The notes under the pieces: generated by a model
Told to the model about the DNA's origin: nothing
Database searches by the model: none
The model's input: only the letters and a program-made list of their open reading frames with translations
In this document: positions 1 to 64,000 of the stretch, in pieces
Numbering within the stretch: position 1 is the first letter of the stretch
Layout of the letters: the number at the start of each line of letters is the position of its first letter
Virus record (IMG/VR): IMGVR_UViG_3300035670_000197
Location: 318 to 64,317 of that record
Length of the DNA: 64,000 bases
Direction: 5' to 3' (one strand)
DNA from: a virus
Lineage: Duplodnaviria > Caudoviricetes
Made by a program: the position numbers and the translations under genes

Positions 1-1299
1 AAGTTCATCAACTGCTGGCTTAAACTCATTGAGAATAAACTTGACAAACTCTTGAGCTTCAGGTGAAAGCTTAGCTAGAGCCTGTTGGAATGCATTTGGA
101 CCGCCTCCAGCACCATCTTCAAGGTCTTTTAGGTCCTTCTTTGCTTCCTTAATCGCATCTTTTAGTGCTTGCTCCTCTTTTTGAAGCTGCTTGTCTAATC
201 CACCGCCAGGTGCAGCAAACTCTTCTGCTGCAGCAGTATCTTGTCTAGTCTTCGCAAGGTCTCTGTTGGTACGAGCAAGGTCAACAGAAGCATCTTCTTC
301 TGCTTGTAGAGCTTCAGCTCTTGCGTAAATAGCATCTTGAACTCGCTTAGAACCTTCAACTCCTGCCTTAGTAGCAGCAGCTTCTTCTTTCTTTAGGTCA
401 GAGTTGCGGTCAATAGCTTTACGAAGGTTTAGCTCTGCTTCAGCAAATGCGAGCTCTGCTTCTTGACGAGCACGAGAGTTTGGAGGAAGGTCTTGAACAC
501 GCTGGAGAGCATCGCGAGCTTTCTCAAACTCAAGTCGTGCCTTCTTTTCAGAGATAGCACCGCCCTCAAGCTCGAAACGAAGCTGTTGGATGGCTTCACG
601 AGCTTCTTCACGAGCTTTTGTAACATCTTCTAGAGCATCACGAGCTGCTTTTTGAGCTCTAAAGTAACTTCTTTCAGTTCTTTCAGCGCCAATGATTGCG
701 TCGGCAAGATTGTCTTGAGCATCTTGACTTCTTCGAGTTGCCTCGATTCGTCTTTGGTCTGCTTCTTCGTAAAACTCATCTAGTGCTTTTTTAGATTCTA
801 ATAATCTTTTTTGTGCAGCTTCGAGCTGCCGTGTGTTATTTGCTGCACCACCAGTTGCTCTTGAGCCAGCTGAGATAGCGTTTCCAACTCCACCAAAGGC
901 AAGACGAAGAACACCTGCTCCTTGAATTAATGCAGCAAACGCACCTCCAAGAGCAATAAGAGATGGCGCTGCAGCACCTGCAATAGTGGTTAGGGTCGCC
1001 AATCCAGCACCCAAAGAGCCCACTGCCCCCACAAGACCAGAAATTGCTGGCCCTAGGAAGAAACCTGTTTGAATAAGTCTGTTTAATGTTTTTCGTGCGG
1101 TTTCAGCTTCTCTTGCAAATTTACTATCAAAGAGCCCTCTAGAAGTTGCTCTTTGAAATCCACGAGAAAAGCTATTTCCGACATCATTACCAGCCCTATC
1201 GGCATCTCCAGAGACACCGTTGAGCTCTTTTTGGATATCGTCACGAACGCGGTTGGTGATGGCGCGGACGACAATATAAGCATCACCTACAACTGCCAC
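1..1299 (-). CDS. Tape measure protein, 5' part (runs off the left edge)
   Basis: GTG at 1299 after AAAGGAGG; reads MAVVGDAYIVVRAITNRVRDDIQKEL..., typical actinophage TMP N-terminus, then Ala/Gly-rich and coiled-coil sequence; follows tail chaperones. Confidence 0.85.
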   Translation of the reverse strand, partial: MAVVGDAYIVVRAITNRVRDDIQKELNGVSGDADRAGNDVGNSFSRGFQRATSRGLFDSKFAREAETARKTLNRLIQTGFFLGPAISGLVGAVGSLGAGLATLTTIAGAAAPSLIALGGAFAALIQGAGVLRLAFGGVGNAISAGSRATGGAANNTRQLEAAQKRLLESKKALDEFYEEADQRRIEATRRSQDAQDNLADAIIGAERTERSYFRAQKAARDALEDVTKAREEAREAIQQLRFELEGGAISEKKARLEFEKARDALQRVQDLPPNSRARQEAELAFAEAELNLRKAIDRNSDLKKEEAAATKAGVEGSKRVQDAIYARAEALQAEEDASVDLARTNRDLAKTRQDTAAAEEFAAPGGGLDKQLQKEEQALKDAIKEAKKDLKDLEDGAGGGPNAFQQALAKLSPEAQEFVKFILNEFKPAVDEL

Positions 1300-1319
1300 G
1301 CGCCATCACCTCCTTTCGT

Positions 1320-1781
1320 TTAGCCCAAAGGGGCGTCTAGTGTTCTTCCAAATGGCATTGGACTGTCGGGATTAAACTCGGTCGGAGGAACGTAGGGTTT
1401 TGTAACTTTCTTTACGGGGTCAGGGTCAAATTCATTGATTTCCTGTTCTCCGTAAAACCCTTCGTCTGGCAGCTTTCCTCCTCCAGCATTATAGTTTTTG
1501 CTGGAAGTAGTGAGTTTGTATTTGAACCGTACTCCGTATAGGTCTTCGTAAATGGTTGTTCGGACTGTCGATTTTGCTTCGACTTCCTCTGCTGTAGAGA
1601 CGAGAAGGTCATCTTCGAAGAAGTAATGGATTACATCCAACATCTCCGTACCTTCCATCTCAGCAATCTTCATCCCATGTACCAAGCCTTTTCCGTTAAC
1701 GTAAGGCCAGAGGTCTACTGCCCACTCGATGAGACTTCTGGCTGCTGCGTAGGGCGGCTTGAATACTCCTCCACGAGCCAT
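1320..1781 (-). CDS. Tail assembly chaperone downstream ORF (probable frameshift extension, lambda gpT-like)
   Basis: Overlaps end of 1715..2065 in the -1 frame; lies directly before the tape measure gene. Confidence 0.7.
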   Translation of the reverse strand: MARGGVFKPPYAAARSLIEWAVDLWPYVNGKGLVHGMKIAEMEGTEMLDVIHYFFEDDLLVSTAEEVEAKSTVRTTIYEDLYGVRFKYKLTTSSKNYNAGGGKLPDEGFYGEQEINEFDPDPVKKVTKPYVPPTEFNPDSPMPFGRTLDAPLG

Positions 1782-2065
1782 GCGGTGATTTCACCGAGGG
1801 TCTCGACCGTGACAATCTTGTCAGGATTTTCTAGAAGGGCATTAAACCGAACATAGCTCTCCTCTACGAGGCAAGCCTTAAAGAATTCTGTAATCGACTT
1901 GGCTACTCCAGCGCCGTCTTCACCCGTCGAATTAGCGACGATTGAAAGCAGGGTCTTTCCCTGAATAGTTGGGCGGCATTGGAATTCCTCATCGTGAATC
2001 TTGAAAGAGAGAGGAGTCTTATCGACCGCTCCACCGCTTCCAAAGTCCTTGAATCGGTTTGTCAT
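1715..2065 (-). CDS. Tail assembly chaperone (gpG-like)
   Basis: Position upstream of TMP; ends ...EEYSSRPTQQ, RPT motif at a candidate slip site. Confidence 0.75.
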   Translation of the reverse strand: MTNRFKDFGSGGAVDKTPLSFKIHDEEFQCRPTIQGKTLLSIVANSTGEDGAGVAKSITEFFKACLVEESYVRFNALLENPDKIVTVETLGEITAWLVEEYSSRPTQQPEVSSSGQ

Positions 2066-2122
2066 GGGGTTTCCATCCTTATCTGTGTGTCGTTGACTGT
2101 TCTTTATAGAACAACCATGTTG

Positions 2123-2518
2123 CTATTTTATCAATCTGAGGTTGTCTGTGAGATAGCGATTTGGTCTCGTGCCTGGGTGTCTTACCAAGTGCGCGAAGAC
2201 AATTTGCCCTCTCGTTTCGAACCTCAGAACTCCACCAACCCGATTTGGTCTAATTAGGTGTGGTCGAGTTCCTTCATGGTGCGCCCTTGCGTATGGCAAA
2301 GGCGAGCCAACCTTTATGTACTGCCCTCGGGGGTCACGGAAGTGGCGCATGTGAATTGATGACCGAAGTGCACCAGTTTGAACACCAACCTGCCTTTTCG
2401 CGGCTGCCTTGATAAGAGAGCCTTTTTTACTCAGGTAGCGTCCAACCTCACCGTTTGGGTTGTTGAGATAAAAATCAAGTCTTTTTTCTCGAAACTTGAC
2501 TATGACATTGCGAGCCAT
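2123..2518 (-). CDS. HK97 gp10-like tail completion/neck protein
   Basis: Basic; VQTGALRSSI, YARAHHEGTRPH, HPGTRPNRYL motifs typical of this family. Confidence 0.75.
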   Translation of the reverse strand: MARNVIVKFREKRLDFYLNNPNGEVGRYLSKKGSLIKAAAKRQVGVQTGALRSSIHMRHFRDPRGQYIKVGSPLPYARAHHEGTRPHLIRPNRVGGVLRFETRGQIVFAHLVRHPGTRPNRYLTDNLRLIK

Positions 2519-3024
2519 TACGGCACCGCCATAGTGATAGTCATGCGGACATTTTGAAAGCCACCTTCTGGACCTTCAGCATCTACAGTTGCGATTACAC
2601 CAAGACCAAAAGCTCCGTTTCCAGCCCAAGAGTCGAAGTTGTTTACACTTTCCATCAAAATCCATGCGTCGTAGGCAGCAACCTTTGCGGCATCTTCAAT
2701 AGCCTGAGCACTAGGTGGTTGACCATTCGGCCCAACAATAGGAACTGCGCGAGAAACAGTGATGTTGAGTGTTGCGCTTCGTGGGTCGTGGCAACGACGA
2801 GGCTCTGTTGCCTCATCACCTGGAACCCCGATATACATCTGAATAAGAGAAACAACTAGCTGTTCGCAGTCCACTGCTGGGGGAGCAAAGTTCCAGTACC
2901 GCTTTGATGGAAGCGGCATGTTGTACGAGTTGTAAGTTTGCTCAACCCTATCTAGAACGTCTTGGAGGAAGACAGCCAAGTTTTTGGCATCATCTGATAC
3001 GTTCCTTACGTCTGCTAGTCCCAT
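2518..3024 (-). CDS. Probable tail terminator
   Basis: Synteny; ...DCEQLVVS...GPEGGF...ITMAV pattern of actinophage terminators. Confidence 0.55.
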   Translation of the reverse strand: MGLADVRNVSDDAKNLAVFLQDVLDRVEQTYNSYNMPLPSKRYWNFAPPAVDCEQLVVSLIQMYIGVPGDEATEPRRCHDPRSATLNITVSRAVPIVGPNGQPPSAQAIEDAAKVAAYDAWILMESVNNFDSWAGNGAFGLGVIATVDAEGPEGGFQNVRMTITMAVP

Positions 3025-3045
3025 GTCATTTACCTCTCTAGTCTC

Positions 3046-4185
3046 TTACACAATCGCAATCGGTGTTACTCGTTCTCCAAGTTGGTAGATGACATTTGCT
3101 GTCAAGAGGTTAATTACCTCGTCTACCTCTGGGTTACCAAGACTTGGCCTGCTTGCGTACAAGTCAATTGTGCCAGGGTCACGGGGGCCTAATACGGAGA
3201 GAATCTCCGAGTATGAAAGGCTAAGTCTGATTGTTCCTTCAACTCTGTCAAGAACTGCAGCGGTTTCATATTGCTTTGAAACGGTGTTGAGGTAGTTATT
3301 TACTACTGCATAGACGGTCCAAGCAGAGTCGTTCTGTAGGAAGTCCCCACCAAACTCGCTGAGATAATAAACGTTTGTTCCACCATTTGCGTTGAAATAC
3401 AAGTCGTATGCACTTAGCTCAAACATTGGGCTGTGGCCTTGAATACGACGAGCCCTATTTGAATCAGGGGAAAATACGCGAGCGCGGGCACGAGCTTTAT
3501 CTGGGTTCGCTGTCTTAAGAAACAGGTCAACTGCGTAGATGCCTGTACGAAGCTCGTCAACAAAGTCTTGGTTGTCGAGGATTGTGTATGTAACACCTTG
3601 ACGAACTACAGAAGTGACACGCTGGGGTAGAGCACAGGTGTCATCATTTTCAAAAAGTTTTACTAGCTCAGTGGCTAGAATACGAGCGGCAGCTTTACCA
3701 GCCTCTGGTGGCGGAGAGCCATAAGTGTAGGTAACTTCTACGTTTGAAGCATTCCAGTTGGCGTTGGATGTTCCGTAGATTGTTGAGTGGTCTGCTAAAT
3801 AGTAAGTAGACGGGTCAATAATGTTCCCGTCGCTATCACGAAGAGTGTGAACAGCAACAACTTTGCGCCCACGCAAGCGAACTCTTGTAGATGAGTTCGT
3901 ACCGTCACCGAGGAAGTCGTGGTTCGAGTAACGACCGAACCCTCCAGAAGCGACGTTTTCGACTTGTCCATCAATAAGTTGCGGCGTGTAGGTAAGCCGA
4001 GCTGCTCCTGCTCGTAGATAGGGGTCGTATGCTGAGACATAACGCTCTGTAACTCTTGTGATACCAGAGAACTTTCGTCCTGACATTCCCCACAAAAGAT
4101 ATGAAGCTGTTTTTACGGCGTCGTAGGCGTAGTCAGAATCCGCATAAACACCCAACTCCTCGGTGTCTGTCCACAGATTGCTCAT
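3046..4185 (-). CDS. Head-to-tail adaptor with C-terminal extension
   Basis: LWGMSGRKFSG, VTYTYGSPPP, CALPQRVTSVVRQGVT motifs; synteny. Confidence 0.75.
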   Translation of the reverse strand: MSNLWTDTEELGVYADSDYAYDAVKTASYLLWGMSGRKFSGITRVTERYVSAYDPYLRAGAARLTYTPQLIDGQVENVASGGFGRYSNHDFLGDGTNSSTRVRLRGRKVVAVHTLRDSDGNIIDPSTYYLADHSTIYGTSNANWNASNVEVTYTYGSPPPEAGKAAARILATELVKLFENDDTCALPQRVTSVVRQGVTYTILDNQDFVDELRTGIYAVDLFLKTANPDKARARARVFSPDSNRARRIQGHSPMFELSAYDLYFNANGGTNVYYLSEFGGDFLQNDSAWTVYAVVNNYLNTVSKQYETAAVLDRVEGTIRLSLSYSEILSVLGPRDPGTIDLYASRPSLGNPEVDEVINLLTANVIYQLGERVTPIAIV

Positions 4186-4222
4186 TACGTCGCCTCTCTT
4201 TATCTAACTCCTAAAACTAATT

Positions 4223-4274
4223 GAGGCGGGCAGGGCCAGAGTGCAGGACACCCGTGGCACTCTGCCCGCCCCTC
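4223..4274. terminator. GC-rich hairpin downstream of the major tail gene
   Basis: GAGGCGGGCAG...CTGCCCGCCCCTC inverted repeat. Confidence 0.5.
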
Positions 4275-4281
4275 TTAGCTA

Positions 4282-5328
4282 CTAGGAAGTTGGGTCCTCA
4301 GACGATGCGATGATGAAATCAATCGGTAGGTCTGGGTTGTAGTCATCCGCACCTGGGACGTTGTAGCTGCTTGTTGAGCCTTGGCTGTCGAAGTCAGACA
4401 CTGAGAGGTATCCACGGTTGCGGATTACGTCTCCAGCAGGGGTAACTGGTGTGCTTGCAACATCAGCCGCTGTCTTAGAGAAGCGGAATGAAGTTGTGCT
4501 TGGTACTGCCGTGATTGTGTAGGTTCCGTTGAATGTTGCGTCAACGCCAGCGATTGTCACGCTCTGACCCACCTCGAATCCATGTGCTGTACCTGTAGTA
4601 ACTGTTGCAACGTTAGAGGTAAGGCTCTTGTTGGTCACAGTGTTGCTAGCAACATCGAACCAGCGGTAGAAGCCCTTGAGCCCCTCAGGAGCCCATGTAC
4701 CACGGGCGTAGCTGTAAGGACGCTCTGTTGCAATTGGGTACTCCCAGCGACCGTCAAGGCCAGAAGCGAACTGAACGTTTCCAAGGCCATAGCCTTCGAA
4801 GGTGTTCGCAAGCAGACCGTTTTCAATAACACGGTCACCGCTCTGACGTAGCTTGGCGTATGGGAAAACCCAGTAGAAATATGGGAGTGAAGTATCGCGC
4901 TTGCCATCCTTTACGGCGAAGGACCAAACTTCGATAGAGACTCCATTGCCTGAAGGGTCGTCACCTACGTTAGGTGCAGCCCAACCAATGCTCTTGTTGT
5001 CTGGGGAAGCGAATGAACCGAAGTTCTTGCGAAGTAGCAAGCCACCTGACATAAGAGCAGTTAGCTCAGGGTCAGGCTCGCAAATCGCGACCTCCATGGT
5101 AATTCGCTTGAGGGTGTCAGGTGCTTTGTAAGACACGCAAATGGTGCCGTCAGCTGACTTCTCAACAATTTCGTCACCCTCTTCATATTCAGGGGTGAAT
5201 GATGCGCGTAGAAACGCCGAGGTGGTGTAGCTGTCGCCTGGTCCGTTGAGCAGGTTACCAGCGGCGTCCAGTCGAGTGACTCGAATCGCCACACCTTGGA
5301 CGCTAGCCGCATAGTCTTGTGTAGCCAT
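4282..5328 (-). CDS. Major tail protein with inserted C-terminal beta domain
   Basis: IRVTRLDAAG...EYEEGDEIVEKSADGTICV...CEPDPEL signature of cluster-B-type tail tube proteins; extra AHGFEVGQSVTIAGV...FNGTYTIT module. Confidence 0.85.
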   Translation of the reverse strand: MATQDYAASVQGVAIRVTRLDAAGNLLNGPGDSYTTSAFLRASFTPEYEEGDEIVEKSADGTICVSYKAPDTLKRITMEVAICEPDPELTALMSGGLLLRKNFGSFASPDNKSIGWAAPNVGDDPSGNGVSIEVWSFAVKDGKRDTSLPYFYWVFPYAKLRQSGDRVIENGLLANTFEGYGLGNVQFASGLDGRWEYPIATERPYSYARGTWAPEGLKGFYRWFDVASNTVTNKSLTSNVATVTTGTAHGFEVGQSVTIAGVDATFNGTYTITAVPSTTSFRFSKTAADVASTPVTPAGDVIRNRGYLSVSDFDSQGSTSSYNVPGADDYNPDLPIDFIIASSEDPTS

Positions 5329-5360
5329 TCCAGTGTGCTCCTTAGTTTTGGTAGTGGGGC

Positions 5361-6257
5361 TTAGTCGCTAGGAAGTGTCACTCGCATTGCGAAATGCATC
5401 GAGGGGTCTGCATAAACCGCAGCGGGGCGGAATGCTTTAATCCTCATGTTGTTTATTGTAACATCTGCGCCTTGTGCCAAGTTCTCGTTTACAATCTCGA
5501 CTTTGCCGAGGTGCACATCTACTTGACCTGTTGCATACATCCACTTGTTAGTGGCTGATGCAGCTGCGTTCGTGTCTCCAATAGGGCCGTTGCCTGTGTA
5601 TCCAGAACCAATAACAACATCTGTTCCTAGACGAGTCATTGCTCGACCAAAACTTTCGTCGTCACCCTTCTTATACACAAGACGAGAGCCAAGAATTGAG
5701 GCTACGTCTCGTGTCATGTGAATGACCCCCTTCTCACCTGTAGGTGATTCGGAGATTGCTTGTTCTAGAATCATCAGGGCGTTCTCTGGCTTTTTAGCAC
5801 CAGAAACAGGGACAGTCACGGTGGACGCCTTACGCAGATACATGTTGGATGTATCTGGGTCAGGAGCTTGAGCGGCTAGCCCTTCCCAAAATTCTCGTTC
5901 AACTGCCTTTTGTGTGGCTGCCTCTAGCGCGGCAACCACTTGAGCAAATCGGTCTTCACCAGGAAGACTGAAAGTTGAATCAAAAAGCTCTGCGTCAACG
6001 TAGAAGGGAGTGTACTCAAGATAAGTCTGGTCGCCCTGATTATCTGAGAGTGTTCCGTTTGTAACTACTTCATCGTTGACAGTTAGTAGACGAATGTATG
6101 ACGGAAGAGAGTTTGTCTCCTGTGATAGGTGACGAATCCACCTCTCGTCATATTCCCGTCCAGTGTGTTTCATCACACGAGCGACGCTCAGGATGCCGCA
6201 GGGTGCTGGAACTAACTCGTTCGCTGGATAAACTCCTTTGAATGTTGCCATTTCCAA
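5361..6257 (-). CDS. Second capsid protein (probable major capsid pentamer protein)
   Basis: Between major capsid and major tail genes; GVIHM...TRLGTDVVIGSGY...WMYATG pattern. Confidence 0.6.
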   Translation of the reverse strand: MEMATFKGVYPANELVPAPCGILSVARVMKHTGREYDERWIRHLSQETNSLPSYIRLLTVNDEVVTNGTLSDNQGDQTYLEYTPFYVDAELFDSTFSLPGEDRFAQVVAALEAATQKAVEREFWEGLAAQAPDPDTSNMYLRKASTVTVPVSGAKKPENALMILEQAISESPTGEKGVIHMTRDVASILGSRLVYKKGDDESFGRAMTRLGTDVVIGSGYTGNGPIGDTNAAASATNKWMYATGQVDVHLGKVEIVNENLAQGADVTINNMRIKAFRPAAVYADPSMHFAMRVTLPSD

Positions 6258-6312
6258 TATCTCCTTAGCTTCTCTGAGCGTCGCCCGTTGTGACTACTTG
6301 TTGACTATCGGC

Positions 6313-8478
6313 TTAGTACTCGATAGCGGCTGCGGTTGCGCCACCAGTGGTGTCACGCAGTGCGGCTGCAACACCGTTGACCGAGATGGTCGAGGTGATT
6401 GCGAGGCCCTCAACGCCGACCTTGGCAACACCCTCGAAGGTCTCAACGAACATCTTGTAGTCGTTGGTACCAACAAGGCTGGAGTCACGGATGATACCGA
6501 GGTCCAGAGTGCCACCGTCTAGGAAGAGGAAGGTGCCCTCAGCGAACAGATACCAAGTGAAGGAATCTGCGAACTCGTTGAGTGCGCCAGTGCTCTGTGC
6601 ACCGTAGACGTTTTGGTCAAGGCTGTAGCTGGCAACTACACCGCGTGAAGCGAGGTAGCCATCAATTTCAGCGTATGCATTGAGTGTGTTGTCACCAGGC
6701 ATTGCGAGAGCAAGGTCAGCAGCCATTGCATCCTTCACCCAAGCTGGGAGAATCATGCGAAGTGGTGCGTCTGCCTCAAGGCGGTGACGGGAGCGGTACG
6801 CAGCAGCAGCGCGACCAACCTGAACGAGCATGTCGCGACCGAAGCCGATAAGGCTTGTGGTGGTCACGGCTGTCGAACCAGCTGCAATCTTGCTGAGTAG
6901 GTACTGCTCGGCCTCACGAGCGTGCTGAATCAGACCAAGCTCGTTGTGGCGAGCGATTAGTTCTGGGTATGCACGGGTTGCAAGGTTACCGAACTGCATT
7001 TGGAGAGTCACAGCGTCGGTAGCGACGGTGTTCTCCGCTGCAGCAGCCACTGTCAGGCTTGTCTTCGAAGCTGGGCTTGGTGTCTCAGCTGCATCGTTAG
7101 CAGCTGTCCAAACACCAACAGCGTCGGCGTAGTCTGAAAGGACTGGGGGTGTTACGAAGCGGATACCGCCACGGTCAGCTTGGAAACGGGGCAGCGCGTC
7201 ACGAACTGGACGAGCTGTTGTTCCGAATCCGAAGATGTCGTAACGTGCTTCGAAAGGAGCAACGTGTCCACCAGCAGCGGTAATGGCTGCAGGTGAAACA
7301 AGGTTCTGAATCTTCTCCCAGTTGCTCTGTGCATCTTGGGTGAGGGTTCGCTCCTCTGGGAATGAAGTGGTGACTGAAGCAACAATGTGCTGTTCACCAT
7401 CTCCACCATTCACACGACGTAGCGCGTGAATGCGCTTTGCCATAGCCTCAGCTACGGCGTTCATGTCTTCTAGAGGGCTGCCTGCTGTGTAACCAGGGAT
7501 ATCAGCACCTGCCGTGATAGCCACGGGCGCGGCTGACTCCTTGACTTCCAGACGGCGGTCCTCCGGGACCTCGATGTCGAGGTTATCTGCGTTTGCAGCG
7601 GCGGTCACGGGTGCCTCCATGGTTTCTTGAGCGGGTTGCTCAGTTGATGTTTCTTTAATTGCAGCCTCTGCATCTTCAGAAACTTCAGCAGCAGCATCCT
7701 CTTCAGAGTCGGAAGCTTCAGCAGCCTCGTCCTCCTCGGAAGAAGCCTCAGCTGTGGCCTCTTTTTCTACAGAAGCTTCTGCTACTGCATCGTCGTCCAC
7801 AGAAGCTTCGGCTTCAACAGCCTCGTCCTCAGGGTCGTCTTCAACAGAAGCGGTGATTGCTTCCTCGGCAACTTGTGCCTCGGTTGGCGTATCTTCGGCG
7901 GAAGCCTCAGAAACGGTGTCAGTCTCAGTCGAGAGTTCAGCGGATTTCTCCACTTCAGCAGACGCTTCAGACATTTTCTTCTTCTCCTCTTCGTCCTCGG
8001 CTTTAGGGGCTTCGGCATCGGGTGCGGGCTCGGCTGGGGCCTCAGAATCGGCGGGAGCCTCTTCCTTGTCCTCTGCCATTGGAGTTGCAGGAGCTTCTGC
8101 CTCAGGCTTCATTTCCTCATCGTCCTTTGCCATAGCGGCTTCGGATTCTGGGGCTTCTTCAGCCATTGGCTTCTTTTCCTCATCGGACTCCATGCCCTCT
8201 GAAGATTCATCTGACTTTTCGCCATCTTGCCCATAAACACGAGACGCGGCCTCAGCGGCCCGCTGGGCGAGCTCCTCGACTGCGGCTTCGCGCTGCTTGA
8301 GTTCCGAACGAACGGAGTCAAGCATGTCGGCAAGCGACGTCATAGCATCAACTGTTTCAGGAGAGGGGTCTTCCTTCTCGACCGATTCAAATTCGCTGAT
8401 GATAGCTGTCTGAAGCTCGGCAACTTGTGCGTCGTCAAGCTGAGACAACTGGTCCATCATCTCCTTAATACGGTCCAC
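6313..8478 (-). CDS. Major capsid (hexamer) protein with long acidic N-terminal scaffold region
   Basis: AITAAGGHVAPFEARYD...RGGIRF...AYPELIA...GTLDLGIIRDSSL...NDYKMFVETFEG; about 300 aa Glu/Ala-rich leader. Confidence 0.88.
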   Translation of the reverse strand: MDRIKEMMDQLSQLDDAQVAELQTAIISEFESVEKEDPSPETVDAMTSLADMLDSVRSELKQREAAVEELAQRAAEAASRVYGQDGEKSDESSEGMESDEEKKPMAEEAPESEAAMAKDDEEMKPEAEAPATPMAEDKEEAPADSEAPAEPAPDAEAPKAEDEEEKKKMSEASAEVEKSAELSTETDTVSEASAEDTPTEAQVAEEAITASVEDDPEDEAVEAEASVDDDAVAEASVEKEATAEASSEEDEAAEASDSEEDAAAEVSEDAEAAIKETSTEQPAQETMEAPVTAAANADNLDIEVPEDRRLEVKESAAPVAITAGADIPGYTAGSPLEDMNAVAEAMAKRIHALRRVNGGDGEQHIVASVTTSFPEERTLTQDAQSNWEKIQNLVSPAAITAAGGHVAPFEARYDIFGFGTTARPVRDALPRFQADRGGIRFVTPPVLSDYADAVGVWTAANDAAETPSPASKTSLTVAAAAENTVATDAVTLQMQFGNLATRAYPELIARHNELGLIQHAREAEQYLLSKIAAGSTAVTTTSLIGFGRDMLVQVGRAAAAYRSRHRLEADAPLRMILPAWVKDAMAADLALAMPGDNTLNAYAEIDGYLASRGVVASYSLDQNVYGAQSTGALNEFADSFTWYLFAEGTFLFLDGGTLDLGIIRDSSLVGTNDYKMFVETFEGVAKVGVEGLAITSTISVNGVAAALRDTTGGATAAAIEY

Positions 8479-8649
8479 TGTCCCTCCTTAGGGCAGTTAG
8501 GTAAGAACACGAATGTTCTATGTTCTTTCGCTGATGAGTCGAGGCCGAGGGACTCCGATACGCATGGTGCGTGGAGGCACTCCACCTAGATAGAATGTTA
8601 CATAATCCCCGGAAGGGTGATTGTACGATTTTGATGCTCTTTCTGGTTC

Positions 8650-11600
8650 TTAGGTCAGAAGCCTGAGGAGCTTCGCCATCTGGGAAGAAATCTCAGATTG
8701 GTTGTAGTAATCGCCACCAGACATGAACTTCTTCAAATCGGCTGTGGCCTCATCGGCATCTTCTTTTCCGATTTTGTCCTCAACCCTTTTAATCATATCT
8801 TCCATGAGCTTTTTCAGGGCAGGGGGAACATCGGAGAAACGAATCTTTTCTGCCTGCTCACCGAAGGCAAAAGGCAGGTTGGCAATGACCTTTCCAAGCT
8901 CTGCTGAGCTGGCTCGGACGTTCTCTAAAGATTCAGGATTTAGCGCTTTTGCGTCCAATCGGTCGATAATTCCAATCAAATCGCCCGCTGCTTTAGCTGC
9001 ATTGCCGTAATCTCCAGCGTTATCGAGGTTTTCGACCTCTTCTACTTTTTCGATTACTCGGTCCAGACCAGCCACTCCTAGGTCTGACTTCAAACGAGCC
9101 AGTACCTTACGGAACTTTCCTGCAGCATCCCGAGGTTGGGTCTGGGGGGTGTACTTGCCTCGGGTCTCATCTTTTTTTGCGCGGTTCATTCTTTCTACTT
9201 TTAGAGCTTCGATTTCCTCTTCGGTGAGGTCATCGACATCTGCAAAAGTCGCTGAAGCGGTTACAGAACCATTTTCAAAAAGTGCTCCTAAATTTGCTGA
9301 CTGGGCAGACAATTCAGCACGAAGGCGAAGGTCATCTACCATCGAGTCAATTGTGGAAGCCGCTTTCCAGTTTTCTGGAACAAGCTCTTCCTTGCCTAGG
9401 GCACGGGCACGCTTGCGAATGTGAGTGCGAACCTTTGCGCGGTCTTCTGGGTTGGAGCGACCATAAGCCGAAATTGCGTTCTTTAGGTCTGACTCGTTGC
9501 GGATGGGATATGAACCATCAGGAAGGGCTTGGCCCTTCTTCGCCAAAATCTTGCGCTCTTCCTCAGTGAATTGCTTGAACTCAGTCACTGCGGATGCAGC
9601 AAGAGCACGCTCTTGGATTGTGGCTTCGGCACCGTCTGAAATGAACTCGCCAAAGTCCTCCATTGATGCGCTCTTCCACTTCTCTGGGATGAGGTCTACT
9701 CGGCGGAGGGCACGAGCACGACGCATAATGTGCTTGCGAACCTTGCCGCGAGCGCCGGGCTTAGAGCGACCATAAGCTTGGATTGCATTCTTTAGGTCGT
9801 CAGAGTTTCGAATTGGGAAAGAGCCGTCGTCAAGAGCCTTACCTTCCTTGGCAAGACGCATACGAAGACGACGAGAGATGACAGCCATTTCGGATTCTGG
9901 ATTGTCATCCAGCATCTGAATCATGTATTCCCAACCGTTTTCGTCTGCCTTGTCTTCTTCCTTAACTTTCTTGACCTTGGCAGCAAGCTCTGCGTGCTTA
10001 CTTGCAACAAGTGGCTTCTGTAGACGGTCAATTTTTTTGTTAATTTCTGCAAGAGGGTCGTGCTTCATTTGAGCCAAAACATTGGCACCAGCAGCAACAA
10101 GAGCCATAACTTGACCTGATGCAACACGAGCACGAGCAATCGGGAAGCCTGGAACGTTTACTTGGCATACTGCAACAAGCTCAAGGTGACCCTTGATTGG
10201 ACGCCAGTCTCCCGATGGTGCTGAGGCACGGGCAGCGCGGATTTGCTCGGGGGTTGTGCCAGGGCGTAGTGCGCCTGAAACCCAGATTCCGTAAGCATCC
10301 TCTCCTGCGTGCACATCTGCGAAAGCTGATGCAGTGTCGTCGTAGTGACGAACTGCTTCCTCTGCAGAAGCTTCTAAACCAGCGTGACCGCCAGCCAAAG
10401 TGAGTTGACCAACTGGGACATCTTCACCGTCAGCGGTTCGGATTACACCAGTGTGGAAATATGAATACTTAGAGCGGCTGCGTGGGGGACGAGTCCCAAA
10501 AGCCATTCCGATGTGGTCTACATGCCAAGCAGCAATGTGACCGAATACGCGACCCTCGTCTGTGATTGTGAGTGGTGTCGCTTTTGTAAGTTTGGGGTTG
10601 TCGAACCATTCCTTTGGTGGCTCAACAGGGATAGCACCAGCAACCATTCCGCAGGCAACAAGCGCCGAAGCGTCTAGCGGGTCAACTCCCTCCACATATA
10701 CGCCGTCTGGTAGCACTTCGCCCTCCTGAGCTTTTGTGTCTTCTACTAACTGAATAAAGCACTCTTGAAACGCAGGTTTCGGGACGATGGTTACAGCCAT
10801 GACCCGTGCGCTCGTGATATTTATTCTACCTGACTCGATTTTCTTCGAGTCTCCAGAATCGTCGTCGGCAGCCATCTCTGGCTCCTCAGCAACGAACTGG
10901 TCCATATCGGCTGATACGCCACGGATAAAACCGTTGCGAACCAGTCTTTCGGCTTCTTTACCGAAATCTCCTTGGTCGAAAACGCCATAGGCGTTGCCAA
11001 TTCCTTGGTCTGTGCGCTCCATGTGGGTGATTTGACCGACCACAACTGAGCCGTCGTGACCTTGACCTGTCTTAATTTGCCAGAGCAGTGGAATAGGAAG
11101 TTCGCGCATACTAATTGCGCCCTTCTCAAAAATTCGACCGTCTCCAGACTCAAGTCCCTCTGGGATTACCAAAGGAATAATGAACTTGGAGCCATGCTCT
11201 GTTGGCTTGGCAGATTCTCTTCCCAAGAGGCGAGACTTAGCTGAGTAAGCGCGAGCTCGAAGTGTCAACTCCCCAATAACTTTTTCTTCTGGCTTAAGAG
11301 TTTCGATATCAGCTGAACCACGAATACCCTTTCTCTTCTTACCAACATTGAACTTGGAACCAGGCCATACGCCAGTCATTTCCTTGTGGCGAAGAGCGCA
11401 GTAACCCTTTGCTCGTGGGCCCATGTACTTAGCTAACTGCTTGTAGCAACGAGTCCAGTCACCTGGGGTGTTCCAACGAATCTTGAGGCCACCCTTACCG
11501 ATTGTCCAGTAACGGCGAAGTTTTTCGGCATTGCCTCGGTTTCGGTCTAAACCACCAGCAGCTTGTACTGAAGCGATGATTGCATTGTTAGACAGAGCAA

Positions 11601-13698
11601 AGTGGCTAGGTACTCGAAGAGAGGCAGTTACTGAAACATTTCCGTCAATCTGTTCTGTGACGATTGAAAGAGTTTCAGCATCAAGAAGAACGACTGGAGG
11701 GGGGGTTGGGCTGTTTAGGTCACGAGCAATTTGGTCGTTGCGCTCCCACTTTTTGTTGCGACGAACGAAAGTAGCAGGGGTACGAGTCTTCTTGCTTGCT
11801 GGGATTAAGCAAACAAGTTCCATCACAGCTTGTGGGTCATCCTCGGCAACAATTGCCATGTAGAGAGGAGCAACGTCTGCTGTTTCTGGTGTCAGGTCTG
11901 TATCGCCAGTACCAGCAGCAACTACACCTTCATATCTACTATTTTTATTATCTTTTTTCTCGAACTTAGGGTTGTATGGATGCCAACCAGTAAATCTTTC
12001 CCGAGCAAGGTCACCAGCGGTTTTTGTTCCAGCGTTCTTGTACCAGTCGCGTAGGAATGGACTTAGGTCCATAAGGTTGGGAGCAGTTGCAGGGTTCCAC
12101 TCTTGCTTAGTTGTTCCGTCTGGGTTCTTGCTTCCTTCGTAATAGCGACCAAGAGCAGTGTTTACATCTGGAGCAGTTTTGTACTGCATAGGTGGAACTG
12201 GGTCCCCGCTGTATTCAGGGGCGAGACGCTGTTCTGCAACCCAAGAGCCCCAGTCATTAATCAAAAGGTTGACACTAGGAGCAGTTAGAGGAGGAAGGCG
12301 ACCAGGCAACTGCGCTGTTGGCTGGTCAATCGGTACACGAGGCTCTCCGAGGATGCCTGTGAAATCTAGGTTATTGGCAGGGAAGTTTGCAGTTGATACT
12401 GGCTCAAAAGTGCTGACTTCTTGAATTGTGTTGCTAGGAACAGTAACAGTGTTTCCGTTATCTAGCTCAACACTCACTTCTTGAGTCTCTGGGTTTAAGG
12501 CTGTGATGTTTCCTTGGTAGTTGTAGTCCCCACCAATGACAACACGCTCTCCCATAACAGCAAAGCGACCAAGTTTGTCTCGTACCTGTGAAGAAGCTGC
12601 TTCTGAACGCTCTTCTTCTGTGTAAACACCTGGAGTTACATCTGCCTCAGCAAATTCTGTAATAGAAGCTAGCAAACCGCCAAAGTCATCTTCCCAGTCT
12701 TCCGACTCAATAACTGTGTCATCACTGAGCTGGTCTAGGAACTCCCAATCAAGTTCTGGAATTGAGTTCTCGAAAACTTCTGACTCGTCAAAGTCAATCA
12801 TTTGGAGATGAATTTTCTCCATTGGATTGTTGTCGAGCATTGCAGAAATCTTGACTGCTGACTCCCTGTCACAGGGTGTGTGAATCTTTTGTGTCTGGTC
12901 GTATGGGTCATCGAGAGTCTTGTCGTAAGTCTCAAAGTCGTGCTCGATGTTTCCTAGGTCGTCCCAAGCTCCGTCGTCCCAAACAAACACTGAGCCGTCT
13001 TCGTCAACCTTATAAAGACGGTCAATGCCTGAGCCGTCTAGACGAATACGAATAAAGAAATCTGGTTCTATTTCTGATGGACGGAAGGAGTCATAATCAA
13101 CTCGTTCGGCTCTGCTGTAGTCATCAAAACCGTAAGAAGCGACCATTGGCCCCTTCTTCTTTTTGTTTTCACGCTCAACGATGGCAGAGGCCCAACGCTG
13201 TGCAGCGTCACCGCCCCAAAGTGCCCAAGCGATACGACCGTTGGATGGGTAGTTGTCTTGGCCTGGCTTGTAGCCCTTGCCCTTCTTGTCTACTTCGTGG
13301 CGTGGGAAATATTTAGCAATGTGGCGAACCTTCTTGATACCAATCTGACCACCGCGAGCAAGAGTGCGAGCAGTATTAAGACCAACTGGTGTACCACCTC
13401 GCTTTTCTTCCTTACGCCAAGCAAGACCACGCTTTGCCTCAGCAATAACGGCGTCTGGAATCGTGTACATGCGGTCGTTATCCGCAAAAACTCTAATGTC
13501 AAGGTCTGTCAAGGCAGCGTTGGCTAGTTCATAGGTAGTGCCTTCTGGGCGTGCCCCAAAGGCGTTCCACTGGGAGGCTTCAAGCAAGGAATCTGCATCT
13601 CCAAGCTCAACGAGGGTCTTGGTTGATTCATCAATAATTGCGCCAATGCCAGCAGATGCGAAAAGCGCCTTAGAACCAACCCTGCCTAGGTAATCCAT
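8650..13698 (-). CDS. 1682-aa multidomain head protein containing the capsid maturation protease
   Basis: ESGDGRIF...LPIPLLWQ...GHDGSVVVG...GVSADMD...AVTIVPKPAF prohead protease motifs; GRVFGHIAAW domain; two GKALxDGSFPIRN repeats; directly upstream of capsid gene. Confidence 0.8.
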   Translation of the reverse strand: MDYLGRVGSKALFASAGIGAIIDESTKTLVELGDADSLLEASQWNAFGARPEGTTYELANAALTDLDIRVFADNDRMYTIPDAVIAEAKRGLAWRKEEKRGGTPVGLNTARTLARGGQIGIKKVRHIAKYFPRHEVDKKGKGYKPGQDNYPSNGRIAWALWGGDAAQRWASAIVERENKKKKGPMVASYGFDDYSRAERVDYDSFRPSEIEPDFFIRIRLDGSGIDRLYKVDEDGSVFVWDDGAWDDLGNIEHDFETYDKTLDDPYDQTQKIHTPCDRESAVKISAMLDNNPMEKIHLQMIDFDESEVFENSIPELDWEFLDQLSDDTVIESEDWEDDFGGLLASITEFAEADVTPGVYTEEERSEAASSQVRDKLGRFAVMGERVVIGGDYNYQGNITALNPETQEVSVELDNGNTVTVPSNTIQEVSTFEPVSTANFPANNLDFTGILGEPRVPIDQPTAQLPGRLPPLTAPSVNLLINDWGSWVAEQRLAPEYSGDPVPPMQYKTAPDVNTALGRYYEGSKNPDGTTKQEWNPATAPNLMDLSPFLRDWYKNAGTKTAGDLARERFTGWHPYNPKFEKKDNKNSRYEGVVAAGTGDTDLTPETADVAPLYMAIVAEDDPQAVMELVCLIPASKKTRTPATFVRRNKKWERNDQIARDLNSPTPPPVVLLDAETLSIVTEQIDGNVSVTASLRVPSHFALSNNAIIASVQAAGGLDRNRGNAEKLRRYWTIGKGGLKIRWNTPGDWTRCYKQLAKYMGPRAKGYCALRHKEMTGVWPGSKFNVGKKRKGIRGSADIETLKPEEKVIGELTLRARAYSAKSRLLGRESAKPTEHGSKFIIPLVIPEGLESGDGRIFEKGAISMRELPIPLLWQIKTGQGHDGSVVVGQITHMERTDQGIGNAYGVFDQGDFGKEAERLVRNGFIRGVSADMDQFVAEEPEMAADDDSGDSKKIESGRINITSARVMAVTIVPKPAFQECFIQLVEDTKAQEGEVLPDGVYVEGVDPLDASALVACGMVAGAIPVEPPKEWFDNPKLTKATPLTITDEGRVFGHIAAWHVDHIGMAFGTRPPRSRSKYSYFHTGVIRTADGEDVPVGQLTLAGGHAGLEASAEEAVRHYDDTASAFADVHAGEDAYGIWVSGALRPGTTPEQIRAARASAPSGDWRPIKGHLELVAVCQVNVPGFPIARARVASGQVMALVAAGANVLAQMKHDPLAEINKKIDRLQKPLVASKHAELAAKVKKVKEEDKADENGWEYMIQMLDDNPESEMAVISRRLRMRLAKEGKALDDGSFPIRNSDDLKNAIQAYGRSKPGARGKVRKHIMRRARALRRVDLIPEKWKSASMEDFGEFISDGAEATIQERALAASAVTEFKQFTEEERKILAKKGQALPDGSYPIRNESDLKNAISAYGRSNPEDRAKVRTHIRKRARALGKEELVPENWKAASTIDSMVDDLRLRAELSAQSANLGALFENGSVTASATFADVDDLTEEEIEALKVERMNRAKKDETRGKYTPQTQPRDAAGKFRKVLARLKSDLGVAGLDRVIEKVEEVENLDNAGDYGNAAKAAGDLIGIIDRLDAKALNPESLENVRASSAELGKVIANLPFAFGEQAEKIRFSDVPPALKKLMEDMIKRVEDKIGKEDADEATADLKKFMSGGDYYNQSEISSQMAKLLRLLT

Positions 13699-13949
13699 TA
13701 TTTGCTCTCCACCCTGTAGGGCTCTACATCTTCTCTAGTAGGCGTGCCTTTTTCAGCCTGAATTTCATCATAGACTGAAATAAAATCTTCCTTAATTGTA
13801 GCTACAATAAGACCATCTAATGCCTCGATTTGGTCCTCTGTAGGGTCAGTCCACTCACCGTTCATACGGATTTGCTCGATGCCATCTGAGACTTTGAAAA
13901 GAGCAGGGACCTCATCTCCATCAGAGATAAGAACGTAAAGTTCGTCCAT
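13698..13949 (-). CDS. Small acidic protein (candidate immunity protein)
   Basis: 83 aa, Asp/Glu-rich, translationally coupled to neighbours. Confidence 0.7.
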   Translation of the reverse strand: MDELYVLISDGDEVPALFKVSDGIEQIRMNGEWTDPTEDQIEALDGLIVATIKEDFISVYDEIQAEKGTPTREDVEPYRVESK

Positions 13950-14353
13950 TATTCCTCTTCCTCCTCATCGTCTTCGTCCACCATGAGCTCGTTATCGTCT
14001 GCATCGGCTAGGTAGTCCTGCTTAATCAAGAAAGCTTCGTTTGCGAACTCTGCTTCCCCTTCTTTTGCAGCTTCCACTGACTCATACTCTTCTTCGACTA
14101 GAAAGATTGAGCCATAAACCCTGTCAACAGCGACATCAGCCCAGTCTTCAGCAGTCTCTGGCTTTTCTTCGTCTTGGTAATTCCGAGCAACACTGGCTTC
14201 AATGCGGTCTGCATCTAAGCCATCGCCATTTGCCCAATCTGGGATTAGATACTCGGCACCTTCTTCTGTGGCAACGACTGAAAAGGAGTAATCCTCAAGG
14301 TCATTGACATCTGTTGCATCAATGTCATACACGCGATAAACAACTACAGCCAT
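13949..14353 (-). CDS. Very acidic protein (candidate immunity protein)
   Basis: ATG at 14353 just after the giant ORF stop; strongly Asp/Glu-rich. Confidence 0.7.
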   Translation of the reverse strand: MAVVVYRVYDIDATDVNDLEDYSFSVVATEEGAEYLIPDWANGDGLDADRIEASVARNYQDEEKPETAEDWADVAVDRVYGSIFLVEEEYESVEAAKEGEAEFANEAFLIKQDYLADADDNELMVDEDDEEEEE

Positions 14354-14355
14354 TT

Positions 14356-17300
14356 TTAGCCTCCCCATTCACTAATGTCAGCGTTCTTTAGTCTCTCTAA
14401 TCTAGAGACAAGCTTATCCATATCTGGGTTAGCGCCAGCTGGATACATTCTCCGTAGCTCTTGTATAGCCTGCTGGGTTGTGAGCTGCATCAACTCATAG
14501 ACACCCTTTGGACCAAGAGCCCGAACAACGTAGTTGTGGATGTTTGCTGCTCTGTTTCGACCAGGCGGGTTCATAATGTATTCAACTGGGTCTACTGGCT
14601 TACCGTAATAGTTCTCTTCTTTGGTAGCAATTACCTGACCAAGACCGTTGTCAATCATTAGAGGCATATTCGCAATGTCTCTATAGCCAGCTCCTCTGTC
14701 TTGGGGCTTAGCCACGAGGAAGTTCTGTCCATGTCGGTCGTTGTTATGCATTACAGCATCCAAGACCATCATCTGGAATACTTGATTTACTGGACCGTTG
14801 TCTACTAGCTCGCGAGGACCAACGTTTTCTTGAGCAAAGACTTTCGGTCCCTTCTTCATCTTCAAGTTCTGACCAGCTTGACCAAGAACAATTACATTGC
14901 TCTCTTTTGGATGAGCCTCTGCTGGGTACACACCATGCATACCAAGAGCACGAGCTAGGTCCACCGCAGCAAGTTCTGCGTCGATGTTTTCTTTGTCCGT
15001 GTCAATCTTGTAGAAGTAGACCTTTCCAGTCTGCTCATCAATGATTCGGTATGTCTTGTTTGCTCCGCGACGGCCTCCACCCATGCCAGTGGCTTCGACT
15101 CTGAACCCGAGGTCCTGACCGTTTCTTGTTAGACGGCCTCCACCTCTCTTTGCAGAAGCAATTTGACTTGGGCTGAACTCAAGGAGCATTGCCCCACGAG
15201 CGTCAAGTTTGTTGCCATCATTTGGCTCAAAGGCAAGACGCTCTTTGTGCAAGGCGTCTGCAAGCTCAACTAGATTACGAAGGTTGTTTTTCTCTTCCGT
15301 AGTCTTGTTTTGCTTCACAAGATTTCTTTGCACGATTGCTTGTAGAGCAAATCTTGCATTCTCTGGGAGAGATGCCAAAGGCTTTGGCTCACCATCAAAG
15401 AACCTACGAATTTCGTCCTTGTGCTGACGAATGTCTAGACCCTGCTGAGCAAGCTCATCGAGCTTAAGGTTGCCAAACATTTCTGCTTTCCAGAAATCAT
15501 TTAGCTGAGCCTTGTTCTCTCCATCCGCAATTCTCTTATCGCGAACTGCAATTGGGTCAAACTCTTCTAGTGGAAGTCCATCGAAGTTGAGCTTTGGACC
15601 AGCAGATTGCTGATTGTCGGCATTTCTGAAGATGACTTCCATGTTTTGCAGACGGTCGCGGTAGCGGTCCTGCATGTCCTGTGGAAGTTGGTCGAGACGA
15701 CGCTGGGCTCGTCCAAGGTAGTACTTGCCCATTCGCAAGTCGCCACTCTTTATCTTCCTATCAACTTCTTGAATGTTCTTAATGAAGCGCTGTTCCGCGT
15801 ATGTTCTAGCCCTGTTCTGAGGACCAATTTCTTTCTTGATGGCCTTCAGGTCCTTAAGAGCATCTTGCTCTTGCTTAAGAACTGCGGCATCGTCTGGGGA
15901 AACGGGCTTTGGAGCAGCAATTCTTGGGACAGGAACATTTCTATCAGCAGCGTCTTGAGCTACGACTTCAGGCTTAGGCCGAGCAGCTTGAGGTACCTCT
16001 GGTGCTTCAACCTGAGGAGTCTGTGGAGCTGCTGGAGCCTCTCCTTGTGGTGCTTGTTCTCCATCAATTCGGTACAAACCACTGATTGGTCCATTGAGTC
16101 TGTATGGTCTGTACTCGTATTCGCCACCGTTTGGATACTCAACTTTGATAGCAACTCTGTCGCCTACCTGATTAAGCCCAATTACTCGTCCAAAGTTTCC
16201 TCGTCTTGTCTGAACGTAGTCTCCTACTTTCACATCACGAACTTTGGCATTCTCAACTAACTGACCATTTCTACGAACATGCTCGTCACCAATTAGTTTG
16301 AACATGTCTTGTTCTTGGGCAGCAGGAGCTTCAGGAGCTTCAGGAGCTTCTTCTGGCTCTGGAGCAGCTGGTTGACCGACAGCTTCGTCCACTTGCTCGA
16401 CTACCTGCTCTACTGCATCGTCAGCAGCATCCTGCTCTGCGTTTCCACCCTTGCGTGGCTTCTTACGACGCTCTGCAAGAGCAATGTCCATTTCATCTTG
16501 GTTCATCCAGTTGATGCGAGGCTCTGCGTCGAAACGCTCCTTCGCAACTGCTGGGTCAACGTGACGCTGGAATCGTGAAACGTACTTGCGGATTTCACCG
16601 TTGGGGTATTGAACGCGAACATAGTCAACGTATACAACGCCCTTGCGTTGTAGTCCACCAATCTTTCCTTGGACTTTGCCAACTACGACACCTTCGCCGT
16701 ACTTCTCTCGAATCTTTGGATTCTCGTGGACAACCTTGTCGCCAATTGCGAGTGGGTTTCCGTCTGCGTCTGCGTAGAGACCAGCAAGAAGTCGGATGTA
16801 AACCTGACGACGGTACTTCTCAGGGATTGGTGGCAAGTTGCGACGACCACGGCCTTCTGTGCGGAGAAGCATTCCTTCTCGCTGGCGTGCGATTTCATCA
16901 GCAAGAGCTTCTGCAGCTCGCTTGATGTTCTCCTCACCGCCATCACTTGCAGCCTTGCGGTCTGGGAAGTCTTCTTCGACCTGAGCGATAACTTCGCCTT
17001 CGTCGTCAATGACCTTACCCTTGGAGTTGTAAACAACTTCTTCGCCTTCGGCGCGGGGAGTGATTTCGTTTTCACCACGACCAACTGGCAAATCGTCAAC
17101 GTGCTCAACCTGAGGAATCTCGTTGATGTTTGCTGGCTCATTACCAACAGCAAGAGACTTGTCTTTCTCTTCGCCTCGTGCTGCTTTCATATCACTATGT
17201 GCTTGAGCAGATGCACGCTTGACGTATTCTTCTGCTGCTTCACGACTTGGGAGAACTCCGTCGAACTTGACTTCGTTTCCGTTGTCATCTGCACCGTTGA

Positions 17301-20300
17301 CTTCAGCAACATAGTTGTCGCCGTCGCGAGTGATTTTTGCCTTGACATCTGAAAGGTTTGTAGGAACTGCCTTGACTTCGCCATCTTTCATCTCTGGCTT
17401 AGCAGCTTCGAGGGCACCAGCCTCTTCAAGGGCATCCTTATCTTCTGGGCCAGCAGCGAGAACACGACGGTCTTTAGGACGACGAACTTCATCAAGGAAT
17501 GCGTTCTGGTTCCAGAACACAACCTTCTGGTCGCCTTCCTTGTTCTGAACTAGAACACGGCGCTTGAACTCTTCAACACCAAACTCATCACCACCACGGA
17601 TGGCTACAACTTGGTAGAAGTCATCCTTGTCGCGGTTTGGTCGAACAAAGTCACCAGGACGAAGGTTCTCAACCTTGATTTCGCCTCGCATAAGCGCATC
17701 GACGTTCTCTGGGTTGTTAACAAAGTCTGGGTCAGCAATTCTCATGCGACCATCTGGGAATGCAGAGTCTGCGTCTACATCAACAAGGTCAGCGACTGGC
17801 TCTGGTAGTTGCTCTGGTGCACCAATTCGACCAATCTCATTGACTGGACCTTCTGGGATTCCACCAACTCCTGCTTGCTTCTCAAGGTCTGCAAGGTTGA
17901 CTTCCTTACCCTCAAGAGCATTACGGAGTGCTTGTCGAGCGAGATAGTCGGCAAGTTGCTGCTTGTACTCGTCAATCTTTGGCTTAAGCTCTGCCATCTT
18001 GGCGTCGTACTCTGCCTGACGAGCATCTGCATCTAGAGCTGCGTTTCCAAAGTTATTGTCTTCTGCCTTCTTAAGAAGAGCGTTCCACAGTTCAGCAGTT
18101 GCAAGAGCGTCGAACTCGGCGTTGTGCCAGTTCTCAAGCTTTACGCCAGCGTACTGAGCGAGTGCCTCAAGGTTCTTACGACCTGGGTTGTTTGGGTCAT
18201 CCTTGAACATCTCGGCTGCAAGCCCCATCGTGTCACCGAGTCCACCCGGTGCGTAGTTGAGACCGAGCTCTTCTGCCTTACGACGGAATACCTCGTCATC
18301 GAACTTGATGTTCTGTGCAACGAGAAGAGGATTCTCGCCAGCCCATTCAAGGAACTGTGCAAGAACTTCTTGCTGACTTTGCTTGTCGTCAAAGAAGTTT
18401 TCTGGGAGTGGGCCACCATCAGGTCCAACTGCGTTCTTCTCTGCGTATGTACCCTTGAGCGGACGCCCTGGGTTCATGTACATGACGAACTTGTCTACGA
18501 TTTCGCCATTTCGAATCTTGTATGCAGCAATCTGGTATGGCTCGTTGCCATCCTTCGGGTCAATACCAGTTGTCTCGAAGTCGAACACAACGATTTCTTC
18601 ATCGTTAAGTAGCTCGCGGAACTTCTTCCAGTCTCCGTTTGCTTCCATTGCAAGTTCGGCAAACCGACCTTGGAATGCTGGGAATCCAAGCTCTCGTGGT
18701 GCACGAGGTGGCTTTTCGTTTTCTACAAGCTGGTTCTCTCCCTTTGCATCTGCAGCGGAGATAACTGGAAGGTTTGCTGGAGGATTCCAACGTGCCTTAA
18801 CTTCTTCAATTCTCTTTTGGTGAGCTTCGTTTGCTGCTGGGTCATCATCTGGGAACCATCCACCCTTGGGTCCACGACCTGCTGGGCGGTGCAGTGAGCC
18901 TTCACCTAGTTCTGGGCCTTCGCCTTCTGGAATACCGCGAATGACCTCAATAGGTGTGTCTTTCTTCCACTGCTTTTCTTGTAGGCCCATGCCTGGGTAG
19001 TGACCAACAATAACCATCTTGCCCTTTTCGCCTTCGCGAACTTCGACAACTTTGAAGTGGTTATCAAATGCAATGTCACCTGGTTGTAGGTCTTCTGCGC
19101 GGAACTTGGCAACGAAAGGACCACCAGCAGGCTTGTCATCTGCAACAGCATTGACTTTGGCTTCTTCAGCCTGTGCCTTAGTCGGGTCTACAAAGTCAGC
19201 ACCAGCAGCTTTAACTGCTGCTTTGTGGGCTGCCATGTCTGCGTCATAACGTGCCTGAGCCTCTGGGTCACGAAGACCCCACTCACCATCTTTCTTCATC
19301 ATCTTGCCGTAGTCGGCAAGCTCTGGCTTGTCTAGTGGGTCTTTGTCTCCCTTTTCTGGAGGAGCAACGTTGCGGATTACTTCAATCTCGCCGTTAGCAA
19401 ACCAGTTTCGGTCTTGAGTCTTGTGGCCTGGGTAGTAACCCTTGACATTAACTCGATTAAGTTTCTTGTTTCCTTGCTTGCCTGCGCTGAGGTCTGGCAG
19501 TTCACCAACTTCTTCAATAACGAAGTACTCATCGTCACGAACTGCGATATCGCCGGGCTGCAGGTCACGAGCAGCAACCATTGCACGGTGGGGTTCACCA
19601 ATTGCTAGGTCAGCTTCTTGTCCTCCTGCTCCTGCGTCTCCATCTCCATCTGCGGCAGGGGCTTCGGGTCCCGCTTCGTCCTCTGCAGGTGGTTGCGGGG
19701 CTTCGGGAGCCTCTTCTTGACGGGAACGAACTGGGGCTTCGGCTTCTTCGACATTTTCTCCTTCCAGAGCGTCTTGAACTTCCTGAGCATCAGGTTCACC
19801 CTGACCCTCACGGCCTTCTCGATAAATGTCGTCAATGAGTCGATTTGTGTCTTCACCTTGGAGCTGTAGTGCATCACGAATCGCTTCGCCAGGAACTCGT
19901 GCAACATAAGGCTCCCCTTCAGGAGTCTCTTGTCCAAGAGCACCAAACCCAGGCATTTCGTTACCTGGTTCAAGTGAACGACGAAGCTCATTCTTTAGTG
20001 CTTCGTTGTCATACTTGCGTGCAATATCAACTGGATTAAAGTTGAAATCTTCTGGAGCCTCTTCTGGGATTGCCATGTCCTCAGGATTGAATGGCTCTTT
20101 GTCTAGTTCTGCGTAACCTTCTGGAACTTCAAAATCTTCGTTCTTTGGAAGGAACTCTGCTGGGTCTTGCTCAGCACGAGCACGCTCGTCTTCATTCAGA
20201 CCCTCAAGGAGTGGGAGTTCCTTCATCTCGGGAACTGCGTCCTCGGGTGTTGGTACTTCTGCAACCTTTTCTAGGTCTTCTGCTTCTGCTGGCTTGTCTT

Positions 20301-22152
20301 CTGGGGCGCGATAGATGTCGTCAAGAATCTTGTCAGCGTCAGAGCCCTTTTCTTTTAGAGCTTCGTAGATTGCTTCTGCTGGGACAACTTCGTCGCCCTC
20401 TTCGAACTCAAGGGGTCCGTAACCAGTAGCTGGGTTCTCATCGTTACCAACAACTGATTGACGAAGAGCGTCCTTGAGCTCCCCCTCTTCAAACTTCTGA
20501 GCAAGTTCTGCTGGGTCATCTGTAAAGTCTGGAGACTCTTGACCTTGCACTGGGCCTTCTGGCTCGTACTTTTCTTTACGGTCAAAATCGTAGAAATTCT
20601 TTGGGGCTTGGTCTGGAGCCAAGCGAACCTTTGCACGACGGGGGCGTGGGTCAAAGAGAACTTCGCCATTCTCAAGGTCGATAACTCGACCATCGTCTGC
20701 AACGAGGTGGTCCTTGCGTGGGTCAAGTGGGAAAAGCCCCTTACCCTTTTCGAACTGCTTCATACGACGCTCGAAATCACGAATGTCGCGACGGGTTGGC
20801 TTACGAAGCTTAGGAATTACTTCGCCTTCAACCTCTTCGCCCTCTGGTGTTTGGATGGTCTCTTCCTTGTTAGGAATACGAGCACCTTCATCTCCACCAC
20901 CCTGATTTGGGTTAGGACGCTCTCCCTTTTGGTAGCGAGGCTCGTCGTCGCGCATAAGAGCCTGAGCATCTGCCCAAGACTGAACTGCAGCGAATGGACG
21001 CTCATCTCCACCACGGCGGTTGACGAAATAAACGGGAAGGTCTGGGTCTAGTGCGCCATCCTTGCCCTTACCAACAGCAATAACGTTTTGGCCTTCGCCT
21101 TCACGCTGCTCTGCAATCTCAAACTTGTCTTTTGCTGGAGCGTTTGGCTTGTCAAACTTGACGATATCGTATGCATCGTCTGTGTATTTCTTACCGAGGT
21201 CAACATTGTCACCGTAATAGTCGCGGTCGCCCTCGTCTGGCTGCCAAGCAGTGTCCTCGCGGAAACCGTCTGGTGCATCAATTACTTCGAGGTCTGCCTC
21301 GTTAATGATTGGGTCTTTTGCAGAAACCTTTGCTGGGCTTGGGCTGTATCCATCGCGGTTTCCCTTTTGTGGGATGTACGCCTTTACTGCCTCAGCGTTT
21401 TGTGCAGGGATTCGAACAAGCTTTCCATCTGGAAGCTCCATGTCGAATGTGTCCCGACCAATACCTTCTGCAACTACTCGACCGTTGAGGTTGAAAATCC
21501 CAGCGGCACGACGAATAAGCGCACGAAGACCGCCACCCATTTCTGCGAAGCGACCCTTGCGGTCACGACGCTGGAGCATCGCACGGGCACGACGGGCAGC
21601 AGATGAGTTTCCATCACCGAAAGCTGCAACGAGTGCGTACTTAGGAACGCTCCCCTGTGGAAGGTTTGCAAGACGAGTAATTGCGTACTCGTGCTCTGGA
21701 GAAGCAGGATGTGCTGTTAGAGCAGATGCAATAAGAGTCTTTACTGACTCGTCACGAATCTCTGGGTCATCTGTGTACCAACGAGCCTGACGCTCAAGAA
21801 GTTGGGCAAGAGAAAGGTTGTGCTTCTTGGAAGAACGAGGATGCGCTAGAGGAAGAAGGTCTGTGTTCTGTGCGCTAAGTGTCATCACTCGGTTGCGCTG
21901 AGCAAGAGCGATGTAATGAGAAATATCAGTAAGAGCTTGGTGCTTGCGAACAGAGAATGGCTGACCATCTGTCTTTTCTAGAGAGCGCTCGACTACCGTC
22001 TTGGCTGCTCCCTTTGTGACGGTGCGAGTTCCAGTGAAGTCAAGATTGGCAGCTTCAACAAACGAGTACGCCTCGTCAAGAATCTTTTGATTCTGCTCGG
22101 CTGCGCTCGTGTATCGCTTTGCTTTTGCTACTGGGTAATCATGCTTCTTCAT
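14356..22152 (-). CDS. 2598-aa head-module protein: SH3/KOW-like repeats, DEDDh 3'-5' exonuclease, C-terminal HipA/PI3K-PI4K-like kinase
   Basis: VVFDFETTG / AQNIKFD / HNAEFDA (ExoI-III); YFYK...DAELAA...HNNDRHGQNFLV...IDNG kinase motifs; LQPGD repeats. Confidence 0.8.
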   Translation of the reverse strand: MKKHDYPVAKAKRYTSAAEQNQKILDEAYSFVEAANLDFTGTRTVTKGAAKTVVERSLEKTDGQPFSVRKHQALTDISHYIALAQRNRVMTLSAQNTDLLPLAHPRSSKKHNLSLAQLLERQARWYTDDPEIRDESVKTLIASALTAHPASPEHEYAITRLANLPQGSVPKYALVAAFGDGNSSAARRARAMLQRRDRKGRFAEMGGGLRALIRRAAGIFNLNGRVVAEGIGRDTFDMELPDGKLVRIPAQNAEAVKAYIPQKGNRDGYSPSPAKVSAKDPIINEADLEVIDAPDGFREDTAWQPDEGDRDYYGDNVDLGKKYTDDAYDIVKFDKPNAPAKDKFEIAEQREGEGQNVIAVGKGKDGALDPDLPVYFVNRRGGDERPFAAVQSWADAQALMRDDEPRYQKGERPNPNQGGGDEGARIPNKEETIQTPEGEEVEGEVIPKLRKPTRRDIRDFERRMKQFEKGKGLFPLDPRKDHLVADDGRVIDLENGEVLFDPRPRRAKVRLAPDQAPKNFYDFDRKEKYEPEGPVQGQESPDFTDDPAELAQKFEEGELKDALRQSVVGNDENPATGYGPLEFEEGDEVVPAEAIYEALKEKGSDADKILDDIYRAPEDKPAEAEDLEKVAEVPTPEDAVPEMKELPLLEGLNEDERARAEQDPAEFLPKNEDFEVPEGYAELDKEPFNPEDMAIPEEAPEDFNFNPVDIARKYDNEALKNELRRSLEPGNEMPGFGALGQETPEGEPYVARVPGEAIRDALQLQGEDTNRLIDDIYREGREGQGEPDAQEVQDALEGENVEEAEAPVRSRQEEAPEAPQPPAEDEAGPEAPAADGDGDAGAGGQEADLAIGEPHRAMVAARDLQPGDIAVRDDEYFVIEEVGELPDLSAGKQGNKKLNRVNVKGYYPGHKTQDRNWFANGEIEVIRNVAPPEKGDKDPLDKPELADYGKMMKKDGEWGLRDPEAQARYDADMAAHKAAVKAAGADFVDPTKAQAEEAKVNAVADDKPAGGPFVAKFRAEDLQPGDIAFDNHFKVVEVREGEKGKMVIVGHYPGMGLQEKQWKKDTPIEVIRGIPEGEGPELGEGSLHRPAGRGPKGGWFPDDDPAANEAHQKRIEEVKARWNPPANLPVISAADAKGENQLVENEKPPRAPRELGFPAFQGRFAELAMEANGDWKKFRELLNDEEIVVFDFETTGIDPKDGNEPYQIAAYKIRNGEIVDKFVMYMNPGRPLKGTYAEKNAVGPDGGPLPENFFDDKQSQQEVLAQFLEWAGENPLLVAQNIKFDDEVFRRKAEELGLNYAPGGLGDTMGLAAEMFKDDPNNPGRKNLEALAQYAGVKLENWHNAEFDALATAELWNALLKKAEDNNFGNAALDADARQAEYDAKMAELKPKIDEYKQQLADYLARQALRNALEGKEVNLADLEKQAGVGGIPEGPVNEIGRIGAPEQLPEPVADLVDVDADSAFPDGRMRIADPDFVNNPENVDALMRGEIKVENLRPGDFVRPNRDKDDFYQVVAIRGGDEFGVEEFKRRVLVQNKEGDQKVVFWNQNAFLDEVRRPKDRRVLAAGPEDKDALEEAGALEAAKPEMKDGEVKAVPTNLSDVKAKITRDGDNYVAEVNGADDNGNEVKFDGVLPSREAAEEYVKRASAQAHSDMKAARGEEKDKSLAVGNEPANINEIPQVEHVDDLPVGRGENEITPRAEGEEVVYNSKGKVIDDEGEVIAQVEEDFPDRKAASDGGEENIKRAAEALADEIARQREGMLLRTEGRGRRNLPPIPEKYRRQVYIRLLAGLYADADGNPLAIGDKVVHENPKIREKYGEGVVVGKVQGKIGGLQRKGVVYVDYVRVQYPNGEIRKYVSRFQRHVDPAVAKERFDAEPRINWMNQDEMDIALAERRKKPRKGGNAEQDAADDAVEQVVEQVDEAVGQPAAPEPEEAPEAPEAPAAQEQDMFKLIGDEHVRRNGQLVENAKVRDVKVGDYVQTRRGNFGRVIGLNQVGDRVAIKVEYPNGGEYEYRPYRLNGPISGLYRIDGEQAPQGEAPAAPQTPQVEAPEVPQAARPKPEVVAQDAADRNVPVPRIAAPKPVSPDDAAVLKQEQDALKDLKAIKKEIGPQNRARTYAEQRFIKNIQEVDRKIKSGDLRMGKYYLGRAQRRLDQLPQDMQDRYRDRLQNMEVIFRNADNQQSAGPKLNFDGLPLEEFDPIAVRDKRIADGENKAQLNDFWKAEMFGNLKLDELAQQGLDIRQHKDEIRRFFDGEPKPLASLPENARFALQAIVQRNLVKQNKTTEEKNNLRNLVELADALHKERLAFEPNDGNKLDARGAMLLEFSPSQIASAKRGGGRLTRNGQDLGFRVEATGMGGGRRGANKTYRIIDEQTGKVYFYKIDTDKENIDAELAAVDLARALGMHGVYPAEAHPKESNVIVLGQAGQNLKMKKGPKVFAQENVGPRELVDNGPVNQVFQMMVLDAVMHNNDRHGQNFLVAKPQDRGAGYRDIANMPLMIDNGLGQVIATKEENYYGKPVDPVEYIMNPPGRNRAANIHNYVVRALGPKGVYELMQLTTQQAIQELRRMYPAGANPDMDKLVSRLERLKNADISEWGG

Positions 22153-23618
22153 TTGGCTACCGTCCGTGTTGGCAGGAGGTCGGAATCAACACTGTCGTAT
22201 GTCATCGTTGCTAGACCGAAAGCTCTCTTGAATGGATTTTCATTGTTCCTTACGGCACGCATCCAACTTGCACGAATGGCGTGTTCTGCTTCGTAACCCA
22301 AACCAGAAAGCTCTGTGAGAACGAGAATCGCCTCTTCAGGAGACTCATACTCCCCTGATTCATTGACCTCGACACTCAACTGAGTTTCGGCATAAGCAGA
22401 AGCAATAAGAAGCTCTAGGCTCTCTGGGTCCCGAACTGGGACTTGGGTAACATCAACAACACCTTCAGGAATAACGGCAAAACGACACTTACCGAGGTCT
22501 TCGACCTCAAGAGCAATAATCTTGCAGGTGTCGCGGCCTTCTTCATCGTGTGAGTAGAAGACACAGTTCATGCATGAGACGCCAATTTTTGCGTCTTCGT
22601 TTTCTGCAGCAGGTGTGTAACCTGCCCAAACGCCGTCACCGTCTTGGTCGAACTTTCCGTACTTCTCTGTGATGTAAACGAGTGCTTCAGCAAGAGCCTG
22701 CTCTTCTGGAATAAGACCAGATGCAACAAGGGCTTCACTCGCTGAGCTTGCCTTCTTCTTGGTTGAGCGTGGGTGACTTGCAGGAAGCAAGTCGTTATCT
22801 GTTGTGTAGGAAGACTTAGAAGGCTTACCAGACTTCAGTAAACGAAGGAACGCATTGACGCGACCCATTGCCCACTGATTGCGAGTCATTCCGGGTCGGT
22901 GTGAAACAGAATAAGCACCAGCACCGCGACGATAAACTGCTTTGAGCATAGAAAGAGAGGCTCGTCGCCCCTTCGGCGCAGTTTTGTTATGTTCTTCGAC
23001 CTTATTGCGTAAAGAGGCTTCGACGGATTTACTAAATGCGATTTTCTTTCCACCAGAGGCCGAACCTTTCGTGTTTTTTGAAGAACCCTTGATTCGGTCT
23101 TTCTTTGGAGCGGGTGTTTGAGAAATGGTGCGCTTTTTCTTAGCAGCAGCCGTTACCGACTCCTCCATCTCCTCGGTTGTCGCTTCGGTGGGGGAGGCTG
23201 GTTCTTTTTCTTCCGCGATTGGGCCGCCTGATACCCAAGCCCTGCAAGTACGAGCGCTGGCGCACTTAAAGTCAAAAGCCTCGCAATAGCCGAGTTCTCC
23301 TGCGGCGTCGATTGCGTCGAACTCATCAGAACTGCGGTTGCCAGTAAGTCCTGTAGCAATGCACTCCTTCATGGATGGTGTGATAACGAATACGGCGCAG
23401 TTACCACAGCGTTGCTTCTTTGCGGTCTCAATATCAACGGACCACTCGTCAGCAAGTTCTTGCCAATACTCTTCGTTTGGCTCTTCTGGGTTTAGAGGCC
23501 CGTACTTTGCTGTGTCAATTGCGTTCTTACGATTCTCAAGGTTGACAGCAATGTCTTGAGTTGCCTCAGGACACTTCGGACCATTAATGTCGTATGCCAC
23601 GGCTAGCTCTTCGCTCAT
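22149..23618 (-). CDS. Multidomain head-module protein (two Cys-rich domains and a DUF5824-like domain)
   Basis: CPEATQD...CGNC...GYC...C...C domain; LKAVYRRGAGAY...QWAMGRVNAF; CMNCVFY...C...C domain. Confidence 0.65.
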   Translation of the reverse strand: MSEELAVAYDINGPKCPEATQDIAVNLENRKNAIDTAKYGPLNPEEPNEEYWQELADEWSVDIETAKKQRCGNCAVFVITPSMKECIATGLTGNRSSDEFDAIDAAGELGYCEAFDFKCASARTCRAWVSGGPIAEEKEPASPTEATTEEMEESVTAAAKKKRTISQTPAPKKDRIKGSSKNTKGSASGGKKIAFSKSVEASLRNKVEEHNKTAPKGRRASLSMLKAVYRRGAGAYSVSHRPGMTRNQWAMGRVNAFLRLLKSGKPSKSSYTTDNDLLPASHPRSTKKKASSASEALVASGLIPEEQALAEALVYITEKYGKFDQDGDGVWAGYTPAAENEDAKIGVSCMNCVFYSHDEEGRDTCKIIALEVEDLGKCRFAVIPEGVVDVTQVPVRDPESLELLIASAYAETQLSVEVNESGEYESPEEAILVLTELSGLGYEAEHAIRASWMRAVRNNENPFKRAFGLATMTYDSVDSDLLPTRTVAK

Positions 23619-25384
23619 TGCTCTGGGCTTTCCTGTGGGGCTTCCTCAGCTGGAGGCGCTTCTTCAGTAGGAGCTGTTTCTCCTGCTGCTTGTTGAAGAA
23701 CTTTCTCAACTTCTGGAGGAAGCGGAGCGACCGAAGCTGACTGTTGTGCGTCTCGCACTGCAGTCATCATGTCTGGAGCAACGGCTCCAAGCATTGCTTC
23801 TGTAAGTTCTGGAGTGAATGCGCCCTTTTCGGTAAGCATTCGGAGAGCAACCTCTGTTGGTGTAGGTGCATCTTGGTCTGAGAATCCATGAGCACGACGC
23901 CATGTGTCAGAGGAAACTGCCATGCGGTCGTAACCAGCATCTGCATCTGCAGCACGGTCGTTGCGAGTCGAGACTGCTGATGGGTCGTACCAAATGGTGA
24001 TGCGGTTGACATCTGCTTCTGAGTAACCAGTTGCGACCAAGTACGGACGCAGGTACATAACAGTGAGCGCATCAACGATGAGAAGCATCAAAGGTTCAAT
24101 GTGCGCCTTGTAAAGTGCTTCATCAATTTGAAGAGCGTTTGAATATTTCACATTGGCAAGACCAGTGACTACATCCTTCGGAACGTCTAGACCCTGAAGG
24201 ATTCTTTCAAGTACTCGGTCTGCACGTTGAGCCAATGCAGGGTCGAACGAACGCTCAAACTTAAACTGCTTAATCTTGTCGCCAAGTTCTGCAGGACCAC
24301 GAATGATGAGCGGAACAACCGCGCTCGCAGACTCTTCATCGCGAATCGGAGTTGTCATCGCGTCGATGAGTTGCTCTTCGAACTCGTCTTCTGCTTCCTC
24401 AGGTGTGAAGCCAGCACCAATGCCGTCTTCTGAGTCGTATGGGTAGTTCGGGTCTGCTTGTGCAGCAACAGAAAGTCCGTCTGGAAGATAAAGAGCACCA
24501 GCGTTGAGGCGAGAGCGTGCAGTTGCACGGAATGTGCGGTTCAAAAGTAGAAGCTCAGCACAGAGGTCAAGAAGGCCGCGCAGAGATGAATCGGCTTCAT
24601 CAGAGTAACGAGGGTGTGAACGCCAAATGCGTCCTACGAATGCCTTGTTGCCAAGCTTTGTAACACGGCCTGCCATTCCAGAACCGCCACCACTTGATTG
24701 CTCACGACGACCAATGACGTTGTAGCCACCTTTGGCGTCAGTCATAACTTCGTCAACGGAACGGATGTCCCAAGACTCTGGGTCTCCAGAACCAAAGCGT
24801 GCTGGCATTTGAACGAGGTAGCACTCACCAGCAACTGCCAAGTTAAGAGCAGCATCCTTAAGAAGACCTGGCTGACCGCCGTAGGCAGAGTTCAGTCGGT
24901 TAAGAGCACGCTCAGCTGCAGCAGCAAGTTGTGGGTCGATGCTGTTTGAGTTAGAGACAGCGATAGGAGACTGAGATGGGTCATCAATCGCAGCTGCGAA
25001 AATTCGGATTCGGGATACAACGCTGGCAACGAGGTTGAAGGCGTACTTGATTTCGCCAATTGCGTCGTAGTACTCCCAAGCCTCTGCCTGCCATGCGCTG
25101 GAAGAAGCAGAGCGACGAGCTTTGAACTGCTCGAATTCTCCCTTGTCGTTGACCTTTACCTGTACTGCTGCAGCGGTAAGGGTTCGAGGGAAGTCGTAAG
25201 GAACTGGAGAAGGGCTGTTTGAATTGATAAAGACAGAGTTACGAGGAGCCGTTTGGGGTCTTGTGTTGAGAACTACTTGAGTAGAACGAGTAGTCGAGGG
25301 CTTACGCTTGGCGCGTGGCTTAGCAGCGGGTGCGCTTTGAACCTCAGGGGTTTCGCCCTTACTATCTCTTTTGAATACGCTCAC
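23615..25384 (-). CDS. Portal protein
   Basis: AWQAEAWEYYDAIGEIKY, VAGECYLV, RIWRSHPR, SAVVPLII motifs of actinophage portals. Confidence 0.88.
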   Translation of the reverse strand: MSVFKRDSKGETPEVQSAPAAKPRAKRKPSTTRSTQVVLNTRPQTAPRNSVFINSNSPSPVPYDFPRTLTAAAVQVKVNDKGEFEQFKARRSASSSAWQAEAWEYYDAIGEIKYAFNLVASVVSRIRIFAAAIDDPSQSPIAVSNSNSIDPQLAAAAERALNRLNSAYGGQPGLLKDAALNLAVAGECYLVQMPARFGSGDPESWDIRSVDEVMTDAKGGYNVIGRREQSSGGGSGMAGRVTKLGNKAFVGRIWRSHPRYSDEADSSLRGLLDLCAELLLLNRTFRATARSRLNAGALYLPDGLSVAAQADPNYPYDSEDGIGAGFTPEEAEDEFEEQLIDAMTTPIRDEESASAVVPLIIRGPAELGDKIKQFKFERSFDPALAQRADRVLERILQGLDVPKDVVTGLANVKYSNALQIDEALYKAHIEPLMLLIVDALTVMYLRPYLVATGYSEADVNRITIWYDPSAVSTRNDRAADADAGYDRMAVSSDTWRRAHGFSDQDAPTPTEVALRMLTEKGAFTPELTEAMLGAVAPDMMTAVRDAQQSASVAPLPPEVEKVLQQAAGETAPTEEAPPAEEAPQESPEQ

Positions 25385-25427
25385 TAGCGATTCTCCTCGT
25401 CAATTGTTGCGGAGTAAGAAGACAATT

Positions 25428-25712
25428 TCACTTGTCCTCATACGCGGTCAACAGACCTGCTATTGCAGAGAGGGCAAGAACCCACGCTGCGATATCAGTT
25501 ATGTCTGTAATGATACTAGAAACCACAAGTATTGATGCTGTCCAAATAGACATGCACCATTCGCATGTGAATAGGTAGCCAATCTTAGAACTTTCTGGTG
25601 GTTTCTTGGACCACACCCAGTCCCTCAGCTTGGCGGTAATAACGTCTCGCGTTATTAGTCGGGTTAGGCGATAAGTCGCCAAACCGTAAACAATCAGGTC
25701 AATTGCTGTCAT
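25428..25712 (-). CDS. DUF1360-family membrane protein
   Basis: LATYRLTRLITRDVIT...YLFTCEWCMSIW, commonly found before this portal type. Confidence 0.8.
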   Translation of the reverse strand: MTAIDLIVYGLATYRLTRLITRDVITAKLRDWVWSKKPPESSKIGYLFTCEWCMSIWTASILVVSSIITDITDIAAWVLALSAIAGLLTAYEDK

Positions 25713-26071
25713 TGGGGGTCTTCTGACGAACTAATCGAGTTTCCAAATGGATTCCAGTTCCTCAAGCGAGAGCCACAACCGCAGTTATTGTCCTTTTCGA
25801 ATACCAAAATCTTGCCAGATTCGGTGACAACCCAGTGGGTTTTGTTTTTGCTCTGTCTTTCAGAAATCTGCTCTTGAAATACGAGAGACGGCCCTTCTGG
25901 AGAATCCACGGCAATCCGAATCATGGTGTCCACTACCGCTACCCGACACCTATCCAACCTTCTGGTCTGCTGTGGAGCATCTCCTCTAACTCCGAAGCTG
26001 GTGATGTCGGAAAGGGAGCCCGGAGGAGCGATTCTCACAAGGGCAGGGAAAACATCTATTAGTACTCGCAT
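25709..26071 (-). CDS. Hypothetical protein with C-terminal CGCGSRL motif
   Basis: ORF track; ATG at 26071 preferred. Confidence 0.65.
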   Translation of the reverse strand: MRVLIDVFPALVRIAPPGSLSDITSFGVRGDAPQQTRRLDRCRVAVVDTMIRIAVDSPEGPSLVFQEQISERQSKNKTHWVVTESGKILVFEKDNNCGCGSRLRNWNPFGNSISSSEDPQ

Positions 26072-26075
26072 GTGT

Positions 26076-26411
26076 CTACTTCGGGGTTGTGTATTCGGTT
26101 GGGATATAAAAGTTTTCCCAACCAAACGCTTGAGTGGCTACGGACAGAGGAACCAAAAGGGGCTTGTTCCTGCGGGAATCGTGCAGGGAGGAAAACACAG
26201 CATCTGGGGTACTAGCAAGAATTGCTGCCCTCCAAGACCTATGAGTTGTCAGCTCTCGCAGGGGGAAAGCAATTGGGAAGCTTGAATTCTCTGAAGTCAT
26301 GGTTTCAAGAAACCGAGCCTGTTTTGATTCCTTGTGTTTAGGGTTAACCCAAACCACCACGGCAAGGTCATTCTCGCTATAAACACCTGTGGATGTTCGA
26401 TACTGCCTCAC
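26076..26411 (-). CDS. Hypothetical protein
   Basis: GTGA overlap with the upstream stop gives start 26411. Confidence 0.55.
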   Translation of the reverse strand: MRQYRTSTGVYSENDLAVVVWVNPKHKESKQARFLETMTSENSSFPIAFPLRELTTHRSWRAAILASTPDAVFSSLHDSRRNKPLLVPLSVATQAFGWENFYIPTEYTTPK

Positions 26412-26908
26412 TGGCTCAACCTCCGTGCCATTGCTCGATATGAAATACCGCAAGCCTCAGCGATAGCTGCTGTAGGGACTCCCATCATCTTTAGATACTG
26501 GGCTCTTTCAGTCAGCTTCTCGTTTGCAATTGCGTAGGGGCTTGATGGTGAGCATTTGGCTCTGTACTTTCTCGCTAGAGCAGAAAGCTCTCGAAGCTCG
26601 CTTCTCATAGCGGGAGGGACGCCCGGAGAAATGGACCTCAGACGGGGGGCTGACTTCAGTGGAACCGAAGTTGTTAGAGACTTCGGCGGGGGTGGTGGAA
26701 TCTCCCGAAACTGCTTCTGGTTCTCTGCTCTCTTCACCCAAAAATGAATAGTTGTCTTAGGGCGAGGAGGCTGTAGAGAGTCTCCAAGTGTCTGTAGAGA
26801 CCAACCAGCCTCCCAGAGGGCGCGTAGGCGCGACTCAGAGGCTTCGCGGGGCAGGCTTGCTAGGAACTCCACTTCTTCCCTAGGTAACTGCGTCTTCTCG
26901 GTCGTCAT
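26408..26908 (-). CDS. Double helix-turn-helix DNA-binding protein
   Basis: GWSLQTLGDSL...KTTIHFWV and GVPTAAIAEACGISYRAMARRL; -10 TACGAT 6 nt before ATG (leaderless). Confidence 0.7.
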   Translation of the reverse strand: MTTEKTQLPREEVEFLASLPREASESRLRALWEAGWSLQTLGDSLQPPRPKTTIHFWVKRAENQKQFREIPPPPPKSLTTSVPLKSAPRLRSISPGVPPAMRSELRELSALARKYRAKCSPSSPYAIANEKLTERAQYLKMMGVPTAAIAEACGISYRAMARRLSQ

Positions 26909-27180
26909 TGTTCTATCGTACAGGACTTTTCTGATGGCGTTCAGAGCCTGAAGGGGCTAAGTCATTGTACGAAACGGTCGAAATTATGAACGTTTACGAT
27001 TTTTGACTTTGGCCTGTGAGTCGGCTGCGCTTTATACGGGAGCCTTTCCAAATCGTTCCGGGCTTTTCGAGGGGACATTTTTACCTTTTCGTTTTCGCTG
27101 CTAGGGGTGGGGGGAGGGGGGGTCTTTTTGTTTCGAGGGGTCATCTTTTTTCTCTCTTCTCTCTGGGACATACGAGGCAG

Positions 27181-27600
27181 GGGGTGCATGTGTCTTACTT
27201 GTCATGTGTGAGGTCATGTCATGTCTTGTCAATGACTAGACAAGCAAGCAAGCAAGGCAGACATGTGTGCATGTTGTCTAGGTGGACTAGACAAGCAAGG
27301 CAGACATGTGTGCATGTGTGCAAGCAAGGCAGACATGTGTGCAAGCAAGGCAGGGGGGAGGGGGTAGGTGGGCTACAAGCAAGGCAGGGGGGAGGGGGGT
27401 CTCTCTTGTTGCAGGCTCTGGTTCTGAGGCTGGCTCTGACTCTGGCGACTACCTACCTAGAGGGGAGGGGGGTATGGGGGTCATCATGTGGGCTAGTGCA
27501 GACAGCCAGGCGTCTAGGCCCTGGCAGGTGCAAACAACTTAGGCACTAGACATGCAAGCACGACATGCAAGGCAGGGGGGAGCAAACCCAATGCAGGCAA
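27181..27600. repeat. Non-coding low-complexity region with CAAGCAAGGCAG direct repeats and G-runs
   Basis: Copies at 27249, 27292, 27321, 27342, 27376, partial 27567; many CATG/CTAG/TGCA. Confidence 0.85.
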
Positions 27601-27628
27601 GGGCTAGAAAGAAATCTGCCCTAGAGGC

Positions 27629-27657
27629 TTGCAATAGTGCAGGAAGGTTGCTAACCT
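27629..27657 (+). promoter_or_regulatory. Sigma-A-type promoter with TGCAGGAAGGT spacer motif (leaderless transcript)
   Basis: TTGCAA-17-TAACCT, ATG 7 nt downstream. Confidence 0.75.
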
Positions 27658-27664
27658 GCACCGC

Positions 27665-27886
27665 ATGTTCCAAGTGACCAACCCCAAGACAGGCAAGACC
27701 TACAAATACAGCACCGCACGCAAGGCAGACGCATACGCTCTCGCAGAGAGGCTAGGCGTGGAGGTGCAGGTAGTGCAGGCGACCTACCGCAAGACCTACG
27801 GCAAGACCTGCATCTGTGGGCGACCTGAGGACACGCACGAGTCCTACGACTGCTACAAGGACTACAAACTGCAAGGGGGGTGGTGA
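27665..27886 (+). CDS. Hypothetical early protein
   Basis: Downstream of promoter; CICG motif. Confidence 0.7.
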   Translation: MFQVTNPKTGKTYKYSTARKADAYALAERLGVEVQVVQATYRKTYGKTCICGRPEDTHESYDCYKDYKLQGGW

Positions 27887-27906
27887 CAAGAGACACACCG
27901 CATGAC

Positions 27907-27935
27907 TTGACAGACTGCAGGAAGGTCTGTAGTCT
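27907..27935 (+). promoter_or_regulatory. Sigma-A-type promoter with spacer motif
   Basis: TTGACA-gacTGCAGGAAGGTctg-TAGTCT. Confidence 0.8.
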
Positions 27936-27995
27936 TACTCAGGTAAGGCGAAAGCCAAGCACAACAAACACAACGACGAAGGGACACCGCAAGAC

Positions 27996-28238
27996 ATGAA
28001 GACTTACTCAGTAGCCATCACCGCAAAGGGAGTGACCTATCACTTCCATGTGGACACCATCAACAAGGTCAGGGAGTTGTTCGCTGGCTCATGTGACATC
28101 ACCGTATTCGATGTGTGGTCACAGACTGACCGCATCAACGAGCGACCCATCATCGAGCGTCTGACTGAGGCTCAGGTCAATGACATCATCTGGGGTCGCA
28201 CCGCACAGGTGCAAATCCTGCAGGGCGCAGTCGCCTAA
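27996..28238 (+). CDS. Hypothetical early protein
   Basis: AACGACGAAGGGAC leader; followed by hairpin 28256-28300. Confidence 0.7.
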   Translation: MKTYSVAITAKGVTYHFHVDTINKVRELFAGSCDITVFDVWSQTDRINERPIIERLTEAQVNDIIWGRTAQVQILQGAVA

Positions 28239-28330
28239 TCCGCACAGCACACAGTCTCCCCCTCTGGATGGTCACCCCCCGACTATCTGGAGGGGGTTCT
28301 ACTTTTTTCTGAGAAAGTTCACCGCAATAC

Positions 28331-28359
28331 TTGACAGAGTGCAGGAAGGTTGCTAATCT
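28331..28359 (+). promoter_or_regulatory. Sigma-A-type promoter with spacer motif
   Basis: TTGACA-gagTGCAGGAAGGTtgc-TAATCT. Confidence 0.8.
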
Positions 28360-28393
28360 TTCTACTGTCAGCAAACAACGACGAAAGGACATC

Positions 28394-28774
28394 ATGTCAA
28401 ACAAGTACCTAGCAGTCACGACTGAGGGAGTCATCTCAGTCATCACCGCAACGAACGAGGACAGCCTCAGCAAGTTGCAGGAGGCAGTAGGGGGCTGGGT
28501 TCAGGTTATTGACCTCAGCGACACCCTCAGCCTCTGGTGCAACGAGGAGGGCAAACTCATCAACCTTCCGCACAATCCTTACGCTCAGGTCATCTGGGAT
28601 GAGGTGTTCGGAGCACACACCGACTACATCGTGGGCGATGTTGTGTTCACAGGTGGCACAGACGACGAGGGCTACACGCTGGGCATCTCTGAGGAGCAGG
28701 AACAGCGAGTGCGTCAGGCAGTCGCAAAGGCTCAGCAGTTCGTGCTTCCACGAGTGGTCATCACGAGCAACTAA
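28394..28774 (+). CDS. DUF3846-family protein
   Basis: LQEAVGGWVQ...LWCNEEGKL..LPHNPYA...IVGDVVFTG; start after AACGACGAAAGGAC. Confidence 0.8.
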   Translation: MSNKYLAVTTEGVISVITATNEDSLSKLQEAVGGWVQVIDLSDTLSLWCNEEGKLINLPHNPYAQVIWDEVFGAHTDYIVGDVVFTGGTDDEGYTLGISEEQEQRVRQAVAKAQQFVLPRVVITSN

Positions 28775-28859
28775 TCAAAGTGCAGAAGACCCCTCACCCA
28801 ATGGGTGGGGGGTTCTTCTGTAGATACGCACAGGTAAAAAATACGAAAGGACACAAGAA

Positions 28860-29159
28860 GTGGACATCACGAAGGTTCGACAAGAAGGGCTGGGAGACGG
28901 GTTCTCAGTTCTCAATCCGCACGATGGGTTCCGACAGGACAACAGGCTCTGGTTCGGGACATGCTCAAAGTGTGGGGAGATGGTCACCAACAGCACCCTG
29001 CATGGCTACTGGGAGCACACCATCTACACACGCAAGGAGTATTGGAGCCAGAAAGGCTACGAGTCAGGCATCTGCAACAGTTCGACATCTCACAATGTCG
29101 CCTACTGCCCAACCGCACGAGGCGAGACTCATCAGACCGAAGTTGTTCTGAAGTTCTAA
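28860..29159 (+). CDS. Hypothetical protein (CSKC motif)
   Basis: GTG after ACGAAAGGAC. Confidence 0.65.
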   Translation: MDITKVRQEGLGDGFSVLNPHDGFRQDNRLWFGTCSKCGEMVTNSTLHGYWEHTIYTRKEYWSQKGYESGICNSSTSHNVAYCPTARGETHQTEVVLKF

Positions 29160-29185
29160 AACTCTGACACACCCCTCTGCCATAC

Positions 29186-29215
29186 TTGACAGAGTGCAGG
29201 AAGGTGTGAGATGAT
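29186..29215 (+). promoter_or_regulatory. Sigma-A-type promoter with spacer motif
   Basis: TTGACA-gagTGCAGGAAGGT...; -10 weaker (GATGAT). Confidence 0.65.
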
Positions 29216-29244
29216 TACATCAACAACGACGAAAGGAAGTCCCA

Positions 29245-29502
29245 ATGGGCTGGAACCTACCCCCCGGAGTAACAGGCAACGAGTACGAAATCGCCGGGCC
29301 AGACAGAGAGTGGAGCGACACACGAGAGGTGTCATGCTCTAACGACGAGTGCACCGCATACGAGCAGGAAATCGAAGTAGATGTGGACATACAGTCCTAC
29401 CGAGGCGAGGCTTGGTTCTCATGGACATGCACCGCATGTGGTCACGAGGATGAAGTCACCTACGACCTAGACGACGAAAGAGATTACGACCCTTACGACT
29501 AA
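29245..29502 (+). CDS. Zn-ribbon-like acidic protein
   Basis: MGWNLPPGVTG...C..C...CTAC; leader motif upstream. Confidence 0.7.
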   Translation: MGWNLPPGVTGNEYEIAGPDREWSDTREVSCSNDECTAYEQEIEVDVDIQSYRGEAWFSWTCTACGHEDEVTYDLDDERDYDPYD

Positions 29503-29519
29503 GGGCTACAAAGAAAGAA

Positions 29520-29556
29520 CCCCCGAAGGTAAAAAATACCGACGGGGGCTTTTTCG
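29520..29556 (+). terminator. Intrinsic terminator between convergent genes
   Basis: CCCCG...CGGGGG followed by TTTTT. Confidence 0.6.
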
Positions 29557-29564
29557 TTTCTAAG

Positions 29565-29828
29565 TTATTTGCGTTTGGACCTGGAGCTGGACTCCGCAGC
29601 AGCGAACACTTGCTCAATCTCCGCATGAGTTAGGTCGCCATCTTTCAGATACGCACGACTCAGAGCCTCAATCACAGAGGCAGCACCGCCAATGCCTGCC
29701 ATCAAAGCAGCCTGCCAAATCTCAACTCCTACAAGCGCACCAGCACCAATAACTGACAAAGCAGAGACGGCGAAGGTGGCGAGGACACGACCAACAATGG
29801 TTTTGGCTTTTGCTGGGCTTATTGCCAT
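29565..29828 (-). CDS. Holin-like membrane protein
   Basis: Two hydrophobic helices, ...LSRAYLKDGDLT.. tail; adjacent to lysis-type genes. Confidence 0.55.
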   Translation of the reverse strand: MAISPAKAKTIVGRVLATFAVSALSVIGAGALVGVEIWQAALMAGIGGAASVIEALSRAYLKDGDLTHAEIEQVFAAAESSSRSKRK

Positions 29829-29912
29829 AAATCCCCTCCTAAAAACAATCAACGCCCGACAAATCCATCATAGAGGACTTGACGAGCGTTGATTATAGAG
29901 ATTAGGGCAGGT

Positions 29913-30398
29913 CTAAGGCAGAACCTTGACTGTTGTCCTCTCAAATAGAGCCTCGATGACTGCTTGGTCGTTACATGTAACTGCCTCAATGCCTTTTTCT
30001 TTTTGGAAAGCACACAAAGCCGCACAAGTTCCATCACCAATGTCACCGCGCTTATCAGAACCTGCTTCATAGTGACCCAACTCAATGAGTCGAGTCTGAA
30101 CAGCAGCAACTGACGCAGAGTTTCGAGCGAGACTTCTGAAATCAACAGCAGACATGTAAACAACTACATCGTTTTTGAGGTTGGTCTTCACGGCTGCCAC
30201 ATTTTTTACCTTTTTGGCAGCAGGCTCTGGTTCAGCAACCACTTCTGGTTCTGGAGCCTGGATTTCCTCAACCGCAACAACTTCAGCGACTTCGAGTGCA
30301 CGTTCGTGGATGGTTCCATCCTGAACAAGCCCATCAGCATCGCCATCTACCGCATCTGCTTTGTATTCAGCATCACGCAGGTACTTTTCTTCACCCAT
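29913..30398 (-). CDS. Peptidoglycan-binding domain protein
   Basis: SVAAVQTRLIELGH...GDIGDGTCAALCAFQKEKGI. Confidence 0.65.
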   Translation of the reverse strand: MGEEKYLRDAEYKADAVDGDADGLVQDGTIHERALEVAEVVAVEEIQAPEPEVVAEPEPAAKKVKNVAAVKTNLKNDVVVYMSAVDFRSLARNSASVAAVQTRLIELGHYEAGSDKRGDIGDGTCAALCAFQKEKGIEAVTCNDQAVIEALFERTTVKVLP

Positions 30399-30405
30399 TG
30401 CATCC

Positions 30406-31110
30406 TCACTTTTCTGGGTACTGGGTTAGCCAATACGGTATGTCGCCAACCTTTCCTCCATTATACGCATTGGGTCCAACCCCCCATGCCCCGAAATCAG
30501 TACCTTTACTTGACATCTTGTAGGCAATACCCGCATTGACAAGCGGGTCGAACAAGTCTTCGTAACTGCTCAGGTTGTATCGCTCCATCCTGTCTTTACC
30601 GAGGTTCCCAATCATGTTGATTTGGAACAAACCGTAGGAGTTATCACCTGTATTGGAGTTCCCATTGTGAGCCACTGGTCTTCCTCTGGACTCACGCATA
30701 ACAATCGCCCAAGCCATCCGCAAAGATTCTCCCTCAAAACCAACATGGGCAAGAAGGTCACGCAAAACTTTTGGTTCGAGGACTTCTGCTTCGAGCGATG
30801 CAACAAGTTGTTGAGACTTCAGCGCAGCTGTTGGTTGTGTTGTCGAGGTGGTAGGGGCATTTTTTACCTTTTCCATCCTCAGCAGTTCCATCTCGTAGGT
30901 GTAGTGCTTCTTTTTCATGGAGTCTTCTAACTCCAAAGAGAAAACTTTCTCCTCCGCATACTTAGGTGTACTTGTCGTTGTTGTCGCTTCTTCCACTAGG
31001 TCACTTGCGTATGCGACTTTGACCACGAGGGTCACAAGGAGCAAGCCCATCACTCCTGCTACTAGTACTGCTCTATTTCTGGTTTTGTCCTTGGTTGGAT
31101 ACAAAAGCAT
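30406..31110 (-). CDS. Membrane-anchored lytic transglycosylase (lysozyme-like)
   Basis: AIVMRESRG...SYGLFQINM...DPLVNA; N-terminal TM segment. Confidence 0.85.
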   Translation of the reverse strand: MLLYPTKDKTRNRAVLVAGVMGLLLVTLVVKVAYASDLVEEATTTTSTPKYAEEKVFSLELEDSMKKKHYTYEMELLRMEKVKNAPTTSTTQPTAALKSQQLVASLEAEVLEPKVLRDLLAHVGFEGESLRMAWAIVMRESRGRPVAHNGNSNTGDNSYGLFQINMIGNLGKDRMERYNLSSYEDLFDPLVNAGIAYKMSSKGTDFGAWGVGPNAYNGGKVGDIPYWLTQYPEK

Positions 31111-31253
31111 CTCCTAACTGTTGGGGACACGACAACCGCACTCACGGGGGCGGTAGACATCGCTCAGTCGTATGTCTTTAGGTCTCTACAAGCATAGCAC
31201 AATGCAGGAAAGTCCCCCCTGTTTTTTGCAGGGAGGACTATCCGCAAAGGTAC

Positions 31254-31850
31254 TTAGACCCCGAAAGCCTTTCGACAATCCGGGCCAAGTCGCAACTGAC
31301 GAGACACCTCGTCTGTCAGTTCTGCTCCGCAACGACCACAGCATTGGTAGTGGTCAGCGAACAACTTTGTGTAGTTGTAGGGGTCACGCTTGATGATGCG
31401 TGCAAACACGAGTGCATCTGCCATCGGCATCATTGAGCGCATGAAAGAGCCGGGTGCTCCGTGTAACTGCTTGATGTATGTCTTGCCCTGATACTTGCGG
31501 ATTTCGACAAACACCATGTCATTGTTGATTGGCTTCTCTAGCAAGTCCATCATCACTTCACCAGCAGGGATTGCGTACTTCGCAGTAGGCATCGCCTCAA
31601 TCTCTTGCTTCAGTTCGAGGTACAACTTCTGCTTCTCGTTGAGGTTGTCCGCAGGTGCATCTGCCTTGATTTCCGCATTGGGGAGACCGAGGAAGATAGT
31701 GATGAACGAGGATGCAATCTTCTTCGTCATCGTTTCCTTGTTCACGAGGTACTGCATCTTGATTGCTTCAGGCACAGCCTTCTGCACGAGCAAGTCCTCA
31801 ATGAACTTCAGTTGCTTTTCTGTTGCTTGGTCTGCTGTCATTATCGTCAT
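31254..31850 (-). CDS. DUF6011-type Zn-finger protein
   Basis: ATEKQLKFI N-terminus; CCGRCGAELTDEVSRQLRLGPDC. Confidence 0.75.
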   Translation of the reverse strand: MTIMTADQATEKQLKFIEDLLVQKAVPEAIKMQYLVNKETMTKKIASSFITIFLGLPNAEIKADAPADNLNEKQKLYLELKQEIEAMPTAKYAIPAGEVMMDLLEKPINNDMVFVEIRKYQGKTYIKQLHGAPGSFMRSMMPMADALVFARIIKRDPYNYTKLFADHYQCCGRCGAELTDEVSRQLRLGPDCRKAFGV

Positions 31851-31874
31851 TTTGTATGACCTCCTATGAATACC

Positions 31875-31903
31875 AATCTACCTGACTTTTGCAGGAAAGT
31901 CAA
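31875..31903 (-). promoter_or_regulatory. Promoter with inverted spacer motif
   Basis: TTGACT-ttcctgcaaaagtcagg-TAGATT. Confidence 0.7.
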
Positions 31904-31904
31904 G

Positions 31905-32072
31905 TCACTTGTCTCTAGAGGCAAGGGTGGCACTTGTCACACCGCACAGACCAAAGGCGACGACCCAAGCCATCTCCCCCAGACCAGCAGACACAAGAGC
32001 ACCCAGACCGCAAGCAGTTGCGATGACAGATGTCCAGACTAAGTTCCGAACAAGTTCCCGAAGTTGCTTCAT
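31905..32072 (-). CDS. Small membrane protein (55 aa, not in ORF track)
   Basis: MKQLRELVRNLVWTSVIATACGLGALV...; ATGA overlap with upstream gene. Confidence 0.6.
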   Translation of the reverse strand: MKQLRELVRNLVWTSVIATACGLGALVSAGLGEMAWVVAFGLCGVTSATLASRDK

Positions 32073-32281
32073 CGAGTCTCCTCGATGGGCTGGCTCAGAG
32101 TCTTGTCGGGGCGAGTTCGACCTACCAAGCGTGCGCTTGGGTCACGGAACTCAACTCCTTGTGCCCAGATTGCCTTGCGTGCAGTTCGATAAGCCACCCC
32201 CAGTTGAGATGCGACTGCCTCTACTGACATGCCATTGGAGTACAACTCGGCAGCCTGCTCAGCGATGCGCTGATGCTTCAT
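32069..32281 (-). CDS. Helix-turn-helix protein
   Basis: LYSNGMSVEAVASQLGVAYRTARKAI. Confidence 0.75.
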   Translation of the reverse strand: MKHQRIAEQAAELYSNGMSVEAVASQLGVAYRTARKAIWAQGVEFRDPSARLVGRTRPDKTLSQPIEETR

Positions 32282-32300
32282 TTTTTACTTTTCCTTTCGT

Positions 32301-32486
32301 CTAGTTGGTTTCTTGGTTTCTCCGCATTTCAGCAGAAGATTTCAGTTCTCCAGAGCAGAACCTACAAACAACTTGATGTTCTGGCGTGGTTTGTCCAGAC
32401 CAGAACCTTGTTCCGCACTCTCGAATAACGAGGCACATGAACTCTTGGTCATTGAGGTCTATCTCTTGGTTTTTTACCTCACTCAC
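32301..32486 (-). CDS. Small Zn-ribbon protein
   Basis: C....ECG...CRFC. Confidence 0.55.
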   Translation of the reverse strand: MSEVKNQEIDLNDQEFMCLVIRECGTRFWSGQTTPEHQVVCRFCSGELKSSAEMRRNQETN

Positions 32487-32488
32487 GA

Positions 32489-32989
32489 TTACTCCTCAAC
32501 AGGTCTCTGAACCGCATGTTCTGCGATTTCATCTGCTGGTTGTCCCATGCTTGCGACCCAATCTTTGATGTGGTCGTCAGTTGGCATACCAACATGTCTA
32601 CCTTCCTTCCATGTGAAAGGCGTTGTCTGACCTTTCGGTAACACAAACAGGTGGTACTGATTTGCTGTGTCAATGAGTTGGTCGTCTGGTGGGAAGATTT
32701 CGATTGCTTCTCTGTCCAGACCTGCAAGTTCGTTCTTGATGCGTTGGAGATGTCTCCAGTCACGCACCGCACGACGCTTGTGGTCTCGGATGCTCAGATG
32801 GATTGCTCCATCTTCTTTACCTTCCAACAGATGTCGGTGCACGACATAGTGAGAGTTCACCCAGAGAGTTTCGTTCTCAACGAGTGCGTCTTCTCGCACA
32901 ACTCCATTTCGCATCGGCGTTGCCTCCGCAAAGCGAGTCCACTCTCTTGGTGGCGTTGCACCTCCTCGGTGCTTTCCCTTCTTAGCCAT
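32489..32989 (-). CDS. Hypothetical protein (HLSI...DWRHLQRIKNEL family)
   Basis: Conserved-looking phage motif ...AIEIFP...NQYHLF; ATG 32989. Confidence 0.7.
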   Translation of the reverse strand: MAKKGKHRGGATPPREWTRFAEATPMRNGVVREDALVENETLWVNSHYVVHRHLLEGKEDGAIHLSIRDHKRRAVRDWRHLQRIKNELAGLDREAIEIFPPDDQLIDTANQYHLFVLPKGQTTPFTWKEGRHVGMPTDDHIKDWVASMGQPADEIAEHAVQRPVEE

Positions 32990-33203
32990 TGGTGCTTCTT
33001 TCGATGTCCTTCTCAAGACACTCAAGCATGTCGCCCCAGCAATAACCATCTGAAGTCCACCACAGGTTTCCAATCACTTGGAACATGATGAACAGAAACA
33101 GAGCAACAATCGCTGTGAAAAACCAGCGACGGCGTATTACATACTTGCGTTCCATGTTCCATTTAGAAGTGTCGAACAGTTCACTTAGAACTAACTCAAA
33201 CAT
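32982..33203 (-). CDS. Small membrane protein
   Basis: ATG after leader motif; one TM helix. Confidence 0.65.
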   Translation of the reverse strand: MFELVLSELFDTSKWNMERKYVIRRRWFFTAIVALFLFIMFQVIGNLWWTSDGYCWGDMLECLEKDIERSTNG

Positions 33204-33247
33204 TTGCTGTCCTTTCGTCGTTTCGGTGTAACTAACCTGACAAGTAC

Positions 33248-33276
33248 AGGATAGTAGACCTTCCTGCACTTGTCAA
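33248..33276 (-). promoter_or_regulatory. Promoter with spacer motif
   Basis: TTGACA-agTGCAGGAAGGTctac-TATCCT. Confidence 0.75.
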
Positions 33277-33279
33277 GCA

Positions 33280-33903
33280 TTAGTTCTTCAGCGTGTTGCC
33301 ACGCCAAGCATCTGGGTCTTGTGAAAGCAAGAACTTCTCAAACTGCCTGTTGCACAGAGCGTATGAACTCCTCTTCTTTCGGATGAGGTCAATCGCATCT
33401 CGTGCAGACATCCCATCTCGGATGAGCACGAGGGCTGTAATGAGTCCAGACCTGTTCCAACCTGCTTGGCATCGGATGAGAACCTTCTTGCCCTTCTTCC
33501 AGTCCGCATGTGCGCTCCGCACGATGTCAAACAGGTCTTCGGCATCGAAGTCACTCATCACGCTGTCCCAAACTCCATAACGAAGTTCTTTGACATGCCA
33601 ATCCACAGGATTTGCATCCGCATACATCGTGACAACTGTGTCGAACTGCTTTGTTGTGATGAAAGGCTTTTCGAGTTGGTGCATGACATCATTGTCATCC
33701 GTACCACCCTGCCACAGACCCTTCACGATTTCTGACCAAAGCGGTTGCGCTAGGTACGAGTCGTACTTGCTGTAATCAGGTCTTTCGAGTTCTTCGAGAG
33801 ACATCTCTTCCTCCGCATCTTCTAATAGGTTTGCGATGTCGGAGTGTTCTGTCCAGTACTCCCACTCTTCGTTTGTCATTTCGTTTATTCTCTTGACTTC
33901 CAT
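33280..33903 (-). CDS. Dual-specificity / tyrosine protein phosphatase
   Basis: CX5R loop VLIRCQAGWNRSG; LWQGG. Confidence 0.85.
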   Translation of the reverse strand: MEVKRINEMTNEEWEYWTEHSDIANLLEDAEEEMSLEELERPDYSKYDSYLAQPLWSEIVKGLWQGGTDDNDVMHQLEKPFITTKQFDTVVTMYADANPVDWHVKELRYGVWDSVMSDFDAEDLFDIVRSAHADWKKGKKVLIRCQAGWNRSGLITALVLIRDGMSARDAIDLIRKKRSSYALCNRQFEKFLLSQDPDAWRGNTLKN

Positions 33904-33936
33904 TTGTGTCCTTTCGTCGTTTGGTTGTCTAGGTCA

Positions 33937-33965
33937 AGTGTATCAGACCTACCTGCATTTTGCAA
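33937..33965 (-). promoter_or_regulatory. Promoter with spacer motif
   Basis: TTGCAA-aaTGCAGGTAGGTctga-TACACT. Confidence 0.7.
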
Positions 33966-33981
33966 CTTGGGTGTTTTGGGC

Positions 33982-34182
33982 TTACTTGACCCAATACCTC
34001 CAACTGCTCCACCAGCGAGGGATTTCCTTACCCCTCCCCTTCACGAGGTAGACAAGGCTCCAAAACAAGTATCCGAGCAACTTGATGAACAGCCCATCGT
34101 TTGGGCTTACATAGTTGCGACGGCGACCCCCACGCAACCTCTTGTAGGTTCCGTAGACTGCGCTATCTGGTAATCCGTACAT
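33982..34182 (-). CDS. Hypothetical basic/membrane protein
   Basis: ORF with promoter 34226-34255 upstream. Confidence 0.55.
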   Translation of the reverse strand: MYGLPDSAVYGTYKRLRGGRRRNYVSPNDGLFIKLLGYLFWSLVYLVKGRGKEIPRWWSSWRYWVK

Positions 34183-34225
34183 CTTTCGTCGTTTCCTTTT
34201 CTGAACCTATTTGGTTCATAACTAC

Positions 34226-34255
34226 ATAGTAGCAGAAAGTGCAGGAAGATGTCAA
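34226..34255 (-). promoter_or_regulatory. Promoter with inverted spacer motif
   Basis: TTGACA-tcttcctgcactttctgc-TACTAT. Confidence 0.7.
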
Positions 34256-34297
34256 GTCCATTTGCAAAAGATTTTTAGACCTGCCTATGCTGTGGGA

Positions 34298-34465
34298 CTA
34301 CCTCCCCAACAGGGGGGTGGCTTTTTAGGATAGAAAAACTATCGAGGGTCGGCACAGACTTAGGCAAAGTGTCCTGTGCATCTAGACGGCAAGCCCTCCG
34401 CAGACCATCTGGTTTGCACCGCAAAGAGATTTGCCTCACCTGAGCAAGTGTCAAAACTGCTTCCC
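34298..34465 (+). ncRNA. Candidate structured non-coding RNA ending in a pseudoknot
   Basis: Own promoter TTGCAA-18-TATGCT (34262-34291); five hairpins, with G-U pairs favouring the + strand. Confidence 0.5.
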
Positions 34466-34473
34466 TTATGGGG

Positions 34474-35046
34474 CTAGGACTCTTCTTTCTTCTGAACAAG
34501 AAGATGCACAGGCTCTGCTGAGTTCGAGTCAAAACGGCACGCAATCGAGACCGCACTCTTCACCATGTTCCTCGCTGAGGTCACGCTGCGTTTTTTACCT
34601 TCGAGGGTTGCTTGCAGCGCACCAAGCGCATAGCCAGCACCAGTTCCTGCTGCGTAGATGCCATCCGCATCTCGACACCAGTCGTAGTTCGAGCCAATGT
34701 CATAGATGACTCCATTGACAACGCAAATGATGTGCGAGTCGTGTTCTCCCTTTTCACCGTACTGAGCGTCATCAAAGCAGGACTTCAGAGCAGGTATGAA
34801 CTTCGAGGAGATAAACCTATCTAACCTGACGCCCTCATCCCGAGGGTTTGGTGGAGGTGGCTTCAGCACATGACCAAGCAAGTTGATTGCCCGCATATCC
34901 CCCGCTGCGCCAAGAAGGTAATCGCCATTTTTTACCACCTTGCCAGCATTAAATGGCAGCAAGTACACACGCTCATCATCAACGACTCTTGAGTCGAAAC
35001 CAACAACAGCCCAACCACTTCCCTGTACCGCAGCAATCGTGGTCAT
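34474..35046 (-). CDS. Ntn-hydrolase, proteasome beta/HslV-like peptidase
   Basis: MTTIAAV...VVGFDSRV...GKV...GAAG...AGTGAGYALGAL. Confidence 0.8.
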   Translation of the reverse strand: MTTIAAVQGSGWAVVGFDSRVVDDERVYLLPFNAGKVVKNGDYLLGAAGDMRAINLLGHVLKPPPPNPRDEGVRLDRFISSKFIPALKSCFDDAQYGEKGEHDSHIICVVNGVIYDIGSNYDWCRDADGIYAAGTGAGYALGALQATLEGKKRSVTSARNMVKSAVSIACRFDSNSAEPVHLLVQKKEES

Positions 35047-35113
35047 CTCAGCTCACCTCCTCCCTAAGTTGTTTGCATCTCCAGCAGCCGCAGCTGCCGC
35101 ATCAACGAAATTT

Positions 35114-35365
35114 TTACTTTTCTCCGTAGGAGTCCCAAAGCACATCACGAAGTTGTTCTTCATACTCCGCTGCTGGTGTGGAGTTCGAGATGTCCTCTTC
35201 CTCAATCAGGCTGTCAAGCGAAAGAACAGCCGTGCACCCTTCCTCTTGGAACATGATGACCAACTTGGTCTTTCCATCATTTGGGTCATCAACAATCGAG
35301 GCGACATACGGCGCAGACCCGAGGTTTTCATGCAGAACTCTGTCCACGATGCTTAGGTTTTCCAT
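35114..35365 (-). CDS. Hypothetical protein
   Basis: ORF track. Confidence 0.6.
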   Translation of the reverse strand: MENLSIVDRVLHENLGSAPYVASIVDDPNDGKTKLVIMFQEEGCTAVLSLDSLIEEEDISNSTPAAEYEEQLRDVLWDSYGEK

Positions 35366-35553
35366 GCCTCAACTTTACAATGGCCTGTCCGCATCGTTTG
35401 GGAGGCGACACGACTTCCCTCCCCCTCAGGGAGTAGGAGGAGAGAAGCGGTGGCGATAGCGAACCACCTCATCGTTGGGTGGCGAGTGAACTCAAGCCAG
35501 CCCCAACGGTAGTTCTAGGATAGAACAGCCGAAGGGGGGTGATTTTTACCTAT

Positions 35554-35775
35554 TTAGTCCTCTACAAGACCTATTTCATGGGAAACCTTCTCCAAGTCCC
35601 AGCCGTAATACTCCTGCATCCAGACCTGAGCCAGCCGTATCGCAAACTGCTCGTCATCTTCTTCGGGGAGCCTGAGTTTCTCATCCAGAACCACCGTGGT
35701 CATCAGGCTGAAGTACTCGCCCACGAACATCACGGTCTTTGACAAGGAGATGTCGTCAATCGCTTCAGCCGACAT
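35554..35775 (-). CDS. Hypothetical acidic protein
   Basis: ORF track. Confidence 0.6.
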   Translation of the reverse strand: MSAEAIDDISLSKTVMFVGEYFSLMTTVVLDEKLRLPEEDDEQFAIRLAQVWMQEYYGWDLEKVSHEIGLVED

Positions 35776-35953
35776 TTTTACCTACGACCTCCCACCTGTC
35801 TTCACCTTCGATAAGACCGAGCGATGAACCCGAGTCCCATTTGACATGCACCGTGCCCATGTCATCAACAAGAGTCACCGTGCCCTCCTCTCCGTACTTC
35901 AGTCGTGTGTACGGGTCGCTCGTTGATACGAGCCGAACTCTCTGTCCTTTCAT
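35765..35953 (-). CDS. DUF4314-family protein
   Basis: GQRVRLV..DPY..L..GEEGTV..VDDMGTVHVKWDSGSSLGLI..ED. Confidence 0.85.
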   Translation of the reverse strand: MKGQRVRLVSTSDPYTRLKYGEEGTVTLVDDMGTVHVKWDSGSSLGLIEGEDRWEVVGKNVG

Positions 35954-36195
35954 CGGTCTTGCTCCTGAAGGTACATCGCAATCTCTTCCTGAGTTGCGCC
36001 TTGATGCTTCTGCAAGCGAACCCAGAGGTCGCCTGTCCGTGCGTACATGTCCATCAGCGCAAACAACTTGTCCATGCTGTAATCCTTGTGGTTGCGGTGT
36101 CTCTCAATGTTCTCTTCGATGAACCGCATGAACATCGAAACAGAAAGCGTGAGTATCTCCGCATCTGCTTCGCTCGTGTGAAATGGCTCTGTCAT
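35950..36195 (-). CDS. Hypothetical protein
   Basis: Leader motif and promoter 36235-36263 upstream. Confidence 0.65.
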   Translation of the reverse strand: MTEPFHTSEADAEILTLSVSMFMRFIEENIERHRNHKDYSMDKLFALMDMYARTGDLWVRLQKHQGATQEEIAMYLQEQDR

Positions 36196-36431
36196 TTGTC
36201 CTTCATCCTTTCGTCGTTTTACTTGGACAAGTCCATCGTACTACTTCTCTGCACTTCAGTCAAGTCTTTCCGTAGATTTCTTTTTTCGTGTGTCCGCACG
36301 AAATCATCAAAACCTGCACCAGGTCGAAACAACTTTCTTACCTCTGACCAGCCATTGACCGAACTGAACGACTTGACCATAAAAATAAGAAAGCCCCCCA
36401 CCCTTCCGAATGAGGAGCTTTTTTCTTCGTT

Positions 36432-36746
36432 CTATTTCTTTTTTGATTTTTTACTTTTGTAAGTTTTTCTGATGCCTGATTTTTCGGCTTTCAGTTTCCC
36501 AATCTGCTTTCGCAAGACTTCTATGTGTTCCTGAAGAACTCCAATCTCAAAGTCAATACCTTCTTGCAATAAAAGAAATCCTTTTTCTCCAAGAATACCG
36601 CGCTCATACTTTCGCCTCATGGCTCGGTAGTTTTCGCAGTCTAGGCAATACCTATCTTTGCCTCGAACATAACCCCATCGGTTGTGGCCTCGCTGACAAT
36701 GGTCAGTTCCTCGTATTCTTTTCACCTTTGTAGAGACTTCTAACAT
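36432..36746 (-). CDS. Hypothetical protein with CQRGH...CLDC Zn motif
   Basis: ORF track. Confidence 0.6.
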   Translation of the reverse strand: MLEVSTKVKRIRGTDHCQRGHNRWGYVRGKDRYCLDCENYRAMRRKYERGILGEKGFLLLQEGIDFEIGVLQEHIEVLRKQIGKLKAEKSGIRKTYKSKKSKKK

Positions 36747-36748
36747 TT

Positions 36749-36949
36749 TTACTCGTCAATGTTTTCTGGAGTCTCATACTCGAACTCGCCACTTCCCTTG
36801 ATATTCTGCTCGAACTTCGGCAAGTCGGTCATTTTCATTTCGCCATTTTTCACTTTTTCCAGTAGTTCGACGGCGTGCTCTTCAGAGTCTGCCTCTAGCC
36901 ACAGTTTTCCGTATTCGCCTGTCGAATACCAAACCTCAAAGGTTGCCAT
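36749..36949 (-). CDS. Hypothetical protein
   Basis: ATG 36949 after AGGAAA. Confidence 0.6.
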   Translation of the reverse strand: MATFEVWYSTGEYGKLWLEADSEEHAVELLEKVKNGEMKMTDLPKFEQNIKGSGEFEYETPENIDE

Positions 36950-37035
36950 TTTTACTTTCCTATCATTTCGTCGTTCTGATTTTTTACACCAAGAAACCCC
37001 CCACCCCTGAGGGGTGAGGGGCTTCTCTCGGTGGA

Positions 37036-37365
37036 TTACTTGACTACAAGAACCGTGAACTCGGTCTTGGTCTGGCAAGCCTCGAAAGCCTCGGGGAAAG
37101 CCTCGGCAAGTGCCTTGCTGTCAATGCCCTTGCGCTCACGCTTGGACACCTCAATACGGAGAGCCTCGTTCACGAGACCAACCTCGGCATCACCGAGAGC
37201 CTCCTTGATTTGAGCCTCAAGAGCCTTCTTGCTCTTTTCCAGCGTGTTGAGCATGTCACGAGTCGTAACGAACTCGTTGATGACATTTGCAAGAGCAGTA
37301 AGGTCTACTGCCTTTCGCTCTGTCGCAACCTCAGTCACGACCTTACGGATTACCTTTGTTTCCAT
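37036..37365 (-). CDS. Hypothetical protein (coiled coil, IDSKAL...PE motif)
   Basis: Strong RBS; structured leader and promoter 37447-37475. Confidence 0.7.
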   Translation of the reverse strand: METKVIRKVVTEVATERKAVDLTALANVINEFVTTRDMLNTLEKSKKALEAQIKEALGDAEVGLVNEALRIEVSKRERKGIDSKALAEAFPEAFEACQTKTEFTVLVVK

Positions 37366-37449
37366 TTGGAAACTCCTTCTTTGTGTCGCTTCACTCCGAA
37401 CCCTTTGTTGGGAGTGGTTGGGGAGTCCTGCTCACCAACAACTATGAGA

Positions 37450-37632
37450 TTACACCATCTCCCTGACATTTGCAACTTCAGGTGGTGTGACTTTTGTAAC
37501 AGTTTGATTACGAGGTTTTGGGGCAGGGACATGCTCGTCGTCTCCTCCTGTGCAGAAGGTGAACCCGAACCTGTCCTCCCAAGTCCAGAGGACTTGCTCA
37601 ATCTCCCATCCGCAGTTCTTACAAACTCTCAT
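37450..37632 (-). CDS. Small Cys/His protein
   Basis: MRVCKNCGWEIE... Confidence 0.45.
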   Translation of the reverse strand: MRVCKNCGWEIEQVLWTWEDRFGFTFCTGGDDEHVPAPKPRNQTVTKVTPPEVANVREMV

Positions 37633-37843
37633 GGGAATACTTCCAACTCTTCCTGTCGTCGTATTCGAGGAGTCCGAGCATGTCTCGGAGTGCTTCGTCT
37701 GTTCCGCATGGGGAGCAGATGTTCGTCTTGTTGTCGAGTCGGGATAGAGCAGGGTAGCCCTCATACCCAAGACCACATCGTGGGCAGGTGTTTGGCATCC
37801 GCTTCGAGTCACGGTGGGAGATGTAGGTAGAGCGTCGCTTCAT
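37619..37843 (-). CDS. Zn-finger protein
   Basis: CPRCG...YPALSRLDN...ICSPCGTDEAL. Confidence 0.7.
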   Translation of the reverse strand: MKRRSTYISHRDSKRMPNTCPRCGLGYEGYPALSRLDNKTNICSPCGTDEALRDMLGLLEYDDRKSWKYSHESL

Positions 37844-37846
37844 TTT

Positions 37847-38083
37847 TTACTTCCCTTCGTTCGAGTGGGCGAGCGCACCGGGTCCATTACCTTCGTCATC
37901 CTGCATCGGGATGATGTACGAACCATCGGTGAAGAAGATGACGAAAGGAACTTCCGAGCCTTCGTACCAGCCGAACTGCTCAACTTCTTCTCTCTTCATC
38001 GGTCGAACTAACTCAACAGTTTTACCCACGAGCCAGCCGTACTCTTTCTTGATGTAGTTCTCAGTCTGAGTCAAGGTTGTCAT
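37847..38083 (-). CDS. Hypothetical protein (DDEGNGPGAL motif)
   Basis: ORF track; recurrent phage motif. Confidence 0.7.
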   Translation of the reverse strand: MTTLTQTENYIKKEYGWLVGKTVELVRPMKREEVEQFGWYEGSEVPFVIFFTDGSYIIPMQDDEGNGPGALAHSNEGK

Positions 38084-38253
38084 TACCGTACCTTCTTTCG
38101 AGGGTTGTCCATTTGGATTGCTCTCCGCAACGCCTTCTCACGAGTCGGATGTAGTTCGACTGTGCAGTAGCGATTTGCCGTGTCAATGACCCACCAGCCC
38201 TTGCCTTCGTAGTCGGGCTTGATGTCGTAGCGTTGGTAGTAGCGATTACTCAT
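38083..38253 (-). CDS. Hypothetical protein
   Basis: Coupled ORF. Confidence 0.55.
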   Translation of the reverse strand: MSNRYYQRYDIKPDYEGKGWWVIDTANRYCTVELHPTREKALRRAIQMDNPRKKVR

Positions 38254-38479
38254 CGTGACCACCACCGAACATCTCTTCCCAACACTCGGGGTGTGTTCCT
38301 GAAACGATTTGCTCTCGCTCAGGTCTGCTCAACTCAGGGAACGCATCTTGGATGAGTGCGCCTTGATTGCGAGCGAACAAGCCCTCGTTAGGAACTTCGA
38401 GTTCGCCTTTGTATCCGCACCAAGAACATCTCGGTGTCTCAATGCGTGTCCACATTTTTGCTTTGGTTTCCTGTGACAT
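38246..38479 (-). CDS. Zn-binding protein (IQDAFP.LS..ERE..SG.H..CW)
   Basis: Leader motif; promoter 38508-38536 with spacer motif. Confidence 0.7.
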   Translation of the reverse strand: MSQETKAKMWTRIETPRCSWCGYKGELEVPNEGLFARNQGALIQDAFPELSRPEREQIVSGTHPECWEEMFGGGHDE

Positions 38480-38551
38480 TTCTGTCCTTTCGTCGTTTGG
38501 TGATTTCATCGTAACACTTTCCTGCACGCAAGTCAAGCATCTCGGCGTGTC

Positions 38552-39049
38552 TTAGAAATGAAAGTCCACGACGACGAGGTACTGCATCTCAGGTGCGATA
38601 GCAAGCCTCTCACGGAACGCCTTCAGATTTGGTGTGCCGTATTCGAGGTCGTACACACCTGACTCAGGAGTCCACGAGTCTTGGAGGTTCTTCGCCAACT
38701 TGTAGAGATAGTAAGTTTTCATCTCTTTGTAGTCGAGCGGTGCTTCGGGGTCGTATGCATCTAACTTCTCTGCGAGGTCGAAATCTTTTACCTCTTCGAG
38801 GCAACGCTTCATTTCGTTGATGCGACCATCAACCCACTCTTTGATTTTCTCTTCAGCGAGTTTCTCGTTCTCGGTGTAACGCAAACAGTTCTTGCCACTA
38901 CCAAACAGGTTTTCCCAACGCCCACCAATTTCGTGCCAATCAGACCACTCTGGGTAGGGAGTTTCTGAGTGCGTGACTTGACTCCTCACCTTGTCAATCG
39001 CCTCTTCGTGGCTCTCTGCTTCTACGAGCAAGATGTGTGCCGTATGCAT
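38552..39049 (-). CDS. Hypothetical protein (WSDWHEIGGRW...VVVDFHF)
   Basis: Leader motif; promoter 39088-39116. Confidence 0.75.
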   Translation of the reverse strand: MHTAHILLVEAESHEEAIDKVRSQVTHSETPYPEWSDWHEIGGRWENLFGSGKNCLRYTENEKLAEEKIKEWVDGRINEMKRCLEEVKDFDLAEKLDAYDPEAPLDYKEMKTYYLYKLAKNLQDSWTPESGVYDLEYGTPNLKAFRERLAIAPEMQYLVVVDFHF

Positions 39050-39096
39050 TTGTCGTTTGTCCTTTCGTCGTTTTTACTTCTCCGTTCATCATACCT

Positions 39097-39561
39097 TCAG
39101 AGTGCAGGTAAGTCAAGCAACCCTTCTTCGATTTGATGAGCGTTTGCGATTTCCTCCGCAAGCCAAACCTTCGCTGAGTTGAGTGCTTCCACGATGTCGT
39201 GCGACACCGCATCGAGATGCTCGCCTCGAACATAGAGGTCGAACCACGGGTTCAGAGTCCAATCAAGTTCCTCGCCAGAGATGCTCGCATCCGTGTAACC
39301 AGCAGCGATGAGTTCGGAGCCGTATGAGTAACGAGCTTCATTTTTACCTCGCACCGACATCTCGCCGTCGCAGTAGATGTCCACTTGGAAACCGTCTTTC
39401 GATACCGTGCAAATCCACGAACCGCTTGGGTCTTTGTAGAAAGCAGCGTCTTGTTGCGTGATAGGGAGAGGCAAGCCCGTTGCCCACTCAACCTTGTAAT
39501 CATCAAGCCCGTACATCTGCTCGAACAACTCAGCCAACGGTGTTGGTGAGACTCTTCTCAT
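39097..39561 (-). CDS. Hypothetical protein
   Basis: Strong RBS AAAGGAGG. Confidence 0.65.
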   Translation of the reverse strand: MRRVSPTPLAELFEQMYGLDDYKVEWATGLPLPITQQDAAFYKDPSGSWICTVSKDGFQVDIYCDGEMSVRGKNEARYSYGSELIAAGYTDASISGEELDWTLNPWFDLYVRGEHLDAVSHDIVEALNSAKVWLAEEIANAHQIEEGLLDLPAL

Positions 39562-39682
39562 TTTTACCTCCTTTCGATTTGGGATTTGGGGAGGCTCCCT
39601 GCCGTGTCTGACCGAGAGCCTCCCCGACCACCTCCGAGTTGGGACATGCGATGGAAGGGTCGCATCTCAGAGGTGGAAACTT

Positions 39683-41515
39683 TTATCTCCTGCCGACCGC
39701 CTCCATCGCACGAGCAGCAGCCTTGCCGATTTCGAGAGCAGCATCTTCGGGCTTCATGGTGTTCGCCACGATTTGCATCATGTCCTTCGCATTGGCTCCG
39801 TATCGCCTTGCCCACATACCGCTATCGAAAGGGAGCCACAGCACGCCAACGCCAGCCTGAGCGCAACGAGTGACCCACTCCTGAGCCTTGTTCGCTTCTG
39901 TTCCTGTGTATTGACCATCGCTCACTACCACGAGCAATCGTGCGCCCTTTCCGTGCAACAGATTGAGTCCACCATCAAGCGCACGAAATGCCGTGTCGAA
40001 CTTTTCAGTTCCATCATTTGCAGCCCAAACCGCAACATCTTCGAGATGTTGTCCGGGCTTCAGCGTTGCGAACACAGAGTTGCCGAAGTAGACCATCGCA
40101 GACCTACCCTGCACTCGGCGCACAGCCTCAGACATGACCCACGCAGTAGTTGCCATTGGCTTCATCGCTTCGCCCATTGAGCCTGAGATGTCCACCATGA
40201 CACCCACAGTCAGAGTGGGTTCGTCAGTTTGCTTACGAACAGTCTTGCGCCATGCTTCGACCTGCTCAACAACTCCACGCTGAGCCATAGCCTTGCCCTG
40301 AACGATTGCACGAGTGCGAAGTCGTCCCGGAGGAGTGAGACTTGCAATCTCCATCTCGTCACGCTCACGATACTTTGCACGCTCCAACATCTTTGCGATG
40401 GTGACAGCAGCGACTCGCTCAGCCTGCTCAGGCTTGCGCCTTTCTACGAGATAACTCGAAGTGCGCCCACCCTCTTCGTGAGTCCCCTTCGAGAAAACCT
40501 TCTGACCAACTTCTTGATTTGCCTTCTGCTCTTTCGCAGAGTTCTGCTTCTGCTTGACCTGCTCTTCCCAATCCTCCTGTTGCTCTTGGTCAGCGAGGTC
40601 GCCAGCATTTGCAATCGCAACCATCTCAGAGGCTTCTTGTAGTGCCTCCATCATCTCCTTGATGAAACCAGCACTAGAGGATGAAGATGAACCTTCGCCA
40701 GCCTCGCCAGCCTCTCCACCTTCGCCAGCCTCTCCATCTTCCTGAGGAGTTGCATCGCCCTTCTCTTCAGCGACTTCACGAACAATCTTCGCCCACTCAA
40801 TCGCAAGGTCATAGAGCATTGGGTCTGCAACAGCGTGCATCTTGTGCGCTCGAAACTCGTCAGCGATTGCTCGCAACTTCTCAACAACTTCGATGCCTAT
40901 GTAGTCATTGACCAACTCAACCAACTCTTCGACATCTTCGTAGTCAAGGATGCCAGCGTCAATGCGAGAGTGAACAGTTGCGACAAAGAACGATGCTGAG
41001 TAAGTGTTGGAACACTCAGCGAACTTTTCCTTAGCATCGTTGATTACGATGTCAATCGCACACGCACGCAAGAAAGGTCGTGCGCTAGGCATCTGAGCAA
41101 GTCCCTGCGCTTCGATGCGTGACTCTTCGAGCCACATCAGAGCCATGAACTCGTCTTTCTTCAGAGCCTTCTGAGCATCAGGGATACTCCATTGTGAAAA
41201 CTTTGCGTGAAAGGCTTCGTGCATGATTGCACCTGTCGCCTTTGGAAACTCGTATTGCTGAGTGCGTGAGGTGAGGTCTCCCACCATCTCAGGTGTGACC
41301 ATCTTGCCAAAAGCAATCTGAGTGTCTACCTCAATCTCAGCGAGGTCAGGGTTGTAGCAAGCAGGTGCGCCATGCCCTGCATTAGTGCCAACATACCCAA
41401 CAAGGTCGTGACGCTCGCTCCACTTGTTTGCGAGTTCGCCAATCTGACGACCAACGCCTAGCCACTCCACAGGAGTCGCTTGCGCTCTCGTCTTGTCTGT
41501 CTTGATGTGTCCCAT
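39683..41515 (-). CDS. VWA-domain protein with N-terminal HEXXH (CobT-like MoxR partner)
   Basis: MHEAFH; MIDAS VDISGSM; VVVSDG. Confidence 0.85.
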   Translation of the reverse strand: MGHIKTDKTRAQATPVEWLGVGRQIGELANKWSERHDLVGYVGTNAGHGAPACYNPDLAEIEVDTQIAFGKMVTPEMVGDLTSRTQQYEFPKATGAIMHEAFHAKFSQWSIPDAQKALKKDEFMALMWLEESRIEAQGLAQMPSARPFLRACAIDIVINDAKEKFAECSNTYSASFFVATVHSRIDAGILDYEDVEELVELVNDYIGIEVVEKLRAIADEFRAHKMHAVADPMLYDLAIEWAKIVREVAEEKGDATPQEDGEAGEGGEAGEAGEGSSSSSSAGFIKEMMEALQEASEMVAIANAGDLADQEQQEDWEEQVKQKQNSAKEQKANQEVGQKVFSKGTHEEGGRTSSYLVERRKPEQAERVAAVTIAKMLERAKYRERDEMEIASLTPPGRLRTRAIVQGKAMAQRGVVEQVEAWRKTVRKQTDEPTLTVGVMVDISGSMGEAMKPMATTAWVMSEAVRRVQGRSAMVYFGNSVFATLKPGQHLEDVAVWAANDGTEKFDTAFRALDGGLNLLHGKGARLLVVVSDGQYTGTEANKAQEWVTRCAQAGVGVLWLPFDSGMWARRYGANAKDMMQIVANTMKPEDAALEIGKAAARAMEAVGRR

Positions 41516-41676
41516 TGTCTTTCCTTCCATTTGTCGTTTGCCCCTGTCCCTGAGGCTTAGTTCTATGATAACTCATCTCTAGGTGATTTGCAACTCTTAG
41601 GTGAGAGGTGGGGGAGGGGGGACACCTAGCGACCCCTCCCCACACCTTTTTCGATGCGAAAACCTAAACAGGGAGA

Positions 41677-42714
41677 TTAGATTTTCGCAGGCTTGCACTC
41701 CTCCCCATAGACCCTCGTCAGCACATCAGCGACGATTGCCCTGTCCATTTCGGGGGAAGCAGCGAGCAAGTTTGAGATTGCGAACTGAGTTCCAAAAGTT
41801 TCTGAGATGTCTCGGAACGCAAGCATCTCTCGCATCTGAGGAGCCCATGAGACTTCCCCTGCAACCTGCTTCTTGCTCAGGTTCTGAGCAGCAGTCACGA
41901 GAGGAGTCGGAACTCCCATCTTTCGTGCGAGGTTCCAATCTGTCGTCATTTCAGCCTGAACTGTGAAACGAGAGAGCAGAGCCTCAGAGAGACGAACTCC
42001 CGGAGCGTTTGGGTTAGTTGCAGCGACCACATAGAAGTTTGGGTGCGCCTTGATTGTGCCACGCTCAGGATTAGCGTTGATGGTGAGTTCACGACGACCA
42101 TCCATGAGTCCATAAACGATGGACAACACTTTGGGGTCAATCAGACCAATCTCGTCAATGAAGTAGACACCACCACGCTCAGCAGCCTTCACGAGGTCTC
42201 CATCCACCCACTCGAAACCACCAGCAGGAGTTTGGACATAACCACCCACCATGTCAGCGACTTCAGTATCGCCTGTTCCCATGAGTGTGTAGACATCCTC
42301 GAAAGCAGCCTCCACGAGTGCAGTCTTGCCACACCCCGGTGCGCCATAGAGCAAGGTGAACATCGCAGAGCCACCAGCACCAGCGAAAGCCTTTGCAGTC
42401 GCTTCACGAGCCTTGCGAAGTGCAATCACATCTGAGTGAGTTCCCCACTTGCGTGAGTAGTAGTTCTCACCATTTGGTCGGAGGTAAGCCTCTTCACCTT
42501 CCATCGTTTCGACTTCGTGAGCCACAGCGATGCGAGGCTTGCGAGGCTTGCGCTCAGCACCTGTCGCACGAGCGACATAGCGACCCTGAGGTGTCACCTT
42601 TGCGTTGAGTGTTACAGAGGCATCCTCGTTCACTCCCTGAGCGAGAGTGTTCACGAGCATGTCCCAAAAGTCGCCTCCAATCTTGGAAGCATAAGTTTCT
42701 CTAAATGTCGTCAT
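41677..42714 (-). CDS. MoxR-family AAA+ ATPase (CbbQ/NirQ/NorQ/CobS-like)
   Basis: Walker A GAPGCGKT, Walker B YFIDE, ATNP, EALLSRF. Confidence 0.88.
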   Translation of the reverse strand: MTTFRETYASKIGGDFWDMLVNTLAQGVNEDASVTLNAKVTPQGRYVARATGAERKPRKPRIAVAHEVETMEGEEAYLRPNGENYYSRKWGTHSDVIALRKAREATAKAFAGAGGSAMFTLLYGAPGCGKTALVEAAFEDVYTLMGTGDTEVADMVGGYVQTPAGGFEWVDGDLVKAAERGGVYFIDEIGLIDPKVLSIVYGLMDGRRELTINANPERGTIKAHPNFYVVAATNPNAPGVRLSEALLSRFTVQAEMTTDWNLARKMGVPTPLVTAAQNLSKKQVAGEVSWAPQMREMLAFRDISETFGTQFAISNLLAASPEMDRAIVADVLTRVYGEECKPAKI

Positions 42715-42747
42715 TTTGTATTTTCTCCCTGTGAGGTGTTTGTTTGA

Positions 42748-43206
42748 TTAGGCGATTTCTTTGGGGAAGCCTTCGGCATCCTTAGTGAGTCCAACTCGGT
42801 ACAACAACTTGTTTGGTGTCTTTCCAAGTTTGATGTCTGTCATGTCCTTCTTCGATGTCTCAATCAACAGAGGCTTGTTGGTGAGTGTCCATCCACCATT
42901 GACAATCCCATCGAAGAGTTGCGTTGCGAAAGCGAGTCGCTTGTCTGCGAACTCATCCTTCTTGTCGTTCTCTAGGAACACTCCCAACTCCTTCTGCTCA
43001 CGCAGAGCGTTCTGAGAGATGTTCGATGAACGCCATTGTTTCTTTGGTGTGTGAGGTGTAAGCACTCTGCGATACAGAGCAGCAGGAACTTCTTTGCCCT
43101 CTTCGTTGTATCCATCAGGAGTGAACATGAGTTGCATCATGGCTCCCGGCTTACGAAACTCGGCGTACAAGGTGATGCCCTGCACATCCTTTGTCATGTC
43201 TAGCAT
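42748..43206 (-). CDS. Hypothetical protein
   Basis: Leader motif; promoter 43247-43275. Confidence 0.7.
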   Translation of the reverse strand: MLDMTKDVQGITLYAEFRKPGAMMQLMFTPDGYNEEGKEVPAALYRRVLTPHTPKKQWRSSNISQNALREQKELGVFLENDKKDEFADKRLAFATQLFDGIVNGGWTLTNKPLLIETSKKDMTDIKLGKTPNKLLYRVGLTKDAEGFPKEIA

Positions 43207-43297
43207 TTGGTGTCCTTTCGTCGTTGTTGTTTGCTAGGTGATGTTTATTGTAGAGGGGACTTGCAGGAAAGTCAAGCCCCCTCCACAACTTTTTTTC

Positions 43298-43750
43298 TTA
43301 GACCCTGCTCGCTCTTATGTCTGCGAGTTTGCGCTCCCACTCTTCAGCCTTTTGCTGACGAAACTCTAAGGTGCAGTTCGCCACGCTGAGGATGGGGTCA
43401 GAGATGAACTCATCGAAAGAGATGCGAGCAACTTCGATGTCTGAGTTTGCATTGTCTGCAACGATGACCTCACGAGACTCCCACTCCACGATGAGGATGT
43501 GGTCGTAGTCTGCGCCATGTGAGGTTCCACCTACATAAACGCCATACGAGAGTTCTTGGTTCCAATCTTCGCCAATCATCTGCGAGAGGCAAATGCGAGT
43601 TGCGTAGGAGTAATCACTCCAACGAACCTGCGCTCGTGATAGTGCGTCTGCGAGAACTTGCTCTTGCGCTCCACGCACCCAATGTTGATAGAGGAAGATG
43701 GTGGGGTCTCCACTCTTCTCTCTAAATCCTGCTACTGCCCTGTCACCCAT
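43298..43750 (-). CDS. Hypothetical protein (MGDRA...FLYQHW family)
   Basis: Leader motif; promoter 43799-43827. Confidence 0.7.
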   Translation of the reverse strand: MGDRAVAGFREKSGDPTIFLYQHWVRGAQEQVLADALSRAQVRWSDYSYATRICLSQMIGEDWNQELSYGVYVGGTSHGADYDHILIVEWESREVIVADNANSDIEVARISFDEFISDPILSVANCTLEFRQQKAEEWERKLADIRASRV

Positions 43751-43871
43751 GTGGATGTCCTTTCGTCGTTTTGACCTGCTCTATTGAGCATTGAGTTCAT
43801 CGTAGCACCTTCCTGTACTAGATGCAACACGAAACACGAAAAAATCCAAAAAAGTTTTTGGAGGAGGAAAG

Positions 43872-43943
43872 TAGCCCTAGAGGGACTCGAACCCTCGCTT
43901 CCTGCGTGAGAGGCAGGTGTCCTAACCCCTAGACGATAGGGCC
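43872..43943 (-). tRNA. tRNA-Glu(CTC), CCA not encoded
   Basis: GGCCCTA...CCTGC-CT-CTC-AC-GCAGG...GGTTCGAGTCC...TAGGGCT-A cloverleaf. Confidence 0.92.
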
Positions 43944-43967
43944 GAGGTTGGAGTAAAGATTTGTGGT

Positions 43968-43994
43968 GAGCAGTTTGACAACTTGCTCAGGTTG
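43968..43994 (-). other. Small H-type pseudoknot element (second copy at 34437-34462, +)
   Basis: CAAC-CTGAGCAA-GTTG-TCAAAC-TGCTC. Confidence 0.55.
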
Positions 43995-44043
43995 CTGGGA
44001 GAAAACGACGAAGAAAACTCCCAGAGGTCATAAAAGTCGTTTT

Positions 44044-44340
44044 TTACTTTGTATCGTCAGACGATACAGGCTCAAGCGATGCTGGGTCAACTCCGTAGTC
44101 GATGAGCTTCTGCTTGATGAGTTCGTTATCTGCGTCTTCTTCGTAACTCTCTGTCAAGAGTCGAGCGACAACAGGTCGTGCGTAGTCACCAACTTGGTCG
44201 ATGATTTCCCAGTCGAGTTCACTCCAATGAGTTGTTTCCATCACGGTGAGACCAGCAGCATCTCCGTAACTTCCATCCGCAGCGAAATACGAGATTGTCC
44301 TCGTGTTCTCGACTTCAGTAATACCGTTCTCTTCGGTCAT
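44044..44340 (-). CDS. Hypothetical protein (YFAADGSYG motif)
   Basis: ORF track. Confidence 0.7.
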   Translation of the reverse strand: MTEENGITEVENTRTISYFAADGSYGDAAGLTVMETTHWSELDWEIIDQVGDYARPVVARLLTESYEEDADNELIKQKLIDYGVDPASLEPVSSDDTK

Positions 44341-44448
44341 TTTTACCTCTCTCGTTTTTGGGGCTTGCCGTTTATTTTACCGCGTGTCTTTACCACGCCG
44401 TGCGAGTGCGTGGGACAGGTGCTCGCCCATCCCACGCCTCGCCGTCGA

Positions 44449-45150
44449 TTAGATGGTTTCGAGGATGTCCTCTAACGCCTCAATCTCTTCTGCCGTTGCC
44501 TTCGGCTTGTCGGGGCAGTCGTCGTAGAGGTCGTCATAGTTCTCGCCGTCAAACCACATACATCCTCGGCAGTCCTCGTCTATCGCTACCCACGCCTCGT
44601 GTGACTCGGGGATGTCCCACTCGTTGGAGACTGACAACTCGCCGTCTTCACCGACATACTCCACGCCCCAGCCTTGCTCTTCTACGCAACGGAAGTGGAA
44701 GTGAAGTTCTGGATGCTGTTCGACCATCTGTCGGTAAGCACCTTCCGCAGGTGACCAAGCCGTGTCGAAGTAATACATCAACTCGCCATCAGCAGGGTTC
44801 TCGCCGTTCATGCCAGCGTTGCAAGCATCCCACTTCGTGCCCCAGTTGCGAACATTCCAGTCATACCAGCCGTCGCTTGAGTGCATCATGGCATGTGCCA
44901 TTCGCTCTTCCATGCTCATCTTGTCGTAGCCCTCGGGCTTGTAATCAGATGCGCCGTAGTAAGCATCAAGGTCTTCGGGAGATGCGAAGTTCATAAAGGA
45001 AATGCAGTCTGAGTTCACCTGCTCCTTAGGCTCGCCTGTCTGCCAATCCTTGTGATAGGTGGTGTAAGGCTTGCCAGCCTTTTCCATAAATGTCTTTAGG
45101 TCTGCTTCCTTGCCAGAAACAGTCATTGTGTTATTCACCCAGTTGGGCAT
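44449..45150 (-). CDS. DUF1281/YubB ferredoxin-like protein
   Basis: MPNWVNN...WYDWNVRNWGTKWD...FDTAWSP. Confidence 0.85.
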   Translation of the reverse strand: MPNWVNNTMTVSGKEADLKTFMEKAGKPYTTYHKDWQTGEPKEQVNSDCISFMNFASPEDLDAYYGASDYKPEGYDKMSMEERMAHAMMHSSDGWYDWNVRNWGTKWDACNAGMNGENPADGELMYYFDTAWSPAEGAYRQMVEQHPELHFHFRCVEEQGWGVEYVGEDGELSVSNEWDIPESHEAWVAIDEDCRGCMWFDGENYDDLYDDCPDKPKATAEEIEALEDILETI

Positions 45151-45218
45151 GTCTTCCTCGTTTCGTCGTGTTTTTTATTTCCGTAAGGTTGAGCCTTACG
45201 AGATTTATCATAGAAGGG

Positions 45219-45434
45219 TTACTCGTCTTTGTCAAGTCCCTCGTAGAAATCTTTTGCTCGTTGGATGTATTCCTCACCCAGCAGTTTGAGAAGTTCCTCT
45301 TCCGCATAGTTCGGAAGTTCGTCTCCATTCTCAGAGACATAAGAGTCGAACCACGCATTTGCGAGGTCTTCCTTCTTCTGTTCCCAAGCCTTGTTCTGTT
45401 CTGCTTCAGGGAGGGTTGCAAAGAACTGCATCAT
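45219..45434 (-). CDS. Hypothetical acidic protein
   Basis: ORF track. Confidence 0.6.
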   Translation of the reverse strand: MMQFFATLPEAEQNKAWEQKKEDLANAWFDSYVSENGDELPNYAEEELLKLLGEEYIQRAKDFYEGLDKDE

Positions 45435-45436
45435 TT

Positions 45437-45592
45437 TTACTTCACCTCGAAATCCCAGCGAGCGCCGACTTCGTAGTTCTCGAAGTCGTCGGCAATCCAG
45501 TCATCTAGTTTCTGGATGGCTTCCATCTCGTTGTTCGCTTCGACATCAACTTCATAGTGCTTAGTGAGAGTTGCTTCTACTTTGTATTTCAT
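45437..45592 (-). CDS. Small acidic protein (51 aa, not in ORF track)
   Basis: MKYKVEATLTKHYEVDVEANNEMEAI... Confidence 0.6.
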   Translation of the reverse strand: MKYKVEATLTKHYEVDVEANNEMEAIQKLDDWIADDFENYEVGARWDFEVK

Positions 45593-45810
45593 ACCAGCGA
45601 TACCTCCCACGCTTGGAAGTCGAAGTCACTCGCATAGCGTGCTGAGTCTGACCACGCAGTTTCGCCCCAGAAATACTTTGGCTTCTTGCCAGAGGGGATT
45701 ACTCGTCGGAACGCAGAGTCAATGTCTGCTTCCTGAACTACAACCTTTTCACTTGAGTAGAGAGTGAGCCACTCTTTGACTTCACTCACCTTGGGTTTGG
45801 TGTCTCTCAT
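45589..45810 (-). CDS. Hypothetical protein
   Basis: ATG 45810 after AAGGA. Confidence 0.65.
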   Translation of the reverse strand: MRDTKPKVSEVKEWLTLYSSEKVVVQEADIDSAFRRVIPSGKKPKYFWGETAWSDSARYASDFDFQAWEVSLV

Positions 45811-45941
45811 GTCTTTTCCTTGTCGTCGTTGTTTTAGGGTGGAAGTCAGGTGGGTGTGCCTAGGGGACTTTCGCAGACATGTCTGCCATGAACGCAAGGC
45901 TCCTGACCTGACCTCCACTGTCTATCATAGAGGAGAAGAAG

Positions 45942-46337
45942 TTAGTTGTCAACCCCAGCGAGCAACTTTTCTTTTGTGATGCTGTCGTGCTCAATGATGG
46001 CTGTCGGCGGAATGTCTCCCAGGTGCACCCAGGCACTTCCAAAAAACATTGGGTTGTGGTCAGTCGAGACTTCGAGGTTTTTACTTTCGAGTTCGGAAGT
46101 GTCAACAACCCAGATGTCGATTCTGTCGTGATGAGCCAACTCGATGCCAACGGGGGACTCAGGGTTGGGGTGGGTGTGGTCGAGAAGTCGGAACCACATG
46201 AAGCCCAATGCTTCCTCGACAGACGGAGATAGAAACACCGCACCGAAGTTCGCTTTGAGCCCCTGCTCCGAGATGCTTTCGTAGACGCACTCGGGAGAAA
46301 CGTGATACAGAAGTTCTGGAATCTTTTCGTCGTTCAT
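45942..46337 (-). CDS. ADP-ribosyltransferase-fold protein (Tpt1/DUF952-like)
   Basis: LLYHVSP...ISEQGL...VFLS...IWVVD...GDIPPTAI. Confidence 0.6.
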   Translation of the reverse strand: MNDEKIPELLYHVSPECVYESISEQGLKANFGAVFLSPSVEEALGFMWFRLLDHTHPNPESPVGIELAHHDRIDIWVVDTSELESKNLEVSTDHNPMFFGSAWVHLGDIPPTAIIEHDSITKEKLLAGVDN

Positions 46338-46355
46338 GTCATTATCCTAAACTTT

Positions 46356-46541
46356 TTACTTTTCGGCGTCAAGTTCTCTTTCGAGCGCATTGCGTTCGCG
46401 GTCGTGCCTGCTTCTGTCGCGGTTTGTTCTTCGGTCCTCGAACGTGGCGGCTTTGAAATTTAGGGACGACAAGTCACCAGCCACACCTTTGGTGAGTCTG
46501 CGTATCCGTTCGCGTTCTTTTTTACGCTCTTGCCCGTTCAT
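46356..46541 (-). CDS. Small basic protein
   Basis: ORF track. Confidence 0.5.
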   Translation of the reverse strand: MNGQERKKERERIRRLTKGVAGDLSSLNFKAATFEDRRTNRDRSRHDRERNALERELDAEK

Positions 46542-46599
46542 GCCGTCTATTATACAGCGCTCGCCGTTATCAAACTGTTATGCCAGGCAGGCCGTAAAG

Positions 46600-46809
46600 T
46601 TATTTGGAACTTGCTAGCTCGCGAGCTGCACGTTCCGTCTCACGAAGTCGAGCCATCTTTACATCCATGTCTCGATACATCTCCGCGAGCCGCTTCTCAT
46701 TCATCTTCGGGTAACGCGGGAAAGAGCGAGCCGCTTTGCGAACACGCATCTCCTGAACTACCACCGTCGCGGCAAGCACGCCGCATACCACTGCGAGAAT
46801 CATTTCCAT
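46600..46809 (-). CDS. Small membrane-anchored protein
   Basis: N-terminal TM; leader motif. Confidence 0.6.
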   Translation of the reverse strand: MEMILAVVCGVLAATVVVQEMRVRKAARSFPRYPKMNEKRLAEMYRDMDVKMARLRETERAARELASSK

Positions 46810-46936
46810 TTTTTACTTCGTCCTTTCGTCGCGGCAAGCACGCCGCTCAAAAAATAATAAGACATAAACCTGAAAATACAAAACGGCACCACCCGTGTTG
46901 GGTGATGCCGCCTTGCCGTGAGGAAGTTGTTTTGTT

Positions 46937-47119
46937 TTAGCTAGCTAGCTCCAGCTCCTGGCCGTAACCCGTGCCGAGCTTGCCGCAGCCGTTGACATCC
47001 CAACAACTCGGACACATATAGGCCCACGGGCCGAACTTGGTCTTGCCGTCGTATGCCGCGTCGTTCTCCGTGCAGAAGTCGCACTTTGGAATCGAAACCA
47101 TCTTTACTTTTGTGCTCAC
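46937..47119 (-). CDS. Zn-finger protein (CDFC...YDGKT..GPWAYMC..C...LGTGYGQ)
   Basis: Recurrent phage family motif; GTG start. Confidence 0.75.
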   Translation of the reverse strand: MSTKVKMVSIPKCDFCTENDAAYDGKTKFGPWAYMCPSCWDVNGCGKLGTGYGQELELAS

Positions 47120-47258
47120 GCCGTTTTCCTTTCCCTGATAATTCGGTAGCGCGTGCCGCTCCACGACAACGCCGCCATGACGTAATCGCGAGCCGCTTGT
47201 TCTGTTGGGAATTCGTATGGAAGAACTCCCTTAGGTGTCTCGATTTTGTAAACCACGA

Positions 47259-47468
47259 TTACGCCTTGGCGTCCATTGAGTGGAAGACAAACCCCTGAGG
47301 GTCTTCGAGAAAGATTTGACCATTAGCCCACGGGCCATCTTGGTCCTTGTGCGCCGCATCCATGATGTGCGCTATTGCTTGGAATGTTGCATCCATCTTG
47401 CTATCTGCGTCGATGGTCTTAGTACGCATGTCGCGTCCTAAGTGTGCAGTGAGTTTGTAGTTTGCCAC
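47259..47468 (-). CDS. Hypothetical protein
   Basis: GTG after GACGAAAGGAC; promoter 47504-47532. Confidence 0.65.
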   Translation of the reverse strand: MANYKLTAHLGRDMRTKTIDADSKMDATFQAIAHIMDAAHKDQDGPWANGQIFLEDPQGFVFHSMDAKA

Positions 47469-47538
47469 CTGATGTCCTTTCGTCATTTTGTGATGGTAGA
47501 ACCATCATAACACTTTCATGCAGAAATTGCAACTCTTC

Positions 47539-47835
47539 TCAGAAATTATTTTTGAGAGCCTGATGCATGAGGTAGAGCGTGTACCCAATGGCAACCAAAC
47601 CTATGGCGAGATACAACCCAAGGTGAATCACGAATGAGATACACGCGATACCAACAGCGACACTCGCTGCCATGTACCAGTGTTCGCCGCGACTCTTCAA
47701 TCTGATGAACAGCGCGATAGGCCAAAGCACCAGCATTGCGAGCGCACCAAAGTAAAGAGGGGCTAGGTCATCGTCATCTACGTCAATTGCGTCGTTGATG
47801 TCGAAGAGCTTCCAAAGAATGAAAAGTTCCAACAT
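47539..47835 (-). CDS. Membrane protein
   Basis: Three hydrophobic segments. Confidence 0.6.
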   Translation of the reverse strand: MLELFILWKLFDINDAIDVDDDDLAPLYFGALAMLVLWPIALFIRLKSRGEHWYMAASVAVGIACISFVIHLGLYLAIGLVAIGYTLYLMHQALKNNF

Positions 47836-47977
47836 GACTTCATCATATCTTCAGTCTTCGGAATTTGCAAGCTTCGCGAGCTGCAGCGGCCCTGGAAGTG
47901 AAGAAGTTGTTCGAAACCCACCTGAGCGCGATAGCGCTCAGGCTACCAGGAGCGTCAACTTCAAAACAACTCCGTTC

Positions 47978-48400
47978 TTAAGCGGGCCAAACGTACTCAA
48001 GATTGTCGGGTACCTCGGGGAAGAACGGTCTGTAGTACTCGGGTAACTTGCGGACCAAGTTTGACTGATGGCTGAGGTGGAACTGCGAGCTCCCCAGCCA
48101 AGCTGGTTTACTCAAGTTGTTCGAATCTCTATATAGCTCGACCAGCTTCTCGAACCTTTCGAGCATCGTGTCTTTGTATCCGCGACGAATCCACTCTCGT
48201 GTTACGACCAAGCCGTACACAGCGAGTTGATATTCGTAACCGTCCCACATCCGAGCCGCTGGGTGGTTAACCCAGCCTTTGGTCTCGCCGTTCAGTGCTC
48301 GCAGCAACTGGTATGTCTCAACCCGTTGTTTCCCGAGCCGCTTGTAGTCGAGTACCTCTGCTGACCGTTGGTAGTCCTCGAATGGTAAAAACGTTTGCAT
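47978..48400 (-). CDS. Pyrimidine-dimer DNA glycosylase-like protein (MSMEG_6728/DenV family)
   Basis: MQTFLP...LDYKRLGKQRVE...HPAARMW...SHQSNLVRK...YVWP. Confidence 0.85.
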   Translation of the reverse strand: MQTFLPFEDYQRSAEVLDYKRLGKQRVETYQLLRALNGETKGWVNHPAARMWDGYEYQLAVYGLVVTREWIRRGYKDTMLERFEKLVELYRDSNNLSKPAWLGSSQFHLSHQSNLVRKLPEYYRPFFPEVPDNLEYVWPA

Positions 48401-48419
48401 TGTCCCTCCGTCTTTTATA

Positions 48420-49270
48420 TCTAGTCCGTTCACGCTAGCCACATCGGCGCTCGCCGTCAATACCCCTCGCCGCAACTGTGAATGTAAGCGAACGGTTACA
48501 TTTGGCGGGCCGCCATCCGTCAAGTTGTTTGAATGTTGCGGTCTTCAGCAGCTGCCAGGAACCAAGCCGTTATCACATCCGATAACAACTGGGCGGGACT
48601 TTATTATTTTTTACCTATTTTTTACCTCGCAGCGGTCGAGCCGCCAGAATCCGACGTAGCTGCGCGGGTAACTTCCAAACAACTCAGGCCGCCAAACCTT
48701 AAGGGCCCTTCGGTCCCTTCGGTCCATTGGGTCCGTTCAGGCCGCTAGCTTGCGGCGGGCCGCAAAATAAAAGTTGTTTATATCTTGACGCAGCGGCAAG
48801 AGCTTGCCGTTACGCGGGCCGCCCAGATATAAACAAGTTGTTGCTATGTTCCAGGTTAAGAGCTCGCCGCCACCGCCACCACCGCCACCACTTCCACCGT
48901 TAGTACCAGCAACAGCAGCAACAGCTACCGCGCCGCCATCCGAAAAGTTGTTTGGAAGTAATTTGGAAAACCAAGCTAAATTTCCAAAATTCATCTAGCA
49001 GGGGTTTTGCACTCGGAAATCGCGGGCCGCCAGCTGCCGACATCGCAACAACTCCGAACAACCCCGAAGGGGCGTCGCGGCGGGCCGTTTCAGTTATTTC
49101 AGTTATAAGTGCAACACCTAGCCGCTGGTGCAACACCGTTCAGACTTAGAATTAAGGTTGTACAAAGAGTTCTATGATGGCAAGCCGCCAGGAGCTCCAG
49201 GCAATATGCAACTTCCAAATAACTTGAACACGCAGCAGCTGCAGCTTAAGTTACCCGTCAGTAACTAGGA
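48420..49270. repeat. Non-coding region dense in GCGGGCCGC and AGTTGTT/AACAACT words and hairpins
   Basis: GCGGGCCGC at 48505, 48755, 48814, 49022; 12-bp inverted repeat 48774/48825. Confidence 0.75.
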
Positions 49271-49277
49271 TTTCATT

Positions 49278-49463
49278 ATGGTTCTTGCACATCAGGTAGG
49301 AAGTGACCCGTTTGGGTTCCACGAGTTAGTGCTCATTACCCTCGCCGTTGGTTGGACTGGGTTGATGGCGGTTGGGCTGTATACACGCCGCTATTACAAA
49401 GTTGTTAGGTTATTTGCCTTAAGAGCTCGCCGCTCAATCAAGCGGTTCAAGAAAGTGCGCTGA
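49278..49463 (+). CDS. Small membrane protein
   Basis: One TM helix; AGGA RBS. Confidence 0.45.
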   Translation: MVLAHQVGSDPFGFHELVLITLAVGWTGLMAVGLYTRRYYKVVRLFALRARRSIKRFKKVR

Positions 49464-49631
49464 GATATACCCAATCCACAGATACACCAGTGCTTTGCCC
49501 TGCGGTTTCGAGCCGACCGTCCTCAGGATTCGGGTGATGGTGGGAACCCGTTTAGTTGTTAACGCGACAATCTCGTAGGCGCATCCAATGAGTAGCACCG
49601 TGTTCAGAGCTTTCTGGGTGCTCTCTTTCAT
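49434..49631 (-). CDS. Small membrane protein
   Basis: YEIVAL....VPTITR...HF pattern. Confidence 0.55.
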   Translation of the reverse strand: MKESTQKALNTVLLIGCAYEIVALTTKRVPTITRILRTVGSKPQGKALVYLWIGYISAHFLEPLD

Positions 49632-49756
49632 TACACACCTCTACAGTTGATGTCCGTTCCACATTCAGGGCAGCGGTCATGGTCGTCTTGTAGCTCGTAA
49701 ACCGCGCCGCACCAGAAACAATCAACTTGTTCGCTCTTGCCGCCGTCGTCCGACAT
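49631..49756 (-). CDS. Small Zn-ribbon protein (not in ORF track)
   Basis: CFWCG...CPECG. Confidence 0.5.
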   Translation of the reverse strand: MSDDGGKSEQVDCFWCGAVYELQDDHDRCPECGTDINCRGV

Positions 49757-49763
49757 TTTTTAC

Positions 49764-49925
49764 CTACTGGCTGACCATCTGTCCAGCGCAGCCTTGGGTA
49801 CTGCATTGCAGGCCGCCCTTCGAGAGGGACAAGTTCTTCTTAGTCATCAAGGCCCCGCAGAACTTGCATGGCTTCTGCTCTTCCTTTGGAACCTTACGGT
49901 TTGGGTTTACACCTGGTGTTGTCAT
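49764..49925 (-). CDS. Small Cys protein (not in ORF track)
   Basis: CKFCG...CSTQGC. Confidence 0.45.
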   Translation of the reverse strand: MTTPGVNPNRKVPKEEQKPCKFCGALMTKKNLSLSKGGLQCSTQGCAGQMVSQ

Positions 49926-49959
49926 GGTTTTATTTTACTCCCACTTGACAACTTGTTAA

Positions 49960-50142
49960 TTACTGACTACGCTGTAAAACAGCGTTGTCAGTTATTAACT
50001 TAAGCAGGTTAGCGGCTTCATTTGCGCGAGCCGTTACTCGGATGTGTTCATCGCGGGTTCTCGACAACGGGATATCTTCAGCAAGGCGGGCCGCCAGCTC
50101 TGTCGCGGCAGCAATAACTTCTTCATTAAACATCGAGCTCAT
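49960..50142 (-). CDS. Hypothetical protein
   Basis: ORF track. Confidence 0.5.
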   Translation of the reverse strand: MSSMFNEEVIAAATELAARLAEDIPLSRTRDEHIRVTARANEAANLLKLITDNAVLQRSQ

Positions 50143-51151
50143 CGGCGTCGAATCCTTCCGTCCGTTCTACCTCGCCGTCGTCGGAAGGTAAAATTTTGTC
50201 CGCAGCGGGCCGCGCTGCGTCTAAGTTGTTTGAATCTTGAGCCTGGGACGTCCGTACTGGAGCTTCCTCCTCGGAGTCCATAACAACTTCGGCATCAGTG
50301 ATATCCGTATCAGCTGGTAGAACTTCAATGATTCGAGATGCTCCTTGAGCGAGCCGTGCCAGTCTTTCCTGCACAATTTGTGCGGGGCTTCGCGTATCCG
50401 TTACCTGAACATCGAGTCCGATGTCCATGCCGCCGCGAACTCCTGCGCGGTCAAGGATTTCGGCGCTCGCCTTAAGACGAACGGGTTCAGAGATGGCTGA
50501 CTCCATAAGTTCTTCGAGAACGTCCACCGCGTAAGGTGCAGATTGCATTAACTTCCTGCGGGCCCGCTCTACATCTTCGCCAGGTTTGCGTTGGGTTCGG
50601 AGGTGGACGCGGCACAAGCCGTCATCCTTAATCCGTCCTGAAGACCAGAGTTGGCAGCGGATTCCGTCAGACTTGATGATTCTGCAGCGATGTGGCAGCG
50701 CGAGGGGAGCTCGCCGTGGATTGCTGGGGCCGCCATTTTCCTGCTCTTTTAAATAAGCGCGTGTTGAAGCGACCACCCACGGTGGGGAGATGTTGCAAGC
50801 CGCTTCGTCAACGATGAGGTCGAGGCCCGTCAAGTACTCAGAGTTTTTGTCATCTGGGTCCGACAGCAGCGGGCGCTTTTCGTGGAGGCTGAGGATTCTC
50901 CGTTCCTTCATAGCCTCGGGGGAGCGTGCCGCGATGAGACCCGTTGGTTTTCCCTGCTGGTCGTAGACCGCATCCCAGTTGAACTTGTTTGCTCGCAGAA
51001 CCTGACGGTTTTCGAATGTGTCCTCGACAATGCCGCGTTCGTGTTCTTGCAGGCCGAGCGACGAAAGGTCAGGTCGGAAATCTATTGGGGTTTCAACAAT
51101 GGGTTCGGTGGACTCTTCGTCCGCTGGCCCGTCGAAAGGTACGAGACTCAA
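50126..51151 (-). CDS. Terminase small subunit-like protein
   Basis: C....SDG.RC...CRVH, then ARRKL...AVDVLEELM...VRLKASAEILDRAG helical motif typical of TerS-like proteins. Confidence 0.55.
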   Translation of the reverse strand: MSLVPFDGPADEESTEPIVETPIDFRPDLSSLGLQEHERGIVEDTFENRQVLRANKFNWDAVYDQQGKPTGLIAARSPEAMKERRILSLHEKRPLLSDPDDKNSEYLTGLDLIVDEAACNISPPWVVASTRAYLKEQENGGPSNPRRAPLALPHRCRIIKSDGIRCQLWSSGRIKDDGLCRVHLRTQRKPGEDVERARRKLMQSAPYAVDVLEELMESAISEPVRLKASAEILDRAGVRGGMDIGLDVQVTDTRSPAQIVQERLARLAQGASRIIEVLPADTDITDAEVVMDSEEEAPVRTSQAQDSNNLDAARPAADKILPSDDGEVERTEGFDADELDV

Positions 51152-51239
51152 ATTTTACCTCCGCTCAAGAAGCGGTGGGCGGGACCCGTAGACAACTACA
51201 GGAAGGGGGAACAGAACACGGGCCCCGCCGCACCAAATT

Positions 51240-51557
51240 TTACTTCTTGGCTGGAGCCTTCTTGGCTGGGGCCTTCTTTGCGGTTGCCTTCTTGGCAGGA
51301 GCCGCAACCTCGATAACGATGGTGTCGGGGTGAGTTGACTCGTCAACAAGTGATGGGCCGGGGTTCGGGCCGAAGTTGGCGGAGGCAAGGGAGGTCACGA
51401 GGGACAGGGCCGCCGCGAACAGGGCTGTCGAAAGGGACATACCCCAGTCGAATTCGTGGATACCCATGGCCTCTGTTCCCATGAGGGCAACGAGGGCTTG
51501 GGCAAAAGTCTTGACGGCTCGCTCGCCTGCGGCCTTCCAGAAATTGATGTCGTACAT
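51240..51557 (-). CDS. Holin (r1t-type) with PAKK tail
   Basis: FWKAAGERAVKTFAQAL...LSLVTSLAS...GPSL. Confidence 0.85.
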   Translation of the reverse strand: MYDINFWKAAGERAVKTFAQALVALMGTEAMGIHEFDWGMSLSTALFAAALSLVTSLASANFGPNPGPSLVDESTHPDTIVIEVAAPAKKATAKKAPAKKAPAKK

Positions 51558-51774
51558 GTGTGTCTTCGCTCCTTAGTTGAGGTTCGATTTTTTACCTCAG
51601 TACACCAAGTTACGGCACTGGGGCTCGGACGAATTTTTGGAAAAATTGAGAGATATACGTCCCCTTTTCATAAACAACGGTTCGCCTCGGTTGCATTTTC
51701 CCTCGTGAAATAAGGGTTTTGGAAAAAGTGCAGGGTTGTACGACAGGGAGAAAAAATGAACAGAAAAAGTGCTT

Positions 51775-51984
51775 CTAGAACTTGGCTAGAGCCTTCTCAA
51801 ATCTCTTCAGAAGTTTGGAAGTTGTTCGTGTCATCTCGTTGGCAGCTTCAGCCATGTTGCTTGGATATTCTCTCATCCGATGAAATCCACCCATCCTCAC
51901 GAGGAGGGTAAGTTGGGCAAGTTCATCTTTCGTGAACTCGACCGTTACCGTTTTCTCAGTCTTACTCTTCTTTTGAGTTGGCAT
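51775..51984 (-). CDS. Hypothetical protein
   Basis: ORF track. Confidence 0.55.
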   Translation of the reverse strand: MPTQKKSKTEKTVTVEFTKDELAQLTLLVRMGGFHRMREYPSNMAEAANEMTRTTSKLLKRFEKALAKF

Positions 51985-52225
51985 CTTGGTTCAACCATTT
52001 CTTGTCAATAGCACTATCCGATTCCACAAGGTAATCCGTAAGTTTATCTAGAACCCCAAAAGCATTGGGCCCTGTTACTTCGATATAACTTGCTTCAGTA
52101 TGTGAGTCGTTGTAAACGAGTTCACCTTCCCAGTGGGAAAACTTCCCGACGAAGTAGACCTTCTTCAAAGTGAAGGTCAAAGTTTCTGAATCATCGAAAG
52201 GTGAGTTAGGGAATTCTTCCTGCAC
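51962..52225 (-). CDS. Hypothetical protein
   Basis: ORF track. Confidence 0.55.
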   Translation of the reverse strand: MQEEFPNSPFDDSETLTFTLKKVYFVGKFSHWEGELVYNDSHTEASYIEVTGPNAFGVLDKLTDYLVESDSAIDKKWLNQDANSKEE

Positions 52226-52448
52226 TTTTATCTTCTGCTTTCCATGCTCGGTACGACTTCAAGTACACAACCATGTATACCAGAGCAGCGAAGATAAATC
52301 CGTACTGCCTAGTGATGAGTGCGTATGAAATCCACAAACACTCGTTGACGCAAAGAACTAACCAACCCCAGAGAGTCTTTCGACCCACGAAGTAGATACC
52401 TGAGACTCCGACCACGGCGAGAAGCCATGACCAGAGTTGCTCAATCAT
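52206..52448 (-). CDS. PnuC-like small membrane transporter
   Basis: WSWLL..VG..G.YFVGRK..WGW...LW..YA..T.QYGF. Confidence 0.7.
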   Translation of the reverse strand: MIEQLWSWLLAVVGVSGIYFVGRKTLWGWLVLCVNECLWISYALITRQYGFIFAALVYMVVYLKSYRAWKAEDKSAGRIP

Positions 52449-52743
52449 AGGGAGTTGGAGTGTCTTCAGTCTCCAAAACAGGAAGTTGCTCTAATGCTGG
52501 ACTACCCGTAATCACATCTTGTGCTCGGCGCAGTCCCAGACTGTAGAAACTTTCATCGGTATCACCCATGGTGAGTTCCCAGTCCATAGCCATTTGTTTC
52601 AAGGTTCCAGCAATTTCTTCATTCCACTCACGGACAGCCGTCTCAAAAACTTTCACGACCTGAAGAAATTGTTCTGGAGTCAGCAATCCAGATTTGGTCA
52701 AGATGTTTAGTTCACTCTTGATTTTGTCTTCTAGCTTTTTCAT
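52441..52743 (-). CDS. Hypothetical protein
   Basis: Coupled ORF. Confidence 0.6.
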   Translation of the reverse strand: MKKLEDKIKSELNILTKSGLLTPEQFLQVVKVFETAVREWNEEIAGTLKQMAMDWELTMGDTDESFYSLGLRRAQDVITGSPALEQLPVLETEDTPTPYD

Positions 52744-53210
52744 CGCACCTCTTCCAAACATGTGTTACATAGAAGCATGTTGATAGCAGTTGCTTCTGAA
52801 GCGACTTTAAGATTCTTAGTCAATGGCACAGGTGAGATAGGACCCTCCTCGGTTCCGCACTTATCGCACTTGGGTGTTTCAATCCATGAACACTCTTTGT
52901 CAGCTATAGCCAAAGCAGCCATACCTCGAATGAGTGCATGAAGAGATTTCGGTCCACTTGTCCCACGAAGGAATAACCGAGTGTCTTCAGCAATAAGAAC
53001 TGCTCTTCCGTTCTGACATGGGCACCTCATTCGAGATGGAATACATTCGACTAACCCTGAGTAAGGGTCAACCTTGTGTCTGGACATGGCATGACCACAG
53101 ATACAAATTCGGTCATCCCTCGCAGACTTCTTAGTTTTTTCTTTGTCTGTCGCAATCGCTTCTTCAGGGTCAATCCCCAGAGCAGCGAGTGCATCTTTTG
53201 CAGATGTCAT
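52740..53210 (-). CDS. Cys-rich Zn-binding protein
   Basis: CICGH...H...C...CPC and CDKC...CNTC. Confidence 0.65.
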   Translation of the reverse strand: MTSAKDALAALGIDPEEAIATDKEKTKKSARDDRICICGHAMSRHKVDPYSGLVECIPSRMRCPCQNGRAVLIAEDTRLFLRGTSGPKSLHALIRGMAALAIADKECSWIETPKCDKCGTEEGPISPVPLTKNLKVASEATAINMLLCNTCLEEVR

Positions 53211-53413
53211 TCGTTCTCTCCGTCTTTCTGGAAATTACGTTGCATGATGTCTTGAAAGTCAATATCTGTCTTGACCGCCTCGAACACATGCTCAGCAATC
53301 ATCTCCATTTTCTTCTTTGTCTGTCTCGCTGATACCCACGAGAAAATCCCGAAGGTCACCACGATAGAGACAAAGTTTGTAAAAATTAGTAACAGGTACT
53401 GCCACCAACTCAT
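53207..53413 (-). CDS. Small membrane protein
   Basis: N-terminal TM helix. Confidence 0.55.
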   Translation of the reverse strand: MSWWQYLLLIFTNFVSIVVTFGIFSWVSARQTKKKMEMIAEHVFEAVKTDIDFQDIMQRNFQKDGENE

Positions 53414-53634
53414 TCCGTCTCTCCTTCTCGTGAACCGCCAATCCAACTCAGAGAATCAACAGGAGTACACGCGGTCACTAAAGCTCCGCAACCAAAACAC
53501 GAAGCTTCAAGACCCCACGCAATAATCTCGTAAGTCTCTGGGTCGAACTGCAAGGGAACATTCAGCCATGCACAACCGCAGCTTGGACACACAGGCGTTG
53601 GTATGCCACGAGCGTCTAATTTTGGTTTAGGCAT
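53410..53634 (-). CDS. Zn-ribbon protein
   Basis: RGIPTPVCPSCG...CFGCG..VTACTP. Confidence 0.65.
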   Translation of the reverse strand: MPKPKLDARGIPTPVCPSCGCAWLNVPLQFDPETYEIIAWGLEASCFGCGALVTACTPVDSLSWIGGSREGETE

Positions 53635-53689
53635 TGCGTCACTCCTTGTCACTCTGTCCAAGGTTACTCCCTTCTTCCAGAACTTGTCA

Positions 53690-54100
53690 ACTAGAAAACT
53701 AAAAACCATAAACCATTATGGCCCCTCGAATCTCCCTGCAGAAAAACTATTAAACTATACGACTATACGACTAGTTTTAAATTTGGAAAGTTACAACCAT
53801 TTTTCCCTTACGCGCATGTGTATGCATACGGTTCTATGGGAAATATAGTTACATCTTTACATATTAAAACATGGTTTTATAGTTTCCCTAACAGCATTTG
53901 TCGAAAAAAACTTTAGCATTTGATGTTAGGTGTTGCAACTTCTCTGCAGTTTTATCCCTAACAGATTTTTTAAAAAAACTTCGGAATTGCTGTTAGGTGT
54001 TTAGTGCAGGAAGGTCCTAAAACAAAGAGAAAATGCAGGAAGCTAAAAAGTGTTTCAAAAGTTTTTTCGATGTTAGGGAAACTAAATAACTAAACTCAAC
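53690..54100. other. AT-rich intergenic region with TGTTAGG repeats (candidate origin)
   Basis: 13-bp inverted repeat 53881/54071; TGTTAGG or CCTAACA x5; two TGCAGGAAG boxes. Confidence 0.5.
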
Positions 54101-54103
54101 CAT

Positions 54104-54808
54104 TCATCGAATCTGTACAAAGACCTGCTTGATATGCCACACCTGTACAGTAGGGTCTACCCAAATTTCGAACCCAGCCTTTTCGGCTTTCATGCAAAAA
54201 CTGTAGTCTTCACTCAGATTGACAGGGAAGTCTGCCCCCTCAACAGGAACCTTCAGAATCTCAAACCAAGGGCGAGGGACTTTTTCAAAGACCCCCTGCT
54301 TCATGCAGACAAAGCCAAAACCCACACCGTTTACTCGGACCAATCCATCAGCCAACTCAAAAGTCATGGAATCCATGACCGTTGGTTTTCCCTCCACAAA
54401 TCTGGTGGCGCAGACTCGTCCAGCACCCCCAACGGCGTAAAGTCCCGAAATTATATCTTTGTCGCTATAAAACAGCGTCTTGAACTCCTCAACCCCCCAA
54501 GCGATGTCGGAGTCAATCCAGAACACCTTGTCATAGGTGAACTGCCCTCCCCCAAGTTCCACAGCCGACCAGTTCTGACCCTCAGACCCAGTTGCAGTCA
54601 TTTCGCGGGCACTCGACACGAAGGACGAGTAGTTGTTGAGAAGTGTGTAGCTCAGCCCCTGCTTACCCAGCCAGTGAAGAGTTTTCACCAAGGACTCCAC
54701 ATACCCAGCAGACATGGCGTTACCAGGGGTAGCGAAAACCACGTTGTAATGGGGTTTTTCCCCGATTTCGATTCCCGCCATACGAGCCATAATCTTTGGA
54801 TTCATCAT
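54104..54808 (-). CDS. Glycosyltransferase (GT-A fold)
   Basis: FWIDSDI DxD motif; GFGFVCMK..VF; SEDYSFC. Confidence 0.8.
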   Translation of the reverse strand: MMNPKIMARMAGIEIGEKPHYNVVFATPGNAMSAGYVESLVKTLHWLGKQGLSYTLLNNYSSFVSSAREMTATGSEGQNWSAVELGGGQFTYDKVFWIDSDIAWGVEEFKTLFYSDKDIISGLYAVGGAGRVCATRFVEGKPTVMDSMTFELADGLVRVNGVGFGFVCMKQGVFEKVPRPWFEILKVPVEGADFPVNLSEDYSFCMKAEKAGFEIWVDPTVQVWHIKQVFVQIR

Positions 54809-54938
54809 TTGAGTCCCTCCATCAAGGCATCATACTCCTCATTTCTGGAGCACTTTTATCTAGAATCTTGTCAAGAAACCTTGACAAAGTGTCTAAAAAT
54901 ATGATATATCGGACATACCAGCATGGTACGGTGGTGCT

Positions 54939-55865
54939 TTGTCTAGAACAAAGGAGGGTGTACTGGTGGTCTGGAAACCAGAAAGCCTCATCACCGCCGC
55001 CAAAAAGGCAGGCGTTAGTTACGAAGTTGATAAGACTTGGCTAAGTGTTGACCCCTACGGCAAGGGCTTCCAACCTGTAGGAGTTGTTTGGCATCACACA
55101 GCGACATCGAATTTCGCACAAGGTGATGCACCTTCTCTTAACTGGTGTCGCTTCCCAGGACCATACGCAGGAGAGGCTCGTGCTTGTCATGTAGTTGTTG
55201 GTCGTTCGGGAAAGCTCTACATCATCGCTGGCTCAGGTGCGTATCACGCAGGTGCTGGTGGTCCTATGAAGGTCAATGGAACAAACATTCCTAAGGACCT
55301 CGGCAATCGCTATCTCATTGGAATCGAAATCGAAGCGTCCTCGACAACTAAGGTCAACTCCAAAAATTTGACAACACCAAAATCTGGACTCAATCCAATT
55401 CAGCTAGAAACAACTGCAAAGTTTTGTGCAGCACTATTTGATGAACTTGGTTGGCCTACCGATGCAGCCATCCGTCATAGAGATTGGGCACCTGGTAGAA
55501 AAGTGGATGTGGGTATTCCTCTAGAACAAATCCGAAAAGAAATAAACAAGTATCGGAAGAAGACCAATCCCACCCCGAATACCACCCCGAATCCCACCCC
55601 AATCCCGAACAACGAAATAACTTCTGTTCGTCTTGAAGACCTCAGACTCGGCAAGCGCAACAACTCAGTTCTGATTGTCAAGCGTGCACTCAATAAGCAA
55701 CTCAAAACAAATCTTCCACTCACCAATGAGTGGAATGCCTCTACCACTCGTCTCTATAAAAGGTGGCAGAAGCGGCAAGGGTACTATGGTAAGGATGCTG
55801 ACGGCCTCCCCGGAAGAGCATCTCTATCAGCACTTGGAAAACTGCATGGTTTCAAAGTAATCTAG
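54939..55865 (+). CDS. N-acetylmuramoyl-L-alanine amidase with cell-wall-binding tail
   Basis: VVWHHTA, YHAG, IGIEIE, RHRDWAPGRKVD; DADGLPG. Confidence 0.88.
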   Translation: MSRTKEGVLVVWKPESLITAAKKAGVSYEVDKTWLSVDPYGKGFQPVGVVWHHTATSNFAQGDAPSLNWCRFPGPYAGEARACHVVVGRSGKLYIIAGSGAYHAGAGGPMKVNGTNIPKDLGNRYLIGIEIEASSTTKVNSKNLTTPKSGLNPIQLETTAKFCAALFDELGWPTDAAIRHRDWAPGRKVDVGIPLEQIRKEINKYRKKTNPTPNTTPNPTPIPNNEITSVRLEDLRLGKRNNSVLIVKRALNKQLKTNLPLTNEWNASTTRLYKRWQKRQGYYGKDADGLPGRASLSALGKLHGFKVI

Positions 55866-55938
55866 TAACAAGGCAAAACCCCCTCCTTGCGCCAACAAGA
55901 AGGGGGTTTCGCTTTTATTCGCCTATCCAACCTGTCCC

Positions 55939-56490
55939 ATGGCAAACAGTTCAAGGAGGAAGCGCAATATGAAGGCCGTAACAACCGCTATTGCATTCGG
56001 AATCGTATCACTGCTGGCATTCACGAATCCAGCTTTTGCAGACGGAATTTCGTCAGCACCTACCCCCAGTTCACTACAAGATTTCAAACCTCGGGTTATC
56101 TACGGCTACTCCCACCCCGACATGCAAGGATGGAAGAGAAGTCAGTACCGAGGAAAGTTTTATTATAAAAGTCAAGAGCGTTGGAGGAAGTGCATCCAGT
56201 TCCGAGAATCAAGACACCACTATGGTGCAGCGAATAGTCGCTCGACAGCACGAGGTGCGTATCAGTTCCTTGACTCAAAGTGGAGACAACCTCTCACTCA
56301 CATGATTTATCCAGAGCTTCGAAGGATGCATGGTCAAGATGTCGCGAAGTCAATGCAGAAGACTCTCCAGCAGAACCCCATCCACAAGTGGTCACGAGAA
56401 ATTCAGGACATGGCCTTCTTCACCGTTCTCAATTATGAAGACATGTGGTCAGGTAAGAAGCACTGGTACCTCTACAACAGTTCTTGCTAA
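55939..56490 (+). CDS. Secreted lysozyme-like transglycosylase
   Basis: Signal peptide; CIQFRESR...ARGAYQFLD.KW...QD. Confidence 0.75.
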   Translation: MANSSRRKRNMKAVTTAIAFGIVSLLAFTNPAFADGISSAPTPSSLQDFKPRVIYGYSHPDMQGWKRSQYRGKFYYKSQERWRKCIQFRESRHHYGAANSRSTARGAYQFLDSKWRQPLTHMIYPELRRMHGQDVAKSMQKTLQQNPIHKWSREIQDMAFFTVLNYEDMWSGKKHWYLYNSSC

Positions 56491-56529
56491 CATCTGGTCT
56501 TTTCTACAGCAAGGTGTTAGGTTTTATCC

Positions 56530-56841
56530 ATGGACGAAACAGAGTATGAAGTAGTCACTCTCGTTGGTGGTATGAACCTCGCGGTTCACCCAAAAACTAA
56601 GTGTGCTGGTGAATGGTGTTGCATTCACAACCCCTCCAACCACCACATGAGGGAGTGGACGCAGTGGTGGCGTGGTGACCGTAAGTTGATGGAGCGTGTC
56701 TGTCCCCACGGCGTTGGTCACCCAGACCCAGACGACCCACAAAGTAAAGGTTATGGAGCGGTTCATGGGTGCGATGGGTGTTGTATACCCCCAGAAGGGT
56801 TTGAACAAGACATAATTGAATTAACAACCGATTACACCTAA
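56530..56841 (+). CDS. Cys/His-rich hypothetical protein
   Basis: CCIHNPS.HHM...ERVCPHGVGHPDPD...HGCDGCC. Confidence 0.75.
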   Translation: MDETEYEVVTLVGGMNLAVHPKTKCAGEWCCIHNPSNHHMREWTQWWRGDRKLMERVCPHGVGHPDPDDPQSKGYGAVHGCDGCCIPPEGFEQDIIELTTDYT

Positions 56842-56850
56842 GGACTCAAG

Positions 56851-57438
56851 ATGGACTTCGTAGAAGAAATAATTGACAAGCTTTCTCGTCAAATGATGCT
56901 TGATAACGGATACAACGAAACAGACAACCCCACCGAGTGGGACCTAGATATAAAAGACAGCCAGCATTCAATCGTGCGCGAGATGGTTGGGTTTGTTGTT
57001 ACCAACACCATCGAGGCAATCCAGTGTCTGCAACCAGAGGATGGAGAATCTGACGAGGCGTCAGAAGAGACTTCCGAACAAGATATTGATGAAGCGGTTC
57101 GAATCGAAATTGACCGCTACGGCAAGCGTTTGATGGAAATGCAGGATGGTGCAGTTCGTCAGCACGCAAACTTTTTTATCTTTTTAGATGCAGGCGCAGG
57201 CAATCCCCACTATGTTTCAGATGTACGAAAGTTCCTCGATGCTGTAGACCGTTTGGGCATCCCAGACGACACAGAAATCGAAGGCTCTTTGTATTTGAAT
57301 TTTGATTACGACAGTACGCAAATCGAAAAAATTGAATGTGGGGAGTGCGGACAAGATGACGTCATCGTTACTGCTCACAAGTGCGACGGTCGTTGGTTAG
57401 AGCGTTATCGAAAGTCCAAAGAGCAACAGGAGACGTAA
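56851..57438 (+). CDS. Hypothetical protein
   Basis: ORF track. Confidence 0.65.
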   Translation: MDFVEEIIDKLSRQMMLDNGYNETDNPTEWDLDIKDSQHSIVREMVGFVVTNTIEAIQCLQPEDGESDEASEETSEQDIDEAVRIEIDRYGKRLMEMQDGAVRQHANFFIFLDAGAGNPHYVSDVRKFLDAVDRLGIPDDTEIEGSLYLNFDYDSTQIEKIECGECGQDDVIVTAHKCDGRWLERYRKSKEQQET

Positions 57439-57794
57439 TGATTTATATCTCTGGTCCAATGACTGGATACCCAGACTGGAACTACCCAGCTTTTAATGAA
57501 GCAGCAGAGTTTCTCAAAAGCAAAGGGTACGAGGTATTTAACCCCGCAGAGATTTTTGAAGGTAGAACTGACCTTCCTCGTCATGTTTACATGAAGGAAG
57601 ACATCAAAGCACTTCTTGAGTGCGACACCGTTATGTTGCTTAAAGGGTGGGAGGAATCTCAAGGCGCTTTGCTTGAGGTAGACATCGCTTTCGAAATTGG
57701 TCTACCAGTTCTTGAACTAGATTTGACGGCAGTTGGCGACCAAAAAGTGAAGGTGGTTGAAAATGTGCGACGACGTAGCGGTTCGATGGTCTGA
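57438..57794 (+). CDS. DUF4406 (nucleoside deoxyribosyltransferase-like) protein
   Basis: IYISGPMTG...N.PAF...NPAE...GWEESQGA.LE. Confidence 0.85.
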   Translation: MIYISGPMTGYPDWNYPAFNEAAEFLKSKGYEVFNPAEIFEGRTDLPRHVYMKEDIKALLECDTVMLLKGWEESQGALLEVDIAFEIGLPVLELDLTAVGDQKVKVVENVRRRSGSMV

Positions 57795-57993
57795 GTTTGA
57801 GGCAACTAGACGCAATATTCAGGACGAAGAACGAAACAATATCTGCCGAGCTATTGACAGCTACATTGAGCAGTGCAAGGCTAACCCCTCAGTAAACAAT
57901 TACTTTTTGGCTGGTTTAGAAGTGGCCCTAGACATCGCCAGCGATGTGGATAGGCATACCCCTCCCCGTTTGAACCAGCCCACGCTTTTCTAG
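57763..57993 (+). CDS. Hypothetical protein
   Basis: ORF track. Confidence 0.55.
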   Translation: MCDDVAVRWSEFEATRRNIQDEERNNICRAIDSYIEQCKANPSVNNYFLAGLEVALDIASDVDRHTPPRLNQPTLF

Positions 57994-58067
57994 AAACTTA
58001 GGGGCTGTAGTACGCTCAGACCACTGAGCTTTTTACGGCTTGACGACTACTACAAACGGAGTGAACT

Positions 58068-60113
58068 GTGGCTATTTCTTTTTCTTTTCGCATCTCTGAA
58101 GACTTTGTTTCTTCATACAAAGATAAGCAAGCACCGTTTGGTTATCGAGATGCGGGAGGAAACTCCGTTGGGGAAATTACTTTTCTTCGCACTTACTCAC
58201 GACTAAAGGAAGATGGCACCAAAGAGACTTGGGTAGATGTTTGCGAGCGCGTTATCAATGGCATGTACTCACTTCAGAAGGACCACTGCAAAACAAGTCG
58301 TCTTCCGTGGAACGACGCAAAGGCTCAGTCGTCAGCTAAAGAAGCATTTGACCGTCTCTTTAATTTGAAGTGGACACCACCTGGGCGTGGTCTTTGGGTT
58401 ATGGGAACTTCAATCGTTAACGAGCAGCGCAACTCTGCTGCTTTGCAAAACTGTGCATTTGTTTCTACATCAGAGATGAATAAGAACAACCCAGCTAAGC
58501 CATTTGGTTTTCTCATGGAAGCATCAATGCTTGGCGTTGGTGTTGGTTTTGACGACAAGGGCGCAGACAAAGATTTCACTATTTATAAGCCACAAGGGGA
58601 AGAACATGTCACGATTCCCGACACTCGTGAAGGATGGGTTGAATCAACTTGTCTTCTCATCAACTCTTATCTCAAAGAAAGTCAGAAGGCTCCTATCTTC
58701 GACTACTCAGAGATTCGTCCACTTGGTGCTCCCATCAAGACCTTTGGTGGAACAGCAGCAGGACCAGACCCGCTCATCAAACTTCACGACTACATTCGTA
58801 AACTATTTTCCAAGCGTGCAGGCAAGAAGCTCACTCGCGTTGACATCGCAGATATCGGCAACCTCATCGGAGTCTGTGTCGTATCGGGTAACGTCCGCCG
58901 TTCCGCAGAACTTCTCATTGGTCGCATTGACGACGACGAGTTCCTCAATCTCAAGAATAAGGACAAGTTCCCCGAACGTAATTCTTACGACCCAGATGCA
59001 CCCGGTTGGGGATGGATGTCAAACAACTCTGTCGAAGTCTCTGTTGGACAAGACCTATCACCAATTGTCGAAGGCATCTCACGCAATGGTGAACCTGGTG
59101 TTATTTGGCTCGATGTGTCTCGCAAATATGGTCGTCTCGCGGATGGACAAAACGACAAGGACTGGCGAGTAGCTGGCTACAACCCTTGCGCTGAACAGTC
59201 GCTTGAGTCATATGAAATGTGCACTCTTGTCGAGACTTACCTCAACCGCCACGACTCACTTGAGGATTACAAGCGCACACTGAAGTTCGCGTATCTTTAC
59301 GCAAAGACCGTCACTCTTCTCCCAACCCACTGGGAAGAGACAAACGCAATCATGCAGCGTAACCGTCGCATTGGTACATCAATGTCAGGTGTTGCAAACT
59401 TCGCAGACCGAAAGGGTCTCCCAGTTCTTCGTAACTGGATGGACGAAGGCTATGAGAATGTAAAGAGGTACGATACGGTCTACTCAGAGTGGCTTGGAGT
59501 TCGTGAGTCAATTAAGACCACAACCGTTAAGCCTTCTGGCACCGTCTCCATCCTCGCAGGAGAGTCACCCGGAGTTCACTGGACACCAGGTGGTAAGTAC
59601 TTCCTTCGCACTATTCGTTTCTCAAACACTGACCCGATGCTTCCACTTTTCAAGATGGCGAACTACAAGATTGAAAAGGCAAGCGAGTCACCAGACACAA
59701 CTTCTGTTGTCTACTTCCCAATAAAGTCAGATGCAGAGCGTGCAGAGCGAGACGTTTCTATCTACGAGAAGATGTCACTCGCAGCAGTTGCTCAGCGTTA
59801 TTGGTCTGACAACTCTGTCTCTGTAACTATCTCTTTTGACCCAGAAACAGAGTCAAAGGATATTGGCACAGTTCTTCACATGTACGACGGTCAGCTCAAG
59901 ACTGTCTCATTCCTTCCGTCAGGCAATCACACATACCCACAGATGCCTTACACACAAATCACGGAGAAGGAATACGAGAAATACACGATGAAGCTCTTCC
60001 CAATTGACTTCTCTGGGGTTTATGCTGGTATGGCAGCCGATGCTATTGGCGAGGCATACTGCACCACAGATGCATGTGAGATTAAGTTCGTCAAGGAAAA
60101 CACGAAGGAATAA
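58068..60113 (+). CDS. nrdJ: Class II (B12-dependent) ribonucleoside-triphosphate reductase
   Basis: TFLRTYSR, PPGRGLW, ALQNC, GNVRRSAE, YNPCAEQ, TVKPSGT, C-terminal CTTDAC. Confidence 0.93.
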   Translation: MAISFSFRISEDFVSSYKDKQAPFGYRDAGGNSVGEITFLRTYSRLKEDGTKETWVDVCERVINGMYSLQKDHCKTSRLPWNDAKAQSSAKEAFDRLFNLKWTPPGRGLWVMGTSIVNEQRNSAALQNCAFVSTSEMNKNNPAKPFGFLMEASMLGVGVGFDDKGADKDFTIYKPQGEEHVTIPDTREGWVESTCLLINSYLKESQKAPIFDYSEIRPLGAPIKTFGGTAAGPDPLIKLHDYIRKLFSKRAGKKLTRVDIADIGNLIGVCVVSGNVRRSAELLIGRIDDDEFLNLKNKDKFPERNSYDPDAPGWGWMSNNSVEVSVGQDLSPIVEGISRNGEPGVIWLDVSRKYGRLADGQNDKDWRVAGYNPCAEQSLESYEMCTLVETYLNRHDSLEDYKRTLKFAYLYAKTVTLLPTHWEETNAIMQRNRRIGTSMSGVANFADRKGLPVLRNWMDEGYENVKRYDTVYSEWLGVRESIKTTTVKPSGTVSILAGESPGVHWTPGGKYFLRTIRFSNTDPMLPLFKMANYKIEKASESPDTTSVVYFPIKSDAERAERDVSIYEKMSLAAVAQRYWSDNSVSVTISFDPETESKDIGTVLHMYDGQLKTVSFLPSGNHTYPQMPYTQITEKEYEKYTMKLFPIDFSGVYAGMAADAIGEAYCTTDACEIKFVKENTKE

Positions 60114-60115
60114 CT

Positions 60116-60559
60116 TTGGACCTCAACGAGCACCACCTACCAGAAGACGCTGGAGAGTATGCGGAGGGATTGTCCAAGATTATGGACAGAATTCCAGACG
60201 GCTGGGGTCGATGGATTTCGCATGGTAAGGGTTGGTACAAAATCATCTGTGAAACAGACGAGATGCTTTCGTACATTGACCCTGATTACGAAATTCATCA
60301 GGTCAAGGAAAAGTTTGGAACTCTTCGTTTCTACTACCAATCTAATACTTACTCATACGACAGCATCCAAGTAAAGGTTATGGATGCATTAGTTGGAAGA
60401 GCAGAACAGCGTTCATCCATGACCTGTGAGAGCTGCGGAGCTTGGCAAGGAATGGAAGACACAGTAAAACTGCAAACAAGCAGGTACTACGTCAGAACTT
60501 TGTGCTCAACATGCGCTATTGCAAATGGGTACACCCCCACCGAAGACCCCGAGGATTAA
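60116..60559 (+). CDS. Hypothetical protein (QVKEKFGTLRFY family)
   Basis: GW...QVKEKFG.LRFY...CESCG...LC..C. Confidence 0.75.
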   Translation: MDLNEHHLPEDAGEYAEGLSKIMDRIPDGWGRWISHGKGWYKIICETDEMLSYIDPDYEIHQVKEKFGTLRFYYQSNTYSYDSIQVKVMDALVGRAEQRSSMTCESCGAWQGMEDTVKLQTSRYYVRTLCSTCAIANGYTPTEDPED

Positions 60560-60587
60560 CTACTTTTAGATGGTCTAAACTCTGGCA

Positions 60588-61451
60588 ATGACCAGATATC
60601 CAGTAAAGAAAGTCGTTCTCCCCTCAGACATGAAGGGTTTGACGAACGGAAAACTTCCGTCTTCCCTTTTAAAAGCAATTGGGCCATACGGGAAGATGCA
60701 TCACCTAGCTTCCGATGCTTGGGAAGCCCTACGCGCTCGCGCTAAGCAAGACGGTATCGAACTTGTACATGTTGGCGACTATCGCTCATACGAGTCCCAA
60801 CTTGCGATGTTCATGGACCGCTATGTCAAGGGAGATTCTGGCGACCCCCGACGCATCACAAGAACTTTCCAAGGTCAGCGTTGGATGCTCAAGAAGGGCA
60901 AAGCGCCAAGTGCCTCGCCCGGTACATCTAACCACGGGTGGGGTTTGGCGATTGACGCAGCTCTAAAAGTAAATGGAAAAGTTGTTTCTATCACCAGCCA
61001 TCCAAAAGGCAGAACTTCTCACAAGTCTGGCGTTGACTGGTTGATGCAACATGCAGATACTTTTGGCTTCTCTTGGGAAGTCGAGTCAGGTTCTCAAGCA
61101 GAAGCGTGGCATATTCGTTATTACGCAGGGGACAATGTTCCTCAAGCAGTTCGTGACTACATTTTTGGTACAGCCCCAACACCACCGAAACCAGCTGAAA
61201 CACCAGTAAGCGAAGACCACCCAGCACCACCAAAAATTATTGTGAAGAAGCCTTTCCCAGGAGAAATCCGTCGCGGCTCGAAGAACAAGAGGGCGGTCAA
61301 AGAAATACAAACTCGACTTGGTATTAAAGTGGATGGTGACTTCGGTCCAAAGACAGAAGCGGCTGTTCGCGCTTTCCAAAAGCAAAACCCATCTTGCGGG
61401 CGACCAGACGGTGTAGTTGGACCCCGAACTTGGAAGGCGATGTTTGGATGA
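60588..61451 (+). CDS. M15-family peptidase endolysin with PG-binding domain
   Basis: YRSYESQ, PGTSNHGWGLAID, EAWH; VDGDFGPKTEAAVRAFQ. Confidence 0.88.
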   Translation: MTRYPVKKVVLPSDMKGLTNGKLPSSLLKAIGPYGKMHHLASDAWEALRARAKQDGIELVHVGDYRSYESQLAMFMDRYVKGDSGDPRRITRTFQGQRWMLKKGKAPSASPGTSNHGWGLAIDAALKVNGKVVSITSHPKGRTSHKSGVDWLMQHADTFGFSWEVESGSQAEAWHIRYYAGDNVPQAVRDYIFGTAPTPPKPAETPVSEDHPAPPKIIVKKPFPGEIRRGSKNKRAVKEIQTRLGIKVDGDFGPKTEAAVRAFQKQNPSCGRPDGVVGPRTWKAMFG

Positions 61452-61948
61452 GATTCAAGGACTTCGGTTGTGAGTCTCCCTTTGTAAAGATTTACAAGGA
61501 TGACATTTCTATTAGAACCACGACCTATGACGACCTTGAGCCAATCTCAAAACTTCGTTCTGAAAACAAAGACCACCTTTCCCCGTGGACCTCTTTTCCA
61601 GATGTTCCCTCCGACTCTGAAGAAGGTTATGCGTTTACTATCCGTTACAAGGATGAGATAGTTGGTGAAGTTGTTTTGTGGTATTTCACCTATAAGAGCT
61701 GCTTTATCAGTTACTGGGTAGATAAAAACCACTGCAATCAAGGAATCGGAACAACTGCCGTTTCTATGGCGACTCTTTATGCTTTAGACAACTATGACGT
61801 AGATTCAGTAAAAGCGTCTATACAACCAAGCAATTTAGTAAGTATTCGACTAGCAGAGAAGCTCGGCTTTAAAAGCCTCGGAGTTTCGGACTACTTGCGA
61901 GTGCAGGACGGCTACGAGAAGCACGACCTCTACGCTTTTGAGAGGTAA
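61448..61948 (+). CDS. GNAT acetyltransferase (RimJ/RimL-like)
   Basis: ISYWVD...NQGIGT...N..SIRLAEKLGF. Confidence 0.85.
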   Translation: MRFKDFGCESPFVKIYKDDISIRTTTYDDLEPISKLRSENKDHLSPWTSFPDVPSDSEEGYAFTIRYKDEIVGEVVLWYFTYKSCFISYWVDKNHCNQGIGTTAVSMATLYALDNYDVDSVKASIQPSNLVSIRLAEKLGFKSLGVSDYLRVQDGYEKHDLYAFER

Positions 61949-62009
61949 CAACTCTTCCACTTAGTTTTATTATGGAATTATCCCTTATTCCATAAAAGTT
62001 AGGAAGAAA

Positions 62010-62741
62010 TTGTCATTAGTTAGATGGCCCATAGATGGTGTCTATGGGAAGCATTTCAAAACCACATCCTCCTTCGGTTGGAGGATTCACCCCATCGAAA
62101 AAACAAAAAAGCACCACAATGGCGAGGACCTTTGGGCAGCTCCCAAAGAAGTCCTCATTAAGGCATTTGCTGATGGAAAAGTTCTCAAAGCAAAAAAGTC
62201 TGGTGCTCCAGGTGGAGGTTACGGTTGGTTCGTCCAGATTCGACACAAAATTGACGGACAGTATTACACCTCGTGTTACGCACACATGGTTGAAGGCTCT
62301 CTCGCTGTAAAAGAGGGACAGAATGTCACTGCTGGAACTGTCATCGGTTTGATGGGTTCCACTGGAGCGTCAACTGGAAAGCACCTTCACTTTGAAATCT
62401 GGAAAGGCAAGACACACGGTTGGTCTGCTGACGGTTCTGGATTCGTAGACCCAGTTCTTTTTGTAGAGGGTCTCATCAAGAAACAAACAGCAATTGCCAA
62501 TGCTCCTCTGCCCACCCCCGCAGATGCGCCAGTTGCTCCTGCACCTGTTCACGGTCCTAAACCAGCAGCTCCTGCTAAGCCAGCAGCTCCTGCTAAGCCA
62601 AAGACTTACACAGTCAAACGAGGAGACACGCTGACCAAGATTGCAAAAGAGAACAAAACAACCGTTAAGGCACTCCAAGAACTAAACAAAATAAAGAATG
62701 CCAACCTCATCAGAGTTGGACAAGTCATTAAACTTGGCTAG
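62010..62741 (+). CDS. M23 peptidase with LysM domain
   Basis: HHNGED, YAHM, STG.HLHFE; YTVKRGDTL.KIA...N.I.VGQ. Confidence 0.9.
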   Translation: MSLVRWPIDGVYGKHFKTTSSFGWRIHPIEKTKKHHNGEDLWAAPKEVLIKAFADGKVLKAKKSGAPGGGYGWFVQIRHKIDGQYYTSCYAHMVEGSLAVKEGQNVTAGTVIGLMGSTGASTGKHLHFEIWKGKTHGWSADGSGFVDPVLFVEGLIKKQTAIANAPLPTPADAPVAPAPVHGPKPAAPAKPAAPAKPKTYTVKRGDTLTKIAKENKTTVKALQELNKIKNANLIRVGQVIKLG

Positions 62742-62914
62742 TGCCTACTTACGAATATAAGTGCGATGAGGGGCACTTGTACATCGAAGAGCGTCTCATG
62801 TCTGAGGACCAAAAGGTGTATGAGTGCCCCCAATGCTCTGCGCCACTAAAACGTATTTTTAGCCCTTCTGGTATAACATTTAAGGGCAGGGGCTTCTACT
62901 CAACAGGAGGATAG
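62741..62914 (+). CDS. FmdB-like Zn-ribbon protein (not in ORF track)
   Basis: MPTYEYKC...CPQC...FKGRGFYST. Confidence 0.8.
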   Translation: MPTYEYKCDEGHLYIEERLMSEDQKVYECPQCSAPLKRIFSPSGITFKGRGFYSTGG

Positions 62915-63249
62915 TGATGGCTAACGAAGAGATTATCGACGCCGAGGTAGTCGAAGACGAAGGCGAACTTATTACTGAGATTTATTATATGTTGTGCTAC
63001 CACGTTCAAAGTAAGAGGTGGTACGCAGCCCCCCACATGATTCAGGTATTCACTCAAGGCGCTGGGGAAGTCCTCGAAGGAAATGGGCTTTCAGGCAAGT
63101 GGAGGCCCCTCGAAGATGGTCTTGAAAAAGACATCGACTTTGACAACATTGAGCTAATCTCTGCTTTCCTACGGAAAGCGAACAACTTAGATGGAACGAA
63201 TCAAGAAAGCCCTCAGCAGATACTTGGACAGGAAGTTGATGCGGAATGA
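62914..63249 (+). CDS. Hypothetical protein
   Basis: ORF track, AGGAGG RBS. Confidence 0.65.
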   Translation: MMANEEIIDAEVVEDEGELITEIYYMLCYHVQSKRWYAAPHMIQVFTQGAGEVLEGNGLSGKWRPLEDGLEKDIDFDNIELISAFLRKANNLDGTNQESPQQILGQEVDAE

Positions 63250-63395
63250 GTACTCCGTTAGATGGGCGTTCACTAACCCTTACTCCCGTAGATTTTCCAG
63301 AGTGGAAGCACAAAGTCTTAAAGTTCGTCGCCTCCCTATTGCTGATTAAAAGAGCAAATTACATCCTTGTAATTCATTCACTTGAGAAAAACTAA
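63246..63395 (+). CDS. Small hypothetical protein
   Basis: ATGA overlap; 49 aa. Confidence 0.4.
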   Translation: MSTPLDGRSLTLTPVDFPEWKHKVLKFVASLLLIKRANYILVIHSLEKN

Positions 63396-63459
63396 TTGAT
63401 GTTTGCTTGACTTTCTATCTTTTTGTCATAGAGTTTTATTAATGACAAAAGGAGAATGA

Positions 63460-63711
63460 TTGCTAGTAACGGTTTACACAACGCCGAACTGTGTGGCGTG
63501 TAATTCTACGAAGAGACAGTTTCAGAAACTAGGCGTTCGTTATGACGAAGTTGCCTTAGAGAATCACCCCGAACTGATTGACCAATTCAAAGAGAAGGGT
63601 CATATTCAGGCACCCATCGTTGTTGCTGGGGAGAGTATCTGGTCAGGGTACCGACACGAAAAGATACAAAACTTGGCAGCAAAGTTCAATAGAGAAAGTA
63701 ATAACAAATGA
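63460..63711 (+). CDS. nrdH: Glutaredoxin-like NrdH
   Basis: VYTTPNCVAC..TK...QAPIV...WSGYR. Confidence 0.88.
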   Translation: MLVTVYTTPNCVACNSTKRQFQKLGVRYDEVALENHPELIDQFKEKGHIQAPIVVAGESIWSGYRHEKIQNLAAKFNRESNNK

Positions 63712-63929
63712 CAACAACACTGACACAAGAACAAGTCCTTGAGTATTTTGCCCATGGTGTCAAAAAGGGAAAAATCAATGGAGCATTTTCCGAAAGAGAG
63801 ATGATTCTCGGCATTCTCTCTGACCCTGAATTTCACGACGAAGTAGACAGGAACTGGCGTGGAGATGCGACTATCTACGAGGTAATCGTGAAATTACTCC
63901 GAAATCGGCTACCGAAATCTACGAGATAA
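63708..63929 (+). CDS. Hypothetical protein
   Basis: ORF track. Confidence 0.6.
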   Translation: MTTTLTQEQVLEYFAHGVKKGKINGAFSEREMILGILSDPEFHDEVDRNWRGDATIYEVIVKLLRNRLPKSTR

Positions 63930-63970
63930 TAAAACCAAGAAGGTTTCCTCCCCGACAAGGAAAAGGCAAG

Positions 63971-63995
63971 TGGCGGTCGAAAGACCGCCATTTGT
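63971..63995 (+). terminator. Intrinsic terminator-like hairpin
   Basis: TGGCGGTC-GAAA-GACCGCCA-TTT. Confidence 0.65.
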
Positions 63996-64000
63996 CTTCT

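Follow-up and report, generated by a model that had tools for sequence, protein, structure and literature searches.

A protein of 2598 residues encoded in the head operon of a Caudoviricetes phage is best read as a polyvalent cargo protein, which would be packed into the head and ejected into the host, and which would carry an exchangeable cassette ending in a kinase whose likely partner is the small protein encoded just downstream, P0002; we give this reading a probability of about 0.6. The protein (P0001, hereafter the giant) occupies a single open frame in the window, that is, the whole 64,000-nucleotide stretch analysed here (positions 318 to 64,317 of IMG/VR record IMGVR_UViG_3300035670_000197). 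To our knowledge, hardly any polyvalent proteins have been tested experimentally. The accessible part of the 2017 study that predicted them describes head-packed, injected multi-tools with 2–15 distinct catalytic or effector domains per polypeptide (Iyer, Burroughs, Anand, de Souza and Aravind; PMC5512222).

Head-operon locus and domains of the giant protein

The giant lies on the minus strand at positions 14356–22152 and was recovered at 100% from the parent record. On the same strand it is surrounded by genes for portal, protease, major head protein, adaptor, major tail protein and tape measure. The late structural operon runs in the order portal (23615–25384; phrog_776, E 8e-104), P0005 (22149–23618, minus strand; 489 aa), giant, P0002 or ORF-A (13949–14353, minus strand; 134 aa, pI 4.05, 34% D+E, with a poly-acidic tail), P0003 (13698–13949, minus strand; a conserved head-module protein of 83 aa, pI 4.05), the prohead-protease fusion P0004 (8650–13698, minus strand; 1682 aa; phrog_859/18402), major head protein and tail genes. 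Stop and start codons overlap as ATGA at the P0005/giant junction and as TAATG at both P0002/P0003 and P0003/P0004. The preliminary description, which had a 2598-aa frame between portal and protease followed by two small, coupled and very acidic ORFs, is thus borne out; the start of P0002 is most likely at 14353, where GGAGG and a spacing of 6 nt precede ATG, rather than at 14368. P0005, which that description had missed, is a head-module protein made up of a Cys-rich N-terminal domain (residues 15–138), a DUF5824-like middle part (E 6e-8) with the motif DLLPxxHPRSTK, and a Cys-rich C-terminal part. In every locus examined, the giant sits directly after the portal–P0005 pair and ahead of the protease.

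The family to which the giant belongs is defined by its N-terminal module (21163–22152, minus strand; residues 1–330), in which a helical part (residues 17–194) with the motif DLLPxxHPxS is joined through a flexible QRRDRKGRFAEMGG segment (nt 21547–21567) to a small beta domain (residues 208–256). The QRRDRKGRFAEMGG segment and the beta domain are also present in P0004; the two proteins have in common a segment of RDxxGRFA plus barrel (E 1e-5), situated at residues 364–433 of P0004, which has a second RDxxGKF close to its C-terminal end. A six-frame scan of the window confined the two motifs of the module to three adjacent head genes. Structure searches returned nothing at E <= 0.001 in BFVD, no usable match in the ESM Atlas and, in VIA, only generic helical matches, the best of which (Z 8.2) covered a 74-residue helical stretch at residues 13–87; a profile search against PDB gave no match below E 0.99. 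As the module has no recognisable fold, we infer the loading role that is proposed for it below.

Two enzymes follow in the same chain. The complete DEDDh exonuclease seen in the preliminary description (18088–18591, minus strand; residues 1188–1355) matches RNase_T (PF00929; cut-off 24) with 75.6 bits (E 9e-21) and aligns to the PolC exonuclease 2p1j (E 2e-12). All five catalytic residues are present, in the motifs DFETTG (1191–1196), NIKFD (1281–1285) and HNAEFD (1343–1348), at the nucleotide positions originally given for them, and the domain is a 3'-5' exonuclease of the DnaQ/PolC proofreading type; it was also the only addition made by the PADLOC and NCBIfam libraries. Between the N-terminal module and the exonuclease lie two copies of a helical module, here termed DDPA (19819–20535, minus strand; residues 540–616 and 700–778), with the common pattern DDPxELAQKF...VPxEAIxxAL...DDIYR, and their duplication, noted before, is supported by z 20.1 over 300 shuffles. 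The five repeats formerly called SH3/KOW-like fared less evenly. Barrels a and b (18898–19590, minus strand; residues 855–935 and 1010–1085; LQPGD...GYYPG...IEVIR) and barrels c, d and e (16048–17700, minus strand; residues 1485–1565, 1780–1870 and 1945–2035) are indeed repeated, with z 15.5 for a against b, 4.6 for b against c and 3.6 for d against e (300 shuffles each), but the SH3/KOW fold is not upheld; no Pfam family passes on the repeats, and the sub-threshold matches are to small barrels in general, such as HAS-barrel at E 0.002. The c–e stretch also contains acidic linkers of the PEAP type and an intervening segment.

The C-terminal domain (14359–15585, minus strand; residues 2190–2598) consists of a helical lead-in followed by an atypical protein-kinase-like core. 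Its motifs are YFYK (2379–2382), DAELAA (2391–2396), NNDRHGQN (2470–2477) and IDNG (2500–2503), which supply the core residues K2382, E2393, N2470-x-D2472-R-H-xx-N2477 and D2501-x-G2503; none of 19 kinase sequences departs from the Glu, N-x-DRH-xx-N or D-x-G, and at least 90% of them have the Lys. The predicted model of the domain has a pLDDT of 90.5, and among its best 50 matches in VIA nearly all are kinases. In these model comparisons CotH scored highest (Z 13.0, rmsd 4.1 over 248 aligned residues), with HipA at Z 10.7 (rmsd 4.5, 226 aligned), PI4KIIalpha at 10.6, Fam20 at 10.1, CtkA at 9.9 and HipT at 9.3. At the sequence level, HipA_C (PF07804; cut-off 30.5) scored 13 bits and covered no more than residues 2455–2482, HipA_N and Couple_hipA found no match in the giant, and PI3_PI4_kinase (PF00454) gave 15.5 bits against 27.1 (E 0.017). 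The kinase profile aligned its DRHxxN loop and IDNGL to PI4K2A and PI4K2B in PDB sequences (E 0.06–0.2, the best being PI4K2B at E 0.06). To judge from sequence, the nearest match is a type II phosphatidylinositol 4-kinase, with all curated family cut-offs missed, and the earlier label 'HipA-like' was too specific, since CotH, PI4KII and Fam20 score equally well or better in fold comparison. The giant's domain has the protein-kinase-like fold in common with the HipA/HipT, PI4KII and CotH/Fam20 kinases; it differs from HipA in having neither the HipA N-terminal domains nor a HipB-like HTH partner, and from all of them in being placed at the end of a 2598-residue protein. The kinase is present in 57 other representative clusters, C-terminal in all, and 32 of the 57 exceed 1400 aa.

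The giant contains no cysteine in its 2598 residues, as compared to 7 in P0004 and 11 in P0005. The same holds for 27 of the 35 family proteins longer than 1400 aa, the remaining 8 having one or two, a composition that fits with the protein being unfolded during its passage.

The N-terminal module was found at 74 IMG/VR loci, and the giants that carry it appear to form an undescribed family, some members of which may be listed in the supplementary alignments of PMC5512222. A near-identity DNA search with the giant gene against 50,697 phage records gave no match, and a tblastn search of the same records matched the N-terminal and DDPA parts only in the metagenome-assembled DSL-LC01, the other 20 of 21 matched records aligning to the exonuclease domain alone; DSL-LC01, whose portal is 72% identical to that of the window, is thus the sole relative in this collection, with none from a cultured phage. 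Relatives of the module were absent from species-representative prokaryote genomes in a scan with one pattern, and WhiB was not found in the record, so that the assignment of the host rests on DSL-LC01, for which the accessible part of a purely genomic study predicts Actinomycetia (PMC10611076).

Exchange of the cassette and of the downstream frame

The 3' two-thirds of the giant gene is, as judged by sequence comparison, exchanged at a sharp breakpoint between phages that are otherwise about 96% identical. Thus, L004 and L060 share 96.5% identity along 8654 nt, a stretch that reaches about residue 1159 in the giant and beyond which they cannot be aligned, and in relatives the breakpoint falls just past the block of duplicated helical modules. 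The 3' breakpoint of the cassette was not located, because the class K contigs that are nearly identical to L060 end inside the gene and because the window itself has no near-identical relative. The two main C-terminal classes, K and B, stand at about the same distance from the window in portal, P0005 and P0004, and identities of the kinase and of the N-terminal module are discordant (46.9% and 59.0%, respectively, in P0011 versus 61.5% and 31.2% in P0007).

The frame that follows the giant changes with the class of its C-terminal end. Class K, with the window-type kinase, is accompanied by a P0002-type ORF-A (in the window, L005 (=L009), L019, L078 and L079), class B by a different ORF-A (21 frames) and class C by a 42-aa ORF-A (6 frames); no exception was seen in the three classes, and P0002 was seen only beside giants ending in the window-type kinase. 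L078 supplies both the nearest kinase (61%) and the nearest ORF-A (49%), although in the segment 1780–2035 it is more distant from the window (35%) than L005 is (58%). The preliminary description had proposed, as a check, to look for swapped C-terminal domains with co-varying downstream ORFs, and for the first small ORF such co-variation is what we find. It appears to reflect few independent events: three changes are needed for class K on the portal tree, and ORF-A is visible in only two of these three lineages and in two portal-less loci. Adjacent stretches of DNA that are simply linked physically would vary together in this way as well. In members of the kinase-bearing family, it is the middle that varies and the kinase end that stays constant, which is not how MuF toxins vary. 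Moreover, no homology could be detected between P0002 and the class B ORF-A (A4 versus A5; hhalign probability 1.7%), so that a common job is not indicated, and the class B C-terminal domain (A6) matched no Pfam family or PDB sequence.

The second acidic ORF behaves differently from the first. Homologues of P0003 trail giants of all three classes, including those without the window-type kinase (32 frames), and are often fused to a different type of ORF-A or to P0005's N-terminal domain; P0003 is therefore not the dedicated antidote that it had been taken for. Neither P0002 nor P0003 matched any family in Pfam, PHROG, PADLOC or NCBIfam. A comparison of P0002 with all parts of the giant found no similarity (best E 0.49), which rules out that it was split off from the giant as HipS is from HipA. 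Atlas scores of P0002 to viral clusters (0.78 and 0.75) serve as leads only, and predicted complexes of P0002 with the kinase domain scored 0.79, 0.00 and 0.00 in three runs made without controls, which we count neither for nor against binding.

Known systems, proposed role and alternatives

Like the polyvalent proteins, the giant combines several domains in one polypeptide (the DEDDh exonuclease, the atypical kinase, at least five small barrels and two helical modules) and is encoded among the virion genes of a portal-terminase phage, and its family shows a mosaic, recombining domain content. The hallmark domains ArdC, MPTase and MuF are not found in P0001 itself, but ArdC-N, UvrD helicase and the MPTase-PolyVal zincin do occur in relatives; the L045 giant, with the N-terminal module at 44% identity, ends in UvrD, ArdcN (E 6e-31) and MPTase-PolyVal (E 2e-29). 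What sets it apart is its front end, where a new family-specific module is found in place of a MuF, portal or ArdC domain. As had been suggested, the giant is a multi-enzyme protein of the head operon, and MuF is indeed lacking: PF04233 gave no match at E <= 0.1 in P0001, P0004 or P0005 and is absent from the 64-kb record, while control genomes were positive. In the accessible text of PMC5512222, the kinase clade described has lost its C-terminal subdomain and comes mainly from (pro)phages found in the Verrucomicrobia-Chlamydia group and Bacteroidetes, unlike the giant's kinase, which retains a full helical C-lobe of the PI4KII/HipA/CotH-like kind. MuF polymorphic toxins of temperate phages, as far as the accessible part of Jamet et al. 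2017 (PMC5576092) describes them, resemble the giant in that a head-operon protein beside the portal has effector ends that can be exchanged, and a small gene downstream varies along with them; they differ in having MuF and in exchanging a single C-terminal toxin, whereas the unit exchanged here comprises about 1,400–2,400 residues and several domains. The same text of PMC5512222 counts T4 Alt as a virion-carried effector and describes T7 protein kinase as acting on host translation factors. We found no literature on polyvalent proteins in actinobacteriophages or on a HipA-type kinase ejected from a phage virion. Internal proteins of T4 and the virion RNA polymerase of N4 travel inside the head and pass into the host together with the DNA. 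These proteins and T4 Alt have been located in the virion experimentally, while for the giant such a place is proposed.

We infer the packaging, ejection and targets of the giant and the role of P0002, as follows. The giant would be co-produced with the head proteins; its family-specific N-terminal module would probably bring it into the procapsid, and it would probably be ejected alongside the DNA, largely unfolded, into a host of the actinobacterial type, where the DnaQ/PolC-type exonuclease and the PI4KII/HipA/CotH-like kinase would hit targets of the host or of defence systems at an early stage of infection. Everything beyond the second DDPA module makes up the effector part, an exchangeable cassette. 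P0002, which travels with the kinase, would most likely be its dedicated partner, a guard or a chaperone, in the producing cell, and P0003 and P0005 would serve as general head-module accessory proteins. A bolder version, in which the family is a polymorphic system of cargo effectors where an unchanging loading module bears swappable multi-enzyme payloads, each payload end has its own small acidic guard (P0002 in the case of the kinase), and the kinase is ejected into an actinobacterial host, seems to us doubtful.

The preliminary description had gone further and likened the locus to MuF toxins, the packaged giant being a toxin made of kinase and nuclease, against which both acidic ORFs would provide dedicated antidotes or immunity proteins. 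HipA and HipT kinases are toxins with small protein antidotes, and both turn up in the fold comparison; translation of the genes is coupled, each of the three C-terminal classes has its own downstream ORF, and the divergence of the P0002-type ORF-A, restricted to the window-type kinase, parallels that of the kinase. Yet P0003, found behind all classes and fused elsewhere, is specific to neither kinase nor nuclease, no candidate partner co-varies with the exonuclease, and with MuF absent and both small proteins outside the families searched, we consider this explanation unlikely. The position between portal and protease, the module common to the protease/scaffold fusion, the long acidic linkers and repeated barrels, and the shuffling and mutual fusion of P0003 and P0005, its conserved small partners, would also suit an internal head, scaffold, 'inner body' or head-completion part whose enzymes are at work in the producing cell, perhaps in end-trimming during packaging. 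However, the enzyme-bearing two-thirds is swapped wholesale between nearly identical phages, its catalytic residues are conserved, and at least three unrelated versions exist, one including an ArdC anti-restriction unit, as is typical of conflict effectors rather than of structural parts, making such a role distinctly improbable. Least probable of all appears a late host-takeover or replication enzyme outside the virion, with its place in the head operon incidental: DnaQ-like exonucleases and kinases do have ordinary replication and takeover functions too, but the operon position is invariant in all loci examined, motifs are common with the protease fusion, and the composition is cysteine-free.

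The family amounts to a natural experiment, in which phages about 96% identical differ in payload past a fixed breakpoint, each payload with a matching downstream gene. It bears on how proteins of 2,500–4,000 residues may be loaded into capsids without MuF, on how the lack of cysteine relates to passage through the tail, and on whether ejected effectors need a guard in the producer cell. Its kinases form an uncharacterised family with intact catalytic residues, so far seen only at the ends of giants. Actinobacteria are among the few bacteria that have phosphatidylinositol lipids, and if the bolder version with cargo and guards were true, the kinase could target membrane lipid or the translation machinery at the onset of infection.

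The giant protein and its place in the late operon

The window, a 64.3-kb IMG/VR viral contig minus its first 317 bases (contig completeness estimated at 48%), carries a late structural operon on the minus strand that runs from the portal to the tape-measure protein. The portal gene (23615-25384; phrog_776, E 8e-104) is followed by P0005 (22149-23618), by P0001, the giant 2598-aa ORF (14356-22152), by the small acidic ORFs P0002, or ORF-A (13949-14353/14368), and P0003 (13698-13949), and by P0004, a 1682-aa prohead-protease fusion (8650-13698; phrog_859, E 2e-93; phrog_18402, E 2e-56). Downstream of P0004 lies the major head protein (6313-8478), and beyond it the same strand encodes the major tail protein, the head-tail adaptor and the tape-measure protein. 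An ATGA overlap couples P0005 to the giant, and TAATG overlaps occur at P0002/P0003 and P0003/P0004. Downstream of the giant's TAA, GGAGG and a 6-nt spacer precede the ATG at 14353, which is likely the start of P0002, since the database cluster identical to it is the 134-aa form. P0004 also contains two copies of a '...DGS[FY]PIRN..DLKNAI.AYGRS...VR.HI..RA.AL' module (residues ~1290-1440), and its N-terminal region matches phrog_2859 (function unknown). The non-structural half of the contig encodes a ribonucleotide reductase (58068-60113, plus strand; phrog_367, E 1e-141) and an ATPase (41677-42714, minus strand; phrog_16448).

The preliminary description of P0001 as a giant multi-domain head-operon protein, with a DEDDh exonuclease, repeats and kinase motifs, was confirmed. 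RNase_T (residues 1188-1355) is the sole Pfam family above its cut-off (75.6 bits versus 24), in agreement with the NCBIfam search, and the DEDDh set is complete, its five residues falling within DFETTG (1191-1196), NIKFD (1281-1285) and HNAEFD (1343-1348); among solved sequences, PolC proofreading exonuclease (2p1j, E 2e-12) and DinG exonuclease come closest. The repeats are real, both the putative small barrels (z 15.5 for a/b, 4.6 for b/c and 3.6 for d/e) and the duplicated helical modules (z 20.1), here termed DDPA modules. The 2598 residues include no cysteine.

At the front end, the model (pLDDT 77.5) has a flexible QRRDRKGRFAEMGG segment between its helical part and a small beta domain; structure and profile searches recognized no known fold for this module, and neither the giant nor the 64-kb record matches MuF. 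Giant residues 187-261 align to P0004 residues 364-433 (E 1e-5), and P0005 also aligns to the giant (E 5e-5). A six-frame search of the window finds RDxxG[RK][FW] once in the giant, twice in P0004 and nowhere else, and DLLPxxHPxS in the giant and P0005 alone. From these alignments and motif counts, three neighbouring head-operon proteins have short modules in common, and we interpret these as putative signals for procapsid assembly or loading.

An atypical kinase at the C terminus

The C-terminal 409 residues of P0001, modelled from a 19-sequence alignment, gave a structure with pLDDT 90.5 and pTM 0.92. In an exhaustive structural comparison nearly all of the matches listed were kinases, including CotH (Z 13.0), HipA (10.7), PI4KIIalpha (10.6), Fam20 (10.1), CtkA (9.9), MavQ (9.4), HipT (9.3) and actin-fragmin kinase (8.7), and the top Foldseek matches were CtkA (E 1.9e-4), ATM and HipT. 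E2393, N2470-x-DRH-xx-N2477 and D2501-x-G2503 are invariant in the alignment and K2382 almost so. By sequence profile the nearest proteins are type II PI4-kinases, whose catalytic loop and IDNGLA segment align at only E 0.06-0.2, and PI3_PI4_kinase (15.5 bits) and HipA_C (13 bits) both score under their Pfam cut-offs in P0001. Judged from the predicted fold, the conserved residues, the profile matches and these sub-cut-off scores together, the domain is an atypical kinase that belongs to the PI3/4K-HipA-CotH-Fam20 assemblage and looks catalytically competent. The label 'HipA' given to it earlier is too narrow, as HipA_C falls below its cut-off and several other atypical kinases match the fold.

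A conserved frame with an exchangeable payload

A full HMMER search with the kinase part, run over 1.84 billion representatives, retrieved 57 other clusters with this domain, at the C-terminal end in each; 32 exceed 1400 aa, up to 4243 aa. Across these clusters, in P0001 numbering, the N-terminal module (1-330), the DDPA modules (515-800) and the kinase end are constant, and between the DDPA modules and the kinase lie an optional barrel-exonuclease block (~854-1750) and variable inserts. Twenty-seven of the 35 family proteins above 1400 aa have no cysteine, and the other eight have one or two. The N-terminal module is encoded at 74 IMG/VR loci, and wherever neighbours are visible the giant gene lies 3' of portal-P0005 and 5' of the protease. 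A 3289-aa counterpart, P0010, occupies the matching position in DSL-LC01 (129 kb), a metagenome-assembled phage whose predicted host, according to PMC10611076, is Actinomycetia. The closest full-length relative, P0007 (L005:9923-19174), has just ahead of its kinase a ~560-residue insert (residues ~2085-2644), built from helical repeats ('...R(L/I)AEPFDENL...'), that is absent from the window giant.

By their last 450 residues the giants divide into three classes that are unrelated to one another: K has the window-type kinase, B a shared domain with no match in Pfam or PDB sequences, and C UvrD-ArdC-MPTase. Class-K and class-B loci are about equally related to the window in the portal (77-83% identity), P0005 and the start of P0004 (62-77%). 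L004 and L060 are 96.5% identical across 8654 nt, until about residue 1159 of the giant, right behind the second DDPA module, past which no nucleotide similarity between them is detectable. On the portal tree (29 rows) class K requires at least three changes, forced by well-supported branches, so payload exchange has happened repeatedly. The 450-residue class-B domain (alignment A6; L007:18083-19432 and nine other loci) has invariant H, Y, R-W and S-S, a pattern that may resemble ADP-ribosyltransferase motifs. Nine class-B giants (L038, L039, L014, L040, L023, L027, L011, L016, L008) give weak internal matches to the kinase N-lobe (residues ~1670-1900; E 6e-7 to 7.5e-4), and P0010 has a kinase-like internal stretch, judged by eye; these giants may contain a second, different type of kinase. 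L003:1-1951 and L004:1-1823, 5' of the head genes, contain a DNA repeat in several copies, which reach a few hundred bases in length and have pieces 79-100% identical (blastn).

The first downstream ORF tracks the C-terminal class with zero exceptions among the visible loci. A P0002-type ORF accompanies class K in the window, L005 (the same contig as L009), L019, L078 and L079, a different acidic ORF accompanies class B (21 frames), and a 42-aa acidic ORF accompanies class C (6 frames). Within class K, L078 is closest to the window in both kinase (61%) and ORF-A (49%), versus 30-32% and 32-35% for L005, L019 and L079; in the 1780-2035 segment L078 is further from the window than L005. Just two of the three class-K lineages on the portal tree have a visible ORF-A, and adjoining DNA is expected to travel together anyway. 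The expected swapping of C termini with a co-varying downstream ORF was borne out for the first ORF, and P0002 is a plausible dedicated partner of the kinase.

The same role, proposed earlier for both acidic ORFs, does not extend to P0003, whose homologues follow giants of all classes (32 frames). P0003-like domains are fused to ORF-A at several loci (for example L008, L020 and L031) and to the Cys-rich N-domain of P0005 in DSL-LC01, L058, L063 and L068, and in L079 a P0002-like N-part is fused to the latter domain. Its occurrence in every class, together with these fusions, indicates that P0003 and P0005 are general, mutually associated head-module accessories, and rules them out as kinase antidotes. 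The P0005 N-domain (residues 15-138; CPxATQDIxxNLxNR) is mobile within the head module: the window has it upstream of its giant, in P0005 (22149-23618, minus strand), whereas in DSL-LC01, L058, L063 and L068 it lies downstream. Outside the window its coordinates are L001:22168-22902, L058:13435-14145, L063:17930-18655, L068:18619-19665 and L079:5977-6762. For the DSL-LC01 copy the annotation reads 'high potential iron-sulfur protein', and P0005 itself has a weak HIPIP match (E 0.008).

Kinship with polyvalent proteins and a possible route into the host

One relative ties the family to known proteins. Besides the N-terminal module and a DEDDh exonuclease, the L045 giant (L045:4990-15570, 3527 aa), which a 42-aa acidic ORF follows, has a UvrD helicase, ArdcN (E 6e-31) and MPTase-PolyVal (E 2e-29). 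ArdcN and MPTase-PolyVal are signature domains of what Iyer et al. 2017 (PMC5512222) defined as 'polyvalent proteins', and these authors propose that phage-borne members are packaged and injected. A literature search, the supplement of that paper aside, found no description of the giant's family. By way of this relative, the giant is probably a variant of the already known polyvalent-protein class; the earlier idea of polyvalent cargo lacking MuF gains support, with the cargo role itself inferred.

We favour, with a probability of roughly 60%, a mechanism whose functional steps are all inferred from sequence. Once the giant has been synthesized late, its N-terminal module would direct it into the procapsid, the prohead protease might trim it, and the protein would exit the capsid together with the DNA; unfolded transit would fit its lack of cysteine and its long acidic PEAP linkers. 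P0002 would bind the kinase end, or hold it, within the producing cell, and once inside a new host both exonuclease and kinase would act ahead of any phage gene expression.

Follow-up and report, generated by a model that had tools for sequence, protein, structure and literature searches.

Results

The window, that is, the whole 64,000-nt stretch analysed here, taken from a viral record of 64,317 bases, contains an arm of small genes, mostly on the minus strand, with a 2-kb block of plus strand genes. The far end of the arm also carries a holin-like gene and a lysozyme-like gene. The preliminary description referred to it as the early region; "early" is an assumption, and the word is used as such below. 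Genes were called with a simple codon-usage caller made for this analysis, so that start positions are somewhat uncertain.

With both strands pooled, the window exhibits 36 copies of the heptamer GTAAAAA, against a mean of 7.54 (sd 2.83, maximum 20) in 100 dinucleotide shuffles, which bears out the enrichment over chance first noticed by eye. In the complete record TTTTTAC ranks third among 7-mers and is strongly biased between strands (32 copies versus 4 of its complement). Within the arm, the coding strand has 28 GTAAAAA where an order-3 Markov model predicts 3.48, and the packing of the word into one arm is put at about twenty-fold above chance. The 10-mer ARGTAAAAAW occurs 24 times (0.51 expected), always within 27077-51597 and always co-oriented with the local genes. 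All 31 coordinates listed in the preliminary description (29 on the minus strand; 28834 and 29529 on the plus strand) proved exact, but one antisense copy in the same interval had been missed; located at 48385-48391 (plus) within a CDS of the opposite strand (47978-48400), it is the only antisense copy in the arm. Outside the interval 27078-51595 the word is found just at 2424, 4110 and 58030 (minus) and 53379 (plus). Its orientation flips with the plus strand block (28834, 29529). A dispersed signal that is oriented with transcription and limited to the small-gene arm is thus supported. The Chi-like or DNA-translocation site suggested earlier gains no support, given this flip, the word marking one transcription class and not being set by the genome ends.

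The same polarity is observed in relatives, extending the claim of a dispersed polar signal beyond the window: nine syntenic arms hold 219 sense and 23 antisense copies (28/1, 29/2, 29/6, 16/1, 24/3, 22/3, 21/3, 23/3 and 27/1 per arm). Of the 13 relatives' records that include the arm, 10 have the core; two relatives and phage DSL-LC01 have no GTAAAAA there. We classified genomes into three types by the 5' flank of the word, namely A-R (24 sites in the window, 23 in G008), GGG (19 in G007, 13 in G031) and AAAAA (13-16 sites per genome in five genomes), type IV being those without GTAAAAA. The type III form spans 15-16 bp. Ahead of the 341-aa gene and of the 190-aa gene, orthologous junctions each bear the flank typical of the genome in question. 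G007 and G008 have plus strand copies beside their plus strand block, as in the window.

Ten of the 28 window copies adjoin a start opening at least 40 codons, compared with 0.87-1.2 expected; the preliminary description had noted junction copies but underweighted this relation to translation starts. The start codon is ATG at all ten, and nine exhibit a G cluster 3-12 nt upstream, the layout being a purine-rich or SD-like G cluster, a TAAAAA spacer and the ATG. These sites, on the minus strand like all those below unless stated, are 32282-32288 (ATG 32281, 70 aa; junction copy also in G008 and G007), 35775-35781 (ATG 35775, 73 aa; TAG just before; kept in G008), 36949-36955 (ATG 36949, 66 aa), 39561-39567 (ATG 39561, 154 aa; GGAGG immediately upstream), 44340-44346 (ATG 44340, 98 aa), 46810-46816 (ATG 46809, 69 aa; 4 nt past CGACGAAAGGA), 49757-49763 (ATG 49756, 41 codons; directly 3' of the TAG stop of 49764-49925), and the stop/start junctions 36746-36752 (TAA closing 36749-36949; ATG 36746, 104 codons), 37844-37850 (closing 37847-38083; ATG 37843, 74 codons) and 45434-45440 (closing 45437-45610; ATG 45434, 71 aa). 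For the genes starting at 36746, 36949, 37843, 45434 and 46809, no orthologue was found in the ten relatives compared. The copy at 27078-27084 adjoins an ATG opening only 38 codons, within an uncalled 75-codon ORF (26962-27189). A one-mismatch variant, GTAAAAT (51152-51158), adjoins TTG 51151 of the 341-aa gene; in six relatives, with all three flank types among them, the exact word is at the start of this gene or no more than about 11 nt upstream.

In the window and the nearest motif-bearing relative, about one third of the copies are the last bases before an ATG (8 of 29 adjoin a start in G008). Over nine regions the figure is 44 of 219 (about 6.7 expected); in the type II genomes it is just 3 of 29 and 2 of 16, and start-adjoining copies of type III show no SD within the normal range. 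The start-adjoining copies are therefore part of the region in which translation of promoter-distal genes is initiated or re-initiated. Promoter-proximal genes carry a different conserved leader, AAACGACGAAAGGAC, and intergenic regions with the TTGAC promoter cassette are, in our reading, mostly devoid of GTAAAAA, and vice versa. The start-adjoining class aside, distances from the word to the next start look random, and 106 of the 219 copies (about half) lie, by loose criteria, at neither a start nor a stop.

At six window sites the TAA within the word terminates a called gene. Besides the stop/start junctions these are 35111-35117 (stop of 35114-35365, 64 nt upstream of ATG 35046; word also in G008 and five type III genomes), 44041-44047 (stop of 44044-44340, upstream of tRNA-Glu and 13 nt past the -10 box of a predicted promoter, 44090-44061) and 46353-46359 (closing ORF 46356-46541, 15 nt upstream of ATG 46337). 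The last lies within the 17-nt spacer of a predicted promoter, TTGACG...TAGGAT (46372-46344), and is one of three promoter-spacer copies, the others being at 9233 and 18454 of G017. The copy at 39071-39077 follows the -10 box of another predicted promoter (39116-39088) by 10 nt; the leader CGACGAAAGGAC is directly 3', then ATG 39049. Two copies sit just past -10 boxes in this way, and such positions, like those in spacers, would suit a DNA operator too. Two copies trail strong terminator-like hairpins: 28834-28840 (plus), about 15 nt 3' of the hairpin 28790-28819 and followed by ACGAAAGGA and GTG 28860 (99-codon ORF), and 36981-36987, about 10 nt past the hairpin 37015-36996 and 31 nt upstream of ATG 36949. 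No other promoter is visible before the next gene at either, which would suit a promoter. The copy at 29529-29535 (plus), kept in G008, is found in a convergent hairpin loop, 26 nt past the stop of 29245-29502. The antitermination tag considered earlier is unlikely, since each arm has 20-30 copies and these stand in no constant relation to hairpins. The word was also tried as a terminator and as a piece of a longer repeat, and rejected as both.

Further copies are found at 32471-32477 (11 nt past the stop of 32489-32989 or, alternatively, codons 4-6 of a possible 61-codon ORF from GTG 32486), 35543-35549 (intergenic, 4 nt past the stop of 35554-35775, as TAA-a-TAG-GTAAAAA), 46519-46525 (codons 6-8 of the possible ORF 46356-46541, else intergenic), 48608-48625 (two copies 11 nt apart, 48608 and 48619, in a 1.36-kb stretch with no confident gene) and 51589-51595 (31 nt upstream of ATG 51557, 105 aa, with AAGGAG in between). 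Copies inside coding sequence are located at 30203-30209 (CDS 29913-30398, GTA AAA AAT), 30861-30867 (CDS 30406-31110, lysozyme-like, SLT domain), 34592-34598 and 34929-34935 (both in CDS 34474-35046, as GGT AAA AAA and GTA AAA AAT), 36448-36454 (lysine-rich C-terminal end of ORF 36432-36746), 39341-39347 (CDS 39097-39561) and 46078-46084 (CDS 45942-46337). The division into stop/start junctions, mid-CDS and intergenic copies made earlier is correct on our gene calls. Conservation of in-CDS copies at synonymous positions, raised at the same time, was not found across flank types: the 34592 copy is common to G008 and G007 and absent from type III and type IV orthologues, and the 34929 copy is shared with G008 only, G017 retaining V-K-N through other codons.

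Confident coding sequences of the arm hold 8 sense copies (one within a doubtful 37-codon ORF), compared with 2.60 after synonymous shuffling, where no run out of 1000 attained that number, and 0.70 when codon order was shuffled. The same codon-preserving control gave 1 observed versus 1.79 expected in structural coding sequences and 0 versus 0.81 in those of the right arm. Since only 8 of 28 arm copies fall in sense coding sequence where 20.7 would be expected (P=6e-7), a depletion seen in five genomes including the window, codon usage is rejected as the source of the word. Most copies lie between cistrons. The heptamer is also specific: on the same strand of the arm each of its 21 one-mismatch neighbours occurs at most 5 times, against 28 exact copies, every one being at least five-fold rarer.

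The motif is predicted to be 68-81% unpaired; this exceeds shuffled flanks in only one of nine regions (p<0.05), which gives no hint that RNA accessibility has been selected for. Searches in five relatives revealed no homologue of RegA (PF01818) or RegB (PF10715) and no T7-type RNA polymerase, these searches being run without a positive control; Sigma70_r2 and the tyrosine integrase family had no match either, and a small serine recombinase is present in four of the five. As candidate factors we inspected nine proteins, namely those of motif-bearing genomes absent from type IV, plus the product of 38552-39049, itself also missing from G008 and G015. Of these, eight have an acidic pI (4.1-6.0), and the remaining one (pI 8.9) seems hydrophobic; a scan of the candidates other than 38552-39049 against Pfam and PHROGs revealed no nucleic-acid-binding family.

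Discussion

The enrichment, the gene-wise orientation, the siting at junctions and the retention of the word in relatives with flanks of their own indicate that GTAAAAA is a real gene-control signal. We favour, with a probability of roughly 0.4, a signal that acts at the mRNA level at gene junctions of the early operons and serves both as translation-initiation spacer and as site for a putative specific factor. On this reading the sense transcripts of the small-gene operons would carry a cis-acting signal whose conserved core is GTAAAAA, the start-adjoining copies acting as initiation or re-initiation regions for promoter-distal genes. Its all-or-none character as a heptamer, 5' flanks that differ by lineage and the abundance of copies away from starts suggest that the word is also recognized by a sequence-specific trans-acting factor, which we take to work on RNA rather than DNA. 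Such a factor may be a translational repressor occluding the AUG region, or an endonuclease cutting early messages at ribosome-binding regions. As for the level of action, the data fit DNA and RNA alike.

The stoperator analogy of the preliminary description and its RNA-tag reading are both possible. In the former, a monomeric phage protein, either an immunity repressor or an early shut-off factor, would bind the duplex word in intergenic gaps and some promoters and block initiation or elongation through the arm in an orientation-dependent manner, the pile-up at junctions arising because these are the only spots where a crowded genome can accommodate a fixed 7-16-bp word at no cost in protein sequence. 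According to published accounts, mycobacteriophage stoperators are asymmetric, tied in orientation to transcription, preferentially non-coding and present in many copies. GTAAAAA, with 20-29 copies per arm, exhibits these properties; the copies that fall within promoter spacers or directly past -10 boxes, the length of the type III form (a normal protein footprint), the co-switching of flanks within genomes and the serine recombinase are also in keeping with a DNA operator, as is the term lysogenic applied to DSL-LC01 in its published description. However, the same accounts place stoperators throughout the genome, whereas GTAAAAA is limited to one arm, and DSL-LC01 lacks the word there. The exact offset of 0 or -1 to the ATG in 44 of 219 copies exceeds what shortage of space alone explains, and by our estimate copies in promoters are about as frequent as random intergenic placement would give. 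With no tyrosine integrase match in five relatives, and no repressor candidate among the acidic or hydrophobic proteins inspected, we regard this DNA-level action as unlikely.

Dispersed polar intergenic words in one phage arm are most often promoters, and leaderless mRNAs are common in Actinobacteria. GTAAAAA might accordingly be a -35-independent promoter or start-site element, with transcription from its 3' edge either by host RNA polymerase redirected through a putative phage factor or by a putative phage polymerase, ATG-adjoining copies giving leaderless mRNAs and the others leadered ones. The hairpin-trailing copies agree with this, and so do the type IV relatives, whose corresponding arm has no GTAAAAA and some 20 promoters of the extended -10 kind; at the 341-aa gene they exhibit TACAAT-N6-ATG, a leaderless layout, where in type III the word adjoins the ATG, and G012 has TTGACT 17 nt upstream of TAAAAA there. 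Nevertheless, no position upstream of the flank is conserved in any type, hence neither a -35 nor a TGn, and a sigma-70 promoter is rejected. For an adjoining ATG, a TAnnnT box located at -12 to -7 cannot come from the word, an ATG or GTG lies 6-8 nt downstream in just 2 of 29 cases by our reading, and short leaders are not enriched beyond the start-adjoining class. The 341-aa gene opens with TTG, a poor leaderless codon, in the window and G007. Words also occur inside 5' UTRs of genes with strong promoters: at the VWA gene of G031 and G016 the word lies downstream of clear TTGACA/-10 promoters and so is not needed as one, other relatives having an SD and an A-rich spacer at its place. As the window arm already has 14 good predicted sigma-70-like promoters, and neither Sigma70_r2 nor, in the uncontrolled search, a T7-type polymerase was detected in five relatives, a promoter role seems distinctly improbable.

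A recombination-homogenised linker, that is, a shared boundary of small gene cassettes aiding accessory-gene shuffling, would make any expression role secondary and is compatible with the other readings. Genome-specific flanks at orthologous junctions fit concerted evolution, and compared with G008, which has a single copy at that place, the window has an insertion made up of the two orphan genes of 36432-36949, with the copies at 36981/36949 and 36448 at its borders. The word lies at or within about 31 nt upstream of the start in 6 of 14 orphan arm genes (those with no orthologue in ten relatives) versus 7 of 36 with orthologues, an odds ratio of 3.1 without statistical significance (Fisher p=0.15). 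Homologous exchange would have very little to work with in a core of 7 nt, similarity breakpoints fall at gene ends anyway, and a linker would leave unexplained why the word is strictly kept out of the structural and right arms, so that we give the linker little credence. That there is no dedicated signal at all, the word arising incidentally from lysine codons, TAA stops and the A-rich spacers between SD and start among many short genes, agrees with the SD plus A-rich spacer as the general initiation layout of the family even without the exact word, with the 2.6 of 8 in-CDS copies surviving synonymous shuffling and with their loss at synonymous positions across flank types, but is contradicted by the neighbour counts, the nine-arm polarity and the 10-mer excess, besides the conserved core in relatives and its absence from type IV despite the same genes and similar base composition, and is hardly credible.

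The favoured mRNA-level signal resembles the targets of T4 RegA and RegB, and by analogy its putative factor would switch an entire gene class together, as RegA and RegB/S1 do. Published accounts describe RegA operators, found on about 30 mRNAs, as overlapping or preceding the AUG and bearing a poly(A) tract on their 5' side. Strong RegB/S1 sites are given there as the single-stranded 11-nt sequence GGAGRAYARAA, located between early genes in initiation regions, with some in coding sequence. GTAAAAA likewise resembles the start-associated sequences (SAS) of Cluster K phages, repeats described as lying in one orientation, at starts, and in the non-structural arm only.

Genome layout and abundance of the word

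The window covers bases 318-64317 of a virus record of 64,317 bases. The structural genes (major head, portal, head-tail adaptor and major tail protein by PHROGs) occupy 1-26 kb of the window on the minus strand. They are followed by a short plus-strand block (27.6-29.5 kb), a long minus-strand stretch of about 50 small genes (29.5-52 kb) and, from 54 kb, a plus-strand right arm with an amidase and a class II ribonucleotide reductase. The small-gene, non-structural region (hereafter the arm) encodes a VWA/CoxE-like protein, an AAA+ (MoxR-like) ATPase, a dual-specificity phosphatase, and lysozyme-like and holin-like proteins; over half of its genes lack a known family. It also carries a tRNA-Glu (CTC; 43871-43943, minus strand), flanked by a GTAAAAA copy and a promoter cassette, and an Rfam scan gave no match besides this tRNA. 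Gene maps come from a custom codon-usage caller, which is crude for short genes, so that counts depending on it are approximate. Among the structural genes, a 2598-aa ORF (14356-22152, minus strand) exhibits, at residues 1188-1355, an exonuclease domain of the DEDD/RNase T type and has no further family match; it is adjoined by a 1682-aa protein with portal- or minor-head-like PHROG matches.

The heptamer GTAAAAA, seen as TTTTTAC on the plus strand where genes run on the minus strand, is present in 36 copies in the window against 7.54 expected (sd 2.83). Twenty-nine are on the minus strand in 27078-51595, two are on the plus strand inside the plus-strand block, one is antisense in the interval (48385) and four lie elsewhere; the structural and right arms have five copies altogether. 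Every coordinate given in the preliminary description is exact. In the whole record TTTTTAC is the third commonest 7-mer (32 copies vs 4 of its complement). Alignment of the 29 minus-strand copies gives A(25/29)-R(27/29)-GTAAAAA-W(26/29), the next base being never A, with no conservation beyond. The resulting 10-mer, ARGTAAAAAW, occurs 24 times against 0.51 expected, and all 24 copies lie in 27077-51597, co-oriented with the genes. On the coding strand of the arm the exact heptamer has 28 copies (vs one antisense), and each of its 21 one-mismatch neighbours has five or fewer. A longer repeat or mobile element was rejected: repeat search and position tables confine conservation to -3 to +8 in the window and to -9 to +6 in the genomes of flank type III described below. 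A Chi-like or replication-oriented site, one of the roles first proposed, was dropped in view of the orientation, which flips with the plus-strand block, and of the restriction of the word to one arm.

Is the word a by-product of coding? In the codon-preserving test proposed at the outset, we counted 8 sense copies in the confident CDSs of the arm, where synonymous shuffling gives 2.60 (a count of 8 was reached in 0 of 1000 shuffles) and codon-order shuffling 0.70. In the same test, structural CDSs have 1 copy vs 1.79 expected and right-arm CDSs 0 vs 0.81. The in-CDS excess (7-8 vs 2.6; P about 0.02 for 7 by our own Poisson estimate) is real but modest, since one of the eight copies sits in a doubtful ORF. 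Conservation at synonymous positions, envisaged earlier as a check, did not extend beyond close genomes. The copies at 34592 and 34929 are common only to the closest genomes, and the relative G017 encodes the same V-K-N with other codons; the excess is therefore modest and may be due in part to descent.

Several features adjoin the motif-bearing interval or lie within it. The first genes of the minus-strand arm (51775-53709) have a GC content of about 44%, overlaps of 4-23 nt and no GTAAAAA copy, the word starting only at 51589. A cluster of direct repeats (GACTAGACAAGCAAGCAAGG..., CAAGCAAGGCAGGGGGGAGGGGG) at 27100-27600 separates the structural block from the plus-strand block. The stretch 48401-49763 (1.36 kb) contains no confident gene and is rich in AACAACTT/AAGTTGTT words and GGCGGCCCGC-like words, with CAAACAACTT..GGATGGCGGC present twice; it is possibly an origin or a regulatory hub. 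GGCCCGC occurs 9 times in the arm (0.56 expected).

Position of the copies relative to genes

Called sense CDSs fully hold only 8 of the 28 copies against 20.7 expected, so that coding sequence is avoided. Sites were classed by reading the gene map site by site, with starts from our own caller. Ten copies (32282, 35775, 36746, 36949, 37844, 39561, 44340, 45434, 46810 and 49757) abut the start codon of a plausible gene, where about one would be expected at random positions. The start codon is ATG in all ten cases and a G cluster lies 3-12 nt upstream in nine, hence these sites read as a Shine-Dalgarno sequence (SD), a TAAAAA spacer and ATG. In six copies (35111, 36746, 37844, 44041, 45434 and 46353) the TAA within the word ends the upstream gene, and three of the six are true G-TAA-AAATG stop/start junctions, a class already recognized in the preliminary description. 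Five copies (28834, 36981, 39071, 46353 and 51589) lie 15-31 nt ahead of a start, 5' of an SD, and three (32471, 35543 and 49757) right behind a stop. The mid-CDS copies noted at the outset do exist and number eight (30203, 30861, 34592, 34929, 36448, 39341, 46078 and 46519). A tandem pair (48608/48619) lies in the 1.36-kb gene-poor stretch, the copy at 29529 is in a hairpin loop, and that at 27078 fits none of these classes clearly.

Promoters and leader of the arm

The minus strand of 32-52 kb contains 14 good sigma-70-like sites, and the arm has a repeated promoter cassette of its own, TTGAC(A/T)-N3-TGCAGGAAGG-N4-TAnnnT. It occurs at 27638, 27916, 28340 and 29195 on the plus strand and at 33268, 33957, 38526, 43817 and 47522 (36253 being weaker) on the minus strand; a form with reversed spacer, seen as TGCAGGAAAGTCAAG, is at 31890, 34240, 39103 and 43262. 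The spacer includes, in either orientation, an 8-10-nt word TGCAGGAA(GG), which resembles an operator built into a dozen promoters. Usually behind arm promoters, and 4-9 nt ahead of the starts of promoter-proximal genes, is a conserved leader AAACGACGAAAGGAC (plus strand: 28379, 29227; minus strand: 33220, 33919, 36216, 38495, 39070, 43223, 43768, 46831, 47485, plus weaker copies), the GAAAGGA of which looks like an extended SD. By our own reading, intergenic regions carry either promoter and leader or GTAAAAA, rarely both. At two predicted minus-strand promoters (46372-46337 and 49959-49925) the -10 box ends 6 nt before the ATG (TAGGAT-aatgac-ATG and TAAAAT-aaaacc-ATG), which is the layout of a leaderless mRNA.

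A sigma-70 promoter as a general reading of GTAAAAA was rejected. Such a promoter (sigma-70/SigA) has a -35 box 16-18 nt upstream, or a TGn, together with TAnnnT 6-8 nt before the RNA start; the three sets of aligned sites (29, 29 and 117) carry no information 5' of the flank, both -35 box and TGn being absent, and the real promoter cassettes are a separate repeat. Taking TAAAAA as the -10 box of a leaderless start 6-8 nt downstream was rejected as well, only 34592 and 46810 fitting among the 29 minus-strand copies; GTAAAAA cannot supply the -10 box for the ATG that it abuts. A terminator, antisense terminator or hairpin-loop signal was also rejected, because the folding energy of the 40 nt on either side does not differ from that of random positions in nine regions. 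Copies in a hairpin loop are few (29529 in the window; 36667 and 98742 in the relatives G007 and G015, respectively). The sites are mostly unpaired by prediction, yet they exceed shuffled flanks in accessibility in only one of nine regions at p<0.05, which does not indicate selection for accessible RNA. Slippery-site frameshifting (A AAA AAT) was dropped, the alternative frames being short.

Relatives and flank types

Only one relative in the phage collection has a name, Actinomycetia phage DSL-LC01 (72.5% identity over 604 bases); its authors predict an Actinomycetia host. The hosts of the present phages are uncultured and probably belong to freshwater Actinomycetia, and the phages themselves are part of a large uncultured family, probably freshwater and actinobacterial. 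A capsid (MCP) search of IMG/VR confirmed 334 of 345 matched stretches, of which the best 80 were retained. The syntenic arm is held by 13 relatives' records, and counts were made for eleven arms (G013 being almost the same as G024, and DSL-LC01 covered by pattern search only). The core is dense and polar in nine of the eleven, with 219 sense vs 23 antisense copies: 28/1 in the window, 29/2 in G008, 29/6 in G007, 16/1 in G031, 24/3 in G015, 22/3 in G017, 21/3 in G012, 23/3 in G016 and 27/1 in G024. Over the whole G008 record, the 19.5-kb arm has 29 sense copies vs 12 on both strands in the remaining 98.7 kb. The GTAAAAA phenomenon is real, strong and conserved across a phage family.

The core is constant and its 5' flank varies. 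The flank is A-R in the window and G008 (type I), GGG in G007 and G031 (type II), and (t)AGCAAAAA in G015, G017, G012, G016 and G013/G024 (type III), where 76 of 117 sites read AAAAAGTAAAAA. Types I and II read (A/G)GG-TAAAAA-W; GGA is absent from the type III flank. Two further relatives, G021 and G019 (type IV, motif-free), share gene order with the window and have two GTAAAAA copies each. On the coding strand of their syntenic arm (71.5-85 kb of G021; L131-L132 of G019) stand about 20 copies each of cCTGATATAATAGTACc, nearly one per gene. This is an extended -10 promoter (TGnTATAAT), followed by the same leader as in the window arm; AAACGACGAAAGGAC is indeed common to the relatives, the motif-free ones included. 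DSL-LC01 showed by pattern search four copies in 32.6 kb, all of them outside the annotated small genes at 1-26,000 of its locus, and two contigs with a 49%-identical VWA protein (L001, L002) lack enrichment of the word. The record with the closest capsid gene (G003) is uninformative on the word because its contig is without this arm. In whole records, the k-mer statistics of G003, G007 and G015 are dominated by very frequent GGTCCTACAGGT-type words (collagen-like Gly-X-Y repeats).

Orthologous junctions can be compared across flank types. The start of a 341-aa gene has the word at it or within about 11 nt upstream in G008, G007, G015, G017, G012 and G024; the window has a one-mismatch GGTAAAAT-TTG, and type IV has TACAAT-tgaact-ATG (TACAAT-N6-ATG) at the same place, again a leaderless-mRNA layout. 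At the junction before a 190-aa gene, the window, G008 and five type III genomes keep the word at a distance of 17-64 nt from the start codon. The VWA gene of G031 and G016 has it in the 5' UTR, downstream of a clear TTGACA/-10 promoter; the same region of other genomes has an SD and a different A-rich spacer. Wherever an orthologous junction keeps the word across flank types, the flank is always that of the genome in which it lies. The flank thus evolves in concert within a genome, and either a reader that co-evolves with it or recombination that homogenises the copies is indicated.

Search for a reader protein

Presence/absence against the type IV genomes yielded six to nine small proteins as candidate readers, a weak profile since the negative set is two genomes only (G021 and G019). 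No Pfam or PHROG nucleic-acid-binding family was found among them and most are acidic; for two of them the ESM Atlas offered nothing usable. In five relatives no match was obtained to the RegB endoribonuclease (PF10715; E<=0.1) or RegA (PF01818), both in searches run without a positive control, to sigma-70 region 2 (PF04542) or T7-type RNA polymerase (PF00940, also without a positive control), the last two being searches that divergent factors could escape, or to tyrosine integrase (PF00589). A small serine recombinase of resolvase/invertase size (223-233 aa) is present in four of the five, all motif-bearing (G007 68653-69096; G015 119305-119748; G017 1895-2338; G008 118047-118247), and was not found in G021.

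Possible roles of the word

Four traits argue for recognition of the specific sequence and against a general effect of A-richness: the word is sharply defined, its flanks are particular to each genome, its polarity is strict and it is restricted to one gene class. Exact abutment of ATG, an SD-like flank (types I and II) and a TAA that doubles as stop codon argue for a role of one copy in three, at least in the window, as the initiation or re-initiation region of promoter-distal genes. We favour, with a probability of roughly 0.4, an mRNA-level signal: on mRNA that we assume to be early, GTAAAAA would serve as an initiation spacer and would also be bound or cut by a putative specific factor. 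Its closest printed models are T4 RegB/S1 sites, RegA operators and the start-associated sequences (SAS) of Cluster K mycobacteriophages. Several facts count against it. One half of the copies lie away from both starts and stops, and in type II genomes few abut a start. RNA accessibility is not raised at the sites, the searches for RegA and RegB homologues were negative, and the co-occurring proteins yielded no credible reader.

The polar orientation of GTAAAAA, its preference for intergenic sites and a few copies embedded in promoters would also suit a DNA site of the stoperator kind; the limitation of GTAAAAA to one arm does not, and we consider this reading unlikely. A promoter lacking a -35 box would agree with two copies found behind terminator-like hairpins and with the type IV comparison, where a promoter stands at nearly every gene. 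Copies inside known 5' UTRs, TTG starts and the failure to find sigma or polymerase genes in five relatives make it more doubtful still. Recombination linkers could account for flanks that evolve in concert, and a weak association with orphan genes goes in the same direction (6/14 vs 7/36, p=0.15), but we regard them as quite improbable. A pure by-product is contradicted by the all-or-none heptamer, the 219 vs 23 polarity in the relatives and the 10-mer excess, and is scarcely tenable.

We also tentatively propose a regulon signal absent from the literature searched. It would consist of a fixed 7-nt core and a 5' extension that exists in at least three lineage-specific versions (A-R, GGG, tAGCAAAAA), all changing jointly at orthologous junctions. 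A putative co-evolving factor, showing no recognisable relationship to RegA, RegB, sigma factors or known phage repressors, would read the sense strand, or the mRNA, of a single gene class and set translation, message decay or elongation at 20-30 sites at once. Should this factor turn out to be a repressor that binds RNA, or a nuclease, with a site of 7-13 nt, it would represent a new specificity class and a possible tool. In practical terms, genuine start codons and operon structure are flagged by the word in a region where most genes have no known family, and it sets promoter-distal genes apart from the promoter-proximal genes preceded by AAACGACGAAAGGAC.

Comparison with known systems

We found no description of the GTAAAAA signal in the literature searched on phage intergenic words and on DSL-LC01. 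The SAS is a short, asymmetric, one-orientation repeat of the non-structural arm with a 13-bp consensus, GGGATAGGAGCCC, allowing up to two deviations. It stands directly 5' of starts (virtually all copies 3-7 bp upstream), with a strong preference for ATG and sometimes with the upstream stop codon inside it (Pope et al. 2011, PMC3203893). It is conserved across subclusters before unrelated genes, in about 10-20 copies per genome (PMC3203893, PMC12699233). The 2025 survey places 119 of 125 copies outside ORFs and gives the function as still not known (PMC12699233), 14 years on. GTAAAAA is likewise restricted to one orientation (28 sense vs 1 antisense) and to the non-structural arm, prefers ATG (10/10 start-abutting copies in the window) and can contain the stop of the upstream gene. 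It differs in that the window has no match to GGGATAGGAGCCC at up to two mismatches, that only 10 of 28 copies abut a start (about five more lie within 35 nt upstream, and about a quarter, eight, lie in CDSs), that no partner inverted repeat like ESAS accompanies it, and that its flank varies by lineage around a fixed 7-nt core.

Cluster A stoperators, the sites of L5 gp71-type repressors, are >20 asymmetric 13-mers found genome-wide in temperate phages, in short intergenic spaces and promoters, oriented with transcription and bound by a known monomeric immunity repressor (PMC9283540). GTAAAAA shares with them the asymmetry, the transcription-related orientation and the location in intergenic spaces and some promoters. 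Its core is of 7 nt (10-16 nt with the flank), it is limited to a single arm, and a fifth of its copies abut start codons exactly; neither a repressor, among the candidate proteins inspected, nor a tyrosine integrase, in five relatives, was found.

In T4, RegB/S1 sites are unstructured 11-nt sequences (GGAGRAYARAA) in the intergenic initiation regions of early genes, some being in CDSs (PMC1702504, PMC3014915), and RegA operators overlap or precede AUG with a 5' poly(A) tract, unstructured, on about 30 mRNAs (PMC3014915). Both kinds of T4 site act at the RNA level within one temporal gene class, as is proposed here for GTAAAAA. The order G cluster, A-run, AUG matches types I and II; only 44 of 219 GTAAAAA copies overlap or immediately precede AUG. 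The T4 sites are degenerate, whereas the GTAAAAA heptamer is all-or-none, and the type III flank lacks the GGA of RegB/S1 sites.

Phage-specific promoters without a -35 box, such as the T4 late promoter TATAAATA, are placed several bases before the point where the RNA begins and precede the ribosome-binding site. They resemble GTAAAAA as short, A/T-rich, polar words in tens of copies, serving one gene class, with no -35 box. GTAAAAA differs in reaching the ATG in a fifth of cases and in occurring also inside known 5' UTRs.

By sequence and by layout, then, GTAAAAA is not a member of the SAS or stoperator families; it belongs to the dispersed one-orientation regulatory words of phage non-structural arms. 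Such words (SAS, stoperators) are known from cultured mycobacteriophages, and the present case comes from metagenomic phages. What is new is the combination of a fixed core, three flank versions and motif-free relatives with the same genes, a series that offers natural material for finding the reader by co-variation and for testing in reporters.
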